Part shown: positions 1 through 64,000 of the stretch, piece by piece
Layout: the number at the start of each line of letters is the position of its first letter
How positions within the stretch are numbered: the stretch's first letter is position 1
Virus record (IMG/VR): IMGVR_UViG_3300046694_000136
Coordinates: 124,001-188,000 of that record
Length of the DNA: 64,000 nucleotides
Reading direction: 5' to 3' (one strand)
The notes under the pieces: generated by a model
What the model was told of the DNA's origin: nothing
What the model saw: the letters and a program-made list of their open reading frames with translations, nothing else
Database searches by the model: none
Translations under genes and position numbers: made by a program

Positions 1-280
1 CGATGTCATGAACAAATTGGATAAGGTTAACGAACTCCATTTGAAGGTTAAGGAATCCTATGACGGTTACACGGCTTTCATCAAGTCGTGGGCTGATATG
101 GTCAAGGGTGTCGATGGCAACCTGAGCCAGTTGGACAAGGTCAGCAAAACGATCCTTGGTGAATGCGAGAAACTCATGAGCGGCAATCAAGGCGCACTCG
201 CATTTTATAGCGGATTCACTCCACGTGTTGTCGGCTATGTCGACAAGTACATTCATGGTGTGCTTGGGGTCTTCGCTTAA
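1..280 (+). CDS. 3' end of a virion head/inner-body-family protein (5' truncated by the window)
   Basis: The frame is open from the window start to TAA at 278-280. The helical C-terminus resembles the following head-protein paralogues. Confidence 0.6.
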   Translation, partial: DVMNKLDKVNELHLKVKESYDGYTAFIKSWADMVKGVDGNLSQLDKVSKTILGECEKLMSGNQGALAFYSGFTPRVVGYVDKYIHGVLGVFA

Positions 281-327
281 TTGTTTATAAACAACCCTCT
301 CTTTCGTTAACGAAAAGGATACACGAA

Positions 328-1662
328 ATGTCGAAATCCCATCTTGACTACCTGATGATGGTATCTGGTACTGAAAGCCTGAACGGTGGCGACACTGGCG
401 GCGAGAACATCGATACCGGCGCTGGCAACCTGGGCGGCGGTAACACCGACACCAGCAACATCGAAGCCGTCATCGAAGAAGCACGCGCCGATACCGCCGA
501 AGCTCAGGTTGTTGTTGAGCAAGCGGCACAAGCAGCTGAAGCTGCTGCTGAAGTCCTGGAACAACACGAAGAAGTTCTGCAAGAACTGACCGAAGAAGTG
601 GCCGGCGTTGAATCGATGCGCACTGGCGCTACCACCTTCAACGGCATCGCGTTCGCCGATCGCTACAACCGCTGCGTTAAGCTGAACGCCCAACTGGGTG
701 GCCGCAACTTCAACCTGTGCGGCGCTGAATCCCTGAACGACCTGGCCACTGCCAAGCTGTTCGCTGTTGCTGGTGTCGAAGGCTTCATGGACACCATCAA
801 GGCCGGCGCAAGCAAGGCGATCGAGTTCATCAAGGGCATCTTCAACTCCATGATCAACTTCTTCGTTGGTCTGAAGTCCACCGCCGACGGCCTGGAGCGT
901 CAAGCCAAAACCCTCGCGACCACCATCGCCGAGAAAGCGCCGAAGTCGACCATTAAACTGGGCGCCTGGAACATCGGTTGCGACTACGCCAACGCTGGCC
1001 TGAAAGGCATCGACGGCATCCTGCACGCCGGTGTGTTCGACCTGATCTCCAGCTCCCTGCCAGCCTTCATGGACCTGAGCAAGAAACTGGACGGCATCGA
1101 CGTAGGTCAGTTCCGCACTGCCTACAAGAAAGTGACCGACGACATCAAGGAACTGGCCAAGGCTGCTGGTAAGCCAAACGTCAGCCAGACTGCCGACAAG
1201 ACTTCGGTCCTGATGGTTCACGCTGGCTTCCGCGTCTTCGCTGCTTTCAGCGAGAAGTTCGAAACCGAAGCTGAAGCTGTTTCCGCTGCTCGTTCGATCA
1301 AACTGACCTTCGGCAAAACCGACGACGCCGGCAAGTTCACCAAGGGCGAAACCGAGCTCAAGGCAAGCAAGGGTCAGCTGCAAAGCACTCTGAAAGGCGT
1401 GCACGATTACGTGGCCGAGCTGCGCGACAGCAAAGTTGCTGCCAAGTTCTCGAAAGCTGAACGTGACCGCGTCATCGGCACCCTGAACGTCCAGATCAAA
1501 GGCGACCACAGCGAAAGCGACGGCAAGCGTGATCAGGCGAAGAAAGCAATCGAGCTGTGCAAAGCGATCTACGTGTCGGCCTCCGGCCTGACTTCGTCCG
1601 TCGACCGCCTGTACATCTACCTGGCCAACCAGATCCTGGGCGCTGTTAAAGCTCACTTCTGA
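328..1662 (+). CDS. Abundant internal head (inner-body/ejection) protein, phiKZ gp93-like paralogue family
   Basis: AGGA RBS, strong C-ending codon bias, acidic N-terminal propeptide, and several G-x-E maturation sites (VSGTES, VAGVES, LCGAES, VAGVEG). Confidence 0.75.
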   Translation: MSKSHLDYLMMVSGTESLNGGDTGGENIDTGAGNLGGGNTDTSNIEAVIEEARADTAEAQVVVEQAAQAAEAAAEVLEQHEEVLQELTEEVAGVESMRTGATTFNGIAFADRYNRCVKLNAQLGGRNFNLCGAESLNDLATAKLFAVAGVEGFMDTIKAGASKAIEFIKGIFNSMINFFVGLKSTADGLERQAKTLATTIAEKAPKSTIKLGAWNIGCDYANAGLKGIDGILHAGVFDLISSSLPAFMDLSKKLDGIDVGQFRTAYKKVTDDIKELAKAAGKPNVSQTADKTSVLMVHAGFRVFAAFSEKFETEAEAVSAARSIKLTFGKTDDAGKFTKGETELKASKGQLQSTLKGVHDYVAELRDSKVAAKFSKAERDRVIGTLNVQIKGDHSESDGKRDQAKKAIELCKAIYVSASGLTSSVDRLYIYLANQILGAVKAHF

Positions 1663-1682
1663 TTGCCATCGGTGCGTTGAAC

Positions 1683-1716
1683 CTAACCCGCCTGCCCTAA
1701 CCGGCAGGCGGGTTAG
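1683..1716 (+). terminator. Stem-loop terminator
   Basis: CTAACCCGCCTGCC-ctaacc-GGCAGGCGGGTTAG followed by a T-rich tract. Confidence 0.85.
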
Positions 1717-1778
1717 TCTTCTTTCTATTTGCATTTTGATGCTATGTGCTAATTATCCACTCGATAGGTAACTCACAC

Positions 1779-2810
1779 ATGAACGGACAAAGTGTGGCTC
1801 CTTTACGGTATATCGTTACCCCGACTCTGAAAGATATTTCTGATCAGGACCGGGAAGAATTCGAAGCCGCTGAAGCACAGCCGGTAATGGCAGAACTCTC
1901 TGCCGAGAACGATCAGGTAAGCGGTACTGAAAAGTACTACAACTACATCCTCCACTCGCAAGCTCTGGTTTCCGCTGAGCTGGGTAGTGTCACCGGTGCT
2001 GAGGGTCTGCTGGGTTCTCTGAAGCGCGGTGCTGGTCGGATCATCCAGATTGTTAAGGACTTCTTTAAATGGATCTGGAGTTTCTTCTCCGCCAAAGAAA
2101 AGAAGATCGACCACAAGTTGCAGTACGTTGATTCCCGTCTTCGTGATAAGGGGGTCAAGGCAGGTGAGGTTTATTACCCACAAGCCACTTACTACATCTA
2201 CCCGAAAACAGGTCCCGGTAAACCAGCAGGTGACCTAGGTTGGGTGAGTGAGACCAACAAGCGTATTGCCAAAGGCATCACCAATGCCAACAGCTACGCT
2301 ACTTTGTTGACCGAACATTTGAACTTGCTGGAGAAGATGGCTAAAGACCGTAAGCCAGTCAGCGAGATGGTTGCTGCTACCACTGCCTATTCGGGCAAGG
2401 TGCGTGCACTGTTCGGTGCACCCACCAACAAAGATAAGGCGACGTTCATCACTCAGGATGACTTCCGCTTTGGTGCTACCAAGATTGCTTACCACCCAAC
2501 CAGTAATCGTCGGACTGATTTCCATATCAGTACCTTTACGACGACAGTTACGACTGTGGAAGAAATCCGTAAGGATACCGCTGCTAACTTGGCGCTGGTG
2601 AAGAAGATGACAGTTGACCTGCATAAGCTCGAGAAGGAAATGGTTGATACCTTGACCTTCCTTAAGAACAGCAAGGATCTCGGTAATGGGGTCCACAAGG
2701 TCTTCGCGTCTATCATTAATAACAGCCTCGATGATATTCGTACTTTCGAGAACGTACTGTATCGAGCGCTTAACACGATCGGCGACCTGTGCAAGGCGGC
2801 CGTTAACTAA
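1779..2810 (+). CDS. Internal head protein paralogue (proteolytically processed)
   Basis: ATG 1779 with AGGT RBS is preferred over GTG 1746. It has VSGTEK and VTGAEG sites, then the amphipathic 'IIQIVKDFFKWIWSFF' helix also seen in the 328 protein. Confidence 0.7.
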   Translation: MNGQSVAPLRYIVTPTLKDISDQDREEFEAAEAQPVMAELSAENDQVSGTEKYYNYILHSQALVSAELGSVTGAEGLLGSLKRGAGRIIQIVKDFFKWIWSFFSAKEKKIDHKLQYVDSRLRDKGVKAGEVYYPQATYYIYPKTGPGKPAGDLGWVSETNKRIAKGITNANSYATLLTEHLNLLEKMAKDRKPVSEMVAATTAYSGKVRALFGAPTNKDKATFITQDDFRFGATKIAYHPTSNRRTDFHISTFTTTVTTVEEIRKDTAANLALVKKMTVDLHKLEKEMVDTLTFLKNSKDLGNGVHKVFASIINNSLDDIRTFENVLYRALNTIGDLCKAAVN

Positions 2811-2821
2811 GGAGAAGGTCT

Positions 2822-3319
2822 ATGCGGCTTAATCTGGTAAACCTTCCCTCGCTTATAGGGGCAGGGCTTTCTACTATCGCATGTGAGAGCTTTAACCCCA
2901 AGTTTGGTAACAAGGTAGCTATTAACGAAGATCTCTTCAAATACGTGCTTCCAGGCCCTCCTAAAGAGGTGTTTGTGTTTGAACGGGTTTCTTTGAACGA
3001 ACTGTTCGAGGGTAATCCTCAGTCCATCGTTGGGATTGTTCGTCGTGACTGGTCGGAGCCTACCCCTTTTGAGATCATTGATTTCCTGGGTACTCCGCTT
3101 ACCACTCAGGAAGGTCCGGTAGAAGCACTGGATCCAGAAGACGAAAGCGCTGACCTCGTAACCAAGCAGTTCAACCTGTGGGTTCAGTACATCGGTCTGG
3201 GTGGGTTGTACCGCGCTGACGTTGACCTGACCACCACTGAAGGCTGGTTGCACGTGGACGCTCGCCGCTCCGCTGTCTTCAAAGGTAGCGTCTCTATTAA
3301 AGTCCAGGAGGTAGAATGA
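2822..3319 (+). CDS. Hypothetical/virion protein
   Basis: AGGAG RBS; lies in the head operon; overlaps the next gene (ATGA). Confidence 0.7.
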   Translation: MRLNLVNLPSLIGAGLSTIACESFNPKFGNKVAINEDLFKYVLPGPPKEVFVFERVSLNELFEGNPQSIVGIVRRDWSEPTPFEIIDFLGTPLTTQEGPVEALDPEDESADLVTKQFNLWVQYIGLGGLYRADVDLTTTEGWLHVDARRSAVFKGSVSIKVQEVE

Positions 3320-4725
3320 ATCCTTATCAGAAGTTAGGTCTTCTCGGGATGCTGGCTAACAGCCTCGGGAAAACAACATTCAGCGAGGAAGATAACCCCC
3401 GGTTCTTGCAATACTTGAGGTTGCATGGGATCGGAGCGATTACTCGCGAGAATTTGTCGACCCAGTTGAACCACATCGTTGGTGTTGTCTGCCGTCATTT
3501 CGATTACTACGATTCATCGGAGATGGGTGTCAATAAGTCCCTCAACGATTTCTTGTGCGAATTGGCAGAGCGTATCGAGAACGGCGATTACACCCCCCCT
3601 CGTGATGTGTCGATGATCATCATCTCTCTGGGGAATAAGCCCGGTACTGCCAATAATCAGGATGGTGTTGAAAACCTGATTGCGATGGCGAAACGCATTT
3701 TGGACCCGTACGAGGCGCTGGACGGCGATGAGCTTCCTGAACAGATCGATGAAATCTATCAGGCAGACTCTCGTCGACTGGAATACCTCGACCGCATCCT
3801 GTCTCTGGTAGACGTCTTCACCACTGCTCGCTTCGGCATGCTGGCTGGTATCGAGGAATACGCCCCGCTGGACTACAACGCTGTACACCCGCTGGAAACC
3901 TTTGACATCGGTGGCTTTGAATGCGCCTCTAACGAAGGTTGCAAGTGCGGCTGTGCTGCGGATCACTCGCTGACAATGCTGCAAGGTATTGAAGACTACT
4001 TGGCTGAGAAAACCACTACCCCGGACTATTACTACTTCGAAGGTGTGACTCGGGCTAACGGTCTGGAGATGGATAACATCTCTGGGAGTGAAGGTCCTGT
4101 CTTCGACGCAGTTAAGAACCTGGGTAAGGTGGCTTACAAAGCTGCGATGGAAACGTGGGAAAACGTCAAGGCCTTGTTTGACGAAAGCGAAGAAGATGCT
4201 GACGATAATGTCACTAACGACGCTGACGATAACAAGAAGGCTATTCAGTCAATGGGTAGTGCTGATGGCGCGAAGATCAACGATAATGCCAAGACTGGTA
4301 TTATCGCGATGGCGAAGAAGATCGACGTGTCCGGTGCTATGGAGAAAATTGTTGCACGTTTGGAGGGTCCTTCCAGTGCGGGTGGTGTTATTGATGGCTT
4401 GCTTGGTCTGCTGGGTTCCAACAGTGCTCTGACCAAAGATATCGACAGTGAAAAGAAAGCAGCTGAGGACGCTCTGGCGGACCTGAAGAAGGCTTCTGAA
4501 AGCGTGAGTGGTGACGACAGCAATAAAGACGCTGCCGCTGCTGCTAAGGCTGCTGTACAGGACAAGATCTCCAAGGCCAAAGACGCTGTTGCTTCGGTCA
4601 AGAAGAAAGCTCAGGACCACAACAAGGTGACTAAGGGGATCCGTAAAGCTATTCGCGGCATTACTCCTCACATCTTTATCAGCGTTGGTCCTAAGAAAGA
4701 CAAAGAGAAGGATGATGACAAATGA
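3316..4725 (+). CDS. Internal head protein (processed) with Lys/Ala/Asp-rich coiled-coil C-terminus
   Basis: GGAGG RBS; LAGIEE, IGGFEC, LQGIED and ISGSEG sites. Confidence 0.7.
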   Translation: MNPYQKLGLLGMLANSLGKTTFSEEDNPRFLQYLRLHGIGAITRENLSTQLNHIVGVVCRHFDYYDSSEMGVNKSLNDFLCELAERIENGDYTPPRDVSMIIISLGNKPGTANNQDGVENLIAMAKRILDPYEALDGDELPEQIDEIYQADSRRLEYLDRILSLVDVFTTARFGMLAGIEEYAPLDYNAVHPLETFDIGGFECASNEGCKCGCAADHSLTMLQGIEDYLAEKTTTPDYYYFEGVTRANGLEMDNISGSEGPVFDAVKNLGKVAYKAAMETWENVKALFDESEEDADDNVTNDADDNKKAIQSMGSADGAKINDNAKTGIIAMAKKIDVSGAMEKIVARLEGPSSAGGVIDGLLGLLGSNSALTKDIDSEKKAAEDALADLKKASESVSGDDSNKDAAAAAKAAVQDKISKAKDAVASVKKKAQDHNKVTKGIRKAIRGITPHIFISVGPKKDKEKDDDK

Positions 4726-5426
4726 ACACACTACATCCGGCGTTGGTTAAGAACTTCCTTAACCAGATCCCAGACGCTACCAGCATTCTGGGAATCGAAC
4801 AAGGTGAACCCGGTACGTTTGTAATCCTCGCGGAGATCAACGGTAAGGAAGAACGGCTGGACGTTCCTAAGAGCGAGCTGAGTGCTCGTTTGAAGAGCAC
4901 CCATCTGAACATCCGCGCTAAGTCCGGTTCTACCTTCACAGAGGTCTTGCAACGCCTCAGTGACGACTACGGGTTGTATTGGGTTAAGGGGGTTGACTTT
5001 GTTGCTAACGACACCCCCGCCAAAGGAACCATCCTGATCGACGTCCCGTCGAGTAGCTACATGTGGCAAGGCGCTGTGACCCTGACTGTCTTCTCTACTG
5101 AAGATCGTTGCAAGGATCCGATCCGTATCCCACTGAACCCTGCTCGTACCGCACTGCTGCTGGCTCAGAAGATCTTCCACGTCGAAGCTGGTGTAGTGAC
5201 GGCCAAAGGGAATCTTACACAGAAAGTGGCGGAACAGATCATTGCTTACTTGCAAGAGCAGCGCGATGAAACCTACGCCTTGAAAGACTTGTCCGGGACC
5301 AAGGTTCTCCGTACGTTCGCTGATACGTTCAGTAGCGTCGCGGTTCTGGAAGTCAAAGGCAAGGGCAACGTCTTTATTCGATTCGATTCCGAAAAGGATA
5401 ACGTTGTTCCACCGACCAACCGTTAG
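4722..5426 (+). CDS. Putative virion structural protein
   Basis: Translationally coupled to the upstream gene; 234 aa ORF. Confidence 0.65.
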   Translation: MNTLHPALVKNFLNQIPDATSILGIEQGEPGTFVILAEINGKEERLDVPKSELSARLKSTHLNIRAKSGSTFTEVLQRLSDDYGLYWVKGVDFVANDTPAKGTILIDVPSSSYMWQGAVTLTVFSTEDRCKDPIRIPLNPARTALLLAQKIFHVEAGVVTAKGNLTQKVAEQIIAYLQEQRDETYALKDLSGTKVLRTFADTFSSVAVLEVKGKGNVFIRFDSEKDNVVPPTNR

Positions 5427-5432
5427 CCATAC

Positions 5433-5463
5433 CCAACGGTGGAGGTATCCCCTCCACCGTTGG
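5433..5463 (+). terminator. Stem-loop (terminator or processing site)
   Basis: CCAACGGTGGAGG-tatcc-CCTCCACCGTTGG. Confidence 0.75.
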
Positions 5464-5477
5464 TTTAAGGAGTTGAG

Positions 5478-6980
5478 ATGTCCACTCTGAACACGACTGT
5501 ACTGGCTGAAGAGAACTATGACAGTTTTCTACGCCCAGCTATTTACGATTCGATCATTGCTGTTTTGGGTTTCTACGGGTTACGTTCTGCAACAAACATT
5601 TACTACAACGGTGGTAACGACGTCGTTAAGTTGATTGGTAACGCCCAGTCCGATGGACCGCAGGCTGATCACTTCACCGACGGTACTTTCCGTAACAAGA
5701 TCTTTATCGAGGCAGAAGTCGAGGACAGTGAGTTCTGGGATCTGCGTCGCGACATGGTTGAACGTCCTGTATTCCTGAACAAGGAACTCCCGTTGATCAT
5801 TTGTCCTTCGTTTGAGGGGAAACAGATCCGGGTAAAGGTAGTGTCTCGTTTTAACACCGAGTCTCAGGCTAAAGCTTTCGTAAGCAAGATCAACCGTCAG
5901 CGTAAGAACCAAGTGGTGGACTTCAATTTCACCCCTACAGTCTCCATGCTGTTCAACAAAGGCTTGGTGCGGTTTGTAGACATCCTCCACACCATGCTGA
6001 AACAGAACGAGCCTGCCCTGCCAGAGTTCCAAGAGTGGTTCGGTAAGTACGCTCAGTTCAACTTCCACGAGGTTACCAACATCGCCGGTAATCTTCCGCA
6101 GATAGTGGTTCCGCTTAAGCCTAACAACATTGGGATCTCCTTTACTGACCCCTTTGTCGCCAAAGCACGGAAAGGTAGTGTCTACGCTCAGTTCGAAGTT
6201 GAGTTCAGTTACACCTTCTACTTCAACTCGTTTTTGGGTTGGGAAGTTGAGTACCCGCTGAACGTTTATCAGGAACAGATTCCGGAAGAGTACATCCCTC
6301 GTCCTCAACCGGGGTTCACTGAGAACAAAGGGGTGGCGTCAGGTCCTGAAGTTACATCGGGTCGAGAGATCAACCCGCCCATTGACTTCATTCAGAGCCC
6401 TTACTTCCTGAAGCTGCCTGCTCACGATCCTTGGACTACTCCTTATGAGTGGTGGATCCAGCCAGTGGTACAAGCTCAGTTGAAGCTGGTGGATGCAGAT
6501 GAACAGGTGATCGGTAACATCTTTGAACTACCTGAGTTCAAGTGGCGCCCTAAAGCAGTGGAGTACATCAAGCGTCGTCATGCTTATGCTTTCCTGCACC
6601 ACGAGACTCCGTTCCTGTTCAGACTGTTTGCAGGTACTCGGATTGTTCCCCCTAAGGACGTCCGTATGGATCCTGACGGGACTGTGGTTCTATTGACCAA
6701 GCCTAACCTCAAGCAGACCTACCATTTGGTAGCATGCATTGACTACGCCATCCGTGACTACAGTAAACAGCTCTGGGAAGACGTGGGTTGGGATGACGAT
6801 GGTTACTGGGGAATCATCCGTACGGTTTTCGGTTGGGTGGACTTTAACAAGTTCCCTAGGCCGTGGGTGCATAACGTTCAAACTATTCTTGACAACATTG
6901 ATTTGGGTCACGGTCGTGTCACTCATCAGTTTAACGTCTATCAAGGGCTCTTCGGCATTGTGGCCCATAACGCAGGATAA
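5478..6980 (+). CDS. phiKZ-family virion structural protein
   Basis: AAGGAG RBS; 500 aa; lies in the conserved structural block before the hub-like gene. Confidence 0.65.
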   Translation: MSTLNTTVLAEENYDSFLRPAIYDSIIAVLGFYGLRSATNIYYNGGNDVVKLIGNAQSDGPQADHFTDGTFRNKIFIEAEVEDSEFWDLRRDMVERPVFLNKELPLIICPSFEGKQIRVKVVSRFNTESQAKAFVSKINRQRKNQVVDFNFTPTVSMLFNKGLVRFVDILHTMLKQNEPALPEFQEWFGKYAQFNFHEVTNIAGNLPQIVVPLKPNNIGISFTDPFVAKARKGSVYAQFEVEFSYTFYFNSFLGWEVEYPLNVYQEQIPEEYIPRPQPGFTENKGVASGPEVTSGREINPPIDFIQSPYFLKLPAHDPWTTPYEWWIQPVVQAQLKLVDADEQVIGNIFELPEFKWRPKAVEYIKRRHAYAFLHHETPFLFRLFAGTRIVPPKDVRMDPDGTVVLLTKPNLKQTYHLVACIDYAIRDYSKQLWEDVGWDDDGYWGIIRTVFGWVDFNKFPRPWVHNVQTILDNIDLGHGRVTHQFNVYQGLFGIVAHNAG

Positions 6981-6985
6981 CGATT

Positions 6986-8290
6986 ATGAGTTGGTCTATT
7001 AAGCCGTTAGGCGATGCAGTTCAGCCGGAACCAGAAGCACCCAGAATTACCAGTGAGAACTACCGTCACTCCATTGTTGAAAGTACCTACCAGCCTGAAC
7101 GAGTTATCCTGTCTCAAGACACCGGTACTCCTCGAATCTGTCTGTACTACCATCAGTGGCTGGGTCGTGATGAAGAACCTAAACCTTTCACTCTGGAAGG
7201 CGTCGGTACTTACCAGTCCTACGAACGTATTGAAAAACTCCCACTATTGCTGGATGACGGTAATGGCTCGTTCAGTTTCAACCCTCAAACAGCTGAGGCT
7301 GAAAAGAAGTACGTAGCCCGAGTAGTCTTTGACCGAGTCCCGACTATCCACGACGTTTTCGTTATGGACATCGCTGATGGTAACGCCGGGTTGTTTGCGA
7401 TCACTGATCAACCAGAGTTCCGTGAAGTCACTGCCAACAAGAAGTATGAGTTCCAGTTTACTTTCCTGGGGATCATGACTGAGCAGCACGACGTTATTCT
7501 GGAATCCCGTGTTGTGCGTCGTCAGGTCTACTATCGTGACTCCGCCTTGAACGGCGGTCGTACTCTGATCAGCGGTACCCTGGAGCAGACCGCTAAGGAA
7601 CTGTTCGGTTGGAAGACGACTATTGCCCAGTACATCATGTCCGAGTTCTACTGGAACCCTGAGAACACCATCGTGTTCGACCGACCGGGCACACCCCCAG
7701 GTAAAACGGAAAAGATCTACGATCCGTACCTGGTGAACTTCCTGACCGCAGTGATCACTCCAGATATGCGTGGTCGTTATCCGTTCATCAACCAGTTCTC
7801 CCTGCAATACGGTGGATTGGAAGATGCTCGTTATGGACCGATCAACATCTGGACCTTCCTGTTGCGTCATGACATGAACGTTCTACCGTTGTGTAACCGC
7901 AAGGCCAAGGTGATCGACGTTAACCGGGTAGAAGCCACCCGCTTATACGGCAACCTGCGTTCCAGCCGTATTCGTCACTTCATCACCACGAACCCTGAAG
8001 ACTTCAAGAAGTACTCTGCCTACATCAACGTGGACGGTTACCCTATCCTGAAGCCTAGTCCGGAATATGACATCTCGTACATGTTCTCCGAAGGGTTCTA
8101 CACTGGCCATCCAACAGGTGAGTTCGAGGAAATCGTGTACTCATCTTACCGTGACCAAATGATCGACCACGAGCGACTGCTGAAGTACGTCAAAGACTAT
8201 TTCAAGTTGACTCCAATGGAACGGTTGTATCACGGTGCTATCTTGATTCGTTTGATTGACCTCTCTCGGAAAATCCAAGGACCCCTCTAA
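6986..8290 (+). CDS. phiKZ-family virion structural protein
   Basis: AGGA RBS; 434 aa; structural operon context. Confidence 0.65.
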   Translation: MSWSIKPLGDAVQPEPEAPRITSENYRHSIVESTYQPERVILSQDTGTPRICLYYHQWLGRDEEPKPFTLEGVGTYQSYERIEKLPLLLDDGNGSFSFNPQTAEAEKKYVARVVFDRVPTIHDVFVMDIADGNAGLFAITDQPEFREVTANKKYEFQFTFLGIMTEQHDVILESRVVRRQVYYRDSALNGGRTLISGTLEQTAKELFGWKTTIAQYIMSEFYWNPENTIVFDRPGTPPGKTEKIYDPYLVNFLTAVITPDMRGRYPFINQFSLQYGGLEDARYGPINIWTFLLRHDMNVLPLCNRKAKVIDVNRVEATRLYGNLRSSRIRHFITTNPEDFKKYSAYINVDGYPILKPSPEYDISYMFSEGFYTGHPTGEFEEIVYSSYRDQMIDHERLLKYVKDYFKLTPMERLYHGAILIRLIDLSRKIQGPL

Positions 8291-9018
8291 TGTTAACCCT
8301 CAGTCGGTATAACCAAATACGGGAAGAGATCTTCAGGCTATACAACATCTTGAATAACCGGCTCTATCCCGTGCGGGTTACACCGGTCATGATGATGACA
8401 GTAGAAGAACTCCGTAACCGTGAAACGTTTACTCGGGATGAAACGATTGCTGACCCCACTCGGTACGAGGACTATCAAGAGATCCGGATGGAGTGTCACC
8501 GGATGATCGAGATCCTCCCCAACCTTGTTAAGGAACGGGATCTGGGTTTCGCTAATCCGAATGACCACATCGTGGAGATCTTTGAATCAGCTCAGAACTA
8601 TCTGCGCTTGTGGGTGGAGCTGGTAACCAACGCTACTGAGTTCCGTCCTCCTCCTTTGGATGAGCTGCGGGCTATCGAAAGCTTGGCTTACTGTCTCTAC
8701 CCCGAGTACAAGAAGATCAAGCAGTACTTGCTGGTCAGGGATTCCTACAAGACCAAGGAAGAGCAAGCCCAACACGTGGAAGATGGCTTCATGAGTCTGG
8801 CGGCTCTGTTCGGGATGACCTCTCACGACATGGCTAAGAAGGACAGTCTTGCGTTCATCAGTCACTTGGAAGACTTGGGGATTGATACGGGGCGTTCTAC
8901 GGTCTCTCAGGAGGACTATGACGTGCTGCAAAGCATCACTCCTGTAAACACTATCAATGACGGACTATTCTCCCCGGAAGTGTCTTCAGAACTCCCTAAC
9001 TGGACGTTTAACAGGTAA
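8290..9018 (+). CDS. Conserved jumbo-phage hypothetical protein
   Basis: TAATG overlap with the upstream gene; 242 aa. Confidence 0.65.
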   Translation: MLTLSRYNQIREEIFRLYNILNNRLYPVRVTPVMMMTVEELRNRETFTRDETIADPTRYEDYQEIRMECHRMIEILPNLVKERDLGFANPNDHIVEIFESAQNYLRLWVELVTNATEFRPPPLDELRAIESLAYCLYPEYKKIKQYLLVRDSYKTKEEQAQHVEDGFMSLAALFGMTSHDMAKKDSLAFISHLEDLGIDTGRSTVSQEDYDVLQSITPVNTINDGLFSPEVSSELPNWTFNR

Positions 9019-9023
9019 CCCCT

Positions 9024-10364
9024 ATGGAAATGCCTCGTGCGTTAGCGAACGTCATTGAGTTCGCCAGAACGGTCAACACGTACCAGCAACCCACCATGTC
9101 TACGCTGACCGCGATGATCATTACACCGGACAACGAACAGATTGAACTGATCATGCCTAAGGGGATGTCTCGTTTCAGTATGTATGCGTTGAACCGCTCG
9201 GATGACCTTCGGATCAAAGGTCAGCTGCAACCTGGTGTCTACATGAACAAGGTGTTAAAGAACAAGGACAACCTGTTTCTCGAAGTTACTGAACGTCAAG
9301 GACTGACTCAGGTGACTCAGAAGTACCGGGCTACTCCTAAGGGTGATGCTAACCCCCAGATGGAAGGTAACAGTGTCAAGCTGGCCAACATGGAAGCTAA
9401 GGACTTCTTGAACATTGTTGAGGTTGAGTTCCAGTTGATGGAACCTGGCTATGCCATCCTGAAGAACAAGATCGTTACTGACAAACACTTGATGGGTACG
9501 GTACGGGATGTTCTTTACTACCAGCTCATCAAGTTCGGTAAAGAACTGCCGTTGATTGGACCGGATGCGTGGAGAGGTGTTGACATCGAGGAACCTGTGG
9601 ATAACATCCGCATCTTCCCAGTGGTTGATATCTCCCCACCTATTCCTTTGAAGGACTTGGGTCAGTGGTTGCAAAACGACGACCAGTTCGGGTTCTACTC
9701 CAAAGGCTTCGGGATGTATTACCGCAAAGGAATGTGGTACATCTTCCCGTTGTTCAAGATGGGTCGTTACGAAACAGCTCGGAAAGTGCTGAACATCTAT
9801 CGGGTTCCTCAGGACGTGCTCCCCACACTGGAGGTGACTCACTTCACTGAAGGCAAGGTAACCACTATCCTGTCTACAGGGACGGCTAAGCATATTGACG
9901 GCTCAGACATCGTTAAGCAGAACAAAGGTACGGGTAAACGTATCGTTAGCTCTGACGCGGTTATGGGTGAGACTGGTGGGTATTACAACAACGGTGTTCA
10001 CCTGTCCACTCGGGCAGACACCTTGAGTGAGTACCAGACGTCCAAGCGGGGGAGTGGTGAGGAAGTAGCGCCATTCGCCAGTGAACCGACTAACAACTTG
10101 GCTAAGCACTTGTCCGATAACGCTTTCAACGAGGGTAACTTGGAGACCATCCAGTGGATGAACTCTGACCACTCTGTGTTGGAACCCGGGATGGCTGTTC
10201 GGTTCTTCTTCCTGACAGGCGACGTGTTGTCGTACAAAGAAGGAACCTTGCTGGGTGCTCGTACTGAGCATGTTCGTGATCAACAAACCCCTAACGATCT
10301 CAAGTTCAGACAGAGTAGTGCATTGTCTTTGTTCCTGAATGACCAGGTCGTTGAAGTGACTTAA
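9024..10364 (+). CDS. Putative baseplate hub-like virion protein (phiKZ gp101-like)
   Basis: 446 aa beta-rich protein with a hub-like C-terminal 'WxNSDxSxLxPGMxVR' segment; assignment from recall and synteny. Confidence 0.5.
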   Translation: MEMPRALANVIEFARTVNTYQQPTMSTLTAMIITPDNEQIELIMPKGMSRFSMYALNRSDDLRIKGQLQPGVYMNKVLKNKDNLFLEVTERQGLTQVTQKYRATPKGDANPQMEGNSVKLANMEAKDFLNIVEVEFQLMEPGYAILKNKIVTDKHLMGTVRDVLYYQLIKFGKELPLIGPDAWRGVDIEEPVDNIRIFPVVDISPPIPLKDLGQWLQNDDQFGFYSKGFGMYYRKGMWYIFPLFKMGRYETARKVLNIYRVPQDVLPTLEVTHFTEGKVTTILSTGTAKHIDGSDIVKQNKGTGKRIVSSDAVMGETGGYYNNGVHLSTRADTLSEYQTSKRGSGEEVAPFASEPTNNLAKHLSDNAFNEGNLETIQWMNSDHSVLEPGMAVRFFFLTGDVLSYKEGTLLGARTEHVRDQQTPNDLKFRQSSALSLFLNDQVVEVT

Positions 10365-10443
10365 GTAATTTTTAAGGAGGGTGTTGTTTATATACGGATG
10401 GTAAGGAATCTCTGGGGAAAGGGGATTATTTTGTATTAATAAT

Positions 10444-10471
10444 AGGGTACTAGCCTAACGGCTAGTACCCT
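10444..10471 (+). terminator. Stem-loop terminator
   Basis: AGGGTACTAGCC-taac-GGCTAGTACCCT followed by TTCCTTCTATG. Confidence 0.85.
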
Positions 10472-10508
10472 TTCCTTCTATGCTCTTATCCCGCTAGGGA
10501 TTTATAGA

Positions 10509-10518
10509 CCTACATCAT
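10509..10518 (+). promoter_or_regulatory. Phage early-type promoter core (CCTACATCAT)
   Basis: Matches a motif repeated before 8 non-structural genes and similar to the phiKZ early promoter TATATTAC. Confidence 0.65.
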
Positions 10519-10603
10519 CGGGATGACTAAAGAGTTAATCTTTATTATTAAACTCAACAGTCTTTATTATTGTAAATTAACCACACCAACCGAAAAGGGA
10601 AGA

Positions 10604-12646
10604 ATGGAAATGAGTGAAGGTAAAAACATTGTTTTGGTAGCCACTGGTTACAGTCGCCGTGAGCTTTCTGAAATTAAGGATAAAATCGGCAGATGTGTAA
10701 TCCTCAGCTCGATTGGGGATGGTCCTATCATTGGGACGATGGAAAAACTCCTACAAGAAGGTTATCAAGTAGTTTCTACGGAAACTATCGAGCCTAGTGG
10801 GGATAAGAATAAATTAGTAGTAGCTGAAGATCTGGATCGCATGATCCTTCGAGAACAACTGAAAGCACTCGGCATCGAGATTGAAGTAGTTGTTGATTCA
10901 GATTCAGTCAGCTCTATGGTCAATGGCTTGCTCGCCCTTCCTTCTACTCATGAGGAGATGAAGAAGATCCTTGGTCATACTCCTTACGAGGGTAATTACG
11001 AAAGGGACTGTCACCAGCTTCTTGGTCAAATCAAAGAGGCTTTCCGTCTGTTCATGATGCGGCATCCAAAGAACGAAGCCCTTCGTGACCTTACTATCGG
11101 TCGTCTGGGCAAGGAACTGACTGAACGTGCTCCTAGCTCCGATGTCAAAGACTCTGCAAAAGAAGCTTCTGTCACAGTCACCGTCGGCGAGGGTGTCAAG
11201 AGTGAGGACCTTCTGTTCGAAATCTTGAAAGAAGTAAAGGGCTTTCGTGAATCGGTTCAGTCGCCTTCTGCTGACGATCGTCGTAACCACGCAATCAGAG
11301 AGTTCCTGTCGACTTCCCAGTTGTCGGTAGAAGCAATCGTCAACGGACTGCGCGCCATTGAGGCCGGGACCACAGAGCAAGCTGGTTCCGATCACTATAC
11401 CAGAGCTCTCGCAAAGGAACGGATCACCAAGGCTATCAACGGTGGACTGAAACACGTCGGTAATGGGAAGAACTTTATCGAGGCTCTAGCCGATGCTTTG
11501 CTGGGGGACGAAAAGCAGGAAACTCGTACGCCTACTACCAAGGAAGAGTTTGTCAGTCTGTTAACCGAAGCGGTAGGTGATGTCGGGGCTGCTCGAGTAC
11601 TTCCTCCGATCTCCTTGGATCGCATGACCGCCAACACTCGTGAGCAGGTTGTCAAACTGTTGAACCCGACCTTTTCTGCGGTGTTCCATGGTCACTATAA
11701 CGCACATATCCAGACTTTCAGCACGGAGCAGATCTTTAAGGCCCTCGTTGAAGCATTGGACGGAGATGATAGTGTTGTCAACTTCTACGGGCTGAATACA
11801 CTCGGGGTTAGCGATAAAGCAACATTGCGTCATGAACTTTCCCGGGCGCTCGGTATCCATCGGGCTAAAGTGGTCGGTAGTAACAAGCAAAGTTTCTTGG
11901 AGGGTCTGATTAACGCTCTGCAAGAGGATAAGGTAATCGATAGTCACATCGTAGTGAACGGTCTCGGTAACCTGACCGAAGCAGACGGTGTTGAGCTGGT
12001 GAATATCCTCAAGCAAGGTCTTGGTGACTCGGTGTTCGTTGGTCATCAAACCAGAACCGAGAATATCCTCAGGAAGTTACTTGAGGCGGTTTCCGGTGAC
12101 GAGATCAATCAGGTAACACTCCATGATCTGAAATACATTGACAGTCGTGCCAAGCGCAATCTGTGCGCCGCTCTTAAAGTTGGACTAACCAAGTTCGAAG
12201 AACTCGAGCAACGGGATAAGAACTTCGCTATTAACGGAGCTGAGACTGAAAAGAAACCTAACGTGAACCTTACTCTGGGTAAACTCGTTCACGAATGGAA
12301 ACAGGCTGCCGCTGAAAAGGGTATTGAAATCAATGAAATGGAGTTGCTCAATCATCTCCTCCAACAAGTCATTGCCCAACATTCCCCTATGTACCGACTG
12401 GAAGGTGGTAAGTGGGTTGAGCGTGTCGTTCCCTTGGCTCGTCCTCTTGACTGGTCTGTAGTTACCCAAAACATACCTGAGCAGGTAACCACTGCTATTG
12501 TTTTCGGTAATCACACGTTCGATTGTACTAAACGTGAAGACGGTAGTGTTAAGGTTACTACTAACCATGGGGATAATAAATCGAGCAACCTTATCATCAC
12601 CAAAGATGGTTCGGTTAAGTTCGAAGATCCTGGCTATCTGGGATAG
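10604..12646 (+). CDS. Hypothetical early protein with about 54-aa internal helical repeats
   Basis: ATG 10604/10610 has a GGGA RBS (ATG 10523 sits just after the promoter). Repeated 'L..L.EAL.GD...GL..L' units. Confidence 0.75.
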   Translation: MEMSEGKNIVLVATGYSRRELSEIKDKIGRCVILSSIGDGPIIGTMEKLLQEGYQVVSTETIEPSGDKNKLVVAEDLDRMILREQLKALGIEIEVVVDSDSVSSMVNGLLALPSTHEEMKKILGHTPYEGNYERDCHQLLGQIKEAFRLFMMRHPKNEALRDLTIGRLGKELTERAPSSDVKDSAKEASVTVTVGEGVKSEDLLFEILKEVKGFRESVQSPSADDRRNHAIREFLSTSQLSVEAIVNGLRAIEAGTTEQAGSDHYTRALAKERITKAINGGLKHVGNGKNFIEALADALLGDEKQETRTPTTKEEFVSLLTEAVGDVGAARVLPPISLDRMTANTREQVVKLLNPTFSAVFHGHYNAHIQTFSTEQIFKALVEALDGDDSVVNFYGLNTLGVSDKATLRHELSRALGIHRAKVVGSNKQSFLEGLINALQEDKVIDSHIVVNGLGNLTEADGVELVNILKQGLGDSVFVGHQTRTENILRKLLEAVSGDEINQVTLHDLKYIDSRAKRNLCAALKVGLTKFEELEQRDKNFAINGAETEKKPNVNLTLGKLVHEWKQAAAEKGIEINEMELLNHLLQQVIAQHSPMYRLEGGKWVERVVPLARPLDWSVVTQNIPEQVTTAIVFGNHTFDCTKREDGSVKVTTNHGDNKSSNLIITKDGSVKFEDPGYLG

Positions 12647-12701
12647 TAGTGAATTAAGTAATTAATTACTACACGCACTATAGTAGTACCCCACCACGTA
12701 A

Positions 12702-12733
12702 ACCTCTCCTCAGCCTTAAGGCTGAGGAGAGGT
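12702..12733 (+). terminator. 32-bp perfect palindrome terminator
   Basis: ACCTCTCCTCAGCCTTAAGGCTGAGGAGAGGT. Confidence 0.85.
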
Positions 12734-12773
12734 AACCACTATCTATGCAATTTAAGTTATGCCTTCTTTTAAA

Positions 12774-12783
12774 CCTATATCAT
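12774..12783 (+). promoter_or_regulatory. Early-type promoter core (CCTATATCAT)
   Basis: Copy of the shared motif, 24 nt before ATG 12807. Confidence 0.65.
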
Positions 12784-12806
12784 CAGGGTAGTCAATCATT
12801 CGATTA

Positions 12807-13370
12807 ATGTACCGGAGTACCGTTATGGAACTTGTTAATTGCACCCTTGAACAACTTACCGACTTGGTTGGTAATACCGGTATTACCCGTCTCCACCGTA
12901 TGGGGATTGAGTATCCGGGTGAAGTATTGAACATCATCTTCGCTGAGACAGGTGATTTCCCGATCATCGATCAATACCCAGCTCAAGCTTTTGTATCTCG
13001 CATCAATATGGATACAAGAGAAATTAGCTACGATAAGAAAGATCCGTTGGCAATCGTTTTCTACCCAGCGATCATGAAAGAACAGCACACAGGGTTTCCA
13101 GTAGGCGAGACATTCCTTAACATCGGTACGCTCTTGCATGAGCTGACACACGTTAAGCAAGTGTTCTCTGGTCGCCTGGAATCCTTGGGTTGGCTTAAGA
13201 TGAACTGGGAGGGCGTATATCACGAGATCGAGATGAACGGCTACCTTGCCTACCCTTGGGAGAAAGAAGCCTGTATGGAGCAGCTGGAGTGGATTACCCG
13301 GGGTAATACCATCATGGCCGAACTGCACTATAACGGTCTGGTGGAAGCTTCCAAGCAAATCAAACCATAA
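12807..13370 (+). CDS. Zinc metallopeptidase (HEXXH)
   Basis: LLHELTHVKQ motif plus downstream PWEKEA third-ligand motif, typical of phage zincin-like peptidases. Confidence 0.8.
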   Translation: MYRSTVMELVNCTLEQLTDLVGNTGITRLHRMGIEYPGEVLNIIFAETGDFPIIDQYPAQAFVSRINMDTREISYDKKDPLAIVFYPAIMKEQHTGFPVGETFLNIGTLLHELTHVKQVFSGRLESLGWLKMNWEGVYHEIEMNGYLAYPWEKEACMEQLEWITRGNTIMAELHYNGLVEASKQIKP

Positions 13371-13380
13371 GCATACATAG

Positions 13381-13413
13381 GTACCCTACCAGCCTCTGAG
13401 GCTGGTAGGGTAC
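13381..13413. terminator. Bidirectional terminator between convergent genes
   Basis: GTACCCTACCAGCCTC-t-GAGGCTGGTAGGGTAC. Confidence 0.85.
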
Positions 13414-13435
13414 TAATCTATGTTTTTTTTTCGTC

Positions 13436-14965
13436 TTACATCATGTCGTCAGCGTTTTCCAAACCTTTGTTGGTGATCTTCTGTTGCAGGCTTCGTCTGA
13501 ACATTGGTTTACCCATGATGTCATGGAGCAATCCGAACTTAGGGTCCAACCGGTAGAAGAAGAAACGATCGGGCGGAGGAGCGCCTTCACCTCGCATCTT
13601 CCCTAGCATGCAGCACCAGTAACTCGCTTGCTGACCACGAGCCACATGGATGCCCAGCACACAGTCTACTTCGTTAGTGATCTTGGTCGACGTCTCTGTC
13701 ATCGACTGACCAGCAGTTTCCCGAATGAAGTAAACCTCACTCTCATCGTCCATCTCTTTCAGCGATCGTTTCGCATCAGGGTTGAGCTGGTGAGGAGTGA
13801 TGAAACAAATACCACGGTTGATCATGAACGAACGAACACGACGGTACAGTAGTTGCAACTTGTCAGACTTACTGTCGCCCGGGATCTTGTCGTAGTTCAT
13901 CAGAGCGAGGTAGTCGTAACCGTAGAGGATGATCTCGTGACCACGTAGCTCCAGAGTACGAACCCGATCCATCAAACGGTTCATGTCTTCTTTGTTGGAC
14001 TCGATCTGGTTAATGACCAAGAACCAACCGTTCTCTTTAAAAGACTTAGCAATTTCATCAGCAATCGAAATGGCATCGTCATTCAAGAAGTTAGCGTCGT
14101 TATCCAACGACGCAGCACAACTCAACTTGTACATCCGCTCGAGTACCAAGCCCATCGTGTCTTCCGATGAGTCGAAGCAGATAGTCGGGATCTTGGAAGG
14201 ATCGCGCAAGAAAGGAGTGTTGTACTTAGCGATACCCCACAGCAAGTGACCCATGGTCAAAGACTTACCGCGGTTAGTCAGTGCTTCAATCATGTAAGTC
14301 TTGTTACGGTTGAACCCACCATCTGGATACATGGCAATGTTCAAACCGTGAAGAGGACTCTTCAGAATACCTTCAGGACTCTTCTCACGTTTGGCCAACT
14401 CAATAACGGCCAACATGCTGGCAGGGTCATTGGTGTTAACACTGACAACTACTTCAGACTGACGCTCATTAAACGAATCGTTAACCCGTTCTTGAATGAG
14501 ATCTAACAAAGCACCCCAGTCTTCACGTTTCATCTCATGGAGATCTTTGTAAGCAAAGTCACGAATCTTCTGTCGGAATCGTTTCTGGAAAGCTTCTTCT
14601 TGAGCGTTCTTACGGATGTCTTTAATCTGACGGAAGATAAGACGACGGATCATTTCTTCCGAGTCAAAGTCCTCCATCCCTTCCGCTACCACTTTCTTAA
14701 TGGTATCGTCACCTTTGCTAAATACAGCAATACGCTGAGTCAACAAAGATTTTATAAGCGGGTCTCCATCCTCCTGGTCGAGTGTCCAGAAGATCGCTGC
14801 GCGTATACCCTCCCGAAGCGCTTTGTCTTGAGTCAAGATATCGGGAGGTGGTGCCGGTAATTCTTCCAGAATTTCAGTCAATTCTGTTGTTAAGTTTTTG
14901 TCCTTTAGCTTCTTAGCTTGATAGACAGAGGTCAACAGTTTGACCAATACCAGCAAATCGTTCAT
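13436..14965 (-). CDS. DnaB-like replicative helicase (phiKZ gp118-like)
   Basis: Walker A ALTNRGKS, Walker B-like YDYL, QLN motif and C-terminal KMR finger. Start ATG 14965 has a GGGAG RBS. Divergent from the MCP operon. Confidence 0.85.
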   Translation of the reverse strand: MNDLLVLVKLLTSVYQAKKLKDKNLTTELTEILEELPAPPPDILTQDKALREGIRAAIFWTLDQEDGDPLIKSLLTQRIAVFSKGDDTIKKVVAEGMEDFDSEEMIRRLIFRQIKDIRKNAQEEAFQKRFRQKIRDFAYKDLHEMKREDWGALLDLIQERVNDSFNERQSEVVVSVNTNDPASMLAVIELAKREKSPEGILKSPLHGLNIAMYPDGGFNRNKTYMIEALTNRGKSLTMGHLLWGIAKYNTPFLRDPSKIPTICFDSSEDTMGLVLERMYKLSCAASLDNDANFLNDDAISIADEIAKSFKENGWFLVINQIESNKEDMNRLMDRVRTLELRGHEIILYGYDYLALMNYDKIPGDSKSDKLQLLYRRVRSFMINRGICFITPHQLNPDAKRSLKEMDDESEVYFIRETAGQSMTETSTKITNEVDCVLGIHVARGQQASYWCCMLGKMRGEGAPPPDRFFFYRLDPKFGLLHDIMGKPMFRRSLQQKITNKGLENADDMM

Positions 14966-14992
14966 TCCTAACTCCCTAGGAGCAACTAACCA

Positions 14993-15538
14993 ATGATCTT
15001 CAAATACCCGAACGGAGATCCGTTCCACGTTATCTTTCTGACCAGCGACCTTTTGGCGGCTGCTCAGGGTGCAAAAATCCCGTTGTTGGACTTGCACAAA
15101 ATTCATTCATACCATGGCCACCTGACATTCCATCAGGTGGCTGGGCACATCGCAGTTCAGCAAGAAGTTGCTAAATTGCTTGGTGTTGAGATGCCCGAAC
15201 TGAAGACGTTGTTTGGTGAAGGCTACAACGGCGGAATGGTTGAGCAAGCATTCAATGAGATCGACAGTAATTCGTTACGGGAGCATTTGATCCGTTCCAC
15301 ACACTTCAAATCGATTTCAGTAGGGCAAACGATCCTTCTTGTTGTTGAACCAAATGACGAGGTTTCTACCTCTGGATGGGAAAAGCTCAAGGGAAGAACG
15401 CTTTCTCTGGCGTTGCAGCAAACACTCTATGAGCAGGTAGGTTATCTGAAAGTTCATAATGGCAAGGTTATTCGCCCCGCTGTTGGAACGTTCACGATGG
15501 CCGACGTCTATGGATTTGTCGCTAAACAGAACCCCTAA
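14993..15538 (+). CDS. Virion protein upstream of the MCP (phiKZ gp119-like)
   Basis: AGGAG RBS; synteny between helicase and MCP. Confidence 0.6.
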   Translation: MIFKYPNGDPFHVIFLTSDLLAAAQGAKIPLLDLHKIHSYHGHLTFHQVAGHIAVQQEVAKLLGVEMPELKTLFGEGYNGGMVEQAFNEIDSNSLREHLIRSTHFKSISVGQTILLVVEPNDEVSTSGWEKLKGRTLSLALQQTLYEQVGYLKVHNGKVIRPAVGTFTMADVYGFVAKQNP

Positions 15539-15550
15539 CGAAGCGGCACA

Positions 15551-15560
15551 GTATTTTATG
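15551..15560 (+). promoter_or_regulatory. Late promoter (GTATTTTATG) of the MCP gene
   Basis: TATG is the known phiKZ late-promoter core; the same 10-mer occurs on the minus strand at 38461-38470. Confidence 0.6.
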
Positions 15561-15615
15561 TGCAGTTTAATACCGCATTAACTTGCATAAATCACTTTCT
15601 CGACAGGAATGTATC

Positions 15616-17811
15616 ATGGACAAAGAAAATTTCAAGAAGGTTACGGCGAGTGTTGATAAGTCGCCGAACTACTTCCACAACACCCGCCAAGCTCTGACCA
15701 ACGGTAACCTTGCCTCGGTAAGCGGCAACGAAAGCTACACCGAATTCCAAAAGGCCCTGGACTCTGTTGACGGCTCCGAGTCGCTCAAAGTCAAGCAGAT
15801 GTTCACCGGCTTCAACCAGAACAACTTCGACGCGATCAAAAGCGCCTGGGGCAAGGACATCGTCGCACGCGCCAAGAGCGTTATCGATGGTTACGACGCC
15901 GACGGTCAGAAATTCGCCGCGGTCGCTGGTCAGGAAGGCTTCTCCCTCCAGAACTTTGGTGGCGACGAGCAATCGATCCGCGCAGCCAACCTGGTACTGA
16001 ACGCCCAGTCCCACCTGCAAACCAAAGGCGCTGATGCCCTGTACGCTCCGATTTCGATCGGCTACAAGGAAGAAGGCGTTGAAATGACCGTTCGTGCCGC
16101 CGGCCTGGGTACCTATACCTACGGTGCTACCGCGTTCCAATCCGCTTCCGATCTGCGTCCGGTCTTCGGCCTGCTGCGTTCCGGCGACATGTTCCAGGAA
16201 GAAGTCCTCGCTGTGTACCCTGTGTACCCTGCTGACGACGCTGCTGACGAACGCCGCTTCTTCGCTCCTGCTGCACTGTCCACTCCAGTCCCTGTCAAGT
16301 ACATGGCTGGCGATGCCTACGGCCGTCAGGAACACCTGACCCAGGACTTGGTTGTTCCGGTAACCATCCCGAACTTCCTGGCCCTGACCCAGACCCCTGG
16401 TCAACAGCCGTGGACCAACACCGACGAACTGGAGTCCAACTCCATCGCGGTCAAGCGCATCGGCGTGAAAGTCATGATCGGTTCGACCGAGAAGACCTTC
16501 TTCATCAACACTGCTTCGATGTCGAACAACACCTTCGGCGTCGGTGGTCAGGTACAGAGCTCCGACGAGCGTACTCTGAACCTGAAAATCTCCCAGTACC
16601 CAGGTTTCTCGGTACAGGACAAAGACGGCAACGAAATTGGCGAGACCATCTTCGCCGACTTCAAAGCCGCCGGTTACGAGCCACGCCTTCAGCTGCAACT
16701 GACTGGTACCTACCAGCGTCAGCGCGGTGACATCACCCTGCTCGCAGGTGCGGTGAACATCGCTGAGCTGTACGAGACCAGCACCAAGGTTGTCGTCAAG
16801 TACGGCAAAGCTTCGAGCCAGCAGCAAGGTCTGTTCAACACCCTGAAGTCGGGTACCGTGGTTTCCGCCCGTACCGGCCAGAACGTCAACAACACCAACC
16901 GTGGCAACTTCGGTTACCGCGTAGAAGTGTACGATGCCTACAAGCATCTGTCCGTTCAGCGCCGTTCGCCGATCTCGGTTCAGTACCCAGTGAGCGACAA
17001 GGACGTGTACCAGGAATCTCTGGACTTCGCCCTCAAGCAAATGTCGATCATCATCAACAACCAGTGCTCCAAGACTGCGTTCGTTGAAGCGCGTCGTCAC
17101 ACCGAGTACATCAAGCAGATCGACGGTTCCGCTGTTGTTGCCAACACCCAGGGCTCCGAAGTTCTGGCTGGTCAGCACTTCCTCACTCCAACCTGCGTTG
17201 ATCGCAAGCTGAAGCTGAGCGACGTGGTTTCGGCCAACGGTTCGTACGACGTCTGGAACGCAGTGTCCGCTGCGATCACCAACGAAATCGCCGACATCAT
17301 CGCTGCGCTGTACACCCGTTCGGGCCTGGCGGCTGTTGCCGAGTACACCACCGGTGATCTGAAAGGCAAATGGTCGGTTGTTGCTCACCAGAACATCAGC
17401 CGCTTCATCTTCCGTTCGGGCGACGCTCGTACTGTTGGTCCGGTTGATCAAGCCAACGTTGTTGAAACCAACTTCGACTCGGAAATCGGTTACGTCACCA
17501 TCGTACCGAAGAACGATTCGTCGTCGGAAGTCATCGACCCGCTGGCTGGTATCGGCGTCGTTGTGACCAAAGAGAACATTGTCGTACAAGGCAACGTGAC
17601 TCGTGGCAACAAAGACTTCGGCGTTGTTATGACGCTGCCGACCTACAAGCACTGGGGCCTGAACGTGGTCATCGGTCGTCTGTTCATCGAAGACGCCCAT
17701 CTGTTCCTGACCGACGACGGCTTGATCAACGACCTGGCTGTTAAAGCAGTTCGTCTGGCCAACGCCAACGAGATCGTGCTGACTCCGGTCGTTGACCCAA
17801 ACGCACCGTGA
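15616..17811 (+). CDS. Major capsid protein (phiKZ gp120-like)
   Basis: About 731 aa from ATG 15616 (AGGA RBS), strongest codon bias in the window, propeptide with VSGNES/VDGSES/VAGQEG sites, and helicase-gp119-MCP-x-RNAP synteny. Confidence 0.9.
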   Translation: MDKENFKKVTASVDKSPNYFHNTRQALTNGNLASVSGNESYTEFQKALDSVDGSESLKVKQMFTGFNQNNFDAIKSAWGKDIVARAKSVIDGYDADGQKFAAVAGQEGFSLQNFGGDEQSIRAANLVLNAQSHLQTKGADALYAPISIGYKEEGVEMTVRAAGLGTYTYGATAFQSASDLRPVFGLLRSGDMFQEEVLAVYPVYPADDAADERRFFAPAALSTPVPVKYMAGDAYGRQEHLTQDLVVPVTIPNFLALTQTPGQQPWTNTDELESNSIAVKRIGVKVMIGSTEKTFFINTASMSNNTFGVGGQVQSSDERTLNLKISQYPGFSVQDKDGNEIGETIFADFKAAGYEPRLQLQLTGTYQRQRGDITLLAGAVNIAELYETSTKVVVKYGKASSQQQGLFNTLKSGTVVSARTGQNVNNTNRGNFGYRVEVYDAYKHLSVQRRSPISVQYPVSDKDVYQESLDFALKQMSIIINNQCSKTAFVEARRHTEYIKQIDGSAVVANTQGSEVLAGQHFLTPTCVDRKLKLSDVVSANGSYDVWNAVSAAITNEIADIIAALYTRSGLAAVAEYTTGDLKGKWSVVAHQNISRFIFRSGDARTVGPVDQANVVETNFDSEIGYVTIVPKNDSSSEVIDPLAGIGVVVTKENIVVQGNVTRGNKDFGVVMTLPTYKHWGLNVVIGRLFIEDAHLFLTDDGLINDLAVKAVRLANANEIVLTPVVDPNAP

Positions 17812-17861
17812 TCCCGCCGACGTTCTACGGGCAACTGACGTTTCCCGAGAATAGATCGTAA
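17796..17861 (+). other. Predicted -1 programmed ribosomal frameshift site (C CCA AAC) and 19-codon MCP extension
   Basis: In-frame X XXY YYZ heptamer at 17796-17802, two codons before the stop. The -1 frame reads RTVIPPTFYGQLTFPENRS to TAA 17859-17861, before the terminator. Confidence 0.65.
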
Positions 17862-17885
17862 GTAGGATCCTGTCCTGAAAAGTGG

Positions 17886-17922
17886 TAACCCTCCCCGACC
17901 TGCAATGGGTCGGGGAGGGTTA
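17886..17922 (+). terminator. MCP terminator
   Basis: TAACCCTCCCCGACC-tgcaatg-GGTCGGGGAGGGTTA followed by TTTATG. Confidence 0.85.
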
Positions 17923-17958
17923 TTTATGCAACTTAGAAATCCGCTAATTAAATTCAAA

Positions 17959-17968
17959 CCTACATTAT
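17959..17968 (+). promoter_or_regulatory. Early-type promoter core (CCTACATTAT)
   Basis: Shared motif upstream of the operon that contains the RNAP subunit. Confidence 0.7.
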
Positions 17969-18035
17969 CTAACTGTGAGAGTATTTAAGGTGACCTCGTG
18001 CACGGGGTTGTAAAGAAGCTAGAGGACTTAGTTCG

Positions 18036-19169
18036 ATGAACAACAGTATTTCTAGTTTGAAACTAGAATATCATATTTCGAATTATAGCAATGACGAACT
18101 CATTGTTAAAACCCAAGGAGGGTTGAACTACATAATACGCCGTCAAGAACGTACTGTCTCTCGTAATTACGTGAGTCGGGAAGTAGACATAAAGATCAGC
18201 GGTGTTAAAACCGATGATTTCTGGTTAGACGATCGGTTCGCTCAGACAGCCTTTGATAAGGCACTTCTGAAAGATCTAGGTGAGAGCATTGAAAAGCACA
18301 GGAATAATAACCGTATGCTTGCCGATGTTTTCACGTCCGACTTTTATGTCAAGATATTCTTGAGTGGAAGCTTGGCTGACGAGAATGAAGTAATCCACAG
18401 TGACATACTGGGGATCTCGTTATACAACTCCATGGAAGCGGCGAATATCGCACCGCTCAACAGTCACGGCTTCGTGCTGCAAGAACTGTTCGAGCAAGCG
18501 CATCATCATGCAATGGAAAAGCCTAAAGGAGGGCTACATTACTTTATCTACTTGAATGATCCACTCAGTAAGCTAAACCCAATCTACACGAACGTGATGG
18601 GTAAAGCCGTTCGGGTTCCAGTCGTACAGGATATCAGCAGGCCTGCTGGTTTGTACGTCGGTCTGCAATATGGCAGCATTGAACCCCAGGAACTTTACTT
18701 TACGTGTGAGGAGCTCTCTAAGGAGTCATTGGGCAAGCACGGGTTATTCGAGACCATGGAAGAGTGCGCGATGGGTGGCAACACTGACCGGGCTATTACT
18801 GCTGAAAAGAAACTGGCGGACAATTCTAAAGCTATGGGCGGTTTGTTGAAGGACAGAACAACACTGGAAGAATCCTTGAGGAAAGCTCAAGCAGAGGTTG
18901 CAGGTTTGGCGGATGAATTGCGCCAAGCGACCAGCAATCATCGTAACGAGACTGAAAGGTTGAAAGCACAACAGACAATGGCGTTGTATCTCCGTGATAT
19001 GACTGCCACAGCTACATCAGCTCACCACCAGATCAAAGATTCAGTAACAAAAGCCAATCAGGACATCGAAAAGAAACGTAGCAGCGCAAATAGCTGGGGG
19101 GAGATTGCCAAGGCAGTAGCCGCGGTAACCACATGTGCTGTGACTGTTTACAAACTGTACACTTCCTAG
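18036..19169 (+). CDS. Conserved jumbo-phage protein with C-terminal coiled coil and hydrophobic tail
   Basis: GAGGA RBS; heptad-rich last third; position between the MCP and RNAP genes. Confidence 0.7.
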   Translation: MNNSISSLKLEYHISNYSNDELIVKTQGGLNYIIRRQERTVSRNYVSREVDIKISGVKTDDFWLDDRFAQTAFDKALLKDLGESIEKHRNNNRMLADVFTSDFYVKIFLSGSLADENEVIHSDILGISLYNSMEAANIAPLNSHGFVLQELFEQAHHHAMEKPKGGLHYFIYLNDPLSKLNPIYTNVMGKAVRVPVVQDISRPAGLYVGLQYGSIEPQELYFTCEELSKESLGKHGLFETMEECAMGGNTDRAITAEKKLADNSKAMGGLLKDRTTLEESLRKAQAEVAGLADELRQATSNHRNETERLKAQQTMALYLRDMTATATSAHHQIKDSVTKANQDIEKKRSSANSWGEIAKAVAAVTTCAVTVYKLYTS

Positions 19170-19179
19170 GGATAAGAGG

Positions 19180-20838
19180 ATGAACCGTAAGTTACTCGAC
19201 TTAATGGACGCAAAGATGCCAGACTTCAACCCTGTCTTGACTGAAGGGTTTCATGAGAAAGAGTTCGAGAACGGGCACGTCTGGTTTGACAGAGCGTTAA
19301 GAAGCATTCTTAAGAACGTAGAAAGTCGTGGGGTTTTCTTCAAAAAGTGTGAACCAGCTGATCCGAAAGAGTTCATTGATTATCTGATTGGTAGCAGTCG
19401 GAAGATCTTTGATGCTCACCGGGAAACTCTGTACCCTGTGTCGATTAACATCGATTACAAGGATAAGGGTGGTCAGATCATATCCTTTAAAGCATTTACG
19501 ATGCTGCCGTATACGAATGTGTATGGTGATGTCTTCCTGCGGGATGCGTTCTACAGCGCTCAGTTCGTATTGGCAGAGCGGGCACTCCCTGTTACTAAGG
19601 AGAACTCGATCTTTGTTAAGGTTCTGGGTTACAAGTTCAAGATTGGTGTGGAACCGTTTAACATTACGCAAGTCTTTAGCGAGACAGGTGTACTGACAAC
19701 TCGGAGCTACGATACCAACTTAGCAGCTAACCGTTTCTACAGTCCTACTGAAGCGCGGAAGATTAAAGATACAAAAACACCGACTCCTCTTTTGGCTTGG
19801 TATATGTTCGCCAAGATGGGATTCAGTGAAGCAATGAAAGAGTATGGCGAGTGTGATTATCGTCTAGGTCCGTTGGATGCACTGGTTACAGAGTGCAGAC
19901 CAGAAGACCGCTGGGAAATCTTCTCACGTAGCAACTCAGGGACCAACAAGAAGTCTCTAGGTGATTTCGTGAGCTTGGATACGGCGATTGCAGTCAGGAA
20001 CCTGAATGCGGGTCGTAAGTCTCTCAGTGCCATGGCATTGCAGTACATGTGTGCGTTAATGTTTGTGGTGGATTGTGCATCGTCTTATTTCGACATAGAT
20101 CGAATTGACGATCCGAGTTACTGGAAGTTGATCATTGGTCGCTGCTCTGTGAAAGCAGGGGACACGGATGAGTATATCCTGCGTCTGATCGATCAACATT
20201 TTGAAACCATTAACGAATACTTGGACGAAGACTCCATTAAGCGGTTTGCTGGACAGTCGATTGTTGTAAGCAATATGTTCGATCTGTTCAACTACATCAT
20301 CGCTAACCGGAGTGAGATCGTTCAGACCACCAACCGCGCCTCTGCGTTCCACAAAGAGCTGGCTAGCTTGGAGTTCATCCTTGACAGTCTGTTAACCGCG
20401 GCTAACAACTTTAAATATGACATCAAGAACAATTCAGAGATCAACCAGAAAAAGGTTGCCAAGTTCTTGAGTGATCACTTTCATGTGAAGGAGATTGACA
20501 ATGCACGAAACGCTAACCTTATCCAGGAAGCCACTCCTACGGATAATCCGTTTATTGACTACGTTCTAGGGTGCATGCCACAGCACAAAGTCTATACCGG
20601 TATGGGGAAACAGAAGAAAGGTGACTTTGACGTCAACGACAGTGCAACGTTCACTGATGCTTCTCAACCTTTCGTACACAGCTACTTCAGGGTAAATAAA
20701 CCTAACCCTGATAGCCGGGGTTATCTTAACCCCTGTCTGTATCTGATCGACGGTGTAACAACAGGACTGGATCCGCAGTTTAAGGATCTTTACGTTCGAA
20801 CAGATCACAGATTACGTCATAGAGAGCCATGGCCATGA
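19180..20838 (+). CDS. Non-virion RNA polymerase beta-like subunit (phiKZ gp123-like)
   Basis: 552 aa; N-terminal 'MPDFNPVLTEG' and 'MLPY...G...LR' segments recalled from this family; synteny two genes after the MCP. Confidence 0.75.
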   Translation: MNRKLLDLMDAKMPDFNPVLTEGFHEKEFENGHVWFDRALRSILKNVESRGVFFKKCEPADPKEFIDYLIGSSRKIFDAHRETLYPVSINIDYKDKGGQIISFKAFTMLPYTNVYGDVFLRDAFYSAQFVLAERALPVTKENSIFVKVLGYKFKIGVEPFNITQVFSETGVLTTRSYDTNLAANRFYSPTEARKIKDTKTPTPLLAWYMFAKMGFSEAMKEYGECDYRLGPLDALVTECRPEDRWEIFSRSNSGTNKKSLGDFVSLDTAIAVRNLNAGRKSLSAMALQYMCALMFVVDCASSYFDIDRIDDPSYWKLIIGRCSVKAGDTDEYILRLIDQHFETINEYLDEDSIKRFAGQSIVVSNMFDLFNYIIANRSEIVQTTNRASAFHKELASLEFILDSLLTAANNFKYDIKNNSEINQKKVAKFLSDHFHVKEIDNARNANLIQEATPTDNPFIDYVLGCMPQHKVYTGMGKQKKGDFDVNDSATFTDASQPFVHSYFRVNKPNPDSRGYLNPCLYLIDGVTTGLDPQFKDLYVRTDHRLRHREPWP

Positions 20839-23144
20839 GTTTTTATAAACCAACTAATCAGGGACAGCCGGGGCGGACGATTGACACTGCCTCGGTCCCT
20901 AGCGCGGGTGGTTCTGCCCAGAACCCCTACGCAAAGATTGACCCCCTGTCTCATCTACGAGGTTTGGTAGATGGCGGGGGTGCGGGTAATTTGAATGCCG
21001 GTTCCGGTATTAAGTGGGACATGGTAGGTAACTCTCGCTACGAGGACGACGGCTTACGTGCACTTCGTGGTGAAATTAATACGGAAGAGCTGATCAATCA
21101 GGAGTACATTCAAAAGTATTCCGAAGCGGCAGCAACCTTCTTTAATAGCTTGGCTCAACGCCGGGGTGGGATGTACGCAGAGTATCGCGCCGTCCTTGAA
21201 CATTTCCGTTACAACAAGAAAACAGGAGCAATGTGTCACATCCGCAATGCTTTTGTGGACACGATCAATAGTCACCCAGAGTTCATGGTGGTTATTGCTA
21301 AAGCAGGTGTACCAGTCTTCGGTCAGATTTTGATCGACATGGCTAAAGCATCAACGTCTGGTAACTTGAACGAAAGCGAGTATCGGAAAGCATGCCAAAT
21401 GGCAGCAAGTATGGTTCTCACGATGGAGTTTATCTCCTGGCTCTGCAAGTCCACAGCTGGTCGTGAAAAGGCTTTTGCTTTAACACCAGAAATCAAGAAG
21501 ATGGTATCTGATCTAGAACGATTCAAAGATGCGTTTACTCAAGCATGTACGACGTTCGGATTGAGCAACCCGTACGCCGGGTTGGTATTTGAAATCAGCA
21601 CCCCTATTCGCGCTGATAGCAGCATGATTATGGAAGCTGAACGTGCGCTGGCAGGCATGACCCGTTTTGGTGGTGATGCCTTTATGAACCACCAGCCACA
21701 AGAAAGCGCTGAGGCTTTGTTGGAGCAAGTATTCCGTACTGCTCAGCAAGCTAATGCTCGTTATGTACCGGAAGACAGTCATCAGAACGATAATGGCTTT
21801 GGTCAAGTTGAATGGGAAACCAAAGAAGTTGACTTTGGTCGTATTACCGAGGAAAACAAAAAGCATTACGACTATCGTCGTTTGTTCAAGTGGATTGGTA
21901 AAGATGATTGGTACTTTATTCCCGAATCTGATTGGAAGAAGGTTAAGCATGCCTTCAAGCGTCACCCCGATCAGCCAGAACAGGAAGACACTGTTCTTAA
22001 TGGGAGCTTCCGTGCAGTAAAGATTGATCTTGACGGTAACGATGAGGGTTGGATCAGTACGGTTATTCGAGCGGAGGGATTAGATATGGCAACCGGGTTT
22101 ACTGACCCACAAAAGCTGCTCCCGGCATTGGAAGCAGTAGCAGGTAGTACAGAGACGCAGGTTACAGCTATTCCAGCTGAGAAGCTGTTGGTTAAAGGTA
22201 AGAGCGCAAGCATCCCTGCTGCGGCCTGTGAGAAGCTGGAAGGCATTCCAGTGATCACTTTGAAGGAGAAGGTTACCGAGGCGTCTTCTGGCGCTATTCT
22301 GTCGGCTATCTCATCCACGAACAAAGTGTTGACTGCCAACATCAAAGGCACCAACGCAACATCGTTTAACACGTGTATTTGGGAATACTTCAACTGCGAC
22401 TCTGATGAAGACCGTCAGCGTCTGACTGAGAACCTGCCTTTCCTATTCAAGGATCTGGAAGACAGCAATCTGTCGTTCTACATGCGCATGAAGAAGATCG
22501 TTGATTTCTTCGATACTGAAGTTATTGACGGTGAGCTGGTTGATTACATCGACACTCGTTTGACGTTGATTGTAAACGATTGGCTTATCAACTCACTGGG
22601 CTACCCCAATAACCCAGATCATCATCGTTGGCTTGCTGCTGAGTCCATCTTTGAAGATTACAGTGAACTGGATAACATCTTCAAAGAGCAGGATGAAGAA
22701 GCTTTCCGTTGCTTCAATATGGAAGCCAGTCCGGCTAACTTCCTGACTGAACAAATGAAACTGTTTGTAGCTGAAAGCGTTCACAACAAAGAAAGCGCAA
22801 AAGACACCATTATCGACAAAGTCCAGAAAGGTCTGCGTCTGGTCACCGAGCGTCCGATCCACTTCACTATCGTGAACAAACGTCTGCCACCATCGGACAT
22901 TGATCAGGGTAATGATCCGCTTCTTATCCGACGAAGTAAGTTTCCCGAGTTCTTCCATCTGGTTGAAAGCGGGTTCGAGCCTTCAATGGGTAAGGGGAAG
23001 GAAATCAAAGTGGTCGACAAGATCATCCAGTTCTCTCAGGATGAATCGATGTGGCTATTCTCCTACAGTTCGTTGGATGTCAACATGGCTACAATGCGCC
23101 GTGTGACTACCCGTAGAAGTTTGATGATGATGGCACTGGTGTAA
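20829..23144 (+). CDS. Conserved jumbo-phage hypothetical protein
   Basis: 771 aa ORF overlapping the RNAP subunit stop. Confidence 0.75.
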   Translation: MAMSFYKPTNQGQPGRTIDTASVPSAGGSAQNPYAKIDPLSHLRGLVDGGGAGNLNAGSGIKWDMVGNSRYEDDGLRALRGEINTEELINQEYIQKYSEAAATFFNSLAQRRGGMYAEYRAVLEHFRYNKKTGAMCHIRNAFVDTINSHPEFMVVIAKAGVPVFGQILIDMAKASTSGNLNESEYRKACQMAASMVLTMEFISWLCKSTAGREKAFALTPEIKKMVSDLERFKDAFTQACTTFGLSNPYAGLVFEISTPIRADSSMIMEAERALAGMTRFGGDAFMNHQPQESAEALLEQVFRTAQQANARYVPEDSHQNDNGFGQVEWETKEVDFGRITEENKKHYDYRRLFKWIGKDDWYFIPESDWKKVKHAFKRHPDQPEQEDTVLNGSFRAVKIDLDGNDEGWISTVIRAEGLDMATGFTDPQKLLPALEAVAGSTETQVTAIPAEKLLVKGKSASIPAAACEKLEGIPVITLKEKVTEASSGAILSAISSTNKVLTANIKGTNATSFNTCIWEYFNCDSDEDRQRLTENLPFLFKDLEDSNLSFYMRMKKIVDFFDTEVIDGELVDYIDTRLTLIVNDWLINSLGYPNNPDHHRWLAAESIFEDYSELDNIFKEQDEEAFRCFNMEASPANFLTEQMKLFVAESVHNKESAKDTIIDKVQKGLRLVTERPIHFTIVNKRLPPSDIDQGNDPLLIRRSKFPEFFHLVESGFEPSMGKGKEIKVVDKIIQFSQDESMWLFSYSSLDVNMATMRRVTTRRSLMMMALV

Positions 23145-23178
23145 AAAGTAGTTTAATCGCGATTAAATTAAGATTCAG

Positions 23179-23206
23179 CCTACTCCTGGGTCATACCGGG
23201 GGTAGG
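23179..23206 (+). terminator. Rho-independent terminator
   Basis: CCTACTCCTGG...CCGGGGGTAGG followed by TCTTTCTTTT. Confidence 0.75.
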
Positions 23207-23248
23207 TCTTTCTTTTCTGTACCCACCCCACTAATAAGGGATTTGTTT

Positions 23249-23866
23249 ATGTCACGTAACGATATCGATATTGATGTAGCGCGCCAAGAGATCATTGATA
23301 ACTTTGCGCATCACTGGGAATTGAACGACAAAGGTCACCGACAAGATCACTTTGAAGAAGTGTTCCAGACCGCCAAGCATATCAACGAAGTACTGGAACT
23401 CGGGTATCCGCAAATCGATATGTTGTTCGCAGCTTACTTCCATGACTTCTTTGCCTGGACACGTGTTAACCACCACACACTGGCCTGGGATTATTTCCGT
23501 ACTGCTGACCATCCTGTCATCCTTAAGTATTACGGAGACCTGCCTCGACGCATTCGAGACACAGTAGCGGATGCATGCCGTGAACACCGGGCGTCTTTCA
23601 AAGGAGAGTTCGCTCATCGGTTCGCTGAACTGATCAACTCTGCTGACCGTGGGTTCCCTGGTCACGTACAGCGACTGTTACAGCGTACCTACAACCATCG
23701 CCTCACTACGTACCCGGATATCTCTCCTGAGGAGCGTATGAAGCTCTGCGTCGAGCATATGAAAGAGAAAGCCGGTAGCAAGGGCTACGCTCGTTATCCA
23801 GATCTGTACACGCGGGTATTCGGTAAAGAGCTGAAAGCCCAAATGGAAGAGATCGATAATCTGTAA
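23249..23866 (+). CDS. HD-domain phosphohydrolase
   Basis: GHRQDH...YFHD...NHH...EHR...SAD metal-binding pattern. Confidence 0.85.
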   Translation: MSRNDIDIDVARQEIIDNFAHHWELNDKGHRQDHFEEVFQTAKHINEVLELGYPQIDMLFAAYFHDFFAWTRVNHHTLAWDYFRTADHPVILKYYGDLPRRIRDTVADACREHRASFKGEFAHRFAELINSADRGFPGHVQRLLQRTYNHRLTTYPDISPEERMKLCVEHMKEKAGSKGYARYPDLYTRVFGKELKAQMEEIDNL

Positions 23867-23883
23867 CGCCAATTTGTTTCAAA

Positions 23884-23893
23884 CCCATATTAC
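23884..23893 (+). promoter_or_regulatory. Early-type promoter core (CCCATATTAC)
   Basis: Copy of the shared motif. Confidence 0.6.
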
Positions 23894-23955
23894 TTGGGTG
23901 CAACACCGGAGCTAGAACATTGGGTTCTTTTTCCATTACTAAAGAGGAAACACAA

Positions 23956-24516
23956 ATGGATCGCGCACTTCGCAACGTAAACGATGTGGCTGCCAATACA
24001 TCCAATAACCAATCGGGTTATCCCGAGTTGTCCAACGTCCAACTGGCTACTGAAGTCCAGAAGCTCAGCGGGTATAACCACTTCTCCAGTAGCACTGCTA
24101 GCTTGCTGGAAGAGGTGGTGCGTCGCCTGGTATGTAGTCAAGGTACCGTGATCAACCTTTCGGGAACTCCCAGTTCCTCCAGTTCTCTGGATCCGTTAGA
24201 CCAACCGGTGACCTTTGGTTCCACCCTCACCTTGAGGGATCTATCGGAAGCCACGTACACGGTTACCTTGGATCCACGTAAACACCTTAAGAAGTCTGAC
24301 TACCCCAGCCTGGCAAAACAGTTAAACAAGCAAGGACTTACTGATGATCTCGCAGAGCTTGCTTTGAGTGATTTGAAGAAATGCTACAACGTTACCGCTA
24401 TCGCCAAACAAGCGCCGGCTAGTTTCGATGTAATGTTTTATTGGTTGCAGAGCGGGGTTATGTACTGGACCTGGTGTGACGCTAAGGATCCAAAGAATAC
24501 CGCTGCTGATATTTAA
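23956..24516 (+). CDS. Hypothetical early protein with the shared N-terminal helical module
   Basis: ATG 23956 with GAGGA RBS. Confidence 0.75.
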   Translation: MDRALRNVNDVAANTSNNQSGYPELSNVQLATEVQKLSGYNHFSSSTASLLEEVVRRLVCSQGTVINLSGTPSSSSSLDPLDQPVTFGSTLTLRDLSEATYTVTLDPRKHLKKSDYPSLAKQLNKQGLTDDLAELALSDLKKCYNVTAIAKQAPASFDVMFYWLQSGVMYWTWCDAKDPKNTAADI

Positions 24517-24544
24517 GTTGCAGAATCCTTCAGATCTATATAAC
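24515..24544 (+). promoter_or_regulatory. Extended early promoter AAGTTGCAGA-N10-TCTATATAAC
   Basis: Nearly identical element with the same spacing at 61861-61890. Confidence 0.7.
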
Positions 24545-24605
24545 TAGGGTGAATATAAACGTGGTAGTTTTGCTACGTTCACCTTTATTGTACTGTAGGA
24601 GCTTT

Positions 24606-24950
24606 ATGATGACTAACCTTAACCTCACCCCAGAACAAATCAAAACTGTATCGATCCGTGGTCAACGCGAAGCCGGCTTCAAATCCTCCCACATCGTTGG
24701 TGCTGTTGCAGGTGTTCTCACTGCCGCCGCCAACTACAACCAAGGTAGCTCCCTCGCAGGCGCTGCCGCTGGTGCTGCACTGGGCGGCGCCATGGGTTAC
24801 GCCATCGGCGACATCTTCGGCATCACCGACGATCTGGGTACCAGTGCTCGCATCCTCAACGGCGGCGTAGCAACTCTGGTGGGTGTATCGTTCAGCGGTC
24901 TCGCGACTGGTCTGGTCGATGCACTGGTACGTCCACAAGAAGCACAGTAA
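24606..24950 (+). CDS. Small glycine-zipper membrane protein
   Basis: AGGAG RBS; three Gly/Ala-rich hydrophobic helices with GxxxG repeats; homologous to the C-terminal part of 61954..63279. Confidence 0.75.
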   Translation: MMTNLNLTPEQIKTVSIRGQREAGFKSSHIVGAVAGVLTAAANYNQGSSLAGAAAGAALGGAMGYAIGDIFGITDDLGTSARILNGGVATLVGVSFSGLATGLVDALVRPQEAQ

Positions 24951-24957
24951 ATGACAA

Positions 24958-24979
24958 TAGGGGGTCTTCGGACCCCCTA
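24958..24979 (+). terminator. UUCG-loop terminator
   Basis: TAGGGGGTC-TTCG-GACCCCCTA followed by CGGTTATGTTTT. Confidence 0.85.
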
Positions 24980-25048
24980 CGGTTATGTTTTATTTTTCAC
25001 CGTAATACCAATCACTCGAGCTACATTCTTAATTACGTAACTGAGGTA

Positions 25049-26014
25049 ATGACAATGCGCAATGAATTCGGACACATGCACGCCGCCCAATACATCCAAC
25101 CTGGTTATCAGGATGCGTTCAAAAGACTCAGCGATGAACAGTTGCTGGAGCAGCTGAAGTCCATGGCGTGTTACGGGGATCACAACCAAACCACCCTGAT
25201 GTTGATCGGGGAGCTTTACCAGCGCGCTCAGCGTGCTTTCGGTAAGACCTTCATGCCGAGTGAAAAGGTCCATGGCGATCGTTACCTGTACACCTCGATC
25301 TACAAGGATGGGGTAATGACCCATTACTTTGTGGACGATCATGAAACCAAGTTGCTGGTAGACGGTGTCTTCGAACGTACAGAGTTCCTGTACACAGCCG
25401 AGGGGCTGGGCTTCGAAGGGGGTCCTCGCATTAGCGCCTTGCTGGATCTTGGCGAGGTGTTCACAGCGATTCGGGTTGACGAGAACGGCAAGCAGGTTGG
25501 CGAAGCGGTACGTTGCCACTTCGGCACCATTGCAGCTGCTCAAGGGTTCAACGCTAACCCGTTGCACATCTCGAAAACTCTCCCTCTGGGGATCTTCGAG
25601 ATCAACTTCAAATCACCCGCCGGACTCATGCGTCAGACCCTCAACGAAGCTCTGCTGAAAGCGGCCGAGACGGTTACGACCGATCCAGAGAAGCTTACAC
25701 GAATTCAGGAATTTGTGAATCAGTTCGATCTCTTGGAAGAGTACAGGATCTCGGTTGAAAAGGTGTTCAATGGATCGGAGATGGCCGGTGGGATGAACCT
25801 TATCCCTATCACCACTCAGATTCATGTGTTCCCGGCTGGTACCGGCGCGCCTGTCAAGTTCTTGACTGCGATGTATGGTGAAACAGTTCCCGGGTTCGTT
25901 GACCGGAACAAATACCCTGCGTTGTTCCTCAACCCAGAACCTAACGCCAACCATTATGCTCCTGGTGCGGGCGGCTTTGGCGGTCCAGGTGGTCCAGGTA
26001 CCCCTATCTGGTAA
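25049..26014 (+). CDS. Hypothetical early protein (shared N-terminal module; Gly/Pro tail)
   Basis: GAGGT RBS; a promoter-like GCTACATTCT lies at 25020. Confidence 0.75.
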   Translation: MTMRNEFGHMHAAQYIQPGYQDAFKRLSDEQLLEQLKSMACYGDHNQTTLMLIGELYQRAQRAFGKTFMPSEKVHGDRYLYTSIYKDGVMTHYFVDDHETKLLVDGVFERTEFLYTAEGLGFEGGPRISALLDLGEVFTAIRVDENGKQVGEAVRCHFGTIAAAQGFNANPLHISKTLPLGIFEINFKSPAGLMRQTLNEALLKAAETVTTDPEKLTRIQEFVNQFDLLEEYRISVEKVFNGSEMAGGMNLIPITTQIHVFPAGTGAPVKFLTAMYGETVPGFVDRNKYPALFLNPEPNANHYAPGAGGFGGPGGPGTPIW

Positions 26015-26028
26015 GTAGTCTGATAGTC

Positions 26029-26050
26029 GAGAGGAGCTAACCCTCCTCTC
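26029..26050 (+). terminator. Terminator
   Basis: GAGAGGAG-ctaacc-CTCCTCTC plus a T tract. Confidence 0.75.
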
Positions 26051-26078
26051 CTTTCTTTATTCTTGTTATGAGGTTTTT

Positions 26079-26870
26079 ATGAACAACGGTCAAGGCAGTA
26101 TCTTCGGCGGGGCTCTTCACGGCATGCCTCAAACACAGCTCGAGTTCAACAAGCACTTTAACCCAGCTCCTCCGGAGGTGGTCATCCAGACCCTGCACGA
26201 GATGGCTAATTGGGTCCCTATGACCAATCAGACCCTCTCGGTTATTCAGAATGCTGTAGGGTTGATCTCCCGACTCCAGCAAGATAACAAGGCAATGTCT
26301 GACGATAAGTACTGGAAGCTTCGTAAGTTCGGTGAGGAGATGCTTGCTCTAATTTCCATCCCGGCTGACGCGGGTCGTGAAAAGCGAGTGTTCTTCCACG
26401 ATTTTGAGACCGGTGAAGTCTACCTGGGGTTCCCTGCCGTTATGGGCAAAGACATCCCGCCCATCGTAATGAAGGCAACACTGGGAGTGGAAGCAGTTGT
26501 AACCCTGTCCCTTAACGAAGCCGTCGAGGCAACCAAGAAGATCTGCAATACCTTTGAATCCTGGGTATACGGGACGGGCCGCTTGGGGCTCAATGAAGAA
26601 GTCCCGCTTAACCCATTGTCCGGAGAAACTGAGTTGGATTGGGAGTTCACCATGGACCTCGGTGACAGCCTGTTCGAGAATGATTTCAAGGCCAGCTTCA
26701 TCTTTCTCGGAGAGCAAGCCCATATCGTAAGGCCGGACTTGGAATACGATACGTTCAAGGACAAGTTCAACCTTTGCGCTATCCTGAACGGTCCTAACCG
26801 ATCGGTAATGCGTCTCCGGGTGTTCTCGATCAACCAGCAGCAGTACTACGAATGGGTATTCCCTAAGTAG
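26079..26870 (+). CDS. Hypothetical protein (shared N-terminal module)
   Basis: GAGGT RBS; 263 aa. Confidence 0.75.
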   Translation: MNNGQGSIFGGALHGMPQTQLEFNKHFNPAPPEVVIQTLHEMANWVPMTNQTLSVIQNAVGLISRLQQDNKAMSDDKYWKLRKFGEEMLALISIPADAGREKRVFFHDFETGEVYLGFPAVMGKDIPPIVMKATLGVEAVVTLSLNEAVEATKKICNTFESWVYGTGRLGLNEEVPLNPLSGETELDWEFTMDLGDSLFENDFKASFIFLGEQAHIVRPDLEYDTFKDKFNLCAILNGPNRSVMRLRVFSINQQQYYEWVFPK

Positions 26871-26880
26871 TTGTTACGAG

Positions 26881-26902
26881 GAGGGGTGTTAGTTCACCCC
26901 TC
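26881..26902 (+). terminator. Terminator
   Basis: GAGGGGTG-ttagtt-CACCCCTC followed by TTTTATTTTTT. Confidence 0.85.
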
Positions 26903-26935
26903 TTTTATTTTTTGTACCTCATGGAGTTTGTCAAG

Positions 26936-27241
26936 ATGGCTGTTAGCAGAGAACCTCCGCTTTTAATGAACAACTGTCAAATCAACCCTGAGTGGGAAAG
27001 ATGGTTAAAGGCTAATTACCCCAATATCTCCACTGAAGCGACTAATGCCAACATTATCCTCAAGATGCTTTGCTTTCGGGCTACCATCGACATTGTACTC
27101 AAGGATAACTGGGACCATTACTCAACAGAAACCTTGGGACTGATTAAGGAACATCCTGAACACTGGGGGTTATTGCAAACCATTAACCCGCCTAAACCCA
27201 CCATGTTACAGCGGTTATTCCGGCGCTTTAAACGGGAATAA
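26936..27241 (+). CDS. Hypothetical protein
   Basis: ATG 26936 after GGAG. Confidence 0.65.
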   Translation: MAVSREPPLLMNNCQINPEWERWLKANYPNISTEATNANIILKMLCFRATIDIVLKDNWDHYSTETLGLIKEHPEHWGLLQTINPPKPTMLQRLFRRFKRE

Positions 27242-27300
27242 ATAAACACTCCACCTAAATCCTATGCACGTTCATATAACCGAACTCTATGGAGTCTCCA

Positions 27301-27957
27301 ATGGCTAAAGGTAACAGCGGTAACAGCAAACCAAACACCACCGCACCGGCTCAAGCAGCCGTCCCTGAAAACAAAGGCGTTCAGGAAGGTGCTGACAACA
27401 ACGTCATCGACCAAAACAACACTGGTGATCAGGCCAACCTCGGTGATCAGTTCGTGGTTCCGGCGGGCAAGGTTCTTATCACTCTCCCGGCTGACGTGAA
27501 CGAAGGCATTACCGAGTTCGTGGGTCAGCTTAAAGCAGCTTACTTCGATGCTGACGTGGACGCCCTCCTGACCGATCGCTTCAAACCAGAAGTCGACGAG
27601 ACCATCAACGAAGACCGTGGGTCCGACGACATCGTTCTGGTTACTGGCTTCGAACTAGCTTTCCCGCTGGACGCTCTGGCCGACGACATCACCCAAGGCC
27701 TGCTGGCCGTACAAAACGCTCTGGACACCCGCAGCGCTCCCGAAGGCCAAACCTTCCCGGAAGCACTGGTCGGTTTCCAATTCCCACTGACCGTACTGGA
27801 ACGTTACATCCAAGGCGTCCTGCACCAAGGCGTCCGTCTGGAAGACGTGGAACTGGTTATCGCCGACGCAGAAGCAGACTCCCATCTGAAAACGCTGAAC
27901 TTCTCGCGTCTTCTGCAAGGTCTGGCGCCGACCCACGTTTACCTGCGCTTCCTGTAA
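27301..27957 (+). CDS. Acidic, highly expressed protein (probably virion-associated)
   Basis: GGAG RBS; MCP-like codon bias; TATG late motif at 27263. Confidence 0.65.
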   Translation: MAKGNSGNSKPNTTAPAQAAVPENKGVQEGADNNVIDQNNTGDQANLGDQFVVPAGKVLITLPADVNEGITEFVGQLKAAYFDADVDALLTDRFKPEVDETINEDRGSDDIVLVTGFELAFPLDALADDITQGLLAVQNALDTRSAPEGQTFPEALVGFQFPLTVLERYIQGVLHQGVRLEDVELVIADAEADSHLKTLNFSRLLQGLAPTHVYLRFL

Positions 27958-27976
27958 CGCGCGTACATAGTCATAG

Positions 27977-28007
27977 CCTACCCTCAGCCCTAAGGGCTGA
28001 GGGTAGG
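27977..28007. terminator. Bidirectional terminator
   Basis: CCTACCCTCAGCCC-taa-GGGCTGAGGGTAGG between convergent genes. Confidence 0.85.
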
Positions 28008-28031
28008 TACTATGGTTTTTTTTTGCTTCTG

Positions 28032-31000
28032 TTACGGTTTGAACGGCTGATATCCAGGATCGTTCTTACTAGGGTCCGTCCCATCTTTGTTGTCATCGTC
28101 CGCGCTAGCGTCCTTGTTAGCGTCGTCATCGTTAACAGGTGGTTCTTCGTCCTCTTCCTCTTCTTCCTCCTCACCGCCACCACCAGCTAGGGTGTCGTCG
28201 TCGACCAAAGCCGGATCATCAGTCAGAGCTGGATCTGCATCAGGATCAACAGGAGGGTTATCAATGCCATCACCGTTGGTCAGACTATCGTCAGGTTCTG
28301 CTTGGCCAGTGGTTTTATCCTTGGCTTGAAGCAGGTCTTGCTTAGACTTCTCGATATTCTTCCAATGCTTCTTGAGAACAGCCACGTCGGCCTTATCCAT
28401 ACCAACCATCATGGCAGCCAAGAACTCACCAGTGTTCTGGTGTTGCTGAACTACTTCGTTCACCAGAGACGCCAAGCCACCACCTTCACCACCCGCCAAT
28501 ACATCATCAAACGGCATTGGTAGGTTGTACTTGATGTAAGCCTGTCTGAGGAATACAGACTGGATCTGACCTTTCAGCTTAGCAAGGCTGTGCGGGTCAA
28601 TGTCTTCCTCAGGACTACCATCGTCGCCCTTAATGAAGCCCAGTAGTTTACCAACGTGAGACAACGTCCCGTTACCACCTGCCATGTCCATCCAGTTCTT
28701 AACCAGCTCATTAACCACCTGAAGGCTGTCTTTGATCTTGTTAGTGGTTTCAATACTGGTAGGAGTAGGAAGCTTGCAGATAACGTTACTGATGAAGTCA
28801 GCCAGAATTAGGTTGATCTGCTGTTGCTCGTTACCTTCCAATGTTTGACCACTGTCAGGTTTCCAAAGCTTCTTCTGTTCACGGATCTTGGCAATCAAGT
28901 CTTTCAGCAGCGGTGCGTTGACATACGCGTGCTTACGCTGGAAGTCAGCGAGGAACCCACCCAACTCAGCCTGATAGCTAACCACCTGGTTCAACAACAT
29001 CTGGTGCTCGGCCAAAGCCTCGATCTGGAAGTTGTTCTGATCGTCAGAGATATCCAGCCAGCTCTTTTGAAGTTGGAGGTAACTGGCGATCTTGTTCAAC
29101 AGTTCATTACGACTGTTTTGGTCAACCCCAGGGAAGTTGTTACGATCCATGTGGTCAATCTGAACATCGTGACCCGGGAAGTACGGGTTCTCACCCGGAT
29201 CTACCTTAACGGTCAACGACGCTTCCCGTAGGGAGTCAATCATCTGCGGAACAGACAACTGAGTCATCATCAGGATGTTGTGAACAGTCGGGTTAGCTTC
29301 AAAGAACGTGTTACGCGCGTTAGCGATGTCAGCCATCGGTTCAGGAGCGTTAGCGTTCAGACGAACAGTCATCATGGAGTGAGGGGTTGCCTTCTCCAAG
29401 TTAGACAGAGTGTCAGCCAAATCAAACATTGCCAGTCGAGTGATATGTGACTTCGCCATGTTCACCAAGGATTGACCGATGCCCAAGCGGTTGAAGTTCA
29501 ACGCCATGTAGGTGAGAGCCTCTCCAGGGATGTACAGACAACGAACGCCTTGACCACGGAACATGCGCTGCAAGAAGATCTTGTTGACCTCCTCGTCGAT
29601 CTCAATGCTGATGTTGTCACCATTACCACCCAACACCGACGCACTGAATGCACGGATAAGGTTAGCTTTAGAGACTTCAGCAAACTCACGCATGTCGAAA
29701 TCACATTCCTTACCTTCCTGCACCTTACGCAAGTTCTGGATAAGGCTGTTCATGCTACCGTTCTTAGCTGGAGCGCCTGACTTCTCCTTGTTAGCACCGA
29801 TCGACTGGTAGAACTCGAAGTCGTTGGTGTTCTTCAGGAAACTGCCATCTTCAGTATCCAGCAACGCGATGTAGTCAGGAGCAGTACGTCCATTACCGCC
29901 GTTGAAGTGGATAGGGATCAAACACTCACTCGGCAAGTGGAACGTCAGACCACGACCGTACGGAGCAGTATCCAGAGCACCGCTAGGCTTAACGTACTGA
30001 ATGAACTGCGACGCAATATTCCGGCTACGGAACATCTGGGCGCTGACTTGCTCGATCTGACCTTCGCTCAAGTTCTGAGTCTTAGGTGAGGACGCGGCAG
30101 TCTTACCCTTAGTGACGTTACCCTTCTGTCCACCGGCTGTGGTGTCTTTCTTTTCAGGTTTCTTCGGGGAGGTGTCTGCTTCTTCAGGTTTGTCTTTGAA
30201 AGACTCACCAATCAACAGATCCAAGCTCTCGAAACCAGAGACTTGCTTAACCCGTTCATCACGACGACCAGCACTGATCTTCTGAAGGAACAGAGCAGAA
30301 GGGTTATCCGTGAAAGTGATGTTGATCAGCTTCTCAGGGTCTTCTGCGTCACTGAACAGACGGAACTCGTCACCAGCATAGCTCGGACCTTTACCGAAGA
30401 TGCTTTCAATACCCGAAACCTGCTGATGGGACTCATGAGGGTTCTTAATGAAAGCGCCCTTGTTCTTCAGCAGAACTTTCTTATCGGTAGTGATTGTGAA
30501 CTCTTTGCTGAACTCTTCCTGAGCCTGACCGATGAAACTCTCAACACCAGCTACTCCTGCTTCCCGCAGTTGACTACCGTTGATCAGGTAATCCAGACCC
30601 GGGCGGCTCAAGTTAAACAGTGCGTAACTCCCCGTATTAATGAGAAGATCGCTCACTATTTTCTTCAAATCCCCCTCGATCTTATAGCCGTTAGTGTAAT
30701 AGGCGTCCCAGATGGCCACCAATTCCGTATGCAATTTTGCACTTTTGTATGGTGACGACTGGGTGTCATAACTGAGGATTTTGTCCTGCCGACCATTGGG
30801 GTACAGCAGCATTGTCTGCCAGATGGTTTCGGCTTTCCCGATGTACGGGGTGATGGCCCTGAGGTCAGTCGCGGCGTTGATGTTGTTGCTGATGATGCTA
30901 CTCAGCTTCTCCAACTTGAACTGACTGATCCCTTTATCGGATTTGCCGGTAAGCTCATCCCGTTCAGGAGTACGAGCGTTCTTAGGAACAGCGCGAGCCA

Positions 31001-31103
31001 GAGTGGAAGCCAACACGGGGTTTACAGTTTTCAGATCTGCCCGGATCCTGGACAGGTCAATGTTGCTATTGCCGATCGTCAGATCTTTTGTATGTCTATT
31101 CAC
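28032..31103 (-). CDS. Probable portal protein (phiKZ gp129-like) with a long acidic C-terminal tail
   Basis: About 1020 aa; GTG 31103 with GAAGGGG RBS (TTG 31127 is an alternative). Has VAGVES/VSGIES/VSGFES processing sites, so it is head-located. Divergent from a gp128-like gene. Assignment from recall. Confidence 0.6.
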   Translation of the reverse strand: MNRHTKDLTIGNSNIDLSRIRADLKTVNPVLASTLARAVPKNARTPERDELTGKSDKGISQFKLEKLSSIISNNINAATDLRAITPYIGKAETIWQTMLLYPNGRQDKILSYDTQSSPYKSAKLHTELVAIWDAYYTNGYKIEGDLKKIVSDLLINTGSYALFNLSRPGLDYLINGSQLREAGVAGVESFIGQAQEEFSKEFTITTDKKVLLKNKGAFIKNPHESHQQVSGIESIFGKGPSYAGDEFRLFSDAEDPEKLINITFTDNPSALFLQKISAGRRDERVKQVSGFESLDLLIGESFKDKPEEADTSPKKPEKKDTTAGGQKGNVTKGKTAASSPKTQNLSEGQIEQVSAQMFRSRNIASQFIQYVKPSGALDTAPYGRGLTFHLPSECLIPIHFNGGNGRTAPDYIALLDTEDGSFLKNTNDFEFYQSIGANKEKSGAPAKNGSMNSLIQNLRKVQEGKECDFDMREFAEVSKANLIRAFSASVLGGNGDNISIEIDEEVNKIFLQRMFRGQGVRCLYIPGEALTYMALNFNRLGIGQSLVNMAKSHITRLAMFDLADTLSNLEKATPHSMMTVRLNANAPEPMADIANARNTFFEANPTVHNILMMTQLSVPQMIDSLREASLTVKVDPGENPYFPGHDVQIDHMDRNNFPGVDQNSRNELLNKIASYLQLQKSWLDISDDQNNFQIEALAEHQMLLNQVVSYQAELGGFLADFQRKHAYVNAPLLKDLIAKIREQKKLWKPDSGQTLEGNEQQQINLILADFISNVICKLPTPTSIETTNKIKDSLQVVNELVKNWMDMAGGNGTLSHVGKLLGFIKGDDGSPEEDIDPHSLAKLKGQIQSVFLRQAYIKYNLPMPFDDVLAGGEGGGLASLVNEVVQQHQNTGEFLAAMMVGMDKADVAVLKKHWKNIEKSKQDLLQAKDKTTGQAEPDDSLTNGDGIDNPPVDPDADPALTDDPALVDDDTLAGGGGEEEEEEEDEEPPVNDDDANKDASADDDNKDGTDPSKNDPGYQPFKP

Positions 31104-31129
31104 GACATTAAACCCCTTCGAGTCCAATT

Positions 31130-33406
31130 ATGGAAAATATTGAATTTGATGAATACGTAAGGGATACTCTAAGTTTAGTCCGGACCTTGGTTGTCAAGAT
31201 CGAGGCGGTAGCCCTTAGGGAAAACAGTGTCCTGGAAGCTGCTGGTTTTTTCGTCACTAATGACAAGAAGACCTGGCGGTACTATATGAACTTGAACGGG
31301 GACTATCACCCAACTGATGTGCCGATGTGGATTAACTCCATTGACACGGGTGAGGACATCCTCTTTGATAAAGCAAACATGGCTTTTCACATTGCCACGT
31401 TTCGGGAATACTCCAAAGGCGGGTACTGGTTTAAACGGATCAGCGACGCCTATCCAGGCCAAGTGGAACTGATCAAAGGGATCTTGAAACCGATCCCATA
31501 CGAAACAACCATACCGGCTGAGAACTATAAAATCCTGAGCTACAATAAAAACCTAGTACTGTGGAACGAGGATCACCTGATTCCCCACCTCCAGCAGTTC
31601 ATCTACGGTATTGTTCCTCAGTTGTTCAACCACGAATACATCTACACCGATAACCTGATGTTGCCGGTTACGGGGGTAATGACCCTCTACGAAGCAATCC
31701 TCATGGAAATCGGGACCGTTCGTCATGAGTCCATCGGGAGCCGTCATGCTCACGATTTCTACATCTGGGCTCGTGTGGATTCGTACGGTGAGTTCTCTAA
31801 GTACAAAGCCAGTCTGACCAAGACTCAGATCATGTGGATGTATGACAACATCTCATGGCTCGATAACAACCCAGGCGCGCAGTACGCTTTCAGCTTTATG
31901 CTGAAGAACTTGTTGTCCGATGCAGATATCCCGCTGGCTGAGTTCAGCATGGTGCAAAACACCAAGACTCAGCTGGTCGATCTGACACCTACCCCGCTGT
32001 ACCGTAAGCTCAACCTTAACCTGCAAGATAAGTACGGTCTGGAACCGTCCTATATCACCACGCAGCAGATGATCCTCAAAGAACAGGTGTTGGCTAAGGA
32101 TAACTACGACCAGTCTGCCATATGGAACGACCACGCCCTCAGGAAGGCTACTCAGAGTTTGCACTCAGAGCTTCCGACCAAGGTGCTGGAATCCAAAATG
32201 ATGGACTACACCAACCGGCACATCAACACGAAGATGTCGGTGACGTTCAACAACTGGATCTATCTGGCTGGTAAAGGTTACTACCAAGGCAAGATCTTGG
32301 TTCGTGACCCTAAGACTGGTAAAGACGTTCGTTTGGCAGTAGGGGATGCTTACCACATCTGGCGTCACTTGACCAACATTGCAGGCGGTCGGGAACAGAC
32401 GTACATCTGTGGCGCGTATTACCAAAACGTTATGAAAGCAGTTCCTCCGACATTGGATGAATTGATTCAGGTGGGTGGTAAGTATTTCATTCCGGTCTAC
32501 ATGGCCTTTGATATTCGTGCGTTGTGGGTTCCTCGTCAGATCTTCGTGTCTCCTGAGTTCTTGATGGAGCAGTCTGACGAAATCTATAACGTCATGTGGA
32601 AACACACAAAGCTGTACAGTCAGTTCTATGATCTCAACAAGCGCGCCAGAGTGCGTAACACCACGGAGTTGATGTACGAGTCAGGGTTTGTTGAACTGAC
32701 GACTGCAACCACCTACGAGGAGCTCCTAGACCGTTATGAGATGGATGTCAGCGACCATTCGCCAGAGGAAGCCCAATATTTCGCTTGGGAGATCTTCAAA
32801 CGAGTAACAGGTTGGGATACCAGCTCTAATCCGTCACTGCGTATTCGTCAAAACGCTTTGATTGATATCATGATGCAGTTGTCCTCTTACACGATCCAAG
32901 TCGTGAAGGAAATGGATGACGGTCAGGACATCACGGAACTCCCTAACGAGATGTTCGTAGGGGATCCCCGCTGGACGGGTCCGGGTAATGAATCGGATGC
33001 AGACTTCTCCAATGTGGGTATTGGGGAACCAACTCACATGGACACGACGTATGAGATGGATTACACCATCGCCTTACCACTGCCCGATGAGTTCAAGACC
33101 AACGCTGAAGCGGATATGCTTATTGAGATCCCTACAGTTGAAGGTATTGTTCCGGTCGACCTAGAACCAGACTTGATGTATTACGCTGTCCGCATTCCAG
33201 ACACGTCGTATATCAGACGTTTGCCAGACCCTATCCCAGATCTCCCTGAAACGGATTATGGGCGTTTGGTATGGCCTAAGCGGGAAGCCGGGAAGACTAT
33301 TCCGGAAACGGACTACGGTCGTCTACAGTGGCCGTCTCAGGAACCGACTGCCATTATCCCTGACACTGATTACGGTCGCCTAGCGTGGCCTGATGAGACA
33401 CCATGA
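31130..33406 (+). CDS. Virion structural protein (phiKZ gp128-like) with three C-terminal repeats
   Basis: 'TWRYYMNLNGDYH' N-terminal signature recalled from this family; 758 aa. Confidence 0.7.
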   Translation: MENIEFDEYVRDTLSLVRTLVVKIEAVALRENSVLEAAGFFVTNDKKTWRYYMNLNGDYHPTDVPMWINSIDTGEDILFDKANMAFHIATFREYSKGGYWFKRISDAYPGQVELIKGILKPIPYETTIPAENYKILSYNKNLVLWNEDHLIPHLQQFIYGIVPQLFNHEYIYTDNLMLPVTGVMTLYEAILMEIGTVRHESIGSRHAHDFYIWARVDSYGEFSKYKASLTKTQIMWMYDNISWLDNNPGAQYAFSFMLKNLLSDADIPLAEFSMVQNTKTQLVDLTPTPLYRKLNLNLQDKYGLEPSYITTQQMILKEQVLAKDNYDQSAIWNDHALRKATQSLHSELPTKVLESKMMDYTNRHINTKMSVTFNNWIYLAGKGYYQGKILVRDPKTGKDVRLAVGDAYHIWRHLTNIAGGREQTYICGAYYQNVMKAVPPTLDELIQVGGKYFIPVYMAFDIRALWVPRQIFVSPEFLMEQSDEIYNVMWKHTKLYSQFYDLNKRARVRNTTELMYESGFVELTTATTYEELLDRYEMDVSDHSPEEAQYFAWEIFKRVTGWDTSSNPSLRIRQNALIDIMMQLSSYTIQVVKEMDDGQDITELPNEMFVGDPRWTGPGNESDADFSNVGIGEPTHMDTTYEMDYTIALPLPDEFKTNAEADMLIEIPTVEGIVPVDLEPDLMYYAVRIPDTSYIRRLPDPIPDLPETDYGRLVWPKREAGKTIPETDYGRLQWPSQEPTAIIPDTDYGRLAWPDETP
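33242..33391 (+). repeat. 3 x 57-nt-period coding repeat, [IL]P[ED]TDYGRLxWP
   Basis: Units start at 33242, 33299 and 33356. The DNA has diverged synonymously while the peptide is conserved. Confidence 0.9.
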
Positions 33407-33804
33407 TGAGCAAAGCACTCGATTGGGTTAGACGTGATTACTGTAGGGTAAACAACATGCCGTTGAACCCGGCGTTGGTAGTCGTTCAATATGGAAGGGA
33501 TTCCAACGACGACTTCCAGTTTGGTGTTAGTGGACCCGGTTATCCAATGACTGGGTTTACCCTGCCACGTATCAGTCTTAAACCTTATACCAGCTTCGTC
33601 CCTTTAACTTTGGATCGAGAGTGGAAAGATAAACCCGACCAGCTCACCAAAGAAACCCTGTGCCGTTGGTTCAACAGCAAAACGGGGTTGGGATTAATCC
33701 CGGATGACATCGGTACCATCCTGACTAATCAGGAGCGAGTTACCATTGTTAGTTCGGTAAATTCTATGCGTTTTAAACACACCTTTTCCATGCGATTTAA
33801 ATAA
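33403..33804 (+). CDS. Small virion protein
   Basis: Coupled to the upstream gene; 133 aa. Confidence 0.65.
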   Translation: MMSKALDWVRRDYCRVNNMPLNPALVVVQYGRDSNDDFQFGVSGPGYPMTGFTLPRISLKPYTSFVPLTLDREWKDKPDQLTKETLCRWFNSKTGLGLIPDDIGTILTNQERVTIVSSVNSMRFKHTFSMRFK

Positions 33805-33816
33805 GGAATCTTTGTT

Positions 33817-34764
33817 ATGGGTCTCAGTGCCAACGATACAGCAGACTTGAACCGTTCCGAGATCCCTGCTCAGGCGGTCGCGAACACCTCGATCGGCTAT
33901 ACTCTCAACAAGTGCATCTCCACCGGTCAAGCCTTTACCGTTCCTCGCTGGACCACCTTGAATGAAAACTACAAGGTGTTGGCTGAAGAAAGTCTGGGTG
34001 AGAAGAACAGTCGTGACTTCTACCTCAAATACTTCGGCGTGGGTGTGCGTGGTTCCAACTGTGTAGGTCAAGACAGCCGTGGTGTTTCCAAATACCAGGT
34101 TAACCAACACCAGCCGATCGATGCCAACCTCTTCACGGCGATTCCGTTCATTGCTCGTCCGGAAACCGAAGACTTGGACAGCTTCAACCGCGCCAAGTAC
34201 CGGATGCGTACCACTGAAGAACGCAACGGCATCAACTACGTGTTCTATTGGCTGAAGCTGATCGACTTCTCCCGTTACAACCCACACGAAGTGGAAGTGT
34301 CTCGTGACCCGATCACCGGTGAAGAGAAGACCAACCCGTATACCCACACTGAAGACAACCTGAAGAACCCTCAACCGGTTCCGCTGACCAGCGAAGGGAC
34401 TGTACCTATCAGCGACGTCTACGTGAACAGTTCGGCTATCTTGGACTGCACACTGTACACCGCTGATTTGCGTGAGATGTCACTGGCATGCAAAATCTAT
34501 TACAACGACGCCAGTTACGCTTCGATCAACGAAGTGGGTGTGGCTTACGGTATCGACGTTGAACATCGTGGCGGTATCGGTGGTTCGGGTTCTATCCAGT
34601 ACACCGAAGTGGCCAGCGCTATCTTCGCTCACTACATCAGTGAACGTGATGGTCGTAACGCCCTGACCAACACCCGCATCAACGCCGCTCTCGACCACGG
34701 TGCCAGTGCTCCAATGCTGATCCATACCGTAGCGAACTCCTCGGCGATGGGTCAAGGTAACTAA
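33817..34764 (+). CDS. Conserved virion (baseplate/tail) protein
   Basis: AAGGA RBS; 'YFGVG...HQPIDANLF..IPFIARP' block typical of phiKZ-family structural proteins (recall). Confidence 0.65.
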   Translation: MGLSANDTADLNRSEIPAQAVANTSIGYTLNKCISTGQAFTVPRWTTLNENYKVLAEESLGEKNSRDFYLKYFGVGVRGSNCVGQDSRGVSKYQVNQHQPIDANLFTAIPFIARPETEDLDSFNRAKYRMRTTEERNGINYVFYWLKLIDFSRYNPHEVEVSRDPITGEEKTNPYTHTEDNLKNPQPVPLTSEGTVPISDVYVNSSAILDCTLYTADLREMSLACKIYYNDASYASINEVGVAYGIDVEHRGGIGGSGSIQYTEVASAIFAHYISERDGRNALTNTRINAALDHGASAPMLIHTVANSSAMGQGN

Positions 34765-34766
34765 GC

Positions 34767-35369
34767 ATGGAGATACCAGCCATCCTTAAAGGAGAACCGC
34801 ACCTCCCGTTGACTGCAATGATGACCTTATCCGAAGCACTGCCTTTGGCTAACGCGTTCTATCAGACCAGCCTCAGCATGGAGCAGTTCTCCGAGGCCCA
34901 GGCCTTCGAGGGCCCTAGTGGTCCTTTGGTATTGGAAGCCCGCTCTATCGAGACCGGGGAAGTACTGATCCGTTTCGTTAATCAGAACATTAATGTACCG
35001 CAAGTAGTGCAGCGTGTTGCACTGAGTAACCCCCTCGCTCACGATAGCCAGTGGCTGGGTCCTCTCGTTGTCGTTGACAACAGCGCTGAGCTTGCGTTCC
35101 TGGACGAATTAGGTTCAGGCAACATCTACTCCACCCTTTGCGACAATACCCTCGCCTGGAAGCTTGCAACGCTCCTGAACGAGTACAACGCAGTAGGGCA
35201 TTGGCGAGCCAGTACTTTCGCTGAATACAGTGCAGCTGGCTTTGAGCTGGTTTACAAGGGACCGTCCACTGATGCACCTGAGGAATACCTAGTCGGGGAT
35301 TCTGATATGGTGGCTATCCTCAGGTTCCACCACGGTATCAATAAAGGAATGCTTTGTTTGAAATCTTAA
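34767..35369 (+). CDS. Hypothetical/virion protein
   Basis: Lies in the operon; 200 aa. Confidence 0.65.
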   Translation: MEIPAILKGEPHLPLTAMMTLSEALPLANAFYQTSLSMEQFSEAQAFEGPSGPLVLEARSIETGEVLIRFVNQNINVPQVVQRVALSNPLAHDSQWLGPLVVVDNSAELAFLDELGSGNIYSTLCDNTLAWKLATLLNEYNAVGHWRASTFAEYSAAGFELVYKGPSTDAPEEYLVGDSDMVAILRFHHGINKGMLCLKS

Positions 35370-35965
35370 AATCCCCCGACTGTGCACGAGTCATTTCGTT
35401 AGACCAATCGACTTCGTGCACGGGGGTGAGTGTCTTTGATGTCAACCTCAGAAAGCCGGAGCCGATTAAGCTTCTGTATATGAACACCATTTTTGGTGAC
35501 AAGTTGCTCTACGACATTCCCGATCAGTACAACGATTTGGCTAGTACTAAGGTTCTTGCTCGTAGCTGGGCTATGGCTCGGTCTGTCAACATGCTGATAC
35601 AGGTGTTTGAGCCAGACATGGGGATCGGTGAAGATAACTTCCTCGGTCTTTCTCCAGAGACGTTTAAGAACCTGATTAAGTTGACAGAGATTCTGCGGAG
35701 CCCGTTTGTTGAGAATGGTGTACACCTTTCCCTCGTCCTTCCCCGGTTGGCTAAGTCGATTGTTGGGGCTGACTTTAAAGGGAGTACAAAGGACGATGTG
35801 CGCATTGGTCTCATGAACTACCCGCACTTGGATGCAAATGGGATTGATCTCTCCATCGTTGACGAACACAGTTCCGACAGTGGCGCTATTGGACTTTGGC
35901 GATGTGAGAAGTTGGCCCGAGACCATGGAGTATTTATCGGTGACCAATCCTTCGCAACAAAATGA
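35354..35965 (+). CDS. ruvC: RuvC-like Holliday junction resolvase
   Basis: VISLDQSTSCTG (Asp I), GED (Glu II), 'STKDDV' and DEHSSD (Asp III/IV). Confidence 0.8.
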   Translation: MFEILKSPDCARVISLDQSTSCTGVSVFDVNLRKPEPIKLLYMNTIFGDKLLYDIPDQYNDLASTKVLARSWAMARSVNMLIQVFEPDMGIGEDNFLGLSPETFKNLIKLTEILRSPFVENGVHLSLVLPRLAKSIVGADFKGSTKDDVRIGLMNYPHLDANGIDLSIVDEHSSDSGAIGLWRCEKLARDHGVFIGDQSFATK

Positions 35966-36335
35966 AACAGTATTGAGTGATGATGACAGTTCGGTAACGC
36001 CTACCCCGCCTGTTGGGATGGAAAGAGAAGTACTGGGCAAGTGGACGGTCAACCTGCGCAACATCGGGGGGATCGTCGCGGTGTTCGTCGTGAGTATCAT
36101 GGGGGTGTTCAACTCTTACACCATCCATGTCTCCGTTAGCACGAACAACACTTGGCCCAGCGAGATGTCAATGTTCATCATGGTTGTCGGTCCAGTGGTT
36201 GTGGCGTGGCAGTTCATGAACGTCAGTAAGACCTTGAATACCATCTTCCAAGGTGCAGGGGATTTCACTAAGCTACGTGAACGCGCAGCCAAAATGATTG
36301 CCCCTACTCCTAAAGACGATTCGAGACAGGAATAA
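35925..36335 (+). CDS. Two-TM membrane protein, holin/antiholin candidate
   Basis: Two hydrophobic helices and a charged C-terminus. Start is ATG 35925 or GTG 35940. Converges on the spanin pair. Confidence 0.5.
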   Translation: MEYLSVTNPSQQNETVLSDDDSSVTPTPPVGMEREVLGKWTVNLRNIGGIVAVFVVSIMGVFNSYTIHVSVSTNNTWPSEMSMFIMVVGPVVVAWQFMNVSKTLNTIFQGAGDFTKLRERAAKMIAPTPKDDSRQE

Positions 36336-36346
36336 AAGACAGCATC

Positions 36347-36379
36347 TACCCTACCCAGCCTTATGGGCTGGGTAGGGTA
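36347..36379. terminator. Bidirectional terminator
   Basis: TACCCTACCCAGCC-ttatg-GGCTGGGTAGGGTA. Confidence 0.85.
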
Positions 36380-36392
36380 TTTGTCTGCATAT

Positions 36393-36875
36393 CTATCGCT
36401 TGTCGCTTGTGTCGCTCGGTAAGGCATCTACCAAATCATTGATGGTCTGAACCAACTGCGTGACCGTACGTTGCCCGACGTAGACGGTCGTGTTGGCATC
36501 ATCCAATCTCCGAGTAGTGTTGATTAACAAGACACGAGTGACCCGGTAGCAGGCTTCCTTTGACTCTTTGCTAAGCTGCGGGTCCGTGCAGTCATTTTGC
36601 TCTAGATAAGCAGCGAGTTTACTTAGCAGGTTTGGGGGAGGTACCGTCGCTGTGGTCAGGAGCTCCGGCGGGACTTCTGTTAACTTTGTTCGCAGGCTGA
36701 CCATTTGTTTCTTGTACAGTTGGATTTGCACCTGCTCGGCCTTCACCTCGAGGTACGTTGCCCCCTCCGTAACCGTCGGACTGCTCGAGCATGCTGTTAA
36801 CATACTCATTGTAAGGATCATTAGCATCGAGACCATAGCGCCCCAAAAGCTGTTTGTGCAGCATGCTGATTTCAT
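36393..36875 (-). CDS. Outer-membrane lipoprotein, o-spanin (Rz1-like) candidate
   Basis: AGGAAG RBS; signal peptide ending in lipobox LTA-C; Pro-rich segment; overlaps the i-spanin candidate in another frame. Confidence 0.65.
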   Translation of the reverse strand: MKSACCTNSFWGAMVSMLMILTMSMLTACSSSPTVTEGATYLEVKAEQVQIQLYKKQMVSLRTKLTEVPPELLTTATVPPPNLLSKLAAYLEQNDCTDPQLSKESKEACYRVTRVLLINTTRRLDDANTTVYVGQRTVTQLVQTINDLVDALPSDTSDKR

Positions 36876-37107
36876 TACGACTTCCTTGCGCTTGCGCTAA
36901 AAGAACTTCGTGGAGTTCAGTGGTCGACTTGGAGATTTTCTCCCAGTTGGCCGCGGATTGTTTCATGCTTTCGGCAACCTGGGTGATGCCCTGCATGCTT
37001 TCGGCTGACAAGTTTGTCTGTCGCGGCCAAAGAGTCTGCAAGAGCATCAGTCCCAATACCGCCAGTAGCAACGATATGATGATGGTTACCTTAAATCCGT
37101 CCTTCAT
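36619..37107 (-). CDS. Inner-membrane i-spanin (Rz-like) candidate
   Basis: ATG 37107 with GAAGGGG RBS; one N-terminal TM followed by a coiled coil. Confidence 0.6.
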   Translation of the reverse strand: MKDGFKVTIIISLLLAVLGLMLLQTLWPRQTNLSAESMQGITQVAESMKQSAANWEKISKSTTELHEVLLAQAQGSRNEISMLHKQLLGRYGLDANDPYNEYVNSMLEQSDGYGGGNVPRGEGRAGANPTVQETNGQPANKVNRSPAGAPDHSDGTSPKPAK

Positions 37108-37140
37108 ACCACTATCCCCTTCATCGCTATTCGCCATGAG

Positions 37141-38388
37141 CTAGCTCGCTTGTATCACGCTTCTGATCGAAAGTAAGTAAGCATCATTAAGCTTACTCGG
37201 TTTAAACCGGTTAGTGTAACCGTGGTAGAGAGCGCCACCATTACCAGTACCCGTTTTCCAGTTGAGGTATTCCCGTTGGTTTCCTAGGTCAGTGTTGAGT
37301 ATCCTTCTGTTAATAACACGGTAAGTGAAGTACTTAGGGAGCATCCCATCCGCAGTCAACAAAGGCAGTGCTTTGGTTTCCTTGGTTTCGTACGAGAAAG
37401 GTGACTTGTACGGCAGGACTGGATCCAGCGACACGTACAGGTGCGGGTTATCAGCAACGATCAAGAAGGTAGACGGGTTAGTGAGCAAAGCTTTCCAGAA
37501 CTTCTCAGTGCGGAAGAACTCTTCACCAACTACTTCACGCTCTTCGTCAATAACACCTTCCAGATCAATGAAACGTTTCGAGTCAAAGATCCGAGTAAAC
37601 CAGTCCACCCGTTCAGTACGGATAGCCAACATCTTCTCACTGACCACGTTGATCACGTCGTTCAGATACAAGCGACCGCCGATGCTCATCCAGATCGTCT
37701 TATTGAAAAGAGGAACCGGAGTCTTCAGGTGCACGAAGGTATAAGTATCGCCGTCCTCAAAGATCACATCTTCTTCTTTGAAGCCGAAGGTCTTGAGCTT
37801 GGTCAAAGTGTTCAGGTTGATGCAGCAAGGGTGAGAGTTGTCATTCACTCGCCAGTTCTTACCTGCGTTCAGCAAGTAGAGCCCGGTGTCATCACCCACT
37901 GCTCTGACAAGGTGCCCGTTGAATACCCAAAGGCAACGATCAGCTAATGCCTTGTAATCCACTGTGGATCTGTCCGTCTTATACAGACGAATGTCGGGAG
38001 CACTGGCTGTATCCAGATGAACCTGTCGGTCCATTGCCATGTTGGCATCGCCCGGGAAAGGAGTGAACCACTCGTACTGGATATCGTGCAACGTGGCCCA
38101 ACGGTATTCGGTTCCGGGAAGCTCATTGCTGGTGTTCAAGACGACTGAAGTCTTCGTATCCAGCCACTCTTGGATGGTCCCGTTGAAAGAAGTGAACTCG
38201 TTGACGTAGTCCAGCATATCAATGGAAACGTCACGACTATAGAGGGAATCTGTAACAACAATGACCAGTACACTGAACGTAATTGGCAGTGCTCTGGTTT
38301 GAAGGGCCGAAATATCAACGATCTCTTGCCCTTCTGGGACCAGCTGGTTGATCCCAACAGCCCGTTTATACGTGTACATAAAGGACAA
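37141..38388 (-). CDS. Virion structural protein
   Basis: AGGAG RBS; GTATTTTATG late motif upstream; beta-rich 415 aa. Confidence 0.65.
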   Translation of the reverse strand: MSFMYTYKRAVGINQLVPEGQEIVDISALQTRALPITFSVLVIVVTDSLYSRDVSIDMLDYVNEFTSFNGTIQEWLDTKTSVVLNTSNELPGTEYRWATLHDIQYEWFTPFPGDANMAMDRQVHLDTASAPDIRLYKTDRSTVDYKALADRCLWVFNGHLVRAVGDDTGLYLLNAGKNWRVNDNSHPCCINLNTLTKLKTFGFKEEDVIFEDGDTYTFVHLKTPVPLFNKTIWMSIGGRLYLNDVINVVSEKMLAIRTERVDWFTRIFDSKRFIDLEGVIDEEREVVGEEFFRTEKFWKALLTNPSTFLIVADNPHLYVSLDPVLPYKSPFSYETKETKALPLLTADGMLPKYFTYRVINRRILNTDLGNQREYLNWKTGTGNGGALYHGYTNRFKPSKLNDAYLLSIRSVIQAS

Positions 38389-38460
38389 ACTCCTAAACGA
38401 TTCTATGAAATCCTGACCCCCTATAGTCCCCTATAGGAACCTCTTATATGGGGTATTAGT

Positions 38461-38470
38461 CATAAAATAC
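38461..38470 (-). promoter_or_regulatory. Late promoter (GTATTTTATG)
   Basis: Identical to the 10-mer upstream of the MCP. Confidence 0.55.
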
Positions 38471-38499
38471 CTTTAATGCCTTTCTTTGGAGATAGTCTC

Positions 38500-39249
38500 A
38501 TGGCCATGGTCACTTATGGTTGGAACCCCTTTCAAGAACGTGTCGACTGCATTATCACTCCACCGGAAGTGATCAAACCTTCCGATCAGGATACTCGACG
38601 CGAATTCGTTCCTCGTTACGCACCGTTCTTTGCCAAAGACTTTCAGCTGTTCATGCAGGGTAGTAACACCCCGCTGGTCGCCGGTGTCGATTACGCCTTC
38701 GCTCACCCGTTCACCAAGTTCGCTACCAAGTACAACCGCAACGTGTACGGGTCGATCGTTCTGCTGAAGCCGATCACCGCGATCCTGACAGCGACCTACT
38801 CGACCATTGGCACTCCATTCGTTCTAGACGAACCGGCCTACGCGACTCTGGTGGCCAACATCGCCAACAGTCCTCGTCAGGCGTACTGGGACGATCTCAT
38901 TGACGTTCCTGTCGAGTTTCCACCAGATCCCCACGAACACCCAGCCACCCTGTCGTACGACTATCTGGAAATGATGTCTCGTCTTGAGAACTTGATTCTG
39001 GTGATGTCGGGTACCGATACCGGTGCAGGCGAACTGACACTCAAGCAGTTACTGCAAGAGCACATCGCTAAGGGCCTCCCTGAGGCGCATACCGCTACTC
39101 CCGGGTCAGTAGGGTTGGATCTCACCGCTAACGCCCCTAAAGCGACGCTGGAAGATCTGTTGGGTAATAGTGACAACGCTATGATCACTGTTAAGACCTT
39201 GAAAGAAGCGTTCCGTATGTTTAGCAAAGACCAACTCGATTTGAACTGA
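38500..39249 (+). CDS. Short tail-fibre-family/baseplate attachment protein
   Basis: GGAG RBS; homologous to the N-terminal about 250 aa of the next two genes (PF[FY], PxxHxH, H...VGL..xN..A motifs). Confidence 0.7.
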   Translation: MAMVTYGWNPFQERVDCIITPPEVIKPSDQDTRREFVPRYAPFFAKDFQLFMQGSNTPLVAGVDYAFAHPFTKFATKYNRNVYGSIVLLKPITAILTATYSTIGTPFVLDEPAYATLVANIANSPRQAYWDDLIDVPVEFPPDPHEHPATLSYDYLEMMSRLENLILVMSGTDTGAGELTLKQLLQEHIAKGLPEAHTATPGSVGLDLTANAPKATLEDLLGNSDNAMITVKTLKEAFRMFSKDQLDLN

Positions 39250-39259
39250 GGAACTGGGA

Positions 39260-42200
39260 ATGCAGACTCCAATTGTCAGACAGTTCCGGGATGACATTCT
39301 TCACACCAATCCCGAGAACCAGATCCGAGGGGAACCGTTTACTACGGAAACCCCCGGAGAGTACACCCGCATCATTGTTCCTCTTAAGTCCCCGTTCTTC
39401 ATCAAAAGTCTGAAGCTGTACTTCAAGAACGGGGAACCAATGACTGAGGAGCATTGGGAGATCTATCGGATCATGCCTAAGTTGACTAGCCTTGCTGCTC
39501 AAGGTGTCGCGTGCATGATTCGTTTGAAAGACCCTACCATCGTGGAAGGGTTCTTGGATTACGACGTAGTGGGCGAGTTCACGTTGTTTGATACAGGCAT
39601 GATGAGCCTGATCTTCACAGCGACTGAAGATGACCGGATGATCGATTTCTTTAACCTGAAGAACCGTCCGATCGTTTACCCGCCAACGATGCACCATCAC
39701 TCGCTGCTTTATGACTACATGGCGTTTGAGGATACCATCCACCTGTTAAACTCGATCAGTACCTACGCCGACCAGCTGGGTACCCCGTTGATCGAAATCA
39801 AGATCTCGCAGTACTTCTCGAACTTCAACCATTACTTGGCGCTATATAAAGCTGAGTTGTTCAAGTTCCTCAACGATCACAAAGCGACCTACAACCACCA
39901 CGGCATCAAAGCCATTCAGGTGGGTTTGGAAAAGGTAGACAACTTTGAGACGGCGGTGAAGCCGATTGATCTGTTGAGTGGTCGGGATGACATGCACCTG
40001 ACTGTTCAGGGGTTGGCAACTATTGTTAACCAGACAGGCTTTGATTCCGGTGAGTATCTGGGTAAGGGCACTCTGCCTATCTCTCAGTACGGCAACACCA
40101 ACTTCATTCCACCAGACATCGACGGTTCCTTTGAAGGGCTCGGTGGCGTGTATGAAGCGGCAGGTATGTGTCAAGAGACTGACGGTTCGGTACTGTATCT
40201 GCAAAACCGGATGGACGGTCGTGTACGGGGCTTGTACTTCTCCACCTTGAAGGGTGCTGTACCTGGCTCAGGTGCGCTGGATTACACCTTCAGTAACTTC
40301 CGTTACACTCACCCTCGTTTTGTTGTTGACGGGGCTACAGTGGACCGGATTGCTCAAGGTAGCGGTAACGAAGTGATCTTGGTAGGGGACAGTATCAACA
40401 ACCTCTACTACATAGGACTGACCAACGGTTCGTTTGACCCTGCTAAGCACGTTTACTCCCGGATCGATTTGTCGCCTCTGCTGGCCGCTATCTACAGCAA
40501 CCCCAACAGATCGGCTAACCCGATTATGCGTAACATCAACATCGCTCGGATAGGGTCTTGGATCTACCTGTTCCTAGGTGCGTCTGTACCCGACCCAGTC
40601 TCGGATCCATCGCAGCTGATCTCTCTGCGCTACAAACACATCTTCCGTGTGAACGTAGCTGACGTAGCGGCCACTATTCCAGTGACCCCTGTTCGTCAAT
40701 GGATTACTTACATGGATGCCGATGGTGCACAGTGGAACGGAAGTTACTACTGGCGCTGGCACGATGAGATCAAAGACGGGAACGGTAACTTTCTGAAAGC
40801 GTTGTTCAGCTTCCAGCAACCATTGAACCCGTTTGCGTACATCGGTATCTCTTCGGTGATGACCTTGGCGGAACAGGACCCTAACCGACCTGGGATCTAC
40901 GCCTTGAAGTTTGTGGGCGGTTACTTCGCTTCGTTCTTCTCGGAACAGTTCAACGCTAGTTTCAACTATGCCCCGGAAATCACGTACGACTTCAACCCTG
41001 CTACGGGGGTAATGACTCGGACTAACCTTTCCAACCTCCCAGTGATCAACTTTGGTGCGAATCCTGTAATCCCTGCCGGGTATACCCAAAACATGGCAAT
41101 GATTAAAATGGTCCGCTACTTTGAAGGTCAGGGGATGGAGGTATTGGAGACTGGACGCATCCTCTCGTCAGCTGCGGCTGGTGCGTTCGGTTATCCTCGT
41201 CTGGCTGGTGTCCTAACTCCACCTAATGCGCCGACTCGTTACAACACCATCGCGCGTTTGTGGGGGACTGCTCAGGGCTGGGCGTACACCGATCTTTTAC
41301 CAGAAAAGGTGCAGCAGCCATTGGCATCAGGTGGTTATGTGCGGTGCGTGTTGTACAAGCCAGGGGCGGAGATGTACATCGCCTCTAAACCTGAAAATCC
41401 TAACCAGCTTCAGCTGTACTACCGTGCTGTCTCGGGTGGTTATGCTATTCGTGATGGGGTTAACAACATCTACGTTGGGGGTATGTATTCCCGTCCGCTC
41501 GCCTCCATTGTGAGAAAGGTCAACGCTCCGTTTGGTTTGGGGGCAATGACTGTATCGGTTCCGGGTAGTCAGGTGGGCGCTTACGGGGTTGAGATTGGGC
41601 ACTCTGCTTTCTGTATGGGAGTTCAAAAGAAATACTTCAACCGGGAGATGGAAGGTAACGCGTGGGTTGGGGGTGTAGCTGCTGACGACATCATCATGAT
41701 GGCCAGTAACAGTGAACGTCTGGAAGCTGACGGGTCGATCACTTTGGTACCGGGTGTGGAGATCATGTACCCTGCTTGGATTGTTGAGTCTTTGAAAGCT
41801 CAGGTCCAGCACCCCGATATCAAGAACCGTGGTCGTGCTTGTTTTGTGACGATCTGTGATCCGACGTTCTCGTCTGGAGCATTCGGCTGGCTGCCGATCA
41901 CTGTGGTAGTTAGTTACCTCGACACTTATGGTCTCCCTAATACGGATACTGTGTACACCACCTGCATGACCATTAACGCCTCTTACTCGGCGTCTGGTAA
42001 CAGACAAGTGGTGACTGGTGTGAGTGTGATCGACATTATCCACGCCGAAAAGCCATCCGCTTCTTATCAAGGCGCCATTCCAGTTGTCTATGGCTCGGAT
42101 CCTGCGAATGAGGGTGCGCAAACCACGCTGGGCTCAATGCGGACGTACTACTACCTGAATGGGAATAGTCTAGAAGTCTATTTCTCGGCAGGTGTCCGTA

Positions 42201-42823
42201 GCCTTGGGATGTTCGCTCACCAGATGAGCAACTACCACTTTGGCTATAACAACCGGGACACTCGTCGCTGGAGTTGGGCGCAGATGGAGGATGACGGGGC
42301 TAACCTTGGCGCATTATCGGTTACCCCGGATAACGGGATTGCTCGGGCTTATGCGTGGAAAGACGTCAGTGGTGGTGCCGCTACTATCATCAACGGTCCG
42401 GCGTATAAAGCGCTTCTGGGTTCTAGTTATCAGTCGTTAGGTTGGGGGGTATACTTCCGTGCGACTACCATCGCAGTGTTCAACGGGAAACAGTACTCTT
42501 ATCCACCGGGGATGATTGACCTTCGTGACATTGATCCCTCTCCTGGTAACAAGATCTTCTACGTCTACGCAGCACTCCGCAACGAGCTGCCGGTCTATGA
42601 GGTGACACAGGAGAAGCGCCTGGAATCCGCGTTCCAAGTTTGGGTAGCGAAGATCACCACCAACGACAGGCAAGTCCTGCAAATTGAACGGTTTAATGTC
42701 TTTACCATTAACGGTAGCCGCATTTCTGAAATTAAACGAGGGAACAGTATTCCTGCATCTTCTGGGTTGGTCAACGTAGAAGGTCAGATCCCTTGGTTGC
42801 GTTCTGATGAAATGCTGTCATAA
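39260..42823 (+). CDS. Long tail fibre / receptor-binding protein, paralogue 1 (phiKZ gp145/146-like)
   Basis: HHG.KAIQVGLEKVDNF fibre motif, GSFEGLG block and C-terminal IDLRDIDP domain. Confidence 0.7.
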   Translation: MQTPIVRQFRDDILHTNPENQIRGEPFTTETPGEYTRIIVPLKSPFFIKSLKLYFKNGEPMTEEHWEIYRIMPKLTSLAAQGVACMIRLKDPTIVEGFLDYDVVGEFTLFDTGMMSLIFTATEDDRMIDFFNLKNRPIVYPPTMHHHSLLYDYMAFEDTIHLLNSISTYADQLGTPLIEIKISQYFSNFNHYLALYKAELFKFLNDHKATYNHHGIKAIQVGLEKVDNFETAVKPIDLLSGRDDMHLTVQGLATIVNQTGFDSGEYLGKGTLPISQYGNTNFIPPDIDGSFEGLGGVYEAAGMCQETDGSVLYLQNRMDGRVRGLYFSTLKGAVPGSGALDYTFSNFRYTHPRFVVDGATVDRIAQGSGNEVILVGDSINNLYYIGLTNGSFDPAKHVYSRIDLSPLLAAIYSNPNRSANPIMRNINIARIGSWIYLFLGASVPDPVSDPSQLISLRYKHIFRVNVADVAATIPVTPVRQWITYMDADGAQWNGSYYWRWHDEIKDGNGNFLKALFSFQQPLNPFAYIGISSVMTLAEQDPNRPGIYALKFVGGYFASFFSEQFNASFNYAPEITYDFNPATGVMTRTNLSNLPVINFGANPVIPAGYTQNMAMIKMVRYFEGQGMEVLETGRILSSAAAGAFGYPRLAGVLTPPNAPTRYNTIARLWGTAQGWAYTDLLPEKVQQPLASGGYVRCVLYKPGAEMYIASKPENPNQLQLYYRAVSGGYAIRDGVNNIYVGGMYSRPLASIVRKVNAPFGLGAMTVSVPGSQVGAYGVEIGHSAFCMGVQKKYFNREMEGNAWVGGVAADDIIMMASNSERLEADGSITLVPGVEIMYPAWIVESLKAQVQHPDIKNRGRACFVTICDPTFSSGAFGWLPITVVVSYLDTYGLPNTDTVYTTCMTINASYSASGNRQVVTGVSVIDIIHAEKPSASYQGAIPVVYGSDPANEGAQTTLGSMRTYYYLNGNSLEVYFSAGVRSLGMFAHQMSNYHFGYNNRDTRRWSWAQMEDDGANLGALSVTPDNGIARAYAWKDVSGGAATIINGPAYKALLGSSYQSLGWGVYFRATTIAVFNGKQYSYPPGMIDLRDIDPSPGNKIFYVYAALRNELPVYEVTQEKRLESAFQVWVAKITTNDRQVLQIERFNVFTINGSRISEIKRGNSIPASSGLVNVEGQIPWLRSDEMLS

Positions 42824-42876
42824 GTAACTGAATATGTACGGGGCTGACCACCCCGTACGTTTCTAAGGCTGAGATT

Positions 42877-45800
42877 ATGGACAAGCTTCAAGTTCAAGCG
42901 GTTCAGTTCGACGTACGTGGTACTCGTGTAGAAAACCGGGTACTCCGGGAAAAGATCCCGATTAAGTTCAAAGATTGTCCGTGGGTTGTTCCTAATGGTT
43001 CGCCATACTTCGCTGAAGACGCTCTGGTGGACATGTTTAACGAAGCCGGTGGTCGACTGACCCTTGGCACTGATTACTGGTTTGAAGGGGAGTTCGTGCC
43101 CTTCTGCGAGATTACCGGACGATCCATTTGCTCGTTCGTTAAGTTGTCGGATAAAGTACTGGCGGAGAACGAATTCGTTCAGATGACTTATCAAAGCATC
43201 GGGGCTTGGTTTGTTCCGCGCAACAGTATCGATGAATGGATCAAAGAGATCTACATCGGCAAGATCCCAATCCCTTGGGCTAAAGTTTATAACGTTCCAG
43301 CAACCCTTCCTCCCAGCATGCACTCGCACTCCATTAAAACGGAAGTGGGTGACTGGTATGAATTGACTTTCTTCTTCGACTATCTCGCGAACTACTACAG
43401 TACCCGGGATCCGAACGTCTACATCGAGGCTGACCGCGTTATCGCTGAAAGCTTTGCTCGACTGAAGCAAGTAAAGGAAGAACAGCTGGCCCGACTGGTT
43501 AACCACAGTAAGGACTACGGTAACCCTCACGGTATCGACAAGATCCGGTTGCAACTGGGTAACCTTGACAACTTCCGTACTGCATTGCCGGACGAAGACG
43601 TACAGGGCGTAGCGGCTAACCTGTTCAGTACACCTGAAGGGGTCATGCGTCTCTCGGAAGAGTACTCGCTGGAAAGCGATGCGATCATGCGTAACGGTGT
43701 GTTGCCGGTGAGCTACTTCGGTAACGGGGGGTACATTCCTCCAACTATCCTGGGTTCCTTTGAAGGCCTGGGTAGTCTCTCCGAATGCATGGGGATCTGT
43801 GTTGAAGCTAACGGTCGTACCGTCCTGATCCAGAACCACTTCGATGGTCGTACTGAAGGTCTGTACTTCTCGATCCTGAGTGACTACAAGAACCCTCTGG
43901 ATATCAAGAACCCGTACCGTTTCGATTACACCGCTTATCGCTATGAACCACCGGTACTGATCAACAACGGTGTTAAGCCTAACCACATCGTCGCTGGTAG
44001 TGGTAACGAGATCATCATGGTAGGTCTTACCACCAAAGGTAACCCTGCTGCGAATGACCGTTGGTACATTGCGTTGACTAACGATAGCTTTGACCCTAGT
44101 GGTCATCGTTATATTCAAGTCAACATGGCCCCGATCTTTGCTCAGTGCGGTAACCCGGACAGTGAAGGTTACTGGAACGGTTATCTGTACCACGGTCGGT
44201 GGATGATCTACTTGTTGGATCAGTACGCTTACTTGGCGGTTGAATCGGCAATGTCCCCAGACAAGTTCAACCAACAAGGTCGGATGAGTTACTGGCGTAT
44301 CCCTCGTCAAGCAATGATTGACGGGACTCCTGCAACGTGGGAGCTGGTTCGCTTAACGTATCAGGACTGGGATGGCGTACAGTACAACAGTGCTAACTAC
44401 TGGGAGTTCGCCCAAAAACAGCTGAACGGTGGTAACCTCGCTAAGTGGGGACGCTATAACTGGACTACCATCCAGCCTCCACCGGGCATTGGGACCATGA
44501 CTCGGCGTATCTACAGCCTTTTCGCCAAGAAGCCGGGTACGACCAACATCTTCTACCTGAACTGGATCAGTTACACGTTCTTGGATTATCAGGTTCCTGG
44601 TCGAAGCGCAAACTTGTCGGCGTCCATTACCAACATGGTGTATGAGTTCAACATCGTGACGGGCGTGATGACACTGTTGTACAAACAACCTCCGCTCAAC
44701 ATTGACTACCAGAACGACAACAGCGCGATAGTGTTTCAGGATCGCGACATCTGGTTACAGTGGTACAACGCACTGGTGCGCTACATTACACCAGCGGTAG
44801 TCATCACTCCTAATGGTGAACGTCTGGCGTCGATTACCGGTAGCGGTCAGGAGCAGACAGTACTCAACTCGGTGATTGAATATACTCGGTTTGCGTACAT
44901 CAGCAATAACCAGACTGTTACTAGTCGGGCTGACTTGTTGAAGGGGAGCGTGGGCAGAGACCGTATTAAGCAATCCGCTGTTTGGGAACGTGGTCGTAAC
45001 TTGCTGACCCCTATTGCTACGGGTATCGGTAACCGCCAACTGGCATACGAGGCACAGGGTGAGAACTTCCTGACTTACCCAACCACCTTTGATCCATCTA
45101 AAGGAGCACCGTTGCCTAAAGTAGTGTGCCGGAACATCTCGGGTGATTATGCGGTACGTCCAGAGGTTACCAACCGGACGCTGGCTCCTCTGTACAGCAG
45201 ACCGTTGACTAACTCAGTCTTCGACACCAACATGACTTATGCTGATGGCGCTGTCTCGATTACTGGTCCTGCTGATGAACTGGCAGCGCGAGGGGTTGAG
45301 ATGGGGACGATGGGTCTGAGTTACTGTGGGTGGTCTGCTCGACACGACAATTATCCGACCATGCTGGAAATGCCTACCAAGGGTTCTCCGATGCGAGCAC
45401 CTCAGGAGGCGGGGGCTTTCATTAGTTTCCCTAAAACCTACCAGCGGGTGTTGGACGTAGGTGCTCAAAAGGTAAACTACGTTCCAAATGATTATTACGG
45501 GTTGTCGGTATCGGGACGTAACAAGATTCGTTCTTTGATTCCAGCTGGGCAACAGGGTCCATGGTGGTGTTTTGAGTTAGCGATGCTGACCGCTGAACAA
45601 GGCGGTATGTTTGGTGGTTTGGCAACTGCCTTGATTAAACTCAAGTACCCTACCGCGGCAGATGGTAGTTTGGCGACGTGGGATGGCCAAGTCTTCTTGG
45701 TAGCTCCTGTGGTGGAAGCCCCTAACGCTAACCACCCAGGCCTGTACTTGATCACCGACTTCCAGATATTGGGGTCCTCGGTCAAGAACGTTCCACACGA

Positions 45801-46602
45801 GTACATGTACTCCAGTAACCAAGGCGCGCTTGCCTATTACTGGAACCGTCCTCTGCTGAGTATCTACCGTTCCGGGAACATCTTGCAGTGTATCTGGACC
45901 TCCGGGTTCAACTACATCAGCGGCAGTATCTACATTGACCAAACCATCTTCACGGTCAATCTGGGTAACGGAGTGTTTAACGGAGCAGGGACTACCTTCC
46001 TTGGCTGGAACGCTGCGGAGTACGTGGTTAACATTCCACGGGCTGGCCGTAGTCGGATTGGGGTCTCAAACCCTGATACCTATCAAGCGAAGATGATTGA
46101 CTTTGCTACTCCTGCTCAGACCAACGACACCTCTGGTGGTGCTGCTCGTATCTACCCAGTGGTAAATGGGGGTGGTGGGGTTGACTACTACGCGACGGTT
46201 ACCAGTTATCCAGAGACAGGTTGGGCGGTGTTCTTCCTCGAAGAAGTAGCGGTGATGGTGCAGGGTACTTTGTACCGGGCTACGACGGGTACAGTTGACC
46301 TCCGTGATATCGATACTGATCCACGGAACAAAGTGTTCTACGTTTACATCACCATTGAGGATACTGTGGCGAAGTACATCTTCTCTACAGTGAAACTGCG
46401 TCGGGGTAATGCGGTTATGTTGGTGGCGATCATTACCACTAACGAGAAGCAGATCCTCACGTTGGAACGCCGCACTCCGTTTATTGTGGCGGACTACGAG
46501 CTGAGCTTTGTACGGGATGGCGGTATTATCCCAATCAGTTCCGGGTTCCCTCAGGACAACGGTGTCTTCAAGTTCCTGAAGCAGAGTGAGCTGTTGCCTT
46601 AA
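42877..46602 (+). CDS. Long tail fibre / receptor-binding protein, paralogue 2
   Basis: NPHGIDK..LQLGNLDNF, GSFEGLG and VDLRDIDT blocks, colinear with paralogue 1. Confidence 0.7.
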   Translation: MDKLQVQAVQFDVRGTRVENRVLREKIPIKFKDCPWVVPNGSPYFAEDALVDMFNEAGGRLTLGTDYWFEGEFVPFCEITGRSICSFVKLSDKVLAENEFVQMTYQSIGAWFVPRNSIDEWIKEIYIGKIPIPWAKVYNVPATLPPSMHSHSIKTEVGDWYELTFFFDYLANYYSTRDPNVYIEADRVIAESFARLKQVKEEQLARLVNHSKDYGNPHGIDKIRLQLGNLDNFRTALPDEDVQGVAANLFSTPEGVMRLSEEYSLESDAIMRNGVLPVSYFGNGGYIPPTILGSFEGLGSLSECMGICVEANGRTVLIQNHFDGRTEGLYFSILSDYKNPLDIKNPYRFDYTAYRYEPPVLINNGVKPNHIVAGSGNEIIMVGLTTKGNPAANDRWYIALTNDSFDPSGHRYIQVNMAPIFAQCGNPDSEGYWNGYLYHGRWMIYLLDQYAYLAVESAMSPDKFNQQGRMSYWRIPRQAMIDGTPATWELVRLTYQDWDGVQYNSANYWEFAQKQLNGGNLAKWGRYNWTTIQPPPGIGTMTRRIYSLFAKKPGTTNIFYLNWISYTFLDYQVPGRSANLSASITNMVYEFNIVTGVMTLLYKQPPLNIDYQNDNSAIVFQDRDIWLQWYNALVRYITPAVVITPNGERLASITGSGQEQTVLNSVIEYTRFAYISNNQTVTSRADLLKGSVGRDRIKQSAVWERGRNLLTPIATGIGNRQLAYEAQGENFLTYPTTFDPSKGAPLPKVVCRNISGDYAVRPEVTNRTLAPLYSRPLTNSVFDTNMTYADGAVSITGPADELAARGVEMGTMGLSYCGWSARHDNYPTMLEMPTKGSPMRAPQEAGAFISFPKTYQRVLDVGAQKVNYVPNDYYGLSVSGRNKIRSLIPAGQQGPWWCFELAMLTAEQGGMFGGLATALIKLKYPTAADGSLATWDGQVFLVAPVVEAPNANHPGLYLITDFQILGSSVKNVPHEYMYSSNQGALAYYWNRPLLSIYRSGNILQCIWTSGFNYISGSIYIDQTIFTVNLGNGVFNGAGTTFLGWNAAEYVVNIPRAGRSRIGVSNPDTYQAKMIDFATPAQTNDTSGGAARIYPVVNGGGGVDYYATVTSYPETGWAVFFLEEVAVMVQGTLYRATTGTVDLRDIDTDPRNKVFYVYITIEDTVAKYIFSTVKLRRGNAVMLVAIITTNEKQILTLERRTPFIVADYELSFVRDGGIIPISSGFPQDNGVFKFLKQSELLP

Positions 46603-46649
46603 ATGAAATAGGGGGAGGGTTTCCTCCCCTTTACCGATTGGAGCTGTCT

Positions 46650-49541
46650 ATGATTATTTTTGGTGGAGAACCGCCATTTGTCGAGAAGCCGGAACCACGG
46701 TTCGGGGAAGTAATCCTCCGACTCGACCAGATGGCCTATGCGGTAGAGAAGAAGGTTGCTAGCTTCAACGAAGGTACTAAAGAAGCTCTGATCCTGTTCA
46801 GTCAGAACATGGCACAGTTTGTTGCTGAAGTAACTCCGGTAATCGACGCTCACTTGGCTCAGCAAGGTGCGGTGCATGGTGAAACCAAAGCCAGTATCGG
46901 ATTGGGTAACAAGGATAATTACCGGACGGCCACTCTGGCTGAACAACGAGCACTGACTCCGGTATTGGCTTACGTAACTCCTCAAGGGGCCAAGCAAGCT
47001 TTCCTGGACCGCAACGCCTCCAACCCTTTGGTAGGTGATGCTTACCAGCAGAACAACGTGTTGCAGTTCGCCTCGTACTTCTACACGAACGAATTCCCAG
47101 TGATGACCCCGACCGTTGCTCAGTCGAGTCGTTATTTTGATTCCAATGCCAAAGTGGCGATGGTCTTTAACGATGACCGGATTGTTTACTCTCCGTCTTC
47201 CAACAAGGCCGTCTACCAAACCGATGTTGGGTTTATCAGTGCCCCTACCAAAGCCCGTAAGGCGTCGCGGTTGGCTGAGATCCCTAACCTGCAAAGCCGG
47301 ATGCTGCCGGGTGGCTGGAACAACATTGGCGCAGTAACGTCTGATGGTAACGTTGCATTGTTCAAACCATTGGCTGACAAGAAGATCTTTGTTTATAAAG
47401 ACAACTTGGGCGATCCAGCCGGGGCTAAGAACTTCCTGTTATTCAGCAGTTACATCGGGACAGCATATCGTGGGTTGTCGGTGTTCCCTCAGCTCACAGG
47501 TGACTACACGTTCAATCTCCTCCACAAGTTCTTCAAGGTGGATGCGTTTGAGAGCGACCCTACACTGAATCAGTTGGTGACCGCGGCTTACCCTGCTCTG
47601 TTCACGTTGATGGGCGCTGCACCGTATCAGGCGCCTATCCAGGGCGGCCACACAGTAGACGTTCGTAACTTCGTCACGCTGAGTGCTGGTCAAACCGTCA
47701 AGATCGGTGTAGAGAACGGTTCCCCTCAAATCAACGTTGGTTTGTACTGGTCGGCTCGTGACTATGAGATCCGGATGTTCGTGGCTGTACCGCTGGTGGT
47801 CACTGGTAACGGGATCACTAAGTACTTGGCATTGAACTATGTGACATCGTTCATTCCGGGTACGTTGATGGCTGGTGGGTCGGGTACTGTTACGGTAATG
47901 GGGACTCGTGTTCCTGATACCCTCAACGCAGGAACCTTGGCTCCAACCAATGGCTCGCAGTACCTGTTCGCTCGTGATCCGTTTAACTTCAACGATCCTT
48001 CAGTACTTCCGGGGGTAGTCTTGTCGTCGGGTGACGTAGTCCGGTCTATCTCAACTAAGAACGGTATTCGTGTAAAACGTTTCCGCTCTGGTTTGGCTGG
48101 CTTCCCGGGTTGGATTGCGGGGCCTCGTCCGTATGCGGATCCTAAGCTCCTGCGGACTGAGCTGTACACACCTTCGAGACACAGTCCATTTGGACCAGTC
48201 CCCGATCGCATTATTCCTTTCACTAACCTTAATGAAACACGGTATCTGGTTTATGGGCTTGACAACGGGACAGGTCTCTTCCGGTGGGCGGAGATTACGT
48301 GGAATTCCGAAAGCATTGTTGGAAGCGTCGCTGGTGCACGGATTGGGGTTCGGGCTCCATCAAGTTTCACCTCTTACTCAAAGATTGACAACTTCCCTAA
48401 AGGCCTCTCGGTTATTGCCAATAAGGTCAGCAGTGGTGTTGGGATTAATTCTCTTGTCTTCACAGCCCAAAATGGTTTCAAAGCCAATGCATCGTTTGGG
48501 TACGCCAACGGAGTCGTCACACTGGGAGCAGAAGTAACACTTGCTCTCACTACGGTGAACCGCTTGAAGGCATCGGGTAAGAAGGTACTGGATAACGCAG
48601 CTGTCTTTAACGCCGGGATTCCTGACTCTGCTCGTGAAACCATGATCCATGTTTATGCGATCACTCTGAACAAAGCCGTGGTGGTTATCTCTGATGGCTA
48701 CAGTTACGCTGAAGGTGGTGCATTCTCCTACAACGTAGCAGCAGGTCAACTCAACCTGATCCTTCCGGGTAGTGCGGATCTGCCATTGCAACGGCTCACA
48801 CCAAGCAGCAGTGCCCTGACCGGTCTCAACCGGGTCTCTAAATCGGGTGATGTTGTCTGGAGTACACCAAGTGACATGTTGGCTTCTCAACTGGATGCGG
48901 CGACTTACGACATCGTTATCACCCGACCTTTCGGGGAAGTGTACGGTGACTTGTCGTTCCGTCTGTCCGGGATGACTTCTGACTCACCGACGTGTTCTCC
49001 GTTTGCAGTGAACCCGGCTCGGTTGTATCAGGGTCAATTGATCATTGATGCGGTGGACGAGTTGCATCCTCCTATCTTGATTCCTAAGAAGGGGCTGTAT
49101 CAGGTATCCCCCGGCAATGCTTCTGCTACGTCGACTATCATGGCTGATGTGAGTGGGAACACGACACTGGATGCTTACGAGGTTAACGAAGCTGGTTGGG
49201 TTCGTATCCCTGGTGGTTCTAAGGTGGTAATCGACGGTACGGTGTATCTTCTGGACCGGGAGTATTCGGTCAAGGTGAGAGCTGTGGGTACGTCGTACTG
49301 CTACCTGCGTCGGGCTAACAACGTCTTGGTGGCTATTGCTTCTGATGTAATGCGAGAAGTGAGCAACACCGAGGTGATGTTCGGTACTGCGGTAAACGGT
49401 ATCCTCACTGTTAACGAATCGTACATCGTGATGAACAAGCACGTACTCCGTACAGGGCGTCGTGGTTCGGCTATCCCAGTGTTCGAGGATGATGGTGTAG
49501 CGGGAACTAACAAGTTCTTCACCCGTCGAGATGTGAGCTAA
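46650..49541 (+). CDS. Tail fibre-associated protein, paralogue 3
   Basis: ATG 46650 after GGAG; VHGETKASIGLGNKDNY motif; related C-terminus (RRGSAIP). Confidence 0.65.
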   Translation: MIIFGGEPPFVEKPEPRFGEVILRLDQMAYAVEKKVASFNEGTKEALILFSQNMAQFVAEVTPVIDAHLAQQGAVHGETKASIGLGNKDNYRTATLAEQRALTPVLAYVTPQGAKQAFLDRNASNPLVGDAYQQNNVLQFASYFYTNEFPVMTPTVAQSSRYFDSNAKVAMVFNDDRIVYSPSSNKAVYQTDVGFISAPTKARKASRLAEIPNLQSRMLPGGWNNIGAVTSDGNVALFKPLADKKIFVYKDNLGDPAGAKNFLLFSSYIGTAYRGLSVFPQLTGDYTFNLLHKFFKVDAFESDPTLNQLVTAAYPALFTLMGAAPYQAPIQGGHTVDVRNFVTLSAGQTVKIGVENGSPQINVGLYWSARDYEIRMFVAVPLVVTGNGITKYLALNYVTSFIPGTLMAGGSGTVTVMGTRVPDTLNAGTLAPTNGSQYLFARDPFNFNDPSVLPGVVLSSGDVVRSISTKNGIRVKRFRSGLAGFPGWIAGPRPYADPKLLRTELYTPSRHSPFGPVPDRIIPFTNLNETRYLVYGLDNGTGLFRWAEITWNSESIVGSVAGARIGVRAPSSFTSYSKIDNFPKGLSVIANKVSSGVGINSLVFTAQNGFKANASFGYANGVVTLGAEVTLALTTVNRLKASGKKVLDNAAVFNAGIPDSARETMIHVYAITLNKAVVVISDGYSYAEGGAFSYNVAAGQLNLILPGSADLPLQRLTPSSSALTGLNRVSKSGDVVWSTPSDMLASQLDAATYDIVITRPFGEVYGDLSFRLSGMTSDSPTCSPFAVNPARLYQGQLIIDAVDELHPPILIPKKGLYQVSPGNASATSTIMADVSGNTTLDAYEVNEAGWVRIPGGSKVVIDGTVYLLDREYSVKVRAVGTSYCYLRRANNVLVAIASDVMREVSNTEVMFGTAVNGILTVNESYIVMNKHVLRTGRRGSAIPVFEDDGVAGTNKFFTRRDVS

Positions 49542-49553
49542 AGCGTAATAGAC

Positions 49554-49588
49554 CCTACCCCTACTCCGGATGCCGGAGTAGGGGTAGG
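49554..49588. terminator. Bidirectional terminator
   Basis: CCTACCCCTACTCCGG-atg-CCGGAGTAGGGGTAGG. Confidence 0.85.
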
Positions 49589-49600
49589 AAGTCTTCAAAG

Positions 49601-50584
49601 TTAACCAACAGGAGGTTGCGGCGTAGGCATTGGGTTACCTGATACACCGTCACCATTTTCAACACCAATGTGTCCGTGCATGTCAAGGTCAACAATCGAA
49701 GTTCTTACACCAGTAAGACCTTGGACAACGCCTGTACTCACAGTGTTACCCGTCTGCTTGGTATTACCGGTGTGGTTCAGGTTCCCCTTCAGGTTAACCT
49801 CCCCTTCCCACTCAGTAGTCCCGATAGCCACCTTGGCGGTCTTTGCCTGAACGTTGATGTCTTCACATTGCAGGGTAAAGACTTTGGTCTTGATGCTGAC
49901 GCTTTCATCCCCGTTGAACAGGATAGAGTCTGGAGCGTCAATAATAACCTTCTTTTTATCCACCCCAATAAGCGTTTCTTCTTTGTTGGTGTAGATGAAC
50001 TTGCTATTGAAGTCGTCCATGACGATGGAGCTACCACCAGTACCAACCGCTTCAAGTCGACCTTGACCGCCGTCCAACTTGACTTCAAAGCCAGACTTCT
50101 CCCCGTTACTCTGAGAAGAACGATAGGCCATAAACCCACTACGAGTATCCAGTGTAATGGTGTAGAAGTTATCAACGTTGAACTCAGTGTTCTCGTCAAG
50201 GTTGGGGTTAGCCTGAAAGCCCCAGACGATTGTTTCAAGTCTATGTGTCTCACCACTGAATCCATTGGTGGTCCAGTAGATGGTACTTTGACCACTTACT
50301 TGGTACAGCGACACCTGACTGCCTTCCTTTACATCGGGTGCGGTCAGTCGGTTAGGCTCACCGAACGCGTTCCACTTCGCCGGACGGACGTTGCTGATCA
50401 TCGTGTTGACTTTAACGGGTTCACCGTTGGCGTTGACAGCAGTTTCTTCCTTGGCCTCAACCTGAGCTACTGTACGTCCATCTGCCATCGGTGAGTTTTT
50501 CGGCAAATGAACCATGATTTCTTTGGTGTTGGTCTGTTTGGTTGCAGCGACAGTACCTACCCCCAACCAGTTAATTAAGTTCAT
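49601..50584 (-). CDS. Baseplate central spike (gpV/gp138-like; phiKZ gp164-like)
   Basis: N-terminal OB-fold-like region, beta-helix repeats (GNxxxTG) and a C-terminal HxH iron-binding apex (MHGH). Confidence 0.8.
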   Translation of the reverse strand: MNLINWLGVGTVAATKQTNTKEIMVHLPKNSPMADGRTVAQVEAKEETAVNANGEPVKVNTMISNVRPAKWNAFGEPNRLTAPDVKEGSQVSLYQVSGQSTIYWTTNGFSGETHRLETIVWGFQANPNLDENTEFNVDNFYTITLDTRSGFMAYRSSQSNGEKSGFEVKLDGGQGRLEAVGTGGSSIVMDDFNSKFIYTNKEETLIGVDKKKVIIDAPDSILFNGDESVSIKTKVFTLQCEDINVQAKTAKVAIGTTEWEGEVNLKGNLNHTGNTKQTGNTVSTGVVQGLTGVRTSIVDLDMHGHIGVENGDGVSGNPMPTPQPPVG

Positions 50585-50634
50585 ACACGAAGACCCATTA
50601 TCTAGAGAAGTATACTTTTTAGAAGACCTATACC

Positions 50635-53097
50635 ATGCTGACTAAATTGATTCTTGAGAATTACATCCCTTTACAGAAAAACGGGATTAATTATGTTGAG
50701 CTGGACCTTAACGCTATGGTCAACTTGTTCATTGCCCAGAACGGTGTAGGTAAAACAAGCATCCTGAAAGAAGTTAACCAACTCCCTCCCGAAGCAGCCG
50801 ATTTTGATACCGGCGGTCGCAAGTACGGTGAGTGGAAGATTGAAGGTAAGCATTACATCTTTGATTCCCGCACTGGGGTATCGGATGGTCACTCGTTTAA
50901 ACTGAACGGTGAAGAATTGAACAAGGGTGGAACCTTCATGGCTCAGAAAGAGTTGTGCTGGACCCACTTCAAGCTGGATCGTCCTCGTGCTAAGTTCCTG
51001 TCAGGTTTGAAAGTATACGACCTGTTCAGTAACTTGACTCCAGCGCGCCGTAAGGACATCCTGTTGTGGCTTTACCCAAATGACACCACTTATGCCATGG
51101 GTGTCTTCAACAAGCTCAAAAGCGAACGTAACGAGCTTAAAGCGGTATTGAAGAACCAAGTCTCTCGCTACGCTGATGAAAGCGAGAAACTGAAACGGAT
51201 TACCGAGTGTGGGGTAGATGAACTGGAGGCTCGCATCAAGCACATTGATGAAGAACTCCGTAAGTCTCTCTTGATTCGGGGTTCGTTAGAAGAATACAAG
51301 ATCCATCCGGGCCTGCGTCAGAAGATCGAACAGTTCGAGTACCTGTCGACCGCTTTAACGGTTAACAAGGTCAGTGGGTTTATCGAATCTGAAGATGAGC
51401 TGGTAGAAGGCATCGAGATGACCGAGCGGTTGATTGATAACTACGAGGAAAACATCGCAGCTATTCAACACACCATCGGTGAGAACGCTGGGTTACTGGA
51501 GGGGGTAGAGGAGTACTTGCAAGATCCTCTGTTGTTCCAGAATCAAGCTGACCAGTTAGAGACGGAGATCAACCAGTTAAAGAGTTCTATTAAAGAGCAA
51601 ACCGTCATCTTGGGTGACTACCCGGTCTTCAATGAAGAAGAGATGAGCTTCCAAGGACTGGATCTGGTTTATGACTCTTTCGTAGCACAATTGCACTGCG
51701 TGACCAATGCTAATGACAGCAGTATCAATGGAGCCGTCTACAAGCAGATGGAGATCCAGCTGAATAACCTTAATAACCGCATCCGAGACTACGAAGGTAA
51801 ACTCTCTGCGGGTGGTCATCAGCTTAAGCATTACAACAGCGCAGAAGCCGTTGAATGTCCTGACTGCAAGCATAACTTTAAAGTGGGGATAAACGAAAAG
51901 GATATCCATCGCCTGAGAGCCGACGTGGATAGTTGGACGGTGGCCATTGGTAACTTGGAGAAAGAAAGGGACGTAGTAGCTGATAAGTTGGACAATGACC
52001 GTAGCTGGTATGAAAGTATGGTTGCATTGCATCAGTTTTGTCGCATGCGGTCTGACGCTCCTTGCCTGGGTGTATTGGTTAAAGACTTCAACGTGGGTAA
52101 GAACGAGATCTCTAACCTCTTGAACGCGCTCAGAGCCTATAAGACGCGTTTCGATGCCACTAAGCGTATCGAGTCCTTGCTGGAAGAAAAGAACCTCATA
52201 GAGACCCGCATAGGGCTTATGAACAGGGATAACGTTCTGGACGTTGCATCGTTCGTAGAGGGTTGGGAACGGGAACTGGTTAAAGACCAAAAGAAATTGG
52301 CTTTCTACAACCGTCGCCTTAAAACCTTTAACGGTCGTTTAGCGATTATCCGTAACTACGGGAATGACTTGGCTAAGTTGAATGAACTGAAAGAAGAAAT
52401 CTTCCAAGGTCTGTTCGACGAAGGTTATGTTAAGTTCCGTAAGCAACTGGATGAACGTATCAGTATCCTGACCGAAGAGAAAGAAGACAACTTAAGGTCC
52501 ATCATTACCAGTCGTTCGTTGTCGGCTGTGGTTGACTCCATTCATGACGAAGTTCTCCGTCTGCGTAAACGGATGATTATCGTTGAAACATGGATGGATA
52601 AACTGTGTCCCAATAAAGGATTCATTGGGAAATTGTTGACGGACTTTATTAAGACCTTTTGCGGTAATGCTAACGCGATGATCCAAGATGTTTGGAACAC
52701 ACCACTTTATGTGAAACCCTGTAATAAAGCTAACGGTGATCTGACTTACAGATTCCCGGTAGTGGTTGGGGATTCCAAACCGGTTCCAGACATGTCTGAT
52801 TGTAGTTTAGGTCAGACTGGGATCATTGACTTCGCTATGCGCCTTACTGCGTTGACTTACCATGGGTATTTCCCGTTGATCATGGACGAAGTGGGGACCA
52901 ACCTGGACGAAGTTAAGCGAACACGGTTCTTTAACTTTGTTCGGGAGCTGGCTCAGAAGAAAGACGCCCGTCAGATCTTTTGCGTCAGTCATTATCTATC
53001 TAGTTTTGGTGTGTTCTCGAAACCAAACGTAGTCGCCATGAAGCACGATGGCTTGACACTACCTGCGGAGCCGAACAAGAACAACACCATTAATTAA
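50635..53097 (+). CDS. sbcC: SbcC/Rad50-like SMC ATPase
   Basis: Walker A QNGVGKTS, zinc hook CPDC, signature SLGQ, Walker B LIMDE, H-loop VSH and long coiled coils. Confidence 0.9.
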   Translation: MLTKLILENYIPLQKNGINYVELDLNAMVNLFIAQNGVGKTSILKEVNQLPPEAADFDTGGRKYGEWKIEGKHYIFDSRTGVSDGHSFKLNGEELNKGGTFMAQKELCWTHFKLDRPRAKFLSGLKVYDLFSNLTPARRKDILLWLYPNDTTYAMGVFNKLKSERNELKAVLKNQVSRYADESEKLKRITECGVDELEARIKHIDEELRKSLLIRGSLEEYKIHPGLRQKIEQFEYLSTALTVNKVSGFIESEDELVEGIEMTERLIDNYEENIAAIQHTIGENAGLLEGVEEYLQDPLLFQNQADQLETEINQLKSSIKEQTVILGDYPVFNEEEMSFQGLDLVYDSFVAQLHCVTNANDSSINGAVYKQMEIQLNNLNNRIRDYEGKLSAGGHQLKHYNSAEAVECPDCKHNFKVGINEKDIHRLRADVDSWTVAIGNLEKERDVVADKLDNDRSWYESMVALHQFCRMRSDAPCLGVLVKDFNVGKNEISNLLNALRAYKTRFDATKRIESLLEEKNLIETRIGLMNRDNVLDVASFVEGWERELVKDQKKLAFYNRRLKTFNGRLAIIRNYGNDLAKLNELKEEIFQGLFDEGYVKFRKQLDERISILTEEKEDNLRSIITSRSLSAVVDSIHDEVLRLRKRMIIVETWMDKLCPNKGFIGKLLTDFIKTFCGNANAMIQDVWNTPLYVKPCNKANGDLTYRFPVVVGDSKPVPDMSDCSLGQTGIIDFAMRLTALTYHGYFPLIMDEVGTNLDEVKRTRFFNFVRELAQKKDARQIFCVSHYLSSFGVFSKPNVVAMKHDGLTLPAEPNKNNTIN

Positions 53098-53101
53098 TAA
53101 A

Positions 53102-53111
53102 CCTACATTAT
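53102..53111 (+). promoter_or_regulatory. Early-type promoter core (CCTACATTAT)
   Basis: AAACCTACATTATC is identical to the copy at 17956-17969. Confidence 0.7.
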
Positions 53112-53127
53112 CAACAGGACCTATGAA

Positions 53128-53421
53128 ATGGGATTCCAACAAACACACCCAGCTGTAATGACGCAAAACGGGGGGTTGACTATTGTCGCTCCCGGTAACG
53201 GTGGAGAAGGGCAGGTATCGCTCAGCTTCAACCGTAACCAAGCCAATGAACTCACTGCCATCATCACCTTCGGTGGTCACAACCAAGCGTTGGTCACCTT
53301 TGATGCTTCTGGCACTGCACCGGTTAGCTACTCGTTGTATAACCCTGCTCCGAACCAATTTATCGAGCAGTCAGTACGGAATATCGTACAACAACTAAGT
53401 GGGTACGTCCCACAAATGTAG
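53128..53421 (+). CDS. Small hypothetical early protein
   Basis: AGGA RBS directly after the promoter. Confidence 0.65.
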   Translation: MGFQQTHPAVMTQNGGLTIVAPGNGGEGQVSLSFNRNQANELTAIITFGGHNQALVTFDASGTAPVSYSLYNPAPNQFIEQSVRNIVQQLSGYVPQM

Positions 53422-53431
53422 AGAGAACGCT

Positions 53432-53881
53432 ATGGACAAGGCAGCAGTGATTGAACGTTATAAGGCTCTGTTGAATGAACTCAACGAGCCTGCCCACAGT
53501 GTGGTGCTTTCATCAGGTAGTGCGTTGGTACTTTTGGGCGTCCGCATGACAACCAGTGATCTGGATGCGGACATCCCCGAAGGCGTCTTCAAGATGTATG
53601 AAAGAAGTGGGAAGTTCCCTGTACTGGAAGCGGCCGAGGGCGATGGCAAACACGTCAAGTTCGATGGGGATGTTGATCTCAATATCCTCGATACCGATCG
53701 TGGGGTTGTTTGTCTGGGTGGGGTATGGTCGTACAGCCCGAGTGAGTTACTGGCACAGAAGCGTTATCTGTCCAAACTCCCGGGTCGTAGTGAAGGTAAG
53801 CGCGCTGCTGATTTGTTGGACATTGCTTCATTAGAAACCCTTATTAAAGAACGGAGCCTCACAGCTCGAGCATTGGCGTAG
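53432..53881 (+). CDS. Minimal nucleotidyltransferase-fold protein (Pol-beta superfamily)
   Basis: SGSAL...R.TSDLDAD (GS + DxD), a third acidic residue near DVDL, and C-terminal 'K...R..K...D' as in AbiEii/MenT-like NTases. Confidence 0.65.
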   Translation: MDKAAVIERYKALLNELNEPAHSVVLSSGSALVLLGVRMTTSDLDADIPEGVFKMYERSGKFPVLEAAEGDGKHVKFDGDVDLNILDTDRGVVCLGGVWSYSPSELLAQKRYLSKLPGRSEGKRAADLLDIASLETLIKERSLTARALA

Positions 53882-53886
53882 ACCGT

Positions 53887-54378
53887 ATGACACTTAACGC
53901 AACAACACTTATTGCATCATTGGGCATGGTAAGTACCCGTGAGGACATTCCTGAAACGGCTTTCGTTATCGGGGGTTCTTCGGCGCTGGTAGTACAGGGG
54001 TTACGTGAATCGTGTCCGGTTCTCTCGGTTTGGGTAGAGCGAGAGTATTTCGGCCGGTTGTGTGAGACGCACGGGGTTACTAATCATCCGATGACGGACA
54101 CGTTGGTGAACCTGGAACTGACTCGGTGTGCTGGGAACGCACCTGTTCAGGTAGAAGTGCGTGAACGTAACCATTATTACGGTACAGTCCATCTGGAAAA
54201 CACGGTTCCTCCGATCACCGTCTTCGATGATCTGACCCTGACGATCCAGAAACGTACCGAACATACGAAGTTGAAGGAAAGTTCTGCCTCTCCGGAAGAG
54301 GTACAGCTGGCGATCCGCGATATCCAAGTACTGAACGCGCGACTGGCTGAAAAGAACAAGGTGAAGGAAGTCGCCTAA
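53887..54378 (+). CDS. Degenerate NTase-fold paralogue lacking DxD
   Basis: GGSSALVVQGLRE aligns with the upstream gene, but DLD is replaced by VLS. Confidence 0.6.
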   Translation: MTLNATTLIASLGMVSTREDIPETAFVIGGSSALVVQGLRESCPVLSVWVEREYFGRLCETHGVTNHPMTDTLVNLELTRCAGNAPVQVEVRERNHYYGTVHLENTVPPITVFDDLTLTIQKRTEHTKLKESSASPEEVQLAIRDIQVLNARLAEKNKVKEVA

Positions 54379-54384
54379 GGAGGT

Positions 54385-54404
54385 GTCAGGGGGCAACCCC
54401 TGAC
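54385..54404 (+). terminator. GNRA-loop hairpin
   Basis: GTCAGGGG-GCAA-CCCCTGAC. Confidence 0.65.
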
Positions 54405-54436
54405 CCTTACCCTTTATAGTGCATTGGAGAATTTTG

Positions 54437-56461
54437 ATGTCTAATAACTCACCAAATGAGCGCATGCGTCTGCTTGACGAGCAGTTGCGCCATCATGATT
54501 GGAAGTACCACGTCGAGGATGCACCGGAGATCGAGAATGATGCGTACGACGCACTCGAACGGGAATTCCGTGGTCTGTGTGAAGAATACCCTGAATTGGC
54601 TATTCAGTTTGATAGCCACACCAAAACGGTTCCTATTGATTTACCTGCTGACGGTCCGTTGGAGATTATCAAGTTCAACGACCCCATGCTCAGTGTGAAG
54701 AAGATCCACACACTGGAGGATCTGGCTAAGTTCATCAGTAAACTCCCTGATGATACTCAGTTGGTCCACGAGCTCAAGCTGGACGGCATGGCATTGCGTC
54801 TGCTGTACAAGCAAGGGCTTCTGGTCAGCATGGCCACTCGCGGAGCTGGTATGGTGGGCGAAGAGGTTATTCACGCACTTCCTCTTTTCGCCAAGGATGT
54901 TATCCCTGAACGGATCGAAACAGATCTGGACGAATTGGAGATTCGTGGTGAAGCTTGGATCTCCATGCGGGATTATCTCGAGTACAACGAGTCGGTAGAA
55001 GCCGCTGACCGTAAGAAAGATCCCCGTAACGCAGTAAGTGGATGGATCAGAACACACCCTAGCCGAATGGACCACAAGGTGCTGGATACCTTGCAGTTCT
55101 CTGCTTACTGGTCAGACGAAACCTTTGGTCTTGAAACCTATCGGGAAGTCAAGGAGAAACTGCGCAGTCTCCGGTTCGATACTCCTAATGAAGTCACCCA
55201 CGACCACATCGTAAAGAATCTGCGTAGTGATATGATTCCTACTGATGGGATCATGGTTAAGGTTGACTCCCTTAAACTTCAAAAGGAACTCGGTGTTGGT
55301 AACCGTCACCCTAACTGGAGTGTGGGGTATAAGTTCCCCCCAGCCGAAGGTACTCCCAAAGTCGTAACCGTAGAGTGGAGTACCAGTGGCTACGGTCGTG
55401 TGGTCCCGGTGGTGATCTATACCCCCATTAAGCTGGGCGGGGCTATGTTCACTCGGGCTTCCTTGGACAACTACGGGAACTTCATGGAACTGGGGTTGGG
55501 TGAAGGCGACACTGTTTCGGTAACACGGAACAATGACGTTATCCCTCGGTTGAACCACGTTATCTCCTCTGGTGATGGTGTAGCACTGGAAGCCCCTACA
55601 GAGTGCCCTAGCTGCTCTGCGTTGCTTGAGGTTAGGATAGGGAAGACTGGTTCCGAACTCGTGTGTAACAACCTCTCTGGCTGTCCTGGCCAGTTGATCA
55701 ACCGCACGGTGATCATGGGTGACAAGTTCGGGCTTGATATTGATGGATTGGGTCCAGTTATTGTCCACGACTTGGTTCAACGTACCTACATCAAACAACC
55801 CGCTGATGTATTCAGTTTGGGGGCTGGTGCGAATAACTTGATGTCCGATCTGTTGAAAGCGAACATCGAGAAGGTTAAGAACCAACCTGTTCCACTTCAT
55901 CGATTCATTAAAGCTCTGTGCCTTCCGGATATCGGAACGGTATTGTCGAAACGTATTGCCAACGCAATCATTAGTGGTAGCGACGGCTTCGCTAGTTCTA
56001 TGGTTCTGGCTTATCACGAGAACTCTGACAAAGACGTGTTTAAGTCGATGTTTGAAGTCCTCATGACCAAGCTCAGCTTCCTGAACAGCGTTCAAGGGAT
56101 CTCTAACGGGATTGCCATGAGCGTGGTCCGGTCTATCTCCAGTCCTATGTTCGACGATAACTTCAGCGCGATGGTAGACGCTTTGGTTCTCGACTTCGGG
56201 AAGATGGAGGAGTCCGGATACAAGGTAGCCATCACTGGTTCTTTCGATCAGGGTAAAGATGCGTTGATCAAGTACTTTGCTGAGCATGGCATTGAACTGA
56301 CCGACAAACTGACTCTGGATTGCAAGTACCTTATTGTGGGGGAACGTGCTGGTAAAGCTAAAACTTTAAAAGCAACTGATAACGCTATACCTATGCTGGA
56401 TGTGAATCAGTACCCGAGTATTGAACACCTCATTAACTACATCAAGGAAAACTCAGTATGA
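54437..56461 (+). CDS. ligA: NAD-dependent DNA ligase
   Basis: Domain Ia (YH..DAP.I....YD), KLDG adenylation motif, EIRGE, TDGIMVK, C4 zinc finger, HhH and C-terminal BRCT. Confidence 0.95.
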   Translation: MSNNSPNERMRLLDEQLRHHDWKYHVEDAPEIENDAYDALEREFRGLCEEYPELAIQFDSHTKTVPIDLPADGPLEIIKFNDPMLSVKKIHTLEDLAKFISKLPDDTQLVHELKLDGMALRLLYKQGLLVSMATRGAGMVGEEVIHALPLFAKDVIPERIETDLDELEIRGEAWISMRDYLEYNESVEAADRKKDPRNAVSGWIRTHPSRMDHKVLDTLQFSAYWSDETFGLETYREVKEKLRSLRFDTPNEVTHDHIVKNLRSDMIPTDGIMVKVDSLKLQKELGVGNRHPNWSVGYKFPPAEGTPKVVTVEWSTSGYGRVVPVVIYTPIKLGGAMFTRASLDNYGNFMELGLGEGDTVSVTRNNDVIPRLNHVISSGDGVALEAPTECPSCSALLEVRIGKTGSELVCNNLSGCPGQLINRTVIMGDKFGLDIDGLGPVIVHDLVQRTYIKQPADVFSLGAGANNLMSDLLKANIEKVKNQPVPLHRFIKALCLPDIGTVLSKRIANAIISGSDGFASSMVLAYHENSDKDVFKSMFEVLMTKLSFLNSVQGISNGIAMSVVRSISSPMFDDNFSAMVDALVLDFGKMEESGYKVAITGSFDQGKDALIKYFAEHGIELTDKLTLDCKYLIVGERAGKAKTLKATDNAIPMLDVNQYPSIEHLINYIKENSV

Positions 56462-57927
56462 CTGATAAGAAGGTCGACAAGGCAGCTGACGTAGCGGTTA
56501 AGGACGCCGTTGTCAAAGTAAAGAAAGCGGCTGAGGCTGTGGCTGTTGCTGAGAAGGGCGCTCCGCCAGCACCTGTCGAAACCAAACCGAAAGAGAAACT
56601 GGTCATTCCTGATTTCGGTAAGTACCACGGCAGTTCTCGAATGAGAAAGGCGGTTGAAGACGCCCGGAAGAGCGGTCTTTCCGTAACCCCTGTAGAAAAG
56701 ATCAAGGGCCCTACCGTCGTTATTTCTGGCATGAGCATCAGCCCGGTCGCCACCGGTCTCAAGCCCACTGGTTCGTCGGGTGATACGTACGTCCACGACG
56801 GCAAAGAGTTCTACCTGCCCGGTCACTTGTTGTACAACGCTCATACCCGTCAAGGTGTTCTCGAAGACGAGCCGTGGATCCGGACCAGCAGTTATCAAGG
56901 TCCGGAAATGTCGTTGTTTGCCTTCGTGTACGACAACGATACGTTCTGGTTGCTGATGGACGAGAACTCTACATTCACTCGTGATGCGGATTCTTACTAC
57001 TGCCGTACCAAAGGCGGTCAGTTGGTCATGATCAACTCGGAAAGCCACAACGACCAGTTCATCGGCAATAACGTACTGGTTAACGTCGAGTCCCATGACA
57101 ACATCCTCAACCAGACCAACATCATCGTCAACTCGGCCCGTGTCGGTCAGGAACGTGGCTGGGGCGACTCCAGTCCGTTCAAGGTCGGTAGCAAGCGTCA
57201 GGTGTACAAACATCTCCGCATGAAGAAGGTGGACGCTATCGACTCGGAGCTGACTCGTGGTCGTTACTTCTCCAGTAACTTCACCAAGTCCACTGTTGAA
57301 GGCACCGGTACTTACGAAAGCTCTGTTGAAAGTACTTTCCTGACCGAATGCCGTATCCGCGGTAGCCGTGTTCTGTTGACAGGACTTACCGGTGAAGCGT
57401 TGAACTTTGACGCTGAAGGCGAGATCCTGGTCAAGGGTGTGGGTAACCTGAAACACCAACACTGGTCTTTCCCGAGCATCCACGTTACCAACCGGTTTGC
57501 TTTCACCGAGATCGACCACATTACCCGTCATGATCGCGGTATCAAGATGGTACGTATCAGTCCTACTGAAGTTGAAGTTGGGCTGGCCATGTGGAAGGAC
57601 GGTGTCAAGGTAACTATCAACGCTCCGCGCTTCACGGTGGAGAATGCGATCCTCGACGGCCTGCGCGATAGCCGCGACAAGAAGCCTGAGCCTGCTCCGG
57701 CACCGGTAGGTCCTTTCGGCTCGTACATCCCTCCGTATCAGTCGTTGGGCCCCCGTAGCTATTACGGCGAGAAGCCGGGTGAAACCATTCGCAACTTCAT
57801 GGACAACTACATCGTTGACCAAGTGGTATCGCGTCTGGGCGTGATCCAAATGCTGGATGAGGTCGAAAGCACTGCCAAAGACCTCGATCGTACCCACCCC
57901 CACGATCACATTAACTTCCTCGAGTAA
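56458..57927 (+). CDS. Hypothetical beta-helix-like protein, paralogue A
   Basis: AAGGA RBS; short Ser/Asn/Thr-rich periodic strands; colinear with the next gene. Confidence 0.75.
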   Translation: MTDKKVDKAADVAVKDAVVKVKKAAEAVAVAEKGAPPAPVETKPKEKLVIPDFGKYHGSSRMRKAVEDARKSGLSVTPVEKIKGPTVVISGMSISPVATGLKPTGSSGDTYVHDGKEFYLPGHLLYNAHTRQGVLEDEPWIRTSSYQGPEMSLFAFVYDNDTFWLLMDENSTFTRDADSYYCRTKGGQLVMINSESHNDQFIGNNVLVNVESHDNILNQTNIIVNSARVGQERGWGDSSPFKVGSKRQVYKHLRMKKVDAIDSELTRGRYFSSNFTKSTVEGTGTYESSVESTFLTECRIRGSRVLLTGLTGEALNFDAEGEILVKGVGNLKHQHWSFPSIHVTNRFAFTEIDHITRHDRGIKMVRISPTEVEVGLAMWKDGVKVTINAPRFTVENAILDGLRDSRDKKPEPAPAPVGPFGSYIPPYQSLGPRSYYGEKPGETIRNFMDNYIVDQVVSRLGVIQMLDEVESTAKDLDRTHPHDHINFLE

Positions 57928-57936
57928 CCCTCTGTA

Positions 57937-57964
57937 CCTAAGTAACCCCTAGGGGTTACTTAGG
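57937..57964 (+). terminator. 28-bp perfect palindrome
   Basis: CCTAAGTAACCCCTAGGGGTTACTTAGG. Confidence 0.75.
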
Positions 57965-57985
57965 GTCTAATTAAGGAAATGAGCT

Positions 57986-59344
57986 ATGACCAAGAAAACT
58001 GAAACCACTCCTGTTGAAAAGAAAGAAGTAGTTGCTCCGGTAGAAAGACGCCTGATCGGTCAAAAGGGTGTTATCGCTATTGGCGGGAAGATTCTGGAGC
58101 CCATTGCCCAGTTCGATAAGACTAACGGGCCGCTTTCCCATAACGGGGTTCTGTTAGTTGACTACAACTTTTCGCTGATAGGAGACAAGGCAGCCAAGCT
58201 TAGTCTCTATTCGTATACCGTGCGTAAAGACGGTAATGCGGAGGCAGTGGACCTTTTCATTCTGGCCGATGAATTATCCAGTCTGGATATGGAGGTTCCT
58301 GAGTATTTGGATTTTCAGGACCAGTCGTTTGCGGTTCTTACCCTGGTCAACTCATCCAGTAGGAATGACTACCTCCGTGGTGGGGTGGTATTGGTCAACG
58401 TGGCTACCACCGAGAATGCCTTTCAGGATTCTATTATTCAGATGCAAGGGCGTGGTTGGGGCGAGTCCCACGAAGTGATGCGGACTGACCCACTTTCTCG
58501 TCGTATTACCGTTAACAACGTCGACGCAAACAAGCTGAAGCTCCAGGGCCGACAACTGCCGCCGGGCATTTACCATGACGCTGACTTGTTCGAAAACACG
58601 TTCATTCGTGGTGAGCTGGAAGATGACGAACGACTCGTTACTATCAGCAACAGTACGATTCGCTGGAGTAGCTTCCGCGAGGGCGACATTACCATCACCA
58701 ACTCAATGGTCTCGCACACCGGTTTCCATTTCACCGGTGACGTTAAGTTGCACGGGGTTACTGTAGAGAGTGAGAACTTCGGTCATCTTCCGAGCATTTA
58801 TCTGAACAGTAAGTTTGACATGACGGCCATTGATGTAGCAGGTAAGAGTCAGGCCAAGATGATCCGGATTAATCAGGACAGAGTGATGATCACTCTTCCT
58901 TTATCCGAGGACAAGTATGGCACGCCCGGTCATACGCTTTGCACCATGTCTTTCCGTAATCCGCGTTCTCGCCGGGGTCTGCGTAACCAAGCCAATGACG
59001 TGTTGTTCGGGGATGACATGCCAAGTGAGATGGAGGAGAGTGTTCTCGACTATTTCGTGGATACCGTGTTGTCTCGTTGCAGCATGATGAACTTGGTGGA
59101 CAGCGCCAAGCGTCTGTTGAGTGGTAACTTGTTGGGAGTAAAAGAACCGCGTGCCCCACGTCCCCCAAGAGAGATGGGTCCTATGCAGCTTGCCCAGTCT
59201 GGACCTACCGGAGCTTTCTTCAGTCCGGGGCGTATGGACGAACGCGGGTTCGCGGAAAGTGCCGGTGATCTTTACGGCACTAGCACTGCCTTAGCAAATG
59301 AATACGACAAGACCATTTATATTGATAAGGTCACCAAATTTTAA
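57986..59344 (+). CDS. Hypothetical beta-helix-like protein, paralogue B
   Basis: AAGGA RBS; shares the NSxSxND..G..VLVNV, PSI...xF..T.ID and Y.VD.V.SR blocks with paralogue A. Confidence 0.75.
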   Translation: MTKKTETTPVEKKEVVAPVERRLIGQKGVIAIGGKILEPIAQFDKTNGPLSHNGVLLVDYNFSLIGDKAAKLSLYSYTVRKDGNAEAVDLFILADELSSLDMEVPEYLDFQDQSFAVLTLVNSSSRNDYLRGGVVLVNVATTENAFQDSIIQMQGRGWGESHEVMRTDPLSRRITVNNVDANKLKLQGRQLPPGIYHDADLFENTFIRGELEDDERLVTISNSTIRWSSFREGDITITNSMVSHTGFHFTGDVKLHGVTVESENFGHLPSIYLNSKFDMTAIDVAGKSQAKMIRINQDRVMITLPLSEDKYGTPGHTLCTMSFRNPRSRRGLRNQANDVLFGDDMPSEMEESVLDYFVDTVLSRCSMMNLVDSAKRLLSGNLLGVKEPRAPRPPREMGPMQLAQSGPTGAFFSPGRMDERGFAESAGDLYGTSTALANEYDKTIYIDKVTKF

Positions 59345-59357
59345 ACTCGAGGTATAA

Positions 59358-59849
59358 ATGTCCAAGCCCAAGCAAGATAACTACATCATCTATACGGATG
59401 GTGCTTGTAAGGGTAACCCGGGACGCGGCGGGTATGGTATCTATGCTCAGCTCGGGGATGTATTTACCGAGCTGAGTAAAGGCTATCACCACACCACCAA
59501 CAACCGTATGGAAATGATGGCAGTAATCGTAGCACTGGAAGAGTTCGGTCCTGGTATTAAGGTCGACATCTATACTGACTCCGATTACACCATCAAGTCC
59601 GCCACTAAGTGGGCTCGTGGGTGGGCGCGCAATAACTGGGTTACGTACAAGACTGGCCTACCGGTGAAGAACAAAGATCTTCACATGGTTATGTTCGAGT
59701 TGTTGAAACTGAACAAGGTCAAATTCCATTGGGTCCGTGGTCACTCCAAGATCCATGGTAACGAAGTAGCTGACAAACTGGCATCTGATGCCTGTGCAAA
59801 ACCAGAACTACAAGATACAGGTTACCTGCGGTCGATAGGGGCTATCTAA
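59358..59849 (+). CDS. rnhA: Ribonuclease HI
   Basis: YTDGACKGNPG, TTNNRME, YTDS and WVRGH..IHGNEVADKLA motifs. Confidence 0.97.
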   Translation: MSKPKQDNYIIYTDGACKGNPGRGGYGIYAQLGDVFTELSKGYHHTTNNRMEMMAVIVALEEFGPGIKVDIYTDSDYTIKSATKWARGWARNNWVTYKTGLPVKNKDLHMVMFELLKLNKVKFHWVRGHSKIHGNEVADKLASDACAKPELQDTGYLRSIGAI

Positions 59850-59880
59850 GCCCCTCTTTAATTGGATTAGGAGAAAAAGG

Positions 59881-60303
59881 ATGGATGGTACAGCTGTAGT
59901 AGAGGGCAACGCCAAAGTACAAGCGCTTTTTGAAGAGATCATGGGCATCGACAATAAGCGTAAGCACATCACCATACGCAACAAGTACGCAGTAGGGATA
60001 GTCCGGAAATTTCGAGAGATCTTCATTTACGATTATGATCGCTCGAGCCGCCCGTTGGTCAAGGTTAAGAAAGCCGGTCAGACTGTATTGTTACGGTTAG
60101 GGTTCGGGATCGACGAAACACTGGAGCTCCTGGAGAACCTACTGCGTATCATGCAAGCGTTTGGTACCCCTAAGGAAGAACCGATTGTACATCTTCCCAA
60201 GCCTATCCCTGTTGACGATCCTCGTAGTACCGTGGGGATCAACGAGGCCGGGAAGATCATCATGCACAGCATTACCGCTATTAAAAGACCGATTGCTCAA
60301 TAG
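59881..60303 (+). CDS. Hypothetical protein
   Basis: AGGAG RBS. Confidence 0.7.
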   Translation: MDGTAVVEGNAKVQALFEEIMGIDNKRKHITIRNKYAVGIVRKFREIFIYDYDRSSRPLVKVKKAGQTVLLRLGFGIDETLELLENLLRIMQAFGTPKEEPIVHLPKPIPVDDPRSTVGINEAGKIIMHSITAIKRPIAQ

Positions 60304-60329
60304 AACAACGAGAAGAATAAGGATTTTCC

Positions 60330-60614
60330 ATGTATTACTTTTTTAAGCATAACGGGGTATGGCGGTACAAGTACCCAGGGGATTTAAACGCTAAAACGAT
60401 TGACACCTTTGCGTTAGAGCGCGTATTGGGTGTGATGGGTGGTCCTGAAGTTATCGTGGTAAGAGCGCAACCTGATGGCAACGTTTATCATATTAACGTT
60501 AAGCACGGCTTCATCGACAAAGTTGAGCACGCGGATACTACAGTTGGTCCGTTGGCTGACGGCACAAACTACATTGAAGTAACTGAATTCCACGCTAAGG
60601 AAATTACCCTATGA
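60330..60614 (+). CDS. Hypothetical protein
   Basis: AAGGA RBS. Confidence 0.65.
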   Translation: MYYFFKHNGVWRYKYPGDLNAKTIDTFALERVLGVMGGPEVIVVRAQPDGNVYHINVKHGFIDKVEHADTTVGPLADGTNYIEVTEFHAKEITL

Positions 60615-61339
60615 CTGTTCCAGCGACTCTTCCGCTTTCTTTGCACCATGTCGACTCCTCTTGGGTTAATCAGCGTGCTAAAGAGCTGAGTGACACCCGT
60701 GGTCATAAACGTCCTGATGTTAAGGGCGCGTTGACTGAGATTGCCGACAAGTTTGTTGATGAGGTTGGTGATAACCTCGACGAATCCCGCGACTTGGCTG
60801 TATACCAGCCCTCCGGGGATACTGACCCGTACATCATTGCAGTTCCGATCAAAGATGCCGTGGTCGCTGTTGTAGAAGCTCCTGTGCCGGTTTCTATTCC
60901 AGTCGGTGGTGTGTACCGTCCACACGAAGTTCCTGAGACCATCCAGGAAGACTTCGAGAACTTCCTTTTCGAAACCGAAACGGGTGCAACTCCTGCTGAA
61001 CTGGAGAAGGACTCTACCGGACGCTATACCCACAAGAACATTCGACTGATGTGGTACGGGTTCAACCTCTACCACCAGAAGATGACCATGGCTCGCCGTG
61101 CAGAGTTCCGTGCTGCGTACCACAAGGCTCTGGGTAGCTACATCGTCGGTAAGGTGTACGAGAACGGTGCAACTGTCTTCACCAAGGTTCCTGTGCGCTA
61201 CCGTAATAAGGCGCAGGCACTGGAAGAGGCAAACCGTCTTCTGGAAGAACAAGGCGAGGCGTGGGCCGTGTGGCGCTGCATCGACATCTTCGGTAAGTTC
61301 GATGTTCGTGTTCCTGAAGAGGACGCTCCTCAAGAGTAA
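60611..61339 (+). CDS. Hypothetical protein
   Basis: AAGGA RBS; coupled to the upstream gene. Confidence 0.7.
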   Translation: MTVPATLPLSLHHVDSSWVNQRAKELSDTRGHKRPDVKGALTEIADKFVDEVGDNLDESRDLAVYQPSGDTDPYIIAVPIKDAVVAVVEAPVPVSIPVGGVYRPHEVPETIQEDFENFLFETETGATPAELEKDSTGRYTHKNIRLMWYGFNLYHQKMTMARRAEFRAAYHKALGSYIVGKVYENGATVFTKVPVRYRNKAQALEEANRLLEEQGEAWAVWRCIDIFGKFDVRVPEEDAPQE

Positions 61340-61376
61340 AGGATTTTATAGATTCTTAACTCGTCCGGGAACTGAA

Positions 61377-61805
61377 ATGGCCAGTAACGCAGGTTATGTC
61401 CAAGTCCTGTTGCAAGAACCAGAGCGAAGCGAAATCCTAGGGTTGTTGGTTCAGGCTAGTATTGAAATGCCCAAGTACCCTCTTCATTGCACTGTTATGT
61501 ATGACGAGCGCGATCTGGATGTTCCATTGTGCACTGTGAACCCCAATAAGGTTTACGAGGCCACTATCCAGAATGTTGAGGTGTTGGGTGACGGACTGGT
61601 GTTCCATTTGATCTCACCGAGTTTGGTGGAGGAACACTTGCGGTTGAAAGACCGAGGTTACCAATCTTCCTTCGCTGCTTATCTTCCTCATATGTCCATG
61701 ACGTATAAGTTCGATAAGTACGATACCCTTAAAGCAGACTTCTTGTTTGCTAACTGGGCAGGGCGTAAAGTTACCTTCAGTGAAGAGCAGTTTGGTGATA
61801 AATAG
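61377..61805 (+). CDS. acb1: 2H phosphoesterase, Acb1 (anti-CBASS nuclease, T4 gp57B)-like
   Basis: 142 aa from ATG 61377 with two HxT/S motifs (LHCTVMY, YLPHMSMTY), with size and spacing like Acb1. Confidence 0.75.
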   Translation: MASNAGYVQVLLQEPERSEILGLLVQASIEMPKYPLHCTVMYDERDLDVPLCTVNPNKVYEATIQNVEVLGDGLVFHLISPSLVEEHLRLKDRGYQSSFAAYLPHMSMTYKFDKYDTLKADFLFANWAGRKVTFSEEQFGDK

Positions 61806-61811
61806 GCAATA

Positions 61812-61837
61812 CCTGCCCAGTCCTAGGACTGGGCAGG
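61812..61837 (+). terminator. Palindromic terminator
   Basis: CCTGCCCAGTCCTAGGACTGGGCAGG followed by ..TATTATGCATTTT. Confidence 0.85.
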
Positions 61838-61860
61838 GTCTATTATGCATTTTATTTTTT

Positions 61861-61890
61861 AAGTTGCAGATTTACTCATGTCTATATTAC
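61861..61890 (+). promoter_or_regulatory. Extended early promoter AAGTTGCAGA-N10-TCTATATTAC
   Basis: Contains an exact TATATTAC; twin of 24515-24544. Confidence 0.75.
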
Positions 61891-61953
61891 TCGTGTGAAT
61901 AAACAACGCAATGTTTTAAACTCATTGTCTGTTAACTGTACTTGGAGAACGTT

Positions 61954-63279
61954 ATGACTACTACCAAACCGCAAATCGTTTTCGCTGATTCCCTGGAAGT
62001 TGTTAAAGAGCGCATCAAGGCCCTTCAGGCTGAGAAAACTCCTCGCAACGAAATCCTGATCCAACTGAACAAACTGATTCACGATGCCGAGCTGTTCTCC
62101 CAGAAACAACGGGCGAACGTGGTTCGTGAACTCAACAAAGACTTCGGTCTGAAAGTCAGCATGAGTGAAATCAAGCGGGCTATCAAAACCGTGAACACTG
62201 CGACGAAGCCTAACGAAAAGGCTACGCCGGTGGATGGTCTGGGCGGCAACGCTACTCTGGACCTGGCTGCAAAACCTCCTGTGGCGCCGGCAGCTGAAGA
62301 AGCTGCTGATGTAACTGCGGCTGCCGCTAAACCCGCCGCTGGCAAGGACACCGCCAGCAACAAACCTTCCACCACCACTACTTCGGAAAACACCACCATG
62401 GCCCCTGTAAAAGAAACCCTGAAACTCGTATCCGATCGCATCGCCGTTGACGCTCCTCGTTCCCACGAAGAAAAGGTCGGCGACCTGCTCGCCATCCTGG
62501 CCGGTGCCGGTGCTACCACTGAAGAAGCTCGCCAAGAGCTGATCAATGGTTTCATCGCTGCCAACCCGGCAATGAGCATCACCTGGAACCTGATGAAGAA
62601 CTACCCGCAAGGCGAAGCAGGCATCGTCGGCACTCTGGTTGCCTACATGGAAATCGATCCGGAAAACAAAGCCAAGTTCGAAGCCTACCTGGCCCCGATT
62701 GCTGGTGTTGACCAACCTGCTCCTCCTGCCGCTCCGGTTGCTGATCTCGGTACCGTCACCGCTGCCGCTGCTGTGGCCGCCAGTGCACCTGCCGCTCCTG
62801 CTCCTGGCATTCCTGGTGCCCCTGAAGTTTCGGTTGCTGTTGCGGTCGAAGCTCCTGGTCTGAAAGAACGCGTCATGACCACCATCCGCGGCAATCGCGA
62901 AACCGGCTTCTCCAGCGGCGTCGTGGCAGCAACTACCGCACTGGTCGGTGGCGGTCTGGAAATGGCATTCAAAGGCAACGCTACCATCGGTTCCGGCGTC
63001 GGCACTGCTGTAGGTGCTACTGGCGCTTACTTCCTGGCCGAGTCCACTGACAAGCTGATGGACAGCGAAACCGGTCGTTACCTGCTGGCTGGTGCTATCG
63101 GCGTCGTTGCTGGTGGTCTGGGTAGCCGTATCGGTCGCGGTGTGCAAGACGGTTACCTGAACCCGTCGTCTGAAGTTGCCGGCGCTCTGGAGACCCTTCC
63201 AGGCGCTCCGGTACCTGCTCCACAACCAGGCGGTCTGGTAGGTAACTCCGAAGCACTGCTGGGCATGTTCAATCTGTAA
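61954..63279 (+). CDS. Highly expressed early protein with Ala/Pro linkers and a C-terminal glycine-zipper membrane domain
   Basis: ATG 61954 after GGAG; strong codon bias; 'IRGNRETGF' plus GxxxG helices. Confidence 0.8.
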   Translation: MTTTKPQIVFADSLEVVKERIKALQAEKTPRNEILIQLNKLIHDAELFSQKQRANVVRELNKDFGLKVSMSEIKRAIKTVNTATKPNEKATPVDGLGGNATLDLAAKPPVAPAAEEAADVTAAAAKPAAGKDTASNKPSTTTTSENTTMAPVKETLKLVSDRIAVDAPRSHEEKVGDLLAILAGAGATTEEARQELINGFIAANPAMSITWNLMKNYPQGEAGIVGTLVAYMEIDPENKAKFEAYLAPIAGVDQPAPPAAPVADLGTVTAAAAVAASAPAAPAPGIPGAPEVSVAVAVEAPGLKERVMTTIRGNRETGFSSGVVAATTALVGGGLEMAFKGNATIGSGVGTAVGATGAYFLAESTDKLMDSETGRYLLAGAIGVVAGGLGSRIGRGVQDGYLNPSSEVAGALETLPGAPVPAPQPGGLVGNSEALLGMFNL

Positions 63280-63302
63280 TCTGTAACTGACACGCCCTTT
63301 AT

Positions 63303-63321
63303 AGGGAGCCTTCGGGTTCCC
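63303..63321 (+). terminator. UUCG-loop terminator
   Basis: AGGGAGCC-TTCG-GGTTCCCT followed by a T tract. Confidence 0.85.
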
Positions 63322-63348
63322 TTATTTTTTGTATATGAGGATTTCGTG

Positions 63349-63744
63349 ATGTCTGAAGGTTTTTCTGTAGTACAAGTTGAAGTAAAGAACGAAACAGGGA
63401 CCACCCTGCTTTACGTTAAATGCATTGAAGGGTTGAAAGTGGTTGGTCAGCCAGACATCATCGAGTTCACCGATAAGCCGTGGGAAGCAGATCGTCCGGT
63501 ACTCACCCACGACCTGTGGGAACGAGTGTACGCCGAGCTCTGTAACGAAGAACAGACTCAGACCTACCGTCGTCTCCGTGGTTACGAAGGCTGTGACAAG
63601 CCACGCCAGACCATTCAGGTTAACCGGGTGGATGTCACGGTGGATGGCTGGATCGTAACCACTCACATCTCTAAACGTTCTTCGACTCTGGTTGTCCAGT
63701 CTTTGCCAGAAAACAAGAACAAAATCATCTCCCTCAATTTCTAA
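63349..63744 (+). CDS. Hypothetical protein
   Basis: GAGGA RBS. Confidence 0.65.
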   Translation: MSEGFSVVQVEVKNETGTTLLYVKCIEGLKVVGQPDIIEFTDKPWEADRPVLTHDLWERVYAELCNEEQTQTYRRLRGYEGCDKPRQTIQVNRVDVTVDGWIVTTHISKRSSTLVVQSLPENKNKIISLNF

Positions 63745-63754
63745 GGAATTCTCC

Positions 63755-64000
63755 ATGACAACTGATTCTGTTCCTAAAGATATCTGGCAGGCTACCTTTA
63801 AAGAACTGCTGGAAAAGTTCAATGAGCGTTTCGTTGTGCCAGCTCATACAGAACAACCCCAAGGCGTGTACCAGTGGCCGCTGGGTAGCCACACCCTTGA
63901 AGTAGTGTTCCACGACAACCAGCAACCCTACGTCGTGCCCTTCACTATTTTCAAGAGCAAGACAGAAGTGCTGGGTCAAGGGTGTTTCGATACCCAGTTG
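63755..64000 (+). CDS. Hypothetical protein, 3' truncated by the window end
   Basis: AAGGA RBS; ATG 63755 (MTTDSVPKDIW...) is open to the window end; not in the ORF track. Confidence 0.65.
   Translation, partial: MTTDSVPKDIWQATFKELLEKFNERFVVPAHTEQPQGVYQWPLGSHTLEVVFHDNQQPYVVPFTIFKSKTEVLGQGCFDTQL

Follow-up and report, generated by a model that had tools for sequence, protein, structure and literature searches.

A conserved predicted frameshift at the end of the capsid gene of an EL-like giant phage and its relatives may add a putative docking tag

Introduction

In bacteriophages T7 and T3, a −1 ribosomal frameshift near the 3′ end of the major capsid gene (gene 10A/10B in T7, gene 10 in T3) gives a minor, C-terminally extended subunit that assembles alongside the major form (PMC5009743). 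The extensions comprise tens of residues, an Ig-like domain in T3, and the T7 heptamer, G_GUU_UUC, has a stimulator that involves a distant terminator sequence. Capsid gene recoding also yields two products in Lactobacillus phage A2 (gp5A/gp5B), where the second is reported as essential (Garcia et al. 2004, cited in PMC5009743), and in the Listeria phages A118, A500 and PSA; these are siphoviruses of Gram-positive hosts, the extensions are whole domains, and no shared tag on other virion proteins is known. The lambda G/GT-type tail assembly chaperones use a fixed-ratio −1 frameshift on G_GGA_AAG, conserved by position rather than by sequence across phages, but there the long form tethers a chaperone to the tape measure protein. 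Finally, the capsid protein gp120 of phiKZ uses its C-terminal arm, which lies at the center of the capsomer, as a docking site for the outer protein gp244 at pentons (PMC11297242), although phiKZ has no frameshift extension and its wedge protein gp128 carries no tags.

Here we analyze a 64,000-nucleotide stretch (the window) of the virus record IMGVR_UViG_3300046694_000136, from an EL-like giant phage. As in T7 and T3, the putative shift lies near the 3′ end of the major capsid gene, the heptamer lying 4 codons before the stop. The extension, however, is only 14–21 residues long in all the relatives, too short for a domain, and carries a linear motif that recurs on other proteins of the same phage, and a local hairpin follows the site. 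No description of this arrangement was found in literature searches on capsid frameshifts in jumbo phages or Chimalliviridae and in the RisingSun/Joad paper, and database records annotate the capsid gene as a single CDS.

Results

The capsid gene and its −1 frame extension

The major capsid gene was identified by sequence profiles and by an AF2 model (Table 1), and ends GTT GAC CCA AAC GCA CCG TGA. The heptamer C_CCA_AAC is in X_XXY_YYZ phase and is one of only two in-phase heptamers of this type in the 731 codons of the ORF; CCA is a minority Pro codon in it (6 of 24). The −1 ORF opens exactly at the heptamer, because a −1 frame TGA lies directly upstream, the overlap of the two frames being 13 nt before the stop. 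The −1 frame reads RTVIPPTFYGQLTFPENRS and encodes the tag IPPTFYGQLTFP, which resembles the three C-terminal repeats of the wedge protein, a homologue of phiKZ gp128, the role of the latter being taken from PMC13250141.

This resemblance is not due to chance. The pattern YG.L.[WFY]P occurs in the six-frame translation of the window only at these four places. A score matrix built from the three repeats alone gives the −1 peptide a score of 37, against 25.3 for the next best site in the window, and only 2 of 200 dinucleotide shuffles of the window reach 37 anywhere.

Table 1. Features of the predicted frameshift cassette and of the tagged wedge protein in the window
Feature	Position (strand)	Support
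Major capsid protein gene, 0 frame, 731 aa plus stop	15616–17811 (+)	PF25620 PhiKZ_MCP, E 1e-125; phrog_3231 major head protein; best fold matches of the AF2 model phiKZ gp120 (8y6v, E 7e-34) and phiKp24
Slippery heptamer C_CCA_AAC	17796–17802 (+)	Conserved, or replaced by another slippery heptamer, in the relatives examined
−1 frame extension, 19 codons plus stop (17859–17861)	17802–17861 (+)	Predicted trans-frame product of 748 aa, the last two 0-frame residues being replaced by 19
0-frame stop codon, two codons after the heptamer	17809–17811 (+)	0–3 codons after the heptamer in relatives
Extended hairpin starting 7 nt after the heptamer, candidate frameshift stimulator	17810–17869 (+)	dG −21.7 kcal/mol, z −2.4; consensus with three close relatives of 21 pairs, 4 with compensatory changes
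Tag IPPTFYGQLTFP within the extension	17811–17846 (+)	Y, G and L invariant in 31 distinct relatives, with free third codon positions
Perfect 16-bp hairpin followed by a T-rich run, terminator-like	17886–17922 (+)	Fold of 17796–17925, z −5.2; not flagged by a simple terminator scan
Baseplate wedge protein, phiKZ gp128 homologue, 758 aa	31130–33406 (+)	phrog_3222; PDB 9xqs_C PHIKZ128, E 4e-67
Three tandem C-terminal tags [IL]P[ED]TDYGRLxWP	33242–33391 (+): 33242–33277, 33299–33334, 33356–33391	Homologues in relatives carry 0–4 such tags

Conservation of the cassette in relatives

The capsid 3′ ends of 38 distinct relatives, including those of the cultured phages EL and RisingSun, were compared. 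They keep in the −1 frame a peptide of the form [ILV]-[PSA]-x-[TA]-x-Y-G-x-L, although one tag, in the relative designated L119, has Leu in place of the otherwise invariant Tyr. Among the loci first collected, all 35 with a complete capsid 3′ end (31 distinct motif sequences) have YGxL in the −1 frame. Entropy is 0 at positions 1 and 2 of the Gly codon but 1.76 bits at position 3, the third position of the Leu codon has 1.99 bits, and position −5 is always I, L or V. The Tyr codon lies 14, 17, 20, 23 or 26 nt from the capsid stop, always in the same frame. This indicates protein-coding selection on the −1 frame.

Different heptamers interchange at the homologous site, namely C_CCA_AAC/T/A, A_AAC_CCG/A/T, G_GGA_AAG (in L119, the heptamer of the lambda G/GT-type site), G_GGA_AAC and G_GGA_AAA, while four relatives carry A_ACC_CCG, which fits the slippery pattern only at the A site. 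At least six different heptamers serve at one site, which sequence-pattern predictors trained on tail-chaperone genes would miss. In nine sequences the only stretch where the frames can be joined is 10–13 nt, consisting of the heptamer plus one or two codons, and in 30 of the 38 distinct sequences the −1 ORF has no ATG, GTG or TTG before the tag. None of 82 capsid protein clusters, searched for a natural in-frame fusion, carries the tag in frame. More distant relatives (Miami and the relative L123) lack both heptamer and tag together.

All 31 sequences that were folded have a 53–81 nt hairpin starting 0–9 nt after the slip site, mostly at 2–9 nt, with dG from −19 to −44 and z from −1.1 to −7.6. 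Stem sequences differ between clades, and compensatory changes occur within clades. The hairpin of the window is the weakest of the set (z about −2.4, and −1.2 in a fixed 83-nt fold). Rfam and tRNA scans were negative.

The tag recurs on the wedge protein and on a gp147-like family

Whole-genome six-frame scans of EL and RisingSun find the tag only in the capsid −1 frame, in the wedge protein and in a third carrier, the EL gp147-like family, apart from one out-of-frame match in EL and one looser match in RisingSun, at the rate chance predicts. A scan for P[ED]TDYGRL in viral contigs returned only the carriers already known plus unrelated hits. The tag is carried in tandem by the wedge protein and singly by the gp147-like family, always within about 60 residues of a C-terminus. 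Pfam found nothing in the gp147 family, and the AF2 model of EL gp147, meant to show whether its tag docks on its own domain, was too poor to use (pLDDT 59.7, with the tail below 50).

Tag variants co-vary within genomes, as judged by a qualitative comparison. TYYG appears in both the capsid and wedge tags of one set of genomes (group 2), and T[DN]YG plus x[WFY]P in several genomes of another (group 1), the capsid tag of the window itself (TFYG) excepted. In the window phage, IPPT-x-Y-x-QL appears in both the capsid tag and the gp147-like tag, although the latter has Lys in place of the invariant Gly. One genome (L027/L089) has the capsid tag but no wedge tag.

The sequence-level expectations of the original prediction, namely a heptamer and a −1 frame motif retained in relatives and a motif shared with the gp128-like virion protein, were all borne out, but several details had to be corrected. 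The short stems it named (CCCG at 17813 with CGGG at 17828) are not the ones supported, the candidate stimulatory structure being a long hairpin, and the doubled GACGTT is a direct repeat and not a stem. The gap to the terminator-like hairpin is 74 nt, instead of 75 nt. The conserved core is also shorter than the proposed [IL]PxTxYGxLx[WF]P, as the trailing [WFY]-P is specific to one subclade.

Discussion

The most likely explanation, to which we give a probability of roughly 0.7, is that the capsid mRNA carries a programmed −1 ribosomal frameshift cassette at its 3′ end. Most ribosomes would terminate and make the 731-aa capsid protein, whereas a fraction would slip back one base on C_CCA_AAC (tRNA-Pro from CCA to CCC, tRNA-Asn from AAC to AAA) and add 19 residues containing the tag. 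The cassette, the selection on the −1 frame and the shared, co-varying tag rest on comparative sequence analysis; that the trans-frame protein is made and assembled is inferred, and no protein-level evidence exists, the published mass spectrometry of a RisingSun lysate reporting only annotated gene products and never mentioning a frameshift (PMC6034870). The rate could be low, as A_AAC is probably a poor A-site slip codon in E. coli. By homology with phiKZ gp120, the tag would hang on the C-terminal arm at the center of a capsomer. The last ~30 capsid residues have low AF2 confidence (pLDDT 42–63), which may reflect flexibility but is not proof of disorder. We infer that the tag is a short linear docking motif for one common, co-evolving partner, not yet identified, dosed on the capsid by the frameshift rate. 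EL and RisingSun are cultured, nucleus-forming jumbo phages, and EL has been studied for two decades; an unannotated second capsid product would change their virion parts list. Recoding would here dose a short linear motif rather than a domain, and the network formed by capsid, wedge and gp147 family may explain how peripheral virion parts, or the orphan phage chaperonin, are wired together.

Readings in which the frameshift is real but the tag has a different role are less likely. The tag might be a recognition peptide for the Cpn60-type chaperonin of the phage (EL gp146-like), to which tagged wedge and capsid chains would be recruited, the gp147-like protein using the same peptide as a GroES-mobile-loop-like cofactor. 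A chaperonin gene lies directly upstream of the tag-bearing gp147-like gene in six genomes, including the window phage, and the EL chaperonin has no known co-chaperone, does not use E. coli GroES and showed no encapsulating state (PMC7185714); T-x-[YW]-G-x-L may also resemble a GroEL apical-domain binding peptide, which is a lead only. However, although the tag-positive genomes examined have a chaperonin, so do Miami, Vibrio-type and OBP phages, which, without any of their genomes having been scanned in full, showed no tag at the capsid 3′ end (Miami) or on the wedge proteins (Miami-like, Vibrio-type and OBP). A folding tag would be expected on every capsid subunit and not on a frameshift fraction. 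In RisingSun the carriers sit 9–18 kb downstream of the chaperonin, inside a tail-fibre-like cluster, and these genomes are broadly collinear, so gene adjacency is weak evidence. This reading is unlikely. An outward-displayed tag acting as a weak adhesion peptide for a host-surface or environmental ligand is more doubtful still. Ig-like domains are added to capsid proteins by frameshifting in other phages (PMC5009743), and the carriers include peripheral proteins in a tail-fibre and carbohydrate-binding gene cluster. However, a nine-residue peptide is an unlikely carbohydrate binder, and a core that is invariant across phages of Pseudomonas, Erwinia and unknown soil hosts, with flanking positions that co-vary within each genome, fits a phage-encoded partner better.

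Explanations without recoding are very unlikely. The conserved stretch could be an RNA element of the capsid 3′ UTR, such as a stabilizing hairpin or part of the terminator, given that a strong hairpin covers the region in every relative and that part of the motif (CTACGG) pairs within the stems. Against this, variation has a three-base periodicity, the frame relative to the capsid ORF is kept across five spacing classes, slippery heptamers interchange, the same amino-acid motif occurs and co-varies in unlinked genes, a separate terminator-like hairpin follows, and no Rfam family matches. The tag could also be made as a free micro-protein by reinitiation after capsid termination, since a GTG overlaps the TGA stop (GTGA) in the window, in EL and in the relatives L001 and L015, but the lack of a start codon in most relatives makes this improbable, the conserved upstream feature being the heptamer. 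Transcriptional slippage was rejected, as the A3 and C3 runs are too short.

A more speculative and improbable reading is that a single nine-residue C-terminal "address label" links the capsid shell, the baseplate wedge and the small protein family encoded next to the chaperonin to one receptor. In the boldest form, this receptor would be the orphan phage chaperonin, with gp147 as its missing cofactor. Alternatively, the tagged isoform could be the penton-specific capsid subunit, which would represent about 3% of the subunits in a T=27 shell, a typical frameshift rate.

The capsid gene and its -1 frame

The major capsid protein (MCP) ORF was identified by its match to the Pfam family PhiKZ_MCP (E 1e-125) and to phrog_3231, and its AF2 model matches phiKZ gp120 (8y6v, E 7e-34, TM 0.71) and phiKp24. 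The window comes from IMG/VR contig 3300046694_000136 (234.5 kb), which belongs to an EL-like jumbo phage without a close cultured relative, the MCP sharing 68% nucleotide identity with that of EL. The gene ends GTT GAC CCA AAC GCA CCG TGA, with the heptamer C_CCA_AAC in X_XXY_YYZ phase. This is one of only two in-phase heptamers in the 731 codons, and CCA is a minority Pro codon. The -1 frame opens exactly at the heptamer, because a -1 frame TGA lies directly upstream, and it then reads 19 codons containing IPPTFYGQLTFP up to its stop, giving a predicted trans-frame product of 748 aa. A 758-aa protein encoded further along the window ends with three copies of [IL]P[ED]TDYGRLxWP.

Within the window alone, the resemblance between the -1 peptide and these repeats is moderately significant. 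A score matrix made from the three repeats only gives the -1 peptide 37, against 25.3 for the next best site, and only 2 of 200 shuffles reach 37 anywhere. The decisive evidence comes from the comparison with relatives. A 702-aa open reading frame antisense to the capsid gene is most likely a by-product of the codon bias of the gene.

Coordinates of the features described in the window and in related sequences
Feature	Sequence	Coordinates	Strand
Major capsid protein ORF	window	15616-17811	
Heptamer C_CCA_AAC	window	17796-17802	
Stop of the -1 frame	window	17859-17861	
Extended hairpin	window	17810-17869	
Separate perfect hairpin, terminator-like	window	17886-17922	
Open reading frame antisense to the capsid gene	window	15592-17700	-
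Large virion protein (phrog_3004, EL gp103-like)	window	28032-31127	-
Wedge protein ORF (phiKZ gp128 homologue)	window	31130-33406	+
Chaperonin gene and gp147-like gene	L136 (same contig as the window, outside it)	758-3109	
Paralogous virion proteins gp196, gp198-200, gp202-204	L083 (RisingSun)	24022-33901	
End of RNase H gp112	RisingSun NC_042018	120986-121003	
G_GGA_AAG heptamer and tag with Leu for Tyr	L119 (relative)	2770-2850	

Comparative analysis of the capsid gene 3' ends

MCP 3' ends were collected from viral and metagenome contigs, from public assemblies, and from the cultured phages EL and RisingSun, which gave 38 distinct sequences, down to about 54% protein identity. All 38 carry the tag in the -1 frame. 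Thirty-seven of them have Y-G-x-L, whereas the relative L119 has Leu in place of Tyr (NLGEL). Among 31 distinct motif sequences, Tyr, Gly and Leu are invariant, while the third codon positions of Gly and Leu have 1.76 and 1.99 bits of entropy, respectively, and the residue five positions before Tyr is always I, L or V. The Tyr codon lies 14, 17, 20, 23 or 26 nt from the MCP stop, so every length change is a multiple of three.

Different heptamers interchange at this one site: C_CCA_AAC (13 sequences), C_CCA_AAT, C_CCA_AAA, A_AAC_CCG/A/T (16), G_GGA_AAG (the classical heptamer, used by L119), G_GGA_AAC and G_GGA_AAA, whereas four sequences have A_ACC_CCG, which is slippery only at the A site. 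In nine sequences, the region where the two frames can be joined is just 10-13 nt, consisting of the heptamer plus one or two codons. In 30 of the 38 sequences the -1 ORF has no ATG, GTG or TTG before the tag, so independent initiation cannot be the conserved route. None of 82 MCP protein clusters has the tag in frame; all of them stop right after PN(A)(P), NP, KP, GN or KG. More distant relatives, namely Klebsiella phage Miami and the sequence L123, lack both heptamer and tag.

Each of 31 distinct sequences folds into a 53-81 nt extended hairpin, which starts 0-9 nt after the slip site, mostly 2-9 nt (27 of 31), with a stability ranging from dG -19 to -44 kcal/mol and z-scores from -1.1 to -7.6 against dinucleotide shuffles. 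The stems are built from different sequences in different clades, but compensatory changes are found within clades: 4 of 21 pairs in the subclade of the window, and a C-G to T-A exchange in the group of relatives L024/L058. The hairpin of the window is the weakest of the set (z -2.4), and it explains why GGATCC downstream of the -1 stop is invariant among close relatives. The separate perfect hairpin that follows looks like the terminator. No Rfam family matches the region.

Other proteins carrying the tag

The 758-aa protein is the homologue of phiKZ gp128 (PDB 9xqs_C, E 4e-67), which in the phiKZ structural atlas is the baseplate wedge protein that forms a heterotrimer with two copies of gp87 (PMC13250141). 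Its gene and that of the large virion protein are divergent, and their longest possible ORFs start only 2 nt apart, although the true start of the minus-strand gene is probably further in. A six-frame scan of the whole EL genome finds the tag in three places: the wedge protein gp104, with three copies; gp147, a 209-aa protein encoded directly after the chaperonin gp146; and the MCP -1 frame. The same generic pattern also gave one out-of-frame match in EL. The whole RisingSun genome gives the MCP -1 frame, the wedge protein gp89, and gp197, gp205 and gp206, the last three of which belong to the gp147 family and lie in a tail-fibre-like gene cluster. The RisingSun RNase H ends in TDTDYGYLK, which resembles the tag but lacks the [ILV]-P prefix; about one such match is expected by chance in that genome, and EL RNase H has none. 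In the tail-fibre-like gene cluster of RisingSun, a family of paralogous virion proteins ends in a different conserved C-terminal motif, roughly [WYF]-x-P-V-[FLY]-E-L, which may be a second C-terminal tag system.

All metagenomic gp147 homologues also end in the tag. In the window phage and in the genome L137, the gp147-like tag reads IPPTNYKQL, with Lys in place of the otherwise invariant Gly. In contrast, phiKZ gp128, OBP_133 and the Vibrio-type wedge proteins have no tags. The genome IMGVR_UViG_3300009011_000002 (L027/L089) keeps the capsid -1 tag but its wedge protein stops before any tag, and the wedge copies are therefore dispensable in at least one lineage.

Tags in unlinked genes of one genome share their variant. 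TYYG appears in both the MCP and wedge tags of group 2 genomes, T[DN]YG followed by x[WFY]P appears in both in several group 1 genomes, and IPPT-x-Y-x-QL appears in both the MCP tag and the gp147-like tag of the window phage. This pattern is what a common, co-evolving binding partner would produce.

Proposed mechanism and function

On the basis of this comparative sequence evidence, we conclude that the arrangement is probably a programmed -1 ribosomal frameshift that makes a minor, tagged MCP isoform. The last ~30 MCP residues have low AF2 confidence. In phiKZ, the C-terminal arms form a six-helix bundle around a pore at the center of each hexamer, and in pentons they swing out and bind the outer protein gp244 (PMC11297242). 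By homology, we infer that the extension would emerge at capsomer centers.

The tag is best read as a docking peptide, for a partner that is not identified. The main functional rival is recognition by the phage chaperonin, as a Cpn60-family gene lies directly upstream of the gp147-like gene, on the same strand, in six genomes (L134 to L139), including the window phage, and the EL chaperonin has no known cofactor. However, relatives that encode a chaperonin showed no tag on the capsid end or wedge proteins examined, which argues against this possibility.

Capsid-gene frameshifts are known in T7, T3, A2, A118, A500 and PSA (PMC5009743). The present case differs in that it occurs in jumbo, nucleus-forming phages, in that the extension is a 14-21 residue linear motif rather than a domain, and in that the same motif is shared with, and co-varies with, other proteins of the phage. 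We found no previous description of it, and database records annotate the MCP as a single CDS. The deposited record of Pseudomonas phage vB_PQ1 (PQ516283) splits the capsid gene into six CDS, which suggests assembly frameshift errors, but it still holds the EL-type heptamer and the tag in the -1 frame.

Follow-up and report, generated by a model that had tools for sequence, protein, structure and literature searches.

In a nucleus-forming jumbo phage, two genes that lie far apart, one encoding 114 amino acids and the other 441, are paralogs by profile comparison and have one domain in common, a glycine-zipper module that makes up nearly all of the short protein and the C-terminal part of the long one. 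The window (the whole 64,000-nt stretch analysed here) is part of a complete 234,503-bp (234.5-kb) chimallivirus genome (G000) whose relatives include Pseudomonas phage EL and Erwinia phage RisingSun. We hold, with about even confidence, that these are lineage-specific paralogs made early and abundantly, in which a membrane module occurs either bare (the short protein) or as the C-terminal anchor of a tether or scaffold (the long protein). A first-pass annotation of the window had singled out both genes; its overall observation is confirmed and its interpretation partly supported. The features are as follows.

24512–24555, plus strand: predicted early-type promoter of the short gene (TTTAAGTTGCAGA at 24512–24524, core CTATATAAC at 24536–24544, downstream GGGTGAATA at 24547–24555)
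24558–24579, plus strand: 9-bp hairpin that opens the short gene's predicted 5′ UTR (fold −14.6 kcal/mol, z −2.6)
24606–24950, plus strand: short glycine-zipper gene, 114 aa (coding part 24606–24947)
24958–24979, plus strand: hairpin with a UUCG loop downstream of the short gene (stem of 9 bp with 6 GC pairs; T-run displaced)
61812–61837, plus strand: hairpin terminator of the Acb1-like gene, which insulates the long gene's transcription unit
61858–61901, plus strand: predicted early-type promoter of the long gene (TTTAAGTTGCAGA at 61858–61870, core CTATATTAC at 61882–61890, downstream GTGTGAATA at 61893–61901)
61954–63279, plus strand: long gene, 441 aa (GGAG 8 nt before the ATG; coding part 61954–63276)
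61981–62202, plus strand: long protein, N-terminal domain of four helices, residues 10–83 (pLDDT about 91)
62407–62703, plus strand: long protein, middle domain of six helices, residues 152–250 (pLDDT 81–90)
62860–63189, plus strand: C-terminal glycine-zipper domain, residues 303–412, homologous to the short protein
63247–63276, plus strand: extreme C-terminal hydrophobic peptide (..ALLGMFNL), conserved in the alignments, after a Pro-rich linker
63303–63322, plus strand: canonical intrinsic terminator after the long gene (UUCG loop and T-run)

The proposed homology between the protein encoded at 24606 and the C-terminus of that encoded at 61954 holds up. BLASTP aligns residues 10–110 of the short protein with residues 305–404 of the long one (27% identity, composition-adjusted E 1e-4), and hhalign of the two family alignments gives a probability of 91% and E 9e-7; against the broader domain alignment the short family again scores 91% (E 1.1e-6) over 82 columns that include all three helices. 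Profile matches are reciprocal: on its own genome the long-family domain profile finds the long gene at E 6.7e-68 and the short gene at E 8.4e-5, and the short-family profile matches the long genes of related genomes at E 2e-4, 2e-3, and 0.026. Helix order is the same in both modules, and both have an R-G-x-R-E-x-G-F lead-in, RGQREAGF in the short protein (helices predicted at residues 9–45, 50–70, and 79–108) and RGNRETGF in the long one, where the three helices are nearly without charge. Composition is low in complexity (about 54–55% G/A/S/T/V), tblastn with the filter on found nothing, EL included, and the two promoters described below are merely the third most similar pair of their class, so the protein similarity might be a compositional artefact of unrelated Gly/Ala-rich proteins and the promoter likeness a coincidence within a common class. 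We find this hardly credible, given the composition adjustment of the BLASTP score, the profile–profile match over three helices in the same order behind the same lead-in, the reciprocal matches in four genomes, and the identical 13-nt element upstream of both genes, in G001 as well. Pfam, PHROG, and structural searches gave no match for the shared domain, and as delimited by these alignments the RGxRExGF glycine-zipper domain, a lead-in followed by three small-residue helices, is a family newly defined here. Among 1.84 billion proteins the domain profile found 65 representative clusters at E ≤ 1e-3, and stand-alone forms of 113–145 aa occur in other phages.

One short and one long gene are present in each of G000, its three metagenomic relatives (G001–G003), and EL; the long gene is also found in RisingSun, and all six genomes carry chimallin. 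The family of the pair is absent from phiKZ, 201phi2-1, SPN3US, and FishSpeaker and is thus no universal part of the nucleus-forming life cycle; judged by its homologs, both genes are specific to one lineage comprising EL, RisingSun, and the metagenomic clade. E-values of the short-family profile run from 4e-50 in G001 down to 8e-9 in EL, the metagenomic homologs of the short family form 13 clusters (66–95% identity), and the G002 long protein is 38% identical. The EL ortholog of the short gene is gp82 (118 aa, E 8e-9), which is syntenic (the capsid gene and three further genes precede it), and that of the long gene is gp127 (404 aa, domain profile E 4.7e-44), which follows a 2H-phosphoesterase gene. 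In RisingSun a 344-aa ORF at about 125.2–126.2 kb is the long ortholog (E 8.4e-15), and gp87 is Gly-rich and occupies the position of the short gene, its homology being unproven (hhalign probability 2.5%). The RisingSun 344-aa ORF is annotated "hypothetical protein"; EL gp82 and gp127 and RisingSun gp87 are likewise "hypothetical," with neighbors annotated "virion structural protein." A literature search found no paper on EL gp82, gp127, or the RisingSun long ORF, and these related glycine-zipper proteins are previously undescribed. The short gene is placed among virion genes.

The control regions are also alike. As claimed in the first-pass annotation, both genes lie behind AAGTTGCAGA-N10-TCTATAT[AT]AC, with AAGTTGCAGA at 24515–24524 and 61861–61870 and TCTATAT[AT]AC at 24535–24544 and 61881–61890 (short and long gene, respectively); a scan of all 234,503 bp of the genome finds this combined pattern exactly twice, and one of the reversed control finds it 0 times. 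The upstream element TTTAAGTTGCAGA is identical over 13 nt at the two genes. At the short gene, the promoter and the stop codon of the preceding ORF (23920–24516) overlap, and the gene upstream of the long gene is Acb1-like with a hairpin terminator of its own. The cores of both promoters are among 26 CTATATTAC-type sites spread over the genome, all on the plus strand and 13–396 nt before a gene start, with a core CTAtATTAc and conserved flanks (consensus TtT.AaAc-CTAtATTAc-taG.gTGaAtaa); an upstream TTAAGTT element recurs at about 8–10 of the 26. The short/long pair ranks third in similarity among 325 pairs of sites, with 62% identity (mean 44%, sd 7). Of the co-regulation that had been suggested for the two genes, what is supported is that their control regions are similar and conserved. 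The promoter does not mark out a regulon private to the two, being instead the closest-matching form of the 26-site class.

In jumbo phages that have RNA polymerases of their own, early genes carry an AT-rich motif of ~10 nt near −10 (PMC7598289), and phiKZ has an extra T-rich element upstream of its early-promoter motif (PMC8244752). By its sequence the 26-site motif matches this early (virion RNA polymerase) promoter type: as in phiKZ, a ~10-nt AT-rich core lies on the coding strand before what would be early operons, with a T-rich element upstream. Motif sites precede chimallin (G000 79886), an early gene (PMC12908238), and PhuZ (71504); no motif site is found upstream of the capsid gene (139583) or the internal head protein gene of top codon adaptation index (CAI; 124328), and a sigma-70 scan calls neither the short gene's promoter site nor the long gene's. 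The "putative phage promoter" features of the EL record have the core AAACCTACATTAT in common with these sites, and that record annotates no promoter before gp82 or gp127. What distinguishes the two genes from phiKZ-type and EL promoters is that TTTAAGTTGCAGA is unusually well defined at both and conserved across genera. Orthologs all retain the promoter TTAAGTTnnAG-N~11-CTAnATnnn-nnGGGTGAATA despite the divergence of the proteins: the architecture seen at the short gene recurs before its orthologs in G001, G002, G003, and EL (gp82), as well as before the positional short gene RisingSun gp87, and that seen at the long gene precedes the long orthologs of G001, G002, G003, EL (gp127), and RisingSun and also a distant 593-aa member.

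Each gene would thus form its own compact transcription unit, whose early-type promoter would be read by the injected virion RNA polymerase. A leader of 70–72 nt follows, probably with a hairpin at its start. Beyond it come a good ribosome-binding site, a reading frame of strongly adapted codons, and a terminator hairpin. Short orthologs have 5′ UTR hairpins at the same place with other sequences (z −0.7 to −2.1), and a conserved hairpin in the short-gene leader is suggestive only; AGGAG stands 6 nt before the short gene's ATG. Codon bias like that of the major capsid gene was correctly noted: by CAI referenced to that gene, across 236 crude gene calls, the short gene ranks 19th (0.64) and the long gene 13th (0.68), both in the top 8% (median 0.41). 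Only five of the 26 promoter-proximal genes reach that top 8%, namely chimallin, PhuZ, a 151-aa protein of phrog_13587 (unknown function), and the two genes themselves. UUCG terminators do follow both genes; a strict scan of the genome finds only four UUCG-loop terminator hairpins, two of which are those of the pair and one of which follows chimallin. The short gene's terminator is less canonical than the long gene's, since its T-run lies ~10 nt off the hairpin. Taken together, promoter, leader and ribosome-binding site, codon adaptation, and terminator predict early, abundant synthesis like that of chimallin and PhuZ, the timing and abundance that the first reading had also proposed, and we infer both properties from these signals. 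A search for RNA runs containing this genome found none; the runs that could be aligned were DNA-like contigs of a near-identical strain. Early-promoter signal and abundant-protein codon usage make the two genes good candidates for an early membrane or anchoring role.

Similar codon usage could also mean late synthesis at structural level, with the two proteins packaged in the virion, as ejection or inner-body proteins, and passing into the host envelope upon injection. We consider this very unlikely. It would suit the short gene's position among virion genes, a weak partial Pfam match to the C-terminal part of P22 gp7 (PF25688; E 0.004, 17.4 bits vs. a curated cut-off of 28), and weak structural matches to phage ejection proteins (Z 5.7–6.0) that lie within the noise band. 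All of these matches are sub-threshold, and the gp7 likeness, which pairs residues 12–81 of the short protein with a hydrophobic C-terminal region, covers a low-complexity part only. The promoter class, which is that of chimallin and PhuZ and not of the capsid or internal head genes, argues against the short gene being a late virion gene of the gp7 kind, and the orthologs in EL and RisingSun gp87 are "hypothetical" among neighbors annotated as structural.

The environment of the module can be judged from its charge. In 30 diverged sequences (the long family and stand-alone forms) and 14 of the short family, charged residues make up 0–7% of the three module helices and fall at two fixed positions, vs. 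12–32% in the N-terminal and middle domain helices of the long family; the short protein has a 42-residue stretch without charge. This near-total lack of charge in diverged homologs argues for a buried or lipid environment, and the helices fit burial in a membrane or an oligomer. By the standard of classical transmembrane helices, hydropathy is marginal (three uncharged segments of 16–22 residues, best 19-residue Kyte–Doolittle means 1.1–1.6) and the summed Hessa-scale values of the helices are +4 to +8 kcal/mol, so translocon-type insertion is not predicted; a simple N-in topology with three spans does not fit the basic residues that follow helix 3 in the long form. For the module, AlphaFold confidence is moderate in the short protein (pLDDT 70) and low in the long one (pLDDT 35–50). 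These hydropathy values, with the lack of a signal peptide and an expression signature in common with the soluble assembling proteins chimallin and PhuZ, would allow a module outside the membrane, a soluble homo- or hetero-oligomeric helical bundle such as an accessory layer of the chimallin shell or another early scaffold, in whose core an inter-helix salt bridge might link the buried E and R that are conserved in the GGxEM and GRY motifs. We regard such a bundle as rather unlikely, because a 100-residue three-helix unit would need many copies to bury all its faces, none of which tolerates charge in the 30 sequences, and because there is a weak likeness to membrane glycine zippers. The latter is to Gly-zipper_Omp (PF13488; E 0.007–0.02, below threshold), which only three of 30 domain-family members match (best E 0.007), the short protein scoring 15.3 bits vs. 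a cut-off of 25.

We thus favor membrane insertion of both proteins, which we infer from sequence. The shared module of 100 residues would be three Gly/Ala/Ser-rich helices behind the lead-in, kept uncharged on all faces through evolution and buried; the likeliest form is a small glycine-zipper bundle embedded in the membrane, either on its own or oligomeric. PF13488 and "glycine zipper 2TM" proteins likewise have small-xxx-small runs in weakly hydrophobic helices and a charge-free helical hairpin. One of the latter, phiKZ gp304, starts with a signal sequence and is laid out differently. The RGxRExGF family differs from such domains in having no signal peptide, three helices, its lead-in, and mostly a long N-terminal extension that is predicted to be cytoplasmic.

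The short protein would be essentially the bare module. In the long protein, the module would be the C-terminal anchor for a cytoplasmic part, in which flexible Ala/Pro linkers bear two helical domains and conserved short peptide motifs. Structure prediction places the folded N-terminal parts on disordered Ala/Pro-rich linkers, as had been described, but what was taken for one basic N-terminal domain is two helical domains with conserved short linear motifs besides, and the basic character of the first 100 residues is no more than mild (17 K+R vs. 12 D+E). In the N-terminal domain L47, F48, R53, N61, and A76 are invariant in the family alignment, and a fold search with it gave no match above noise. 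ZipA and TonB are flexible-linker membrane tethers with a hydrophobic anchor, a Pro/Ala-rich disordered linker, and folded binding domains. By analogy with these, with which it would have anchor, long disordered linker, and folded domains in common, the long protein has what is probably the architecture of a tether or scaffold; its anchor differs in being C-terminal and a three-helix glycine zipper, and there is no sequence or fold relationship.

Glycine-zipper motifs are over-represented in channel-lining helices, and small glycine-zipper proteins with early promoters, whose domain also stands alone at 113–145 aa in other phages, could be effectors at the host inner membrane (superinfection exclusion, depolarisation, or a small pore), the extra domains of the long form being regulatory and neither protein an anchor or tether. 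This seems unlikely to us, as codon adaptation at structural-protein level would be unusual for a catalytic or toxic effector, and the two conserved folded domains and linear motifs of the long form point to binding partners. Superinfection exclusion, a pore, and vesicle tethering are roles that the first-pass annotation had listed; all three are hypothetical.

For the favored anchor and tether, one site of action is worth naming, although we give it a low probability: the pair may be newly made early machinery acting on the membrane of the early phage infection (EPI) vesicle or the adjoining inner membrane, the short protein opening the envelope and the long one coupling vesicle to nucleus. 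By inserting into the lipid envelope, the bare module would loosen or open it, and the long paralog, anchored by the same module, would reach with its two helical domains and motifs to the nascent chimallin shell or PhuZ. The mechanism of genome hand-over from EPI vesicle to nucleus is listed as an open question (PMC12908238); if true, this would be vesicle–nucleus coupling for that hand-over, a lineage-specific solution in EL- and RisingSun-like phages.

The ALLGMFNL-type peptide at the extreme C-terminus of the long protein, absent from the window's short family in the alignments, is kept both in the long forms and in the stand-alone forms of 113–145 aa.

The window covers bases 124001–188000 of the 234,503-bp source record (G000), which has direct terminal repeats and is rated complete; near-identical DNA is present in rhizosphere metagenomes. 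Its major capsid protein (742 aa) is 55–56% identical to the counterparts in Pseudomonas phage EL and Erwinia phage RisingSun, and both the chimallin nuclear-shell protein and the PhuZ tubulin are encoded; the source virus is therefore a nucleus-forming jumbo phage (chimallivirus). Infection by such phages starts in a lipid vesicle, and the genome then moves into a protein shell; the phage proteins that handle membranes are unknown (PMC12908238). The pair of glycine-zipper genes described here provides concrete candidates that are testable in cultured phages, as EL gp82 and gp127 and the RisingSun orthologs. The standard genetic code suffices for these genes.

24606–24950 (+), short glycine-zipper gene, 114 aa; best start ATG 24606 with AGGAG 6 nt upstream
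61954–63279 (+), long glycine-zipper gene, 441 aa; best start ATG 61954 with GGAG 8 nt upstream

The first-pass annotation had proposed that the short protein and the C-terminus of the long protein are homologous, and BLASTP, profile–profile comparison and profile matches in both directions all bear this out. BLASTP aligns short residues 10–110 with long residues 305–404 (27% identity, E 1e-4). The short protein has 13 clusters of metagenomic homologs and the long protein 33; profile–profile comparison of the alignments for the two families reaches a probability of 91% (E 9e-7), and the short family aligns with a 30-sequence domain alignment (91%, E 1.1e-6) over 82 columns that span all three helices. 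A profile built from long forms alone detects the short gene in its own genome (E 8.4e-5), and the short-family profile detects the long genes of three relatives (E 2e-4 to 0.03). That the likeness is a compositional artefact is excluded by these profile results, and as judged by sequence comparison the homology is real. Opposite the long gene, an antisense open frame extends over 447 aa (61882–63225, −). It was rejected as a gene: the coding-potential score favours the plus strand, where all homologs also lie, and the antisense frame is thus a side effect of codon usage and Ala/Gly composition.

AlphaFold places helices at residues 9–45, 50–70 and 79–108 of the short protein (mean pLDDT 70), and predicts the following parts in the long protein.

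Residues 10–83, N-terminal four-helix domain, confident (pLDDT about 91)
Between the N-terminal and middle domains, first linker, disordered
Residues 152–250, middle six-helix domain, confident
After the middle domain, second linker, Ala/Pro-rich
Residues 303–412, glycine-zipper module, low confidence as a monomer
After the module, short C-terminal helix

Within linkers that are otherwise disordered, two motifs persist as far as the most distant long forms: P-V-D-G-L-x-G, which follows the N-terminal domain (62227–62265, residues 92–104), and T-Q-E-x-x-T-M, which precedes the middle domain (about 62370–62400, residues about 140–150); they may be docking peptides. The hydrophobic C-terminal peptide of the long form is likewise conserved in the alignments. 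A near-identical strain (95–99%) from another sample carries a 15-nt in-frame insertion at 62775, in the second Ala/Pro linker, which is consistent with a spacer of variable length, and its gene following the long gene contains a diverged 309-nt stretch (63428–63738). This strain is known from four runs as low-depth contigs, which are uninformative on expression.

R-G-x-R-E-x-G-F opens the module, in which Gly, Ala and Ser positions at zipper spacing are invariant. Its hydrophobicity is only marginal by classical measures. Charged residues make up 2–7% of its helices over 30 diverged sequences, limited to two conserved positions, and 0–0.4% in the short family, compared with 12–32% in the helices of the N-terminal and middle domains. 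Helices in which no face admits charge lie in lipid or are wholly buried in an oligomer. For this reason we favour the reading that the module is a small bundle embedded in the membrane and probably oligomeric; a soluble oligomer, for instance a shell-associated one, is a plausible alternative. If the module is such a membrane bundle, the long form would be a tether or scaffold anchored through its C-terminus, and the short form the module by itself.

Searches of fold, family and solved-structure collections gave no match that constrains function. Pfam and PHROG scans returned nothing above threshold; glycine-zipper membrane helices are a known kind, but the present family falls below the thresholds of the Pfam glycine-zipper families. 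For both models the best Foldseek match in the PDB had E > 2, the VIA wide search with the long model gave a best Z of 6.3 (within the stated noise band for helical models), and PDB sequence profiles yielded no match, the best row being the Gly-rich segment of prion protein (E 0.07). In the ESM Atlas the N-terminal domain found no usable match, and the clusters nearest to the module are unnamed viral proteins of 129–148 aa. A word search with the N-terminal and middle domains alone recovered the same family only, and complex prediction for the long-form module with the short protein scored 0.00 and gives no verdict. Neither gene had a megablast or tblastn match among phage records; the blank protein tblastn probably reflects the low-complexity filter, since profiles do find EL and RisingSun. 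We found no literature on the EL or RisingSun orthologs, which are annotated "hypothetical", or on glycine zippers in jumbo phages. The protein family has not previously been described.

Three further metagenomic genomes (227–238 kb), complete or nearly so, each carry a single short and a single long gene. EL encodes a short form, gp82 (118 aa), and a long form, gp127 (404 aa). RisingSun has a 344-aa long form, and in the position of the short gene the Gly-rich 123-aa gp87, whose homology to the short family could not be established. Chimallin is found in all these genomes at 44–86% identity. Synteny is also kept, with the short gene after the capsid gene and a conserved downstream block and the long gene after a 2H-phosphoesterase gene. 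In our genome that gene, directly upstream of the long gene (61377–61805, +), codes for a 2H phosphoesterase of the Acb1 anti-CBASS type: it scores 41.6 bits with Pfam PF23474, for which the cut-off is 27, and contains two H-x-T/S motifs. In EL the corresponding gp126 bears the annotation "RNA ligase". A distant homolog of the long form (L045) likewise has an Acb1 gene two genes upstream.

An exhaustive profile search of 1.84 billion representatives recovered 65 clusters at E 1e-3, mostly proteins of 350–590 aa with the domain at the C-terminus and a few stand-alone forms of 113–145 aa; two distant members are on contigs too short to be placed in a genomic context. These roughly 65 sequence clusters define a new viral domain family of narrow range, which has no name in Pfam or PHROGs. 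The domain profile has no convincing match in phiKZ, 201phi2-1, SPN3US or FishSpeaker; the only phiKZ protein recovered, gp304, was rejected as a generic glycine-zipper protein with a signal peptide. Two neighbouring Gly-rich ORFs, 140 and 156 aa long, are found in Vibrio phage pTD1 (AP017972.1, about 60.3–61.2 kb; locus L021, 957–1905, −). They match the domain profile weakly (E 0.002; hhalign 40%) and lie about 2.7 kb downstream of a homolog of the window gene at 20829–23144, which is the relative place of the short gene.

A two-part promoter motif had been placed upstream of both genes in the first-pass annotation, and it occurs exactly there. The combined motif has two occurrences in the genome and none in a reversed control. 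As a feature specific to the pair the promoter did not hold up, the core not being private to these genes: an iterated weight-matrix scan found 26 core sites genome-wide, all on the plus strand and each 13–396 nt before a gene start, seven of which are in the window.

10510, 12775, 17960, 23885, 24536, 53103 and 61882 (core starts, +), early-promoter-like CTAtATTAc sites

The 26-site consensus is TtT.AaAc CTAtATTAc taG.gTGaAtaa, with a T/A-rich element, TTTAA, further upstream; a TTAAGTT element is recognisable at about 8–10 of the sites at constant spacing. The promoters of the short and long genes are the third most similar among the 325 pairs. One window core site lies directly after the capsid gene, and EL has an annotated promoter at the same place.

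Published early promoters of jumbo phages consist of a phage-specific, AT-rich sequence, roughly 10 nt long and close to −10, that is ascribed to the virion RNA polymerase (PMC7598289); phiKZ has an additional T-rich element further upstream (PMC8244752). The 26-site motif agrees with the first of these descriptions, and the EL GenBank record lists "putative phage promoter" features with the same core. In G000 the motif stands upstream of chimallin and PhuZ; the capsid and internal-head genes have no such site in front of them. By this analogy with published promoters, and by its consistency inside the genome, its assignment to the early class is well grounded. A sigma-70 reading was rejected, a sigma-70 scan calling neither the short- nor the long-gene promoter, and a sequencing-run search found no RNA runs with this genome. 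A role of the pair as virion ejection proteins, for which sub-threshold matches are the sole support, is spoken against by the promoter class.

All orthologs of both genes retain TTAAGTTnnAG, about 11 nt, CTAnATnnn and then nnGGGTGAATA, and the same layout precedes a remote family member of 593 aa that is encoded on a short contig. Over the same range the proteins diverge, the long forms down to 38% identity (in the relative G002), and EL gp82 matches the short profile at E 8e-9. The strongest evidence for a functional control region is that the promoter was retained across genera while the proteins diverged. The jumbo-phage promoter type is already known in general, and the extended cross-genus form at these genes is a refinement, useful for annotating this phage lineage.

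Each of the glycine-zipper genes forms an insulated cassette of one gene. In front of the long gene lies the upstream gene's terminator (61812–61837), and behind it a terminator of its own; the short-gene promoter overlaps the stop codon of the ORF before it, and that ORF has a separate early-type promoter at 23885. Leader lengths are 70 and 72 nt, and each leader opens with a hairpin predicted by folding.

24558–24579 (+), leader hairpin of the short gene
61908–61928 (+), leader hairpin of the long gene

In a comparison of orthologous leaders (loci L038, L039, L040, L036, L008, L011, L012 and L013) a hairpin follows the GGGTGAATA box by about 10–15 nt in nearly every ortholog, with differing sequences and modest z values (−2.6 to +0.5); such a stem-loop may have a stabilising function at the 5′ end. 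A UUCG-loop hairpin ends each gene, as the first-pass annotation had it. A strict scan finds only four such terminators genome-wide, the two of this pair and one after chimallin among them, and the orthologs mostly end at strong hairpins in which UUCG loops are frequent.

The codon bias noted earlier as resembling that of the capsid gene is confirmed. By capsid-referenced codon adaptation index (CAI) the long gene ranks 13th and the short gene 19th among 236 gene calls, and both share the capsid gene's avoidance of GGA/GGG, CTA/TTA/TTG and AGA/AGG. Taken together, promoter-proximal genes show no codon adaptation (Mann–Whitney p 0.36), and only five of them fall in the top 8% of CAI.

Genes with an early promoter and top-8% CAI
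Chimallin, 666 aa
PhuZ, 321 aa
phrog_13587 protein, 151 aa; G000 45432–45887, outside the window (locus L031)
Short glycine-zipper gene, 114 aa
Long glycine-zipper gene, 441 aa

These genes form a small conserved set with both an early promoter and structural-level codon adaptation, and chimallin and PhuZ are its known cell-biological members; the 151-aa protein has no Pfam match and its PHROG has no assigned function. A host-membrane effector acting in exclusion or depolarisation would be compatible with the module, but it fits less well with this codon adaptation and with the binding-type architecture of the long form.

The window also contains three consecutive, very large paralogous genes (39260–42823, 42877–46602 and 46638–49541, all +) encoding proteins of 1187, 1241 and 967 aa, which have N-terminal tail/virion-protein PHROG matches in common (phrog_2163), with phrog_3573 also matched in the first two.

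What the first reader, a model, noticed from the sequence alone, without database searches (positions are those of the whole stretch)
24019..26264. Three neighbouring early proteins share a ~35-aa N-terminal module on unrelated bodies
Seen, ungapped: YPE-LSNVQLATEVQKLSGYNHFSSSTASLLEEVVRR (24028), FKR-LSDEQLLEQLKSMACYGDHNQTTLMLIGELYQR (25127) and FNP-APPEVVIQTLHEMANWVPMTNQTLSVIQNAVGL (26166). The aromatic, hydrophobic, M/L-x-x-Y/W and T-x-x-L/V-I/L pattern is conserved, and the downstream regions show no evident similarity. Inference: a helical-hairpin tag for hetero-oligomerisation or for targeting diverse effectors to one site, such as the phage nucleus/early vesicle or a host complex.
Basis: partly seen in the sequence, partly recalled or inferred. 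Interest (0 to 1): 0.6.

Follow-up and report, generated by a model that had tools for sequence, protein, structure and literature searches.

The report
Shared N-terminal domain in jumbo-phage genes
Two of the three neighbouring genes of this EL-like jumbo phage carry a real, previously unnamed 40-50-residue two-helix domain that relatives attach to a dozen unrelated protein bodies, probably as a common docking handle. The third gene does not demonstrably carry it and is instead a distant paralogue of the first through its C-terminal domain.

Summary
The window is part of a 234.5 kb jumbo phage distantly related to Pseudomonas phage EL.

The first two segments (genes 23956-24516 and 25049-26014) belong to a genuine domain. 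Its pattern is an aromatic, then L-[ST]-[DN]-x-[QED]-L, a loop of variable length, then L-h-x-x-h-x-x-R-L. Against 21 independent copies from other phages:
- the family of gene 1 gives hhalign probability 95%, E 4.5e-8;
- the family of gene 2 gives 65%, E 6e-5;
- neither score is reached by any of 60 column shuffles.

All ten EL-like genomes searched hold 1-3 copies. Most are N-terminal, followed by Pro/Ser/Lys-rich linkers, on at least 12 unrelated bodies or as stand-alone 71-87 aa proteins such as EL gp72. Most lie in one hypervariable island between a core gene and the portal-like gene. Only about 36 clusters carry the domain among 1.84 billion proteins, and Pfam and PHROGs do not describe it.

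The third gene (26079-26870) fails every test for the module. It does share a C-terminal domain with gene 1 (probability 91-94%, E about 1e-7), so the bodies are not all unrelated.

Function is inferred: a docking or targeting handle with an unknown partner. A resemblance to the LEM domain is weak and sub-threshold.

The parts
23956..24516 (+). Gene 1 (186 aa, P0029). The likely true start is the ATG at 23956, preceded by AAGAGGA; the mechanical ORF starts at a TTG at 23920.
   Evidence: All 17 relatives begin MDRAL or MERAL.
24016..24132 (+). Module copy in gene 1 (residues 21-59): helix, 6-residue loop, helix.
   Evidence: hhalign against 21 independent copies gives probability 94.9%, E 4.5e-8, reached by 0 of 60 shuffles. 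A leave-family-out HMM gives E 0.058, and 0.0016 for the L005 orthologue. AF2 predicts helices 27-38 and 45-61.
24139..24228 (+). Ser/Pro-rich disordered linker of gene 1 (residues 62-91).
   Evidence: AF2 pLDDT is below 50 for residues 64-91. Its length and sequence vary among orthologues.
24229..24513 (+). C-terminal alpha/beta domain of gene 1 (residues 92-186). It is homologous to the C-terminus of gene 3.
   Evidence: pLDDT is 80-88. hhalign of A6 against A5 gives probability 91%, E 9.4e-7 over residues 111-177. The shuffle control reaches the score in 0 of 60. No fold match was found.
25049..26014 (+). Gene 2 (321 aa): module, then an orphan body that ends in a Gly/Pro-rich tail.
   Evidence: Orthologues are in L004, L005 and L020, plus P0073. 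No Pfam or PHROG family matches.
25115..25228 (+). Module copy in gene 2 (residues 23-60).
Evidence: hhalign against 21 independent copies gives probability 65%, E 6.1e-5, reached by 0 of 60 shuffles. It scores 51.8 bits in the six-frame search of its own genome with A2, which includes this copy.
26079..26870 (+). Gene 3 (263 aa): disordered residues 1-28, a three-helix N-terminal unit (32-91), a beta-rich middle, and a C-terminal domain related to gene 1.
   Evidence: 24 proteins reach E <= 0.001, the query itself among them, all 243-280 aa.
26157..26264 (+). It is not a demonstrable copy of the module. It covers helix 32-45 and the first half of the long helix 50-74, and no linker follows it.
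   Evidence: hhalign E-values are 0.015, 0.0085 (first helix only) and 0.59. 2 of 60 shuffles reach its score. HMM and genome searches do not find it.
26673..26867 (+). C-terminal domain of gene 3 (residues about 199-263; by the model, from about 188). It is homologous to that of gene 1.
   Evidence: Both models have the same order of elements: strand, three helices, two strands.
23877..23900 (+). Phage promoter-like motif 56 nt upstream of the gene 1 start.
   Evidence: About 25 sites lie on the + strand of the genome and 1 on the - strand. It is the same motif as EL's annotated 'putative phage promoter'.
24528..24551 (+). Second copy of the promoter-like motif, upstream of the Gly-zipper gene.
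24609..24950 (+). Glycine-zipper membrane-type protein between genes 1 and 2. It is not part of the module family, but the relatives inspected, other than EL, encode a protein of this type at the head of the island.
   Evidence: sub-threshold matches to P22_gp7 and Gly-zipper families. Searches show the synteny.
24958..24979 (+). Terminator-like hairpin after the Gly-zipper gene. Similar hairpins lie at 26029-26050 after gene 2 and 26878-26905 after gene 3.
   Evidence: 13 such sites found against 4.9 +/- 2.0 in shuffles.

Best explanation
Genes 1 and 2 each begin with one copy of a clade-specific, autonomous two-helix domain of about 38-50 residues. Helix 1 starts with a capping box, L-[ST]-[DN]-x-[QED]-L. 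A loop of 6 to about 20 residues follows. Helix 2 ends in a nearly invariant R-L.

In EL-like jumbo phages this domain is joined to many unrelated bodies, usually through a flexible Pro/Ser/Lys-rich linker, or stands alone. The genes are exchanged within one hypervariable island.

The most likely mechanism is inferred, not shown. The domain would be a protein-protein docking handle that brings different accessory bodies to one conserved partner, either phage-encoded or host.

Gene 3 is best read as a distant paralogue of gene 1. It has kept the C-terminal domain, and its N-terminal helices have either diverged beyond recognition or have another origin.
For: Shown:
- 27 copies from 13 phage loci align in register.
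- The profile tests are significant and backed by shuffle controls.
- All ten genomes searched hold 1-3 copies.
- An exhaustive search of 1.84 billion representatives gives 43 hits at E <= 0.001, about 36 of them real, 71-525 aa long, nearly all N-terminal.
- No known domain is fused to any of the ten long hits scanned against Pfam.
- The bodies fall into at least 12 groups with no detectable relation, except the families of genes 1 and 3.
- The N-terminus of the gene 1 type sits on bodies of 186, 302 and 524-525 aa.
- Stand-alone versions exist: EL gp72, and proteins of 79 and 85 aa.
- AF2 predicts a disordered linker after the module.
- The genes occupy the same genomic slot in unrelated samples.
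- The net charge of the module is mostly zero or negative, which argues against DNA binding.
Against: - No partner is identified.
- Nothing here shows binding.
- The module is internal or C-terminal in a few proteins: a family of 499-629 aa, one 324-aa protein, and L009 13731-14294. It is therefore not strictly an N-terminal tag.
- Conservation of an N-terminus in a fast-evolving paralogous family does not by itself prove a targeting role.
- The pLDDT of the module is only about 70-75.
Confidence: 0.45

Rival explanations
1. Relic of common descent. The genes are a rapidly diverging paralogous family. The N-terminus is simply the slowest-evolving part, perhaps needed for folding, stability or regulation, with no shared partner or destination.
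For: Genes 1 and 3 are distant paralogues through their C-terminal domain. The genes cluster in one island.
Against: Bodies of very different length and predicted structure show no trace of relation. The same N-terminus of the gene 1 type sits on bodies of 186, 302 and 524-525 aa. Stand-alone modules and internal copies point to domain shuffling.
Confidence: 0.22
2. The module is a LEM/HeH-like helix-extended-loop-helix domain. It would bind nucleic acid or a DNA-bridging factor and so tether the bodies to DNA.
For: - Pfam LEM is the only family matched by more than one module copy (2 of 22, best E 0.044).
- Its best six-frame hit in this whole genome falls on helix 1 of the gene 2 module (12.1 bits), and in another genome on a stand-alone module.
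- The emerin LEM domain is the top PDB hit of a 79-aa module protein, aligned over the whole domain (E 1.2).
Against: - All scores are about half of the 24-bit cut-off, and E is about 0.05 or above.
- Control genomes give hits of that strength too.
- SAP and HeH profiles find nothing.
- The AF2 model matches ordinary antiparallel hairpins.
- The modules are neutral to acidic.
- Helix 1 also resembles generic helix-turn-helix first helices (P0072).
Confidence: 0.1
3. The module is a capsid-targeting or propeptide signal. It would load the bodies into the prohead as internal or ejected proteins, like the T4 capsid-targeting sequence or the phiKZ inner-body propeptides.
For: The island lies among head genes: the phiKZ-type major capsid protein at 15583-17811 and the portal-like virion protein at 28032-31127. 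The neighbouring Gly-zipper protein weakly resembles the P22 gp7 ejection protein.
Against: - Reading the alignments, I found no conserved protease-type cleavage motif after the module.
- Gene 1 carries a promoter motif that resembles early promoters.
- There are no virion proteomics for any carrier.
Confidence: 0.1
4. The module is a signal for docking on, or import into, the phage nucleus or the early vesicle.
For: The nearest cultured relatives belong to the phiKZ/EL group. The architecture of tag, linker and cargo would suit such a signal.
Against: In the phages studied, import uses surface patches and no terminal signal has been found (PMC11087766; PMC12908238). I found no detectable relative of phiKZ chimallin or PicA in this genome. 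There are no localisation data.
Confidence: 0.08
5. Chance resemblance of amphipathic helices.
For: For gene 3 this is the simplest reading. Its pairwise scores are within the random range, its profile tests are not significant, and the signature residues are not conserved in its family.
Against: For genes 1 and 2 it is excluded by the profile comparisons and shuffle controls and by the clade-wide alignment.
Confidence: 0.05

Closest known systems
LEM domain (Pfam PF03020; emerin, LAP2, MAN1), of the helix-extended-loop-helix group
   Same: Both are about 40 residues with two helices. Helix 1 opens with aromatic-x-x-L-S-D-x-E-L, an aromatic residue ends helix 1, a Gly/Pro-containing loop follows, and helix 2 is basic in some copies. 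LEM is the best, though non-significant, match in Pfam and the PDB.
   Different: Scores are 12-13 bits against a 24-bit cut-off. The loop length differs, with 0-12 extra residues. The predicted packing looks like an ordinary hairpin. LEM is a metazoan domain that binds BAF, and no BAF-like partner is known here.
Capsid-targeting sequences and propeptides of internal head proteins (T4 IPI-III and Alt; phiKZ and SPN3US inner-body or ejection proteins). This comparison rests on my own knowledge and on the abstract of PMC5694885.
   Same: A shared N-terminal element sits on different bodies, and the genes lie near head genes.
   Different: The module here is a folded domain of 40-50 aa rather than a short peptide. 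No conserved cleavage site was seen. No packaging evidence exists. Gene 1 has a promoter motif of the early type.
Polymorphic effector architectures with a conserved N-terminal trafficking domain and variable C-terminal bodies (for example LXG, MIX and PAAR-linked toxins). This comparison rests on my own knowledge.
   Same: The logic is the same: one conserved N-terminal handle, a linker, interchangeable C-termini, and clustering in variable islands.
   Different: There is no sequence relation. These are phage-encoded intracellular proteins. No secretion apparatus is implied, and none of the bodies is recognisable as a toxin or an enzyme.
[quoted passage not shown]
   Same: It is a system of the same broad phage group that must recognise many different cargo proteins.
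   Different: Known cargo recognition uses surface patches and no terminal signal. No PicA relative was detected here.

Membership tests
EL-like two-helix module (unnamed; alignment A2) | Helix 1 signature: aromatic-x-x-L-[ST]-[DN]-x-[QED]-L-x-x-x-L | tested here: met
   Genes 1 and 2 have it. Gene 3 does not: its own sequence reads P-A-P-P-E-V-V and its family reads T-T-E-E-G-I.
EL-like two-helix module (unnamed; alignment A2) | Helix 2 signature L-h-x-x-h-x-x-R-[LA], with the Arg invariant | tested here: met
   The Arg is the only invariant column across the 22 copies, and it is present in genes 1 and 2. In the family of gene 3 the matching position is mostly His.
EL-like two-helix module (unnamed; alignment A2) | Significant profile match to copies from other phages | tested here: met
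   The family of gene 1 gives E 4.5e-8 and that of gene 2 gives E 6.1e-5, each reached by 0 of 60 shuffles. The family of gene 3 gives E 0.038-0.59, reached by 2 of 60 shuffles, so it is not met for gene 3.
EL-like two-helix module (unnamed; alignment A2) | Autonomous unit followed by a flexible linker | tested here: met
   Gene 1 has a disordered stretch at residues 64-91, and Pro/Lys-rich stretches follow many copies. For gene 2 no model was made. In gene 3 the helices run straight into a third helix.
LEM domain (PF03020) | Score at or above the curated cut-off of 24 bits | tested here: not met
   The best scores are 12.1-12.7 bits. 2 of 22 copies match, best E 0.044.
LEM domain (PF03020) | Match over both helices and the loop | tested here: inconclusive
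   The profile matches cover positions 1-18 only. One single-sequence alignment to emerin spans the whole domain, but at E 1.2.
LEM domain (PF03020) | Binding to BAF or DNA | not testable with these tools
   This needs a biochemical assay.
SAP (PF02037) and HeH (PF12949) motifs | Any profile match in five module-bearing genomes | tested here: not met
   No match at E <= 10.
Capsid-targeting sequence or prohead-protease propeptide | Conserved cleavage motif at the end of the shared element | tested here: not met
   Reading the alignments, I found no conserved small-x-Glu site after helix 2.
Capsid-targeting sequence or prohead-protease propeptide | Presence of the carriers in virions | not testable with these tools
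   No proteomic data exist for any carrier.
   Genes 1 and 3 share a C-terminal domain: probability 91%, E 9.4e-7 on the full alignments, and 94%, E 1.3e-7 on the C-terminal parts. The body of gene 2 matches neither (E 0.5 and 0.052).

The most novel reading that the evidence does not exclude
The module would be a linear, transferable address tag. It would send diverse accessory proteins of EL-like jumbo phages to one subcellular structure, such as the phage nucleus shell, the early vesicle or the prohead. That would be the first sequence-defined targeting signal in this phage group, where none has been found so far. Stand-alone mini-proteins such as EL gp72 might then act as competitors or regulators of that address.
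Probability: 0.12. Interest if true: 0.8.

Novelty: new variant of a known kind. Interest (0 to 1): 0.5.

Why it matters
Jumbo phages of the phiKZ/EL group sort proteins between compartments. No sequence signal for this sorting is known.

A small domain that evolution has repeatedly moved onto unrelated bodies is the kind of element that could mark a shared destination or partner. It also gives a direct experimental handle, because EL is cultured and its gp72 is little more than the module.

Even if the module turns out to be only a docking domain for one phage or host protein, it still does three things:
- it defines a new domain family;
- it groups about 36 orphan protein clusters;
- it marks a hypervariable accessory island next to the portal gene.

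Tried and rejected
- **Complex prediction.** I ran the N-termini of genes 1 and 2 together (collected). The verdict was 'no answer' (score 0.08, mark 0.32). This is evidence neither for nor against binding.
- **Nucleotide and protein searches of GenBank phages.** Searching with the three genes found no match.
- **First IMG/VR scan.** Scanning with gene 2 found nothing.
- **Pfam and PHROGs.** Neither matches the three genes, ten other carriers, or the large proteins with internal copies.
- **Fold searches with both models.** PDB by Foldseek, PDB by VIA-align for gene 1, BFVD and the ESM Atlas for gene 3 gave nothing significant. The best Z was 4.7 and the best E was 4e-3.
- **ESM Atlas look-up of gene 2.** No usable hit.
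- **EL gp99.** This is the phiKZ014 homologue, a ribosome binder encoded in the equivalent EL island (PMC10914614). It is not related to gene 3.
- **Nuclear-shell and import genes.** phiKZ chimallin and PicA gave no hit in this genome. The best-scoring candidate ORF has no Pfam family. Nucleus formation is therefore not shown here.
- **Tandem module copies.** The short proteins of L004 and L020 that sit in the position of gene 1 looked by eye like two tandem copies. The HMM gives only E 0.87 or nothing, so I make no claim.
- **False positives of the big search.** These were an animal-type CARD/Death repeat protein (P0065), two low-complexity repeat proteins and a repeated helix-turn-helix protein (P0072). 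I set them aside and did not pursue P0065.
- They were not used.
Full report
**What the window is.** The window is bases 124001-188000 of a 234,503-bp virus record with direct terminal repeats. It encodes:
- a phiKZ-type major capsid protein (15583-17811);
- a divergent DnaB-like helicase;
- a head-tail joining protein and an NAD-dependent ligase;
- a split RNA-polymerase-like subunit, a portal-like virion protein (28032-31127, minus strand) and tandem paralogous virion proteins.

The 771-aa core protein just upstream of the finding is 42% identical to Pseudomonas phage EL gp81. It is more distantly related to proteins of Erwinia phages RisingSun and Joad and of Klebsiella jumbo phages. The phage is therefore an uncultured, distant relative of EL.

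**The genes.** The three ORFs are:
- 23920-24516, with a likely true start at the ATG at 23956, giving 186 aa;
- 25049-26014, 321 aa;
- 26079-26870, 263 aa.

A glycine-zipper protein (24609-24950) lies between the first two.

**Is the similarity more than chance?** With only the three sequences, just the pair of genes 1 and 2 is notable. BLASTP gives E 0.027. The ungapped score of 45 is reached by 0.05% of random pairs of N-termini from this genome. The two pairs that involve gene 3 score 7 and 17, values reached by 63% and 13% of random pairs. BLASTP finds nothing for them in that register.

**Bringing in relatives.** I used the conserved neighbour gene to fetch 17 loci from IMG/VR and JGI metagenomes, and added one Logan contig.

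In nearly all of them the stretch between the gp81-like gene and the portal-like gene is a variable island. In the relatives inspected, other than EL, the island holds an HD-domain protein, a Gly-zipper protein, or both. It then carries one to four proteins whose N-termini have the same pattern. EL itself has a longer island, and its one copy, gp72, lies elsewhere.

Twenty-seven copies align in register (tool alignment A2). The pattern is:
- an aromatic residue, then L-[ST]-[DN]-x-[QED]-L-(A)-x-x-L;
- an aromatic residue at the end of helix 1;
- a loop with 0-12 extra residues that often holds P-x-G;
- L-h-x-x-h-x-x-R-L, with the Arg invariant.

Genes 1 and 2 carry the short-loop form.

**Independent tests of genes 1 and 2.**
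- An HMM built without the families of genes 1 and 2 ranks the orthologue of gene 1 (E 0.0016) and gene 1 itself (E 0.058) right after the true members among 3326 six-frame ORFs. Gene 2 is weak in this test (E 0.94).
- Profile-profile comparison against the 21 independent copies gives probability 94.9%, E 4.5e-8 for the family of gene 1 (18 sequences). It gives 65%, E 6.1e-5 for the family of gene 2.
- Column-shuffled controls never reach these scores. Gene 1 scores 37.0 against 9.0 +/- 2.1. Gene 2 scores 25.6 against 8.6 +/- 2.0. That is 0 of 60 shuffles for each.

**Gene 3 fails these tests.**
- Its family has 24 proteins at E <= 0.001, the query among them, all 243-280 aa.
- hhalign gives E 0.015 and 0.0085, covering helix 1 only, against the module. 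It gives E 0.59 against the family of gene 1, and E 0.006 against the family of gene 2 with a 7-residue gap.
- 2 of 60 shuffles reach its score.
- The module HMM and a six-frame search of its own genome do not find it.
- The capping residues and the Arg are not conserved in its family.
- In the AF2 model (23-sequence alignment, mean pLDDT 77), helix 32-45 and the long helix 50-74 continue directly into helix 77-91. They form a three-helix unit with no linker.

**The bodies.**
- After the module, BLASTP groups the proteins only into orthologous sets.
- Among 136 profile comparisons of body groups, one pair stands out: genes 1 and 3.
- With deeper alignments their C-terminal 65-90 residues match. 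The full alignments give probability 91%, E 9.4e-7. The C-terminal parts give 94%, E 1.3e-7, with an observed score of 47.1 against 12.3 +/- 3.2 in shuffles, 0 of 60.
- Both models show the same order of elements there: strand, three helices, two strands.
- Genes 1 and 3 are therefore distant paralogues. That makes a diverged module in gene 3 conceivable, but it is not shown. I put it at roughly one in three.
- The body of gene 2 is related to neither.

**Architecture and distribution.**
- The AF2 model of gene 1 has a short N-terminal helix, the module (helices 27-38 and 45-61, pLDDT about 70-75), a disordered Ser/Pro-rich linker (64-91) and a confident alpha/beta domain.
- Many other copies are followed by Pro/Lys-rich stretches.
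- The exhaustive profile search of 1.84 billion representatives found only 43 proteins at E <= 0.001. About 36 are real, 71-525 aa long, and the module starts within the first 27 residues in all but two.
- None of the ten long hits scanned has a Pfam domain, apart from the false positives.
- The N-terminus of the gene 1 type occurs on bodies of 186, 302 and 524-525 aa.
- Two of these hits were traced to contigs, and both lie in the same island.
- All ten genomes searched hold 1-3 copies, and this genome holds exactly two.
- A few copies are internal, in an orphan family of 499-629 aa and a 324-aa protein, or C-terminal.

**What it resembles.**
- Pfam and PHROGs have no family for it.
- The only recurring weak signal is the LEM domain:
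  - 2 of 22 copies match, best E 0.044.
  - The best six-frame LEM hit in this genome falls on helix 1 of the gene 2 module (12.1 bits). In another genome it falls on a stand-alone module.
  - Emerin's LEM domain is the top PDB hit of that 79-aa protein, aligned end to end at E 1.2.
- All of this is far below the 24-bit cut-off, and control genomes give hits of the same strength.
- SAP and HeH profiles find nothing.
- The model superposes on ordinary helical hairpins at Z about 4.
- The modules are neutral to acidic.
- I treat LEM-likeness as a lead, not as membership.

**Expression.**
- A 24-nt motif (consensus about TTTCAAACCTATATTACTAGGGTG) occurs about 25 times on the + strand of the genome and once on the - strand. 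Where a downstream gene was identified, the site lies some 20-150 nt before its start, most often 40-50 nt.
- It matches EL's annotated 'putative phage promoter'.
- In form it resembles the early promoter consensus of phage AR9, which ends in ATATTAT-6N-G (PMC5312081).
- In EL one copy precedes gp98-gp99. gp99 is the homologue of phiKZ014, which is described as early-expressed (abstract of PMC11849849).
- In the island only gene 1 and the Gly-zipper gene have the motif. Genes 2 and 3 follow terminator-like hairpins and have none.
- 'Early' is therefore plausible for gene 1 and open for the other two.

**Mechanism.**
- Shown: the domain is real, clade-specific, portable and usually N-terminal with a linker.
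- Inferred: it is a protein-protein docking or targeting handle that brings interchangeable accessory bodies to one conserved partner.
- The partner and the site are unknown.
- In the nucleus-forming phages studied, import is reported to use surface patches rather than terminal signals.
- I could not detect chimallin or PicA relatives in this genome. The nucleus-address reading is therefore possible but unsupported.

**Verdict.** The third is not supported, and 'unrelated bodies' fails for genes 1 and 3. This is a new, unnamed domain family within a familiar architectural logic. It is moderately interesting and directly testable in phage EL.

No reads tool was used. No human-like contig was handled. 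One animal-type false positive (P0065) was set aside.

Noticed in passing
window 23877-23900 and 24528-24551; also about 10502, 12767, 17952 and 61874: A 24-nt phage promoter-like motif (about TTTCAAACCTATATTACTAGGGTG) occurs about 25 times on the + strand of the genome and once on the - strand. Where a downstream gene was found, the site lies some 20-150 nt before its start, most often 40-50 nt. It is the same motif as EL's annotated 'putative phage promoter'. In form it resembles the AR9 early consensus. The 80% DNA match between 24513-24556 and 61858-61901 is this motif.
   Followed up: partly
window 24609-24950: A glycine-zipper membrane-type protein. The relatives inspected, other than EL, encode one at the head of the variable island. 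It gives sub-threshold matches to the P22 gp7 ejection protein and Gly-zipper families.
   Followed up: partly
window 23178-23207, 24958-24979, 26029-26050, 26878-26905, 27976-28008: Terminator-like GC hairpins followed by T runs lie after most genes of the island (13 found against about 5 expected). This suggests separate short transcription units.
   Followed up: no
window 23243-23866: An HD-domain protein (phrog_3921, E 2e-37) precedes the island. Several relatives (L004, L005, L007, L017, L020, L024) have one in the same place, and L017 has two copies.
   Followed up: no
window 26912-27241 and 27289-27957: Two further orphan genes sit between gene 3 and the portal-like gene. The 109-aa protein is highly conserved in close relatives but absent from L005. 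The 222-aa protein has an acidic N-terminal half and is present in close and some more distant relatives.
   Followed up: no
window 39260-42823, 42877-46602, 46638-49541: Three tandem large virion or tail-type proteins. The first two are paralogous over their whole length (phrog_3573), and all three share the N-terminal domain (phrog_2163).
   Followed up: no
L010 15490-17328; L009 14329-15303; L028 762-2282; L029 1195-3084; L031 880-2379: Orphan proteins, 499-629 aa plus one of 324 aa, carry an internal copy of the module. The large ones are related to one another by phmmer. No homologue exists in this window's genome.
   Followed up: partly
L003 13379-14137 (EL gp99): The equivalent island of EL encodes gp99, the homologue of the ribosome-binding phiKZ protein 014 (PMC10914614), and an annotated promoter lies just upstream of gp98. 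It is unrelated to gene 3 despite its similar length.
   Followed up: yes
G000:C1:79886-81886 (outside the window): A 666-aa ORF preceded by the promoter-like motif at 79791 is the best, though non-significant, match to phiKZ chimallin (E 1.2). It has no Pfam family.
   Followed up: partly

Follow-up and report, generated by a model that had tools for sequence, protein, structure and literature searches.

The window, which denotes here the whole 64,000-nt stretch analysed (positions 124,001 to 188,000 of IMG/VR record IMGVR_UViG_3300046694_000136), carries a baseplate wedge gene with three tandem peptide motifs at its 3' end, several neighbouring genes and, further upstream, the major capsid gene. 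The features are as follows:

15583..17811 (+), major capsid protein gene, 0 frame
17796..17802 (+), candidate -1 slippery heptamer C_CCA_AAC, inside the 13-nt stretch between the last -1-frame stop and the capsid stop codon
17796..17861 (+), -1-frame extension PKRTV-IPPTFYGQLTFPE-NRS-stop, in which the tag itself spans 17811-17849
28032..31127 (-), divergently transcribed portal gene, homolog of phiKZ gp129
31130..33406 (+), gene for the baseplate wedge protein (758 aa), homolog of phiKZ gp128 and EL gp104
32822..33241 (+), clade-specific C-terminal region before the tags (aa 565-704), predicted unstructured in isolation, ending with the conserved element YAVRIxDxSYIRxLP
33242..33277 (+), tag copy 1 (aa 705-716), LPETDYGRLVWP
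33278..33298 (+), variable linker 1, KREAGKT
33299..33334 (+), tag copy 2 (aa 724-735), IPETDYGRLQWP
33335..33355 (+), variable linker 2, SQEPTAI
33356..33391 (+), tag copy 3 (aa 743-754), IPDTDYGRLAWP, followed by four residues (DETP) and the stop codon
33403..33804 (+), 133-aa ORF whose start overlaps the wedge stop (ATGATGA), syntenic with EL gp105 and RisingSun gp90, a candidate partner
33817..34764 (+), DUF7208 protein, homolog of phiKZ gp139, a candidate partner
34767..35369 (+), 200-aa EL gp107-like protein, restricted to the tag-bearing clade apart from a weak Miami hit, a candidate partner

Three copies of a peptide motif in a predicted disordered tail

To assign the protein that carries the repeats, we compared it with profile and structure databases. 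It matched phrog_3222 over aa 1-625 (E 1e-200), phiKZ gp128 at 28% identity over aa 3-595 (E 2e-69) and PDB chain 9xqs_C (PHIKZ128, E 4e-67), and is therefore the homolog of phiKZ gp128, a role in the baseplate wedge being taken from the phiKZ cryo-EM atlas (PMC13250141); it is not a head protein. The gene neighbourhood is also conserved, with a divergent portal gene (phrog_3004; syntenic with phiKZ gp129 and EL gp103, portal identity from PMC13250141) and a downstream gene of the gp139/gp127 family (Pfam PF23838, E 3e-93; blastp to phiKZ gp139, E 6e-27; PDB 9xpg_A PHIKZ139), dimer A of gp139 being in contact with gp128 in phiKZ (PMC13250141). A gp87-like gene is present at 115418-118348 of the whole genome (G000; 23% identity over 948 aa to phiKZ 84998-87781); in phiKZ one gp128 and two gp87 occupy the T4 gp7/(gp6)2 position, and a corresponding assembly here would be by analogy. 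At the nucleotide level, megablast of the region against the phage collection found no match, and only protein-level searches found relatives.

The observation made in an earlier note, that three 12-residue motifs recur at an exact 19-residue period at 33242-33391, was confirmed. The spacing is exactly 57 nt, and a repeat search reported three 36-nt copies at 69-78% identity. Within the 12 motif codons, each pair of copies differs at 5-6 codons synonymously and at only 2-3 non-synonymously, whereas the 7-codon linkers share 6-8 of 21 bases and no residues; similarly, among six three-repeat orthologs, tag columns are 86% identical and linker columns 49%. In a six-frame scan of the whole 234.5-kb genome, P-x-[TS]-[DN]-Y-x-x-L occurs only in this tail (three times) and at the C-end of one other protein, and a near-variant with F at the [DN] position lies in the -1 frame behind the capsid gene. 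This is far beyond chance, and it is the peptide, not the DNA, that is conserved.

Next, we examined whether the repeats fold as an intramolecular domain, an outcome that had been named beforehand as one that would count against the earlier note's reading. AlphaFold2 with a 30-sequence alignment gave a mainly helical model over aa 1-565 with most blocks at pLDDT 80-92, consistent, without superposition on 9xqs, with a helix-rich two-domain fold, but left residues 565-758 below 50 with no secondary structure (pLDDT 32-43 over aa 570-758, no strands). The YAVRIxDxSYIRxLP element that precedes the tags is conserved even in tag-less orthologs. Pfam searches of the wedge protein and its neighbours found nothing for the tail (no family at E≤0.01), and a profile of the tail against PDB sequences gave only chance hits to DNA ligase (E 0.24).

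A tag shared by three kinds of carrier

The motif was found to be a clade-wide tag, [ILV]-P-x-T-[DNY]-Y-G-x-L, with three kinds of carrier, the first of which is the wedge tail. Among relatives the tail has 0, 1, 2, 3 or about 4 copies with spacings of 15-21 or 34-36 residues (15, 16, 17, 18, 20 and 21 in the shorter range), and neither three copies nor a period of 19 is conserved outside the subclade formed by this phage and EL. Copy number appears to change by units, as relatives of 739-741 aa lack about one unit (17-19 residues; exactly 19 in the two 739-aa proteins), whereas EL has 3.5 copies and RisingSun one.

The second carrier is the EL gp147-like family, which the earlier note had not identified. 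EL gp147 ends ...IPETDYGRLEF..., and 27 metagenomic gp147-like proteins all end with the tag; in a 22-sequence alignment Y and L are invariant and I, P and T are at least 90% conserved. The tag is the low-confidence tail (pLDDT about 50) of an otherwise folded a/b domain in the predicted model of the gp147-like protein. Foldseek of this model against the PDB gave no significant match, the best relevant hit being a phiKZ outer-baseplate chain at TM 0.28-0.34, and a sequence profile against the PDB gave only chance ACP hits. RisingSun gp197, gp205 and gp206 and a FishSpeaker ORF also carry the tag.

The third carrier is a -1-frame extension of the major capsid gene (phrog_3231 major head protein, E 2e-159; 58% identity to the EL capsid protein), which encodes the tag behind the C_CCA_AAC heptamer. 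The same arrangement is found in EL, RisingSun, FishSpeaker and about 35 IMG/VR relatives: all relatives with at least 48% capsid identity encode the tag in the -1 frame, whereas those at 40% or below do not. The same heptamer, or A_AAA_AAC, G_GGA_AAC or A_AAC_CCG, is present in about 31 of 35 related loci, the X_XXA_AAC-type heptamers varying while staying slippery, and four loci have only ACC_CCG_TAA. A hairpin of only modest stability, a possible stimulatory structure, starts about 5 nt after the heptamer (-23 kcal/mol, z=-1.9; 8 of 200 shuffles fold as well). Our literature searches for EL gp147 and for capsid frameshifting in Chimalliviridae found nothing relevant, and in the absence of protein-level evidence the frameshifted capsid form remains a prediction from sequence.

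Positions not used to define the motif agree across the three carriers, position -5 being I/L/V in every instance counted and positions +5/+6 being aromatic-or-P followed by P/E. The wedge and capsid tags also co-occur: all 21 contigs that carry both loci and have the capsid tag belong to one clade, and 19 of them have at least one wedge tag, while all 4 contigs without the capsid tag have none. This co-occurrence is essentially that of one clade and therefore one evolutionary event, and the two relatives that keep the capsid tag without a wedge tag (loci L126 and L127) indicate that the wedge array is dispensable. The tag is absent from the Miami, OBP and phiKZ genomes and from pTD1-like capsid and wedge loci. 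Tag flavours can differ within one genome (TYYG on wedge and capsid, TDYG on the gp147-like protein), which could mean that there is more than one reader.

Candidate partners of the tag

To search for a partner, we used phyletic profiling, which yielded three candidates with the right pattern, namely a 171-aa virion structural protein (G000:121451-121966), the 200-aa protein at window 34767-35369 and the N-domain of the gp147-like family itself; the profiling could not discriminate among them, all three being present in five further clade genomes. A complex prediction of the tail with these three candidates scored ipSAE 0.00, a value that the method itself does not regard as evidence either way, and ESM Atlas look-ups of the 171-aa and 200-aa proteins gave uninformative scores of 0.49-0.66. 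The EL Kelch-like gp153 was considered as a peptide reader and rejected because it has no homolog in this genome, and the array of ~300-aa paralogs (RisingSun gp196-204) was down-weighted because EL nearly lacks it. The phage chaperonin was likewise down-weighted, as Miami and OBP also have it but lack tags, and its adjacency to the gp147-like gene is not clade-wide.

A docking peptide as the most likely function

We consider it somewhat more likely than not that the three motifs are tandem copies of a roughly 13-residue docking peptide, [ILV]-P-x-T-[DNY]-Y-G-x-L-x-(aromatic)-P-E, at the end of a predicted disordered tail of the wedge protein, and that each copy independently binds one copy of a common, as yet unidentified partner. 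In this view, the array would set valency or avidity at the six baseplate wedges, while frameshift frequency would set how many capsid subunits, as a minor form of the capsid protein, display the same hook. Our data establish the motif and its selective conservation, its disorder (as predicted), its three carriers, the frameshift signal and the clade-wide co-occurrence, whereas it is by inference that we regard the tag as a binding site, the frameshift product as actually made and the partner as the same for all three carriers; it is also not obvious why one partner should be wanted on both capsid and baseplate. The interpretation in the earlier note was thus borne out in part: the gp128-like identity of the carrier, selection on the peptide, the lack of an intramolecular fold and the link to the capsid tag are supported, while the proposal of three binding sites for a trimeric or three-copy partner is not, and the baseplate wedge role of the carrier had been missed.

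Among described systems, phiKZ gp128 is homologous over about 600 N-terminal residues and its C-terminal part contacts the outer-baseplate protein gp139 (PMC13250141), but neither it nor the rest of the phiKZ genome has the tag, the repeat-bearing tail beyond about aa 600 being specific to the EL/RisingSun-like clade. A further precedent in the same virus family is the C-terminus of gp26, which inserts into the gp157 ring of the phiKZ outer baseplate (PMC13250141), although the proteins are different, there is no sequence similarity to the tag, and no repetition or sharing across capsid and baseplate is reported. In T7, minor capsid protein 10B is made from gene 10A/10B by -1 frameshifting at the end of the capsid gene; here, too, a slippery site lies a few codons before the capsid stop and a short -1 ORF would extend a minority of subunits, but the extension carries a motif that recurs on baseplate and accessory proteins of the same phage, which suggests a defined binding function, and no such shared motif is known for T7 10B. 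Ig-like accessory domains appear on capsid, tail or baseplate proteins of one phage, sometimes through programmed frameshifting (reportedly described by Fraser et al. 2006), whereas the add-on here is a predicted unstructured 13-residue peptide that would recruit something rather than act itself. Short linear motif arrays share the conserved islands in variable, disordered sequence, the variable copy number and spacing, and the occurrence in unrelated proteins, although the reader domain that defines a true motif class has not been found.

A more far-reaching possibility, which we regard as tentative, is a virus-encoded 'Velcro' system in which a single reader protein, or the N-domain of the gp147-like family polymerizing head-to-tail through its own tag, is hung on the capsid, the six baseplate wedges and accessory proteins, the dose being set by frameshift frequency on the capsid and by repeat number on the wedges. 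This would be a non-covalent, tunable way of decorating a jumbo-phage virion with one accessory module, and it is not known to have been described for any phage.

Alternative explanations

Two alternatives appear unlikely but survive best. The tag may be a sequon at which a phage or host enzyme modifies the invariant Thr or Tyr, for example by O-glycosylation, on several surface-exposed virion proteins, as is reported for C-terminal extensions of mycobacteriophage capsid and tail-tube proteins; Thr at -2 and Tyr at 0 are nearly invariant in all three carriers, the tags sit in exposed tails predicted to be disordered, and the same short motif on unrelated virion proteins is what a sequon looks like. 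However, none of the clade-restricted genes found by phyletic profiling looks like a transferase or kinase in Pfam or PHROGs, no modification data exist, and the hydrophobic positions (I/L at -5, L at +3, aromatic at +5) are as conserved as Thr and Tyr, which is more typical of a binding peptide. Equally, the tag may recruit the GroEL-like phage chaperonin, or another assembly or localization factor, to large structural proteins during morphogenesis without a role in the finished virion. In this genome and in EL the gp147-like gene lies immediately downstream of the chaperonin gene, all tagged proteins are structural or virion-associated, and the tags are flexible C-terminal peptides; in contrast, the two genes are 18 kb apart in RisingSun and 10 kb apart in FishSpeaker, Miami and OBP have the chaperonin but no tag, only a frameshifted minority of capsid protein would carry the signal, and several copies per wedge are not needed for a folding signal.

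A symmetry-matched adaptor along the lines of the earlier note, in which exactly three equally spaced sites grip a trimeric fibre or three copies of a partner, is less likely still: three copies at an exact 19-aa period occur here and in EL, and monomer-to-trimer adaptors such as T4 gp7-gp10 are common in baseplates, but close relatives have two copies, RisingSun one and others 0-4, the spacing varies as described above, and the capsid and gp147-like carriers have a single copy. Direct weak adhesion of the tag to a host surface structure, the role reportedly proposed by Fraser et al. 2006 for Ig-like domains that phages append by frameshifting, is very doubtful, for although the distribution over several virion surface sites, including a frameshift-added capsid extension, resembles that of such domains, a 13-residue unstructured peptide is an unlikely carbohydrate or protein receptor binder on its own, and conservation across phages of Pseudomonas, Erwinia and Shewanella argues for a phage-encoded rather than a host reader. 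Finally, folding of the three units into a small beta-solenoid, or a foldon-like or cell-wall-binding-repeat-like domain, is disfavoured, as the roughly 19-20-aa period with aromatic and glycine residues only superficially recalls choline-binding/YG repeats and the T4 foldon, whereas no Pfam family (such as CW_binding_1) or PDB sequence matched, no structure was predicted, copy number falls to 0 or 1 with variable spacing, and the motif occurs as a single copy on other proteins.

Implications for EL/RisingSun-like jumbo phages

We found no description of this shared tag in the literature searched. The analysis adds a conserved candidate frameshift site to capsid-gene annotation in this clade and corrects the identity of the carrier from head protein to baseplate wedge. 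The idea also gives a concrete and cheap handle for finding unknown virion components, in the form of a 13-residue peptide for pull-downs and a slip site that can be silenced synonymously, and EL is a cultured phage with an established host, so that every prediction is directly testable. If the tag is a docking peptide, it reveals an assembly principle in an entire clade of nucleus-forming jumbo phages (Pseudomonas EL, Erwinia RisingSun/Joad, Shewanella FishSpeaker and dozens of uncultured relatives), in which one short peptide, placed on capsid, baseplate and accessory proteins, would recruit a common component whose dose would be controlled by ribosomal frameshifting at one site and by repeat number at another.

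Three peptide repeats close the C-terminal tail of a baseplate wedge homolog

The window is part of a 234,503-bp single-contig genome with terminal repeats (designated G000), which belongs to a phiKZ-like (Chimalliviridae) jumbo phage; its nearest cultured relatives are Pseudomonas phage EL and its kin, at about 57% protein identity and with no nucleotide-level match. The features at the repeat-bearing locus are as follows.

28032-31127, minus strand: portal gene, divergent from the wedge gene
31130-33406, plus strand: wedge protein ORF, 758 aa
33242-33277, plus strand: tag copy 1, LPETDYGRLVWP
33299-33334, plus strand: tag copy 2, IPETDYGRLQWP
33356-33391, plus strand: tag copy 3, IPDTDYGRLAWP, followed by DETP and the stop
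33403-33409: overlap (ATGATGA) of the wedge stop with the start of a 133-aa ORF
34767-35369: clade-restricted 200-aa protein

The three copies lie exactly 57 nt apart. Each pair differs at 5-6 of 12 codons synonymously and at only 2-3 non-synonymously, whereas the 7-residue linkers are unrelated; across six orthologs with three repeats, tag columns are 86% identical and linker columns 49%. The observation of the earlier note, three 12-residue motifs at an exact 19-residue period whose codons differ while the residues are kept, was confirmed in every detail.

To identify the carrier, we compared its sequence with protein families and solved structures. Residues 1-625 match phrog_3222 (E 1e-200), and the protein is the homolog of phiKZ gp128, matching the solved chain 9xqs_C; the PDB entries 11lx and 36za also contain wedge and gp139-like homologs, from another jumbo phage, at similarity about equal to phiKZ. 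The 2026 cryo-EM atlas of phiKZ (PMC13250141) shows that gp128 is not a head protein but the baseplate wedge subunit, in which one gp128 and two gp87 form a three-helix-bundle core, and that its outer part touches gp139 dimer A of the outer baseplate. The gene neighbourhood fits this picture: the portal gene is divergent, the start of the 133-aa ORF overlaps the wedge stop, which suggests translational coupling, and this ORF is followed by a DUF7208 protein that is the phiKZ gp139 homolog and then by the 200-aa protein, while a gp87-like gene lies elsewhere in the genome. The portal homolog ends in a long acidic low-complexity tail (28032-28200, minus strand), consisting of a run of E and then D/N/K-rich sequence. 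AlphaFold2 with a 30-sequence alignment folded residues 1-565 as a helical body but left residues 565-758 below pLDDT 50 with no secondary structure; although models of such tails are low-confidence by nature, the repeats are therefore predicted to be islands in a disordered tail rather than a folded domain.

The motif recurs across the clade on wedge and gp147-like proteins

We next examined wedge orthologs for the motif. Six metagenomic proteins of 758 aa have three copies, and three proteins of 739-741 aa have two, about one unit (17-19 residues) fewer. EL gp104 has 3.5 copies at the same 19-aa period and RisingSun gp89 has one; in IMG/VR relatives the tail carries 0-4 copies with spacings of 15-21 or 34-36 aa, often in a T-Y-Y-G flavour. 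The FishSpeaker, Miami, OBP and phiKZ wedges lack the tag, and the FishSpeaker wedge tail (L003:3301-4188, locus L003 being from FishSpeaker) has instead, at the same position, three copies of a different ~21-residue repeat (VSKSLxGLxSxEALIDxxYxD), while its capsid gene keeps a tag-like -1 extension.

A second carrier is EL gp147 (209 aa, phrog_18233), which ends ...IPETDYGRLEF.... Its homolog in this genome (G000:209612-210220, outside the window, just after the phage GroEL-like chaperonin gene, as in EL) ends ...IPPTNYKQLAHPED..., and all 27 full-length metagenomic homologs end with the tag. In the 22-sequence family alignment, Y and L are invariant and I, P and T are at least 90% conserved, which is better than most of the folded body. 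RisingSun has three tagged paralogs (gp197, gp205 and gp206), FishSpeaker has one, and five further clade genomes each have one tagged ortholog. AlphaFold2 folded the body of this ~200-aa protein as an a/b domain and left the tag flexible; the N-domain of the family is shared with larger 'virion structural' proteins. A 66-aa open frame near the genome end (G000:52-171, minus strand) resembles the N-terminus of the gp147-like protein (35% identity over 40 aa) and is possibly a remnant inside the terminal repeat.

Other short C-terminal motifs were also seen among these proteins. A sister paralog family of the gp147-like proteins (EL 163313-163906, minus strand; RisingSun gp201, L058:14500-16164 on RisingSun locus L058; and loci L271, L273 and L275) ends in a different conserved motif, roughly [FYW]-[ND]-G-x-[FYH]-x-[YH]-[DN]-G-[TS]-[LIV]-x-[YL]-stop, which suggests a second tag system. 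The tails of RisingSun gp89 (L002:3346-3795 on RisingSun locus L002) and gp201 share a further short motif, DLGDI[TA][ST]KQ, hinting that these C-terminal tails are mosaics of several shared peptides.

A candidate -1 frameshift site places the tag behind the capsid gene

The features at the end of the capsid gene are as follows.

15583-17811, plus strand: major capsid ORF (phrog_3231), ending ...V-D-P-N-A-P-stop
17796-17861, plus strand: 21-codon -1 ORF reading PKRTV-IPPTFYGQLTFPE-NRS-stop
15592-17700, minus strand: 702-aa open frame entirely antisense to the capsid gene

The -1 frame is open from 17796, and its 13-nt overlap with the capsid ORF begins with the canonical heptamer C_CCA_AAC, four codons before the capsid stop, which we regard as a conserved candidate site of programmed -1 frameshifting; the putative RNA stimulator is weak. 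The same arrangement occurs in EL, RisingSun and FishSpeaker, and in every one of about 35 IMG/VR capsid relatives with at least 48% identity, in which the heptamer is C_CCA_AAC, A_AAA_AAC, G_GGA_AAC or A_AAC_CCG, with four loci having only ACC_CCG_TAA; the site thus changes while staying slippery. Relatives at 40% identity or below (pTD1-like, OBP-like) have neither the heptamer nor the tag. The long antisense frame, like similar frames shadowing other genes in the window, is most likely a non-coding shadow ORF.

In five complete genomes of the T-Y-Y-G subclade, the exact T-Y-Y-G-x-L pattern occurs only in the wedge tail and behind the capsid gene, whereas the backwards-read control pattern gave 0-1 hits. 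Furthermore, positions that were not used to define the tag agree among the three carriers, with position -5 being I/L/V in every instance counted and positions +5/+6 being aromatic-or-P followed by P/E.

All 21 contigs that hold both loci with the capsid tag fall in one clade, and 19 of them have at least one wedge tag; all 4 contigs without the capsid tag have no wedge tag. Because this is one clade, the co-occurrence counts as roughly one evolutionary origin and not as 21 independent events. The two tag-less wedges (IMG/VR loci L126 and L127) show that the wedge array is dispensable, whereas the capsid and gp147-like tags are universal among the clade members examined.

Candidate partners and alternative explanations

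To search for candidate partners, we carried out phyletic profiling of this genome with EL, RisingSun and FishSpeaker against Miami, OBP and phiKZ, which left few clade-restricted genes: a 171-aa virion structural protein (phrog_14066), the 200-aa protein at 34767-35369, an internal-head-protein paralog and two unknowns. The gp147-like family fell just outside the filter, since its FishSpeaker homolog was missed by tblastn and seen only by blastp, but it is likewise absent from Miami, OBP and phiKZ. The 171-aa, 200-aa and gp147-like proteins are all present in five more clade genomes; a four-chain complex prediction of the tail with these three scored 0.00, a score that for this method is no evidence either way. 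The genome also carries an array of ~300-460-aa paralogs (G000:222417-230199, minus strand, outside the window) that are related to RisingSun gp196-204 and to part of phiKZ gp83, and which EL largely lacks.

Alternative explanations were considered. The tag could be a modification sequon acting on the invariant Thr or Tyr, but no matching enzyme was found among the clade-restricted genes. It could be a transient chaperonin or assembly signal, in line with the gp147-like gene following the chaperonin gene here and in EL; however, this order is not found in RisingSun or FishSpeaker, and the chaperonin also exists in tag-less phages. The proposal of the earlier note that the three copies are sites for a trimeric or three-copy partner is not supported, because neither three copies nor a 19-aa period is conserved. 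Direct host adhesion is unlikely for a peptide conserved across phages of three host genera, and an intramolecular fold found no support from Pfam, PDB or AlphaFold2.

A shared peptide as a putative docking tag

Literature searches found no description of the tag, of EL gp147 or of capsid frameshifting in this family; the RisingSun paper reports crude-lysate peptides for gp206 and gp207 but does not mention the motif. The closest known ideas are capsid extension by -1 frameshifting, as in T7 10B, and frameshift-appended Ig-like domains, from which the present case differs in that a peptide tag is shared between capsid, baseplate wedge and accessory proteins.

Taken together, the data fit a short linear docking motif, that is, a conserved peptide in a predicted disordered tail with free copy number and spacing and with recurrence on unrelated proteins. 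The motif, its conservation, its three carriers, the slippery site and the co-occurrence within the clade are established by our sequence comparisons, and the disorder of the tail by prediction, whereas binding, a common partner and production of the frameshifted capsid form are inferred from sequence alone, without protein-level evidence. The phiKZ baseplate provides precedents for wedge-to-outer-baseplate contacts and for C-terminal peptide docking (PMC13250141). We therefore read the triple motif as a multivalent array of putative binding sites for a common partner; the capsid version of the tag would be dosed by frameshifting.
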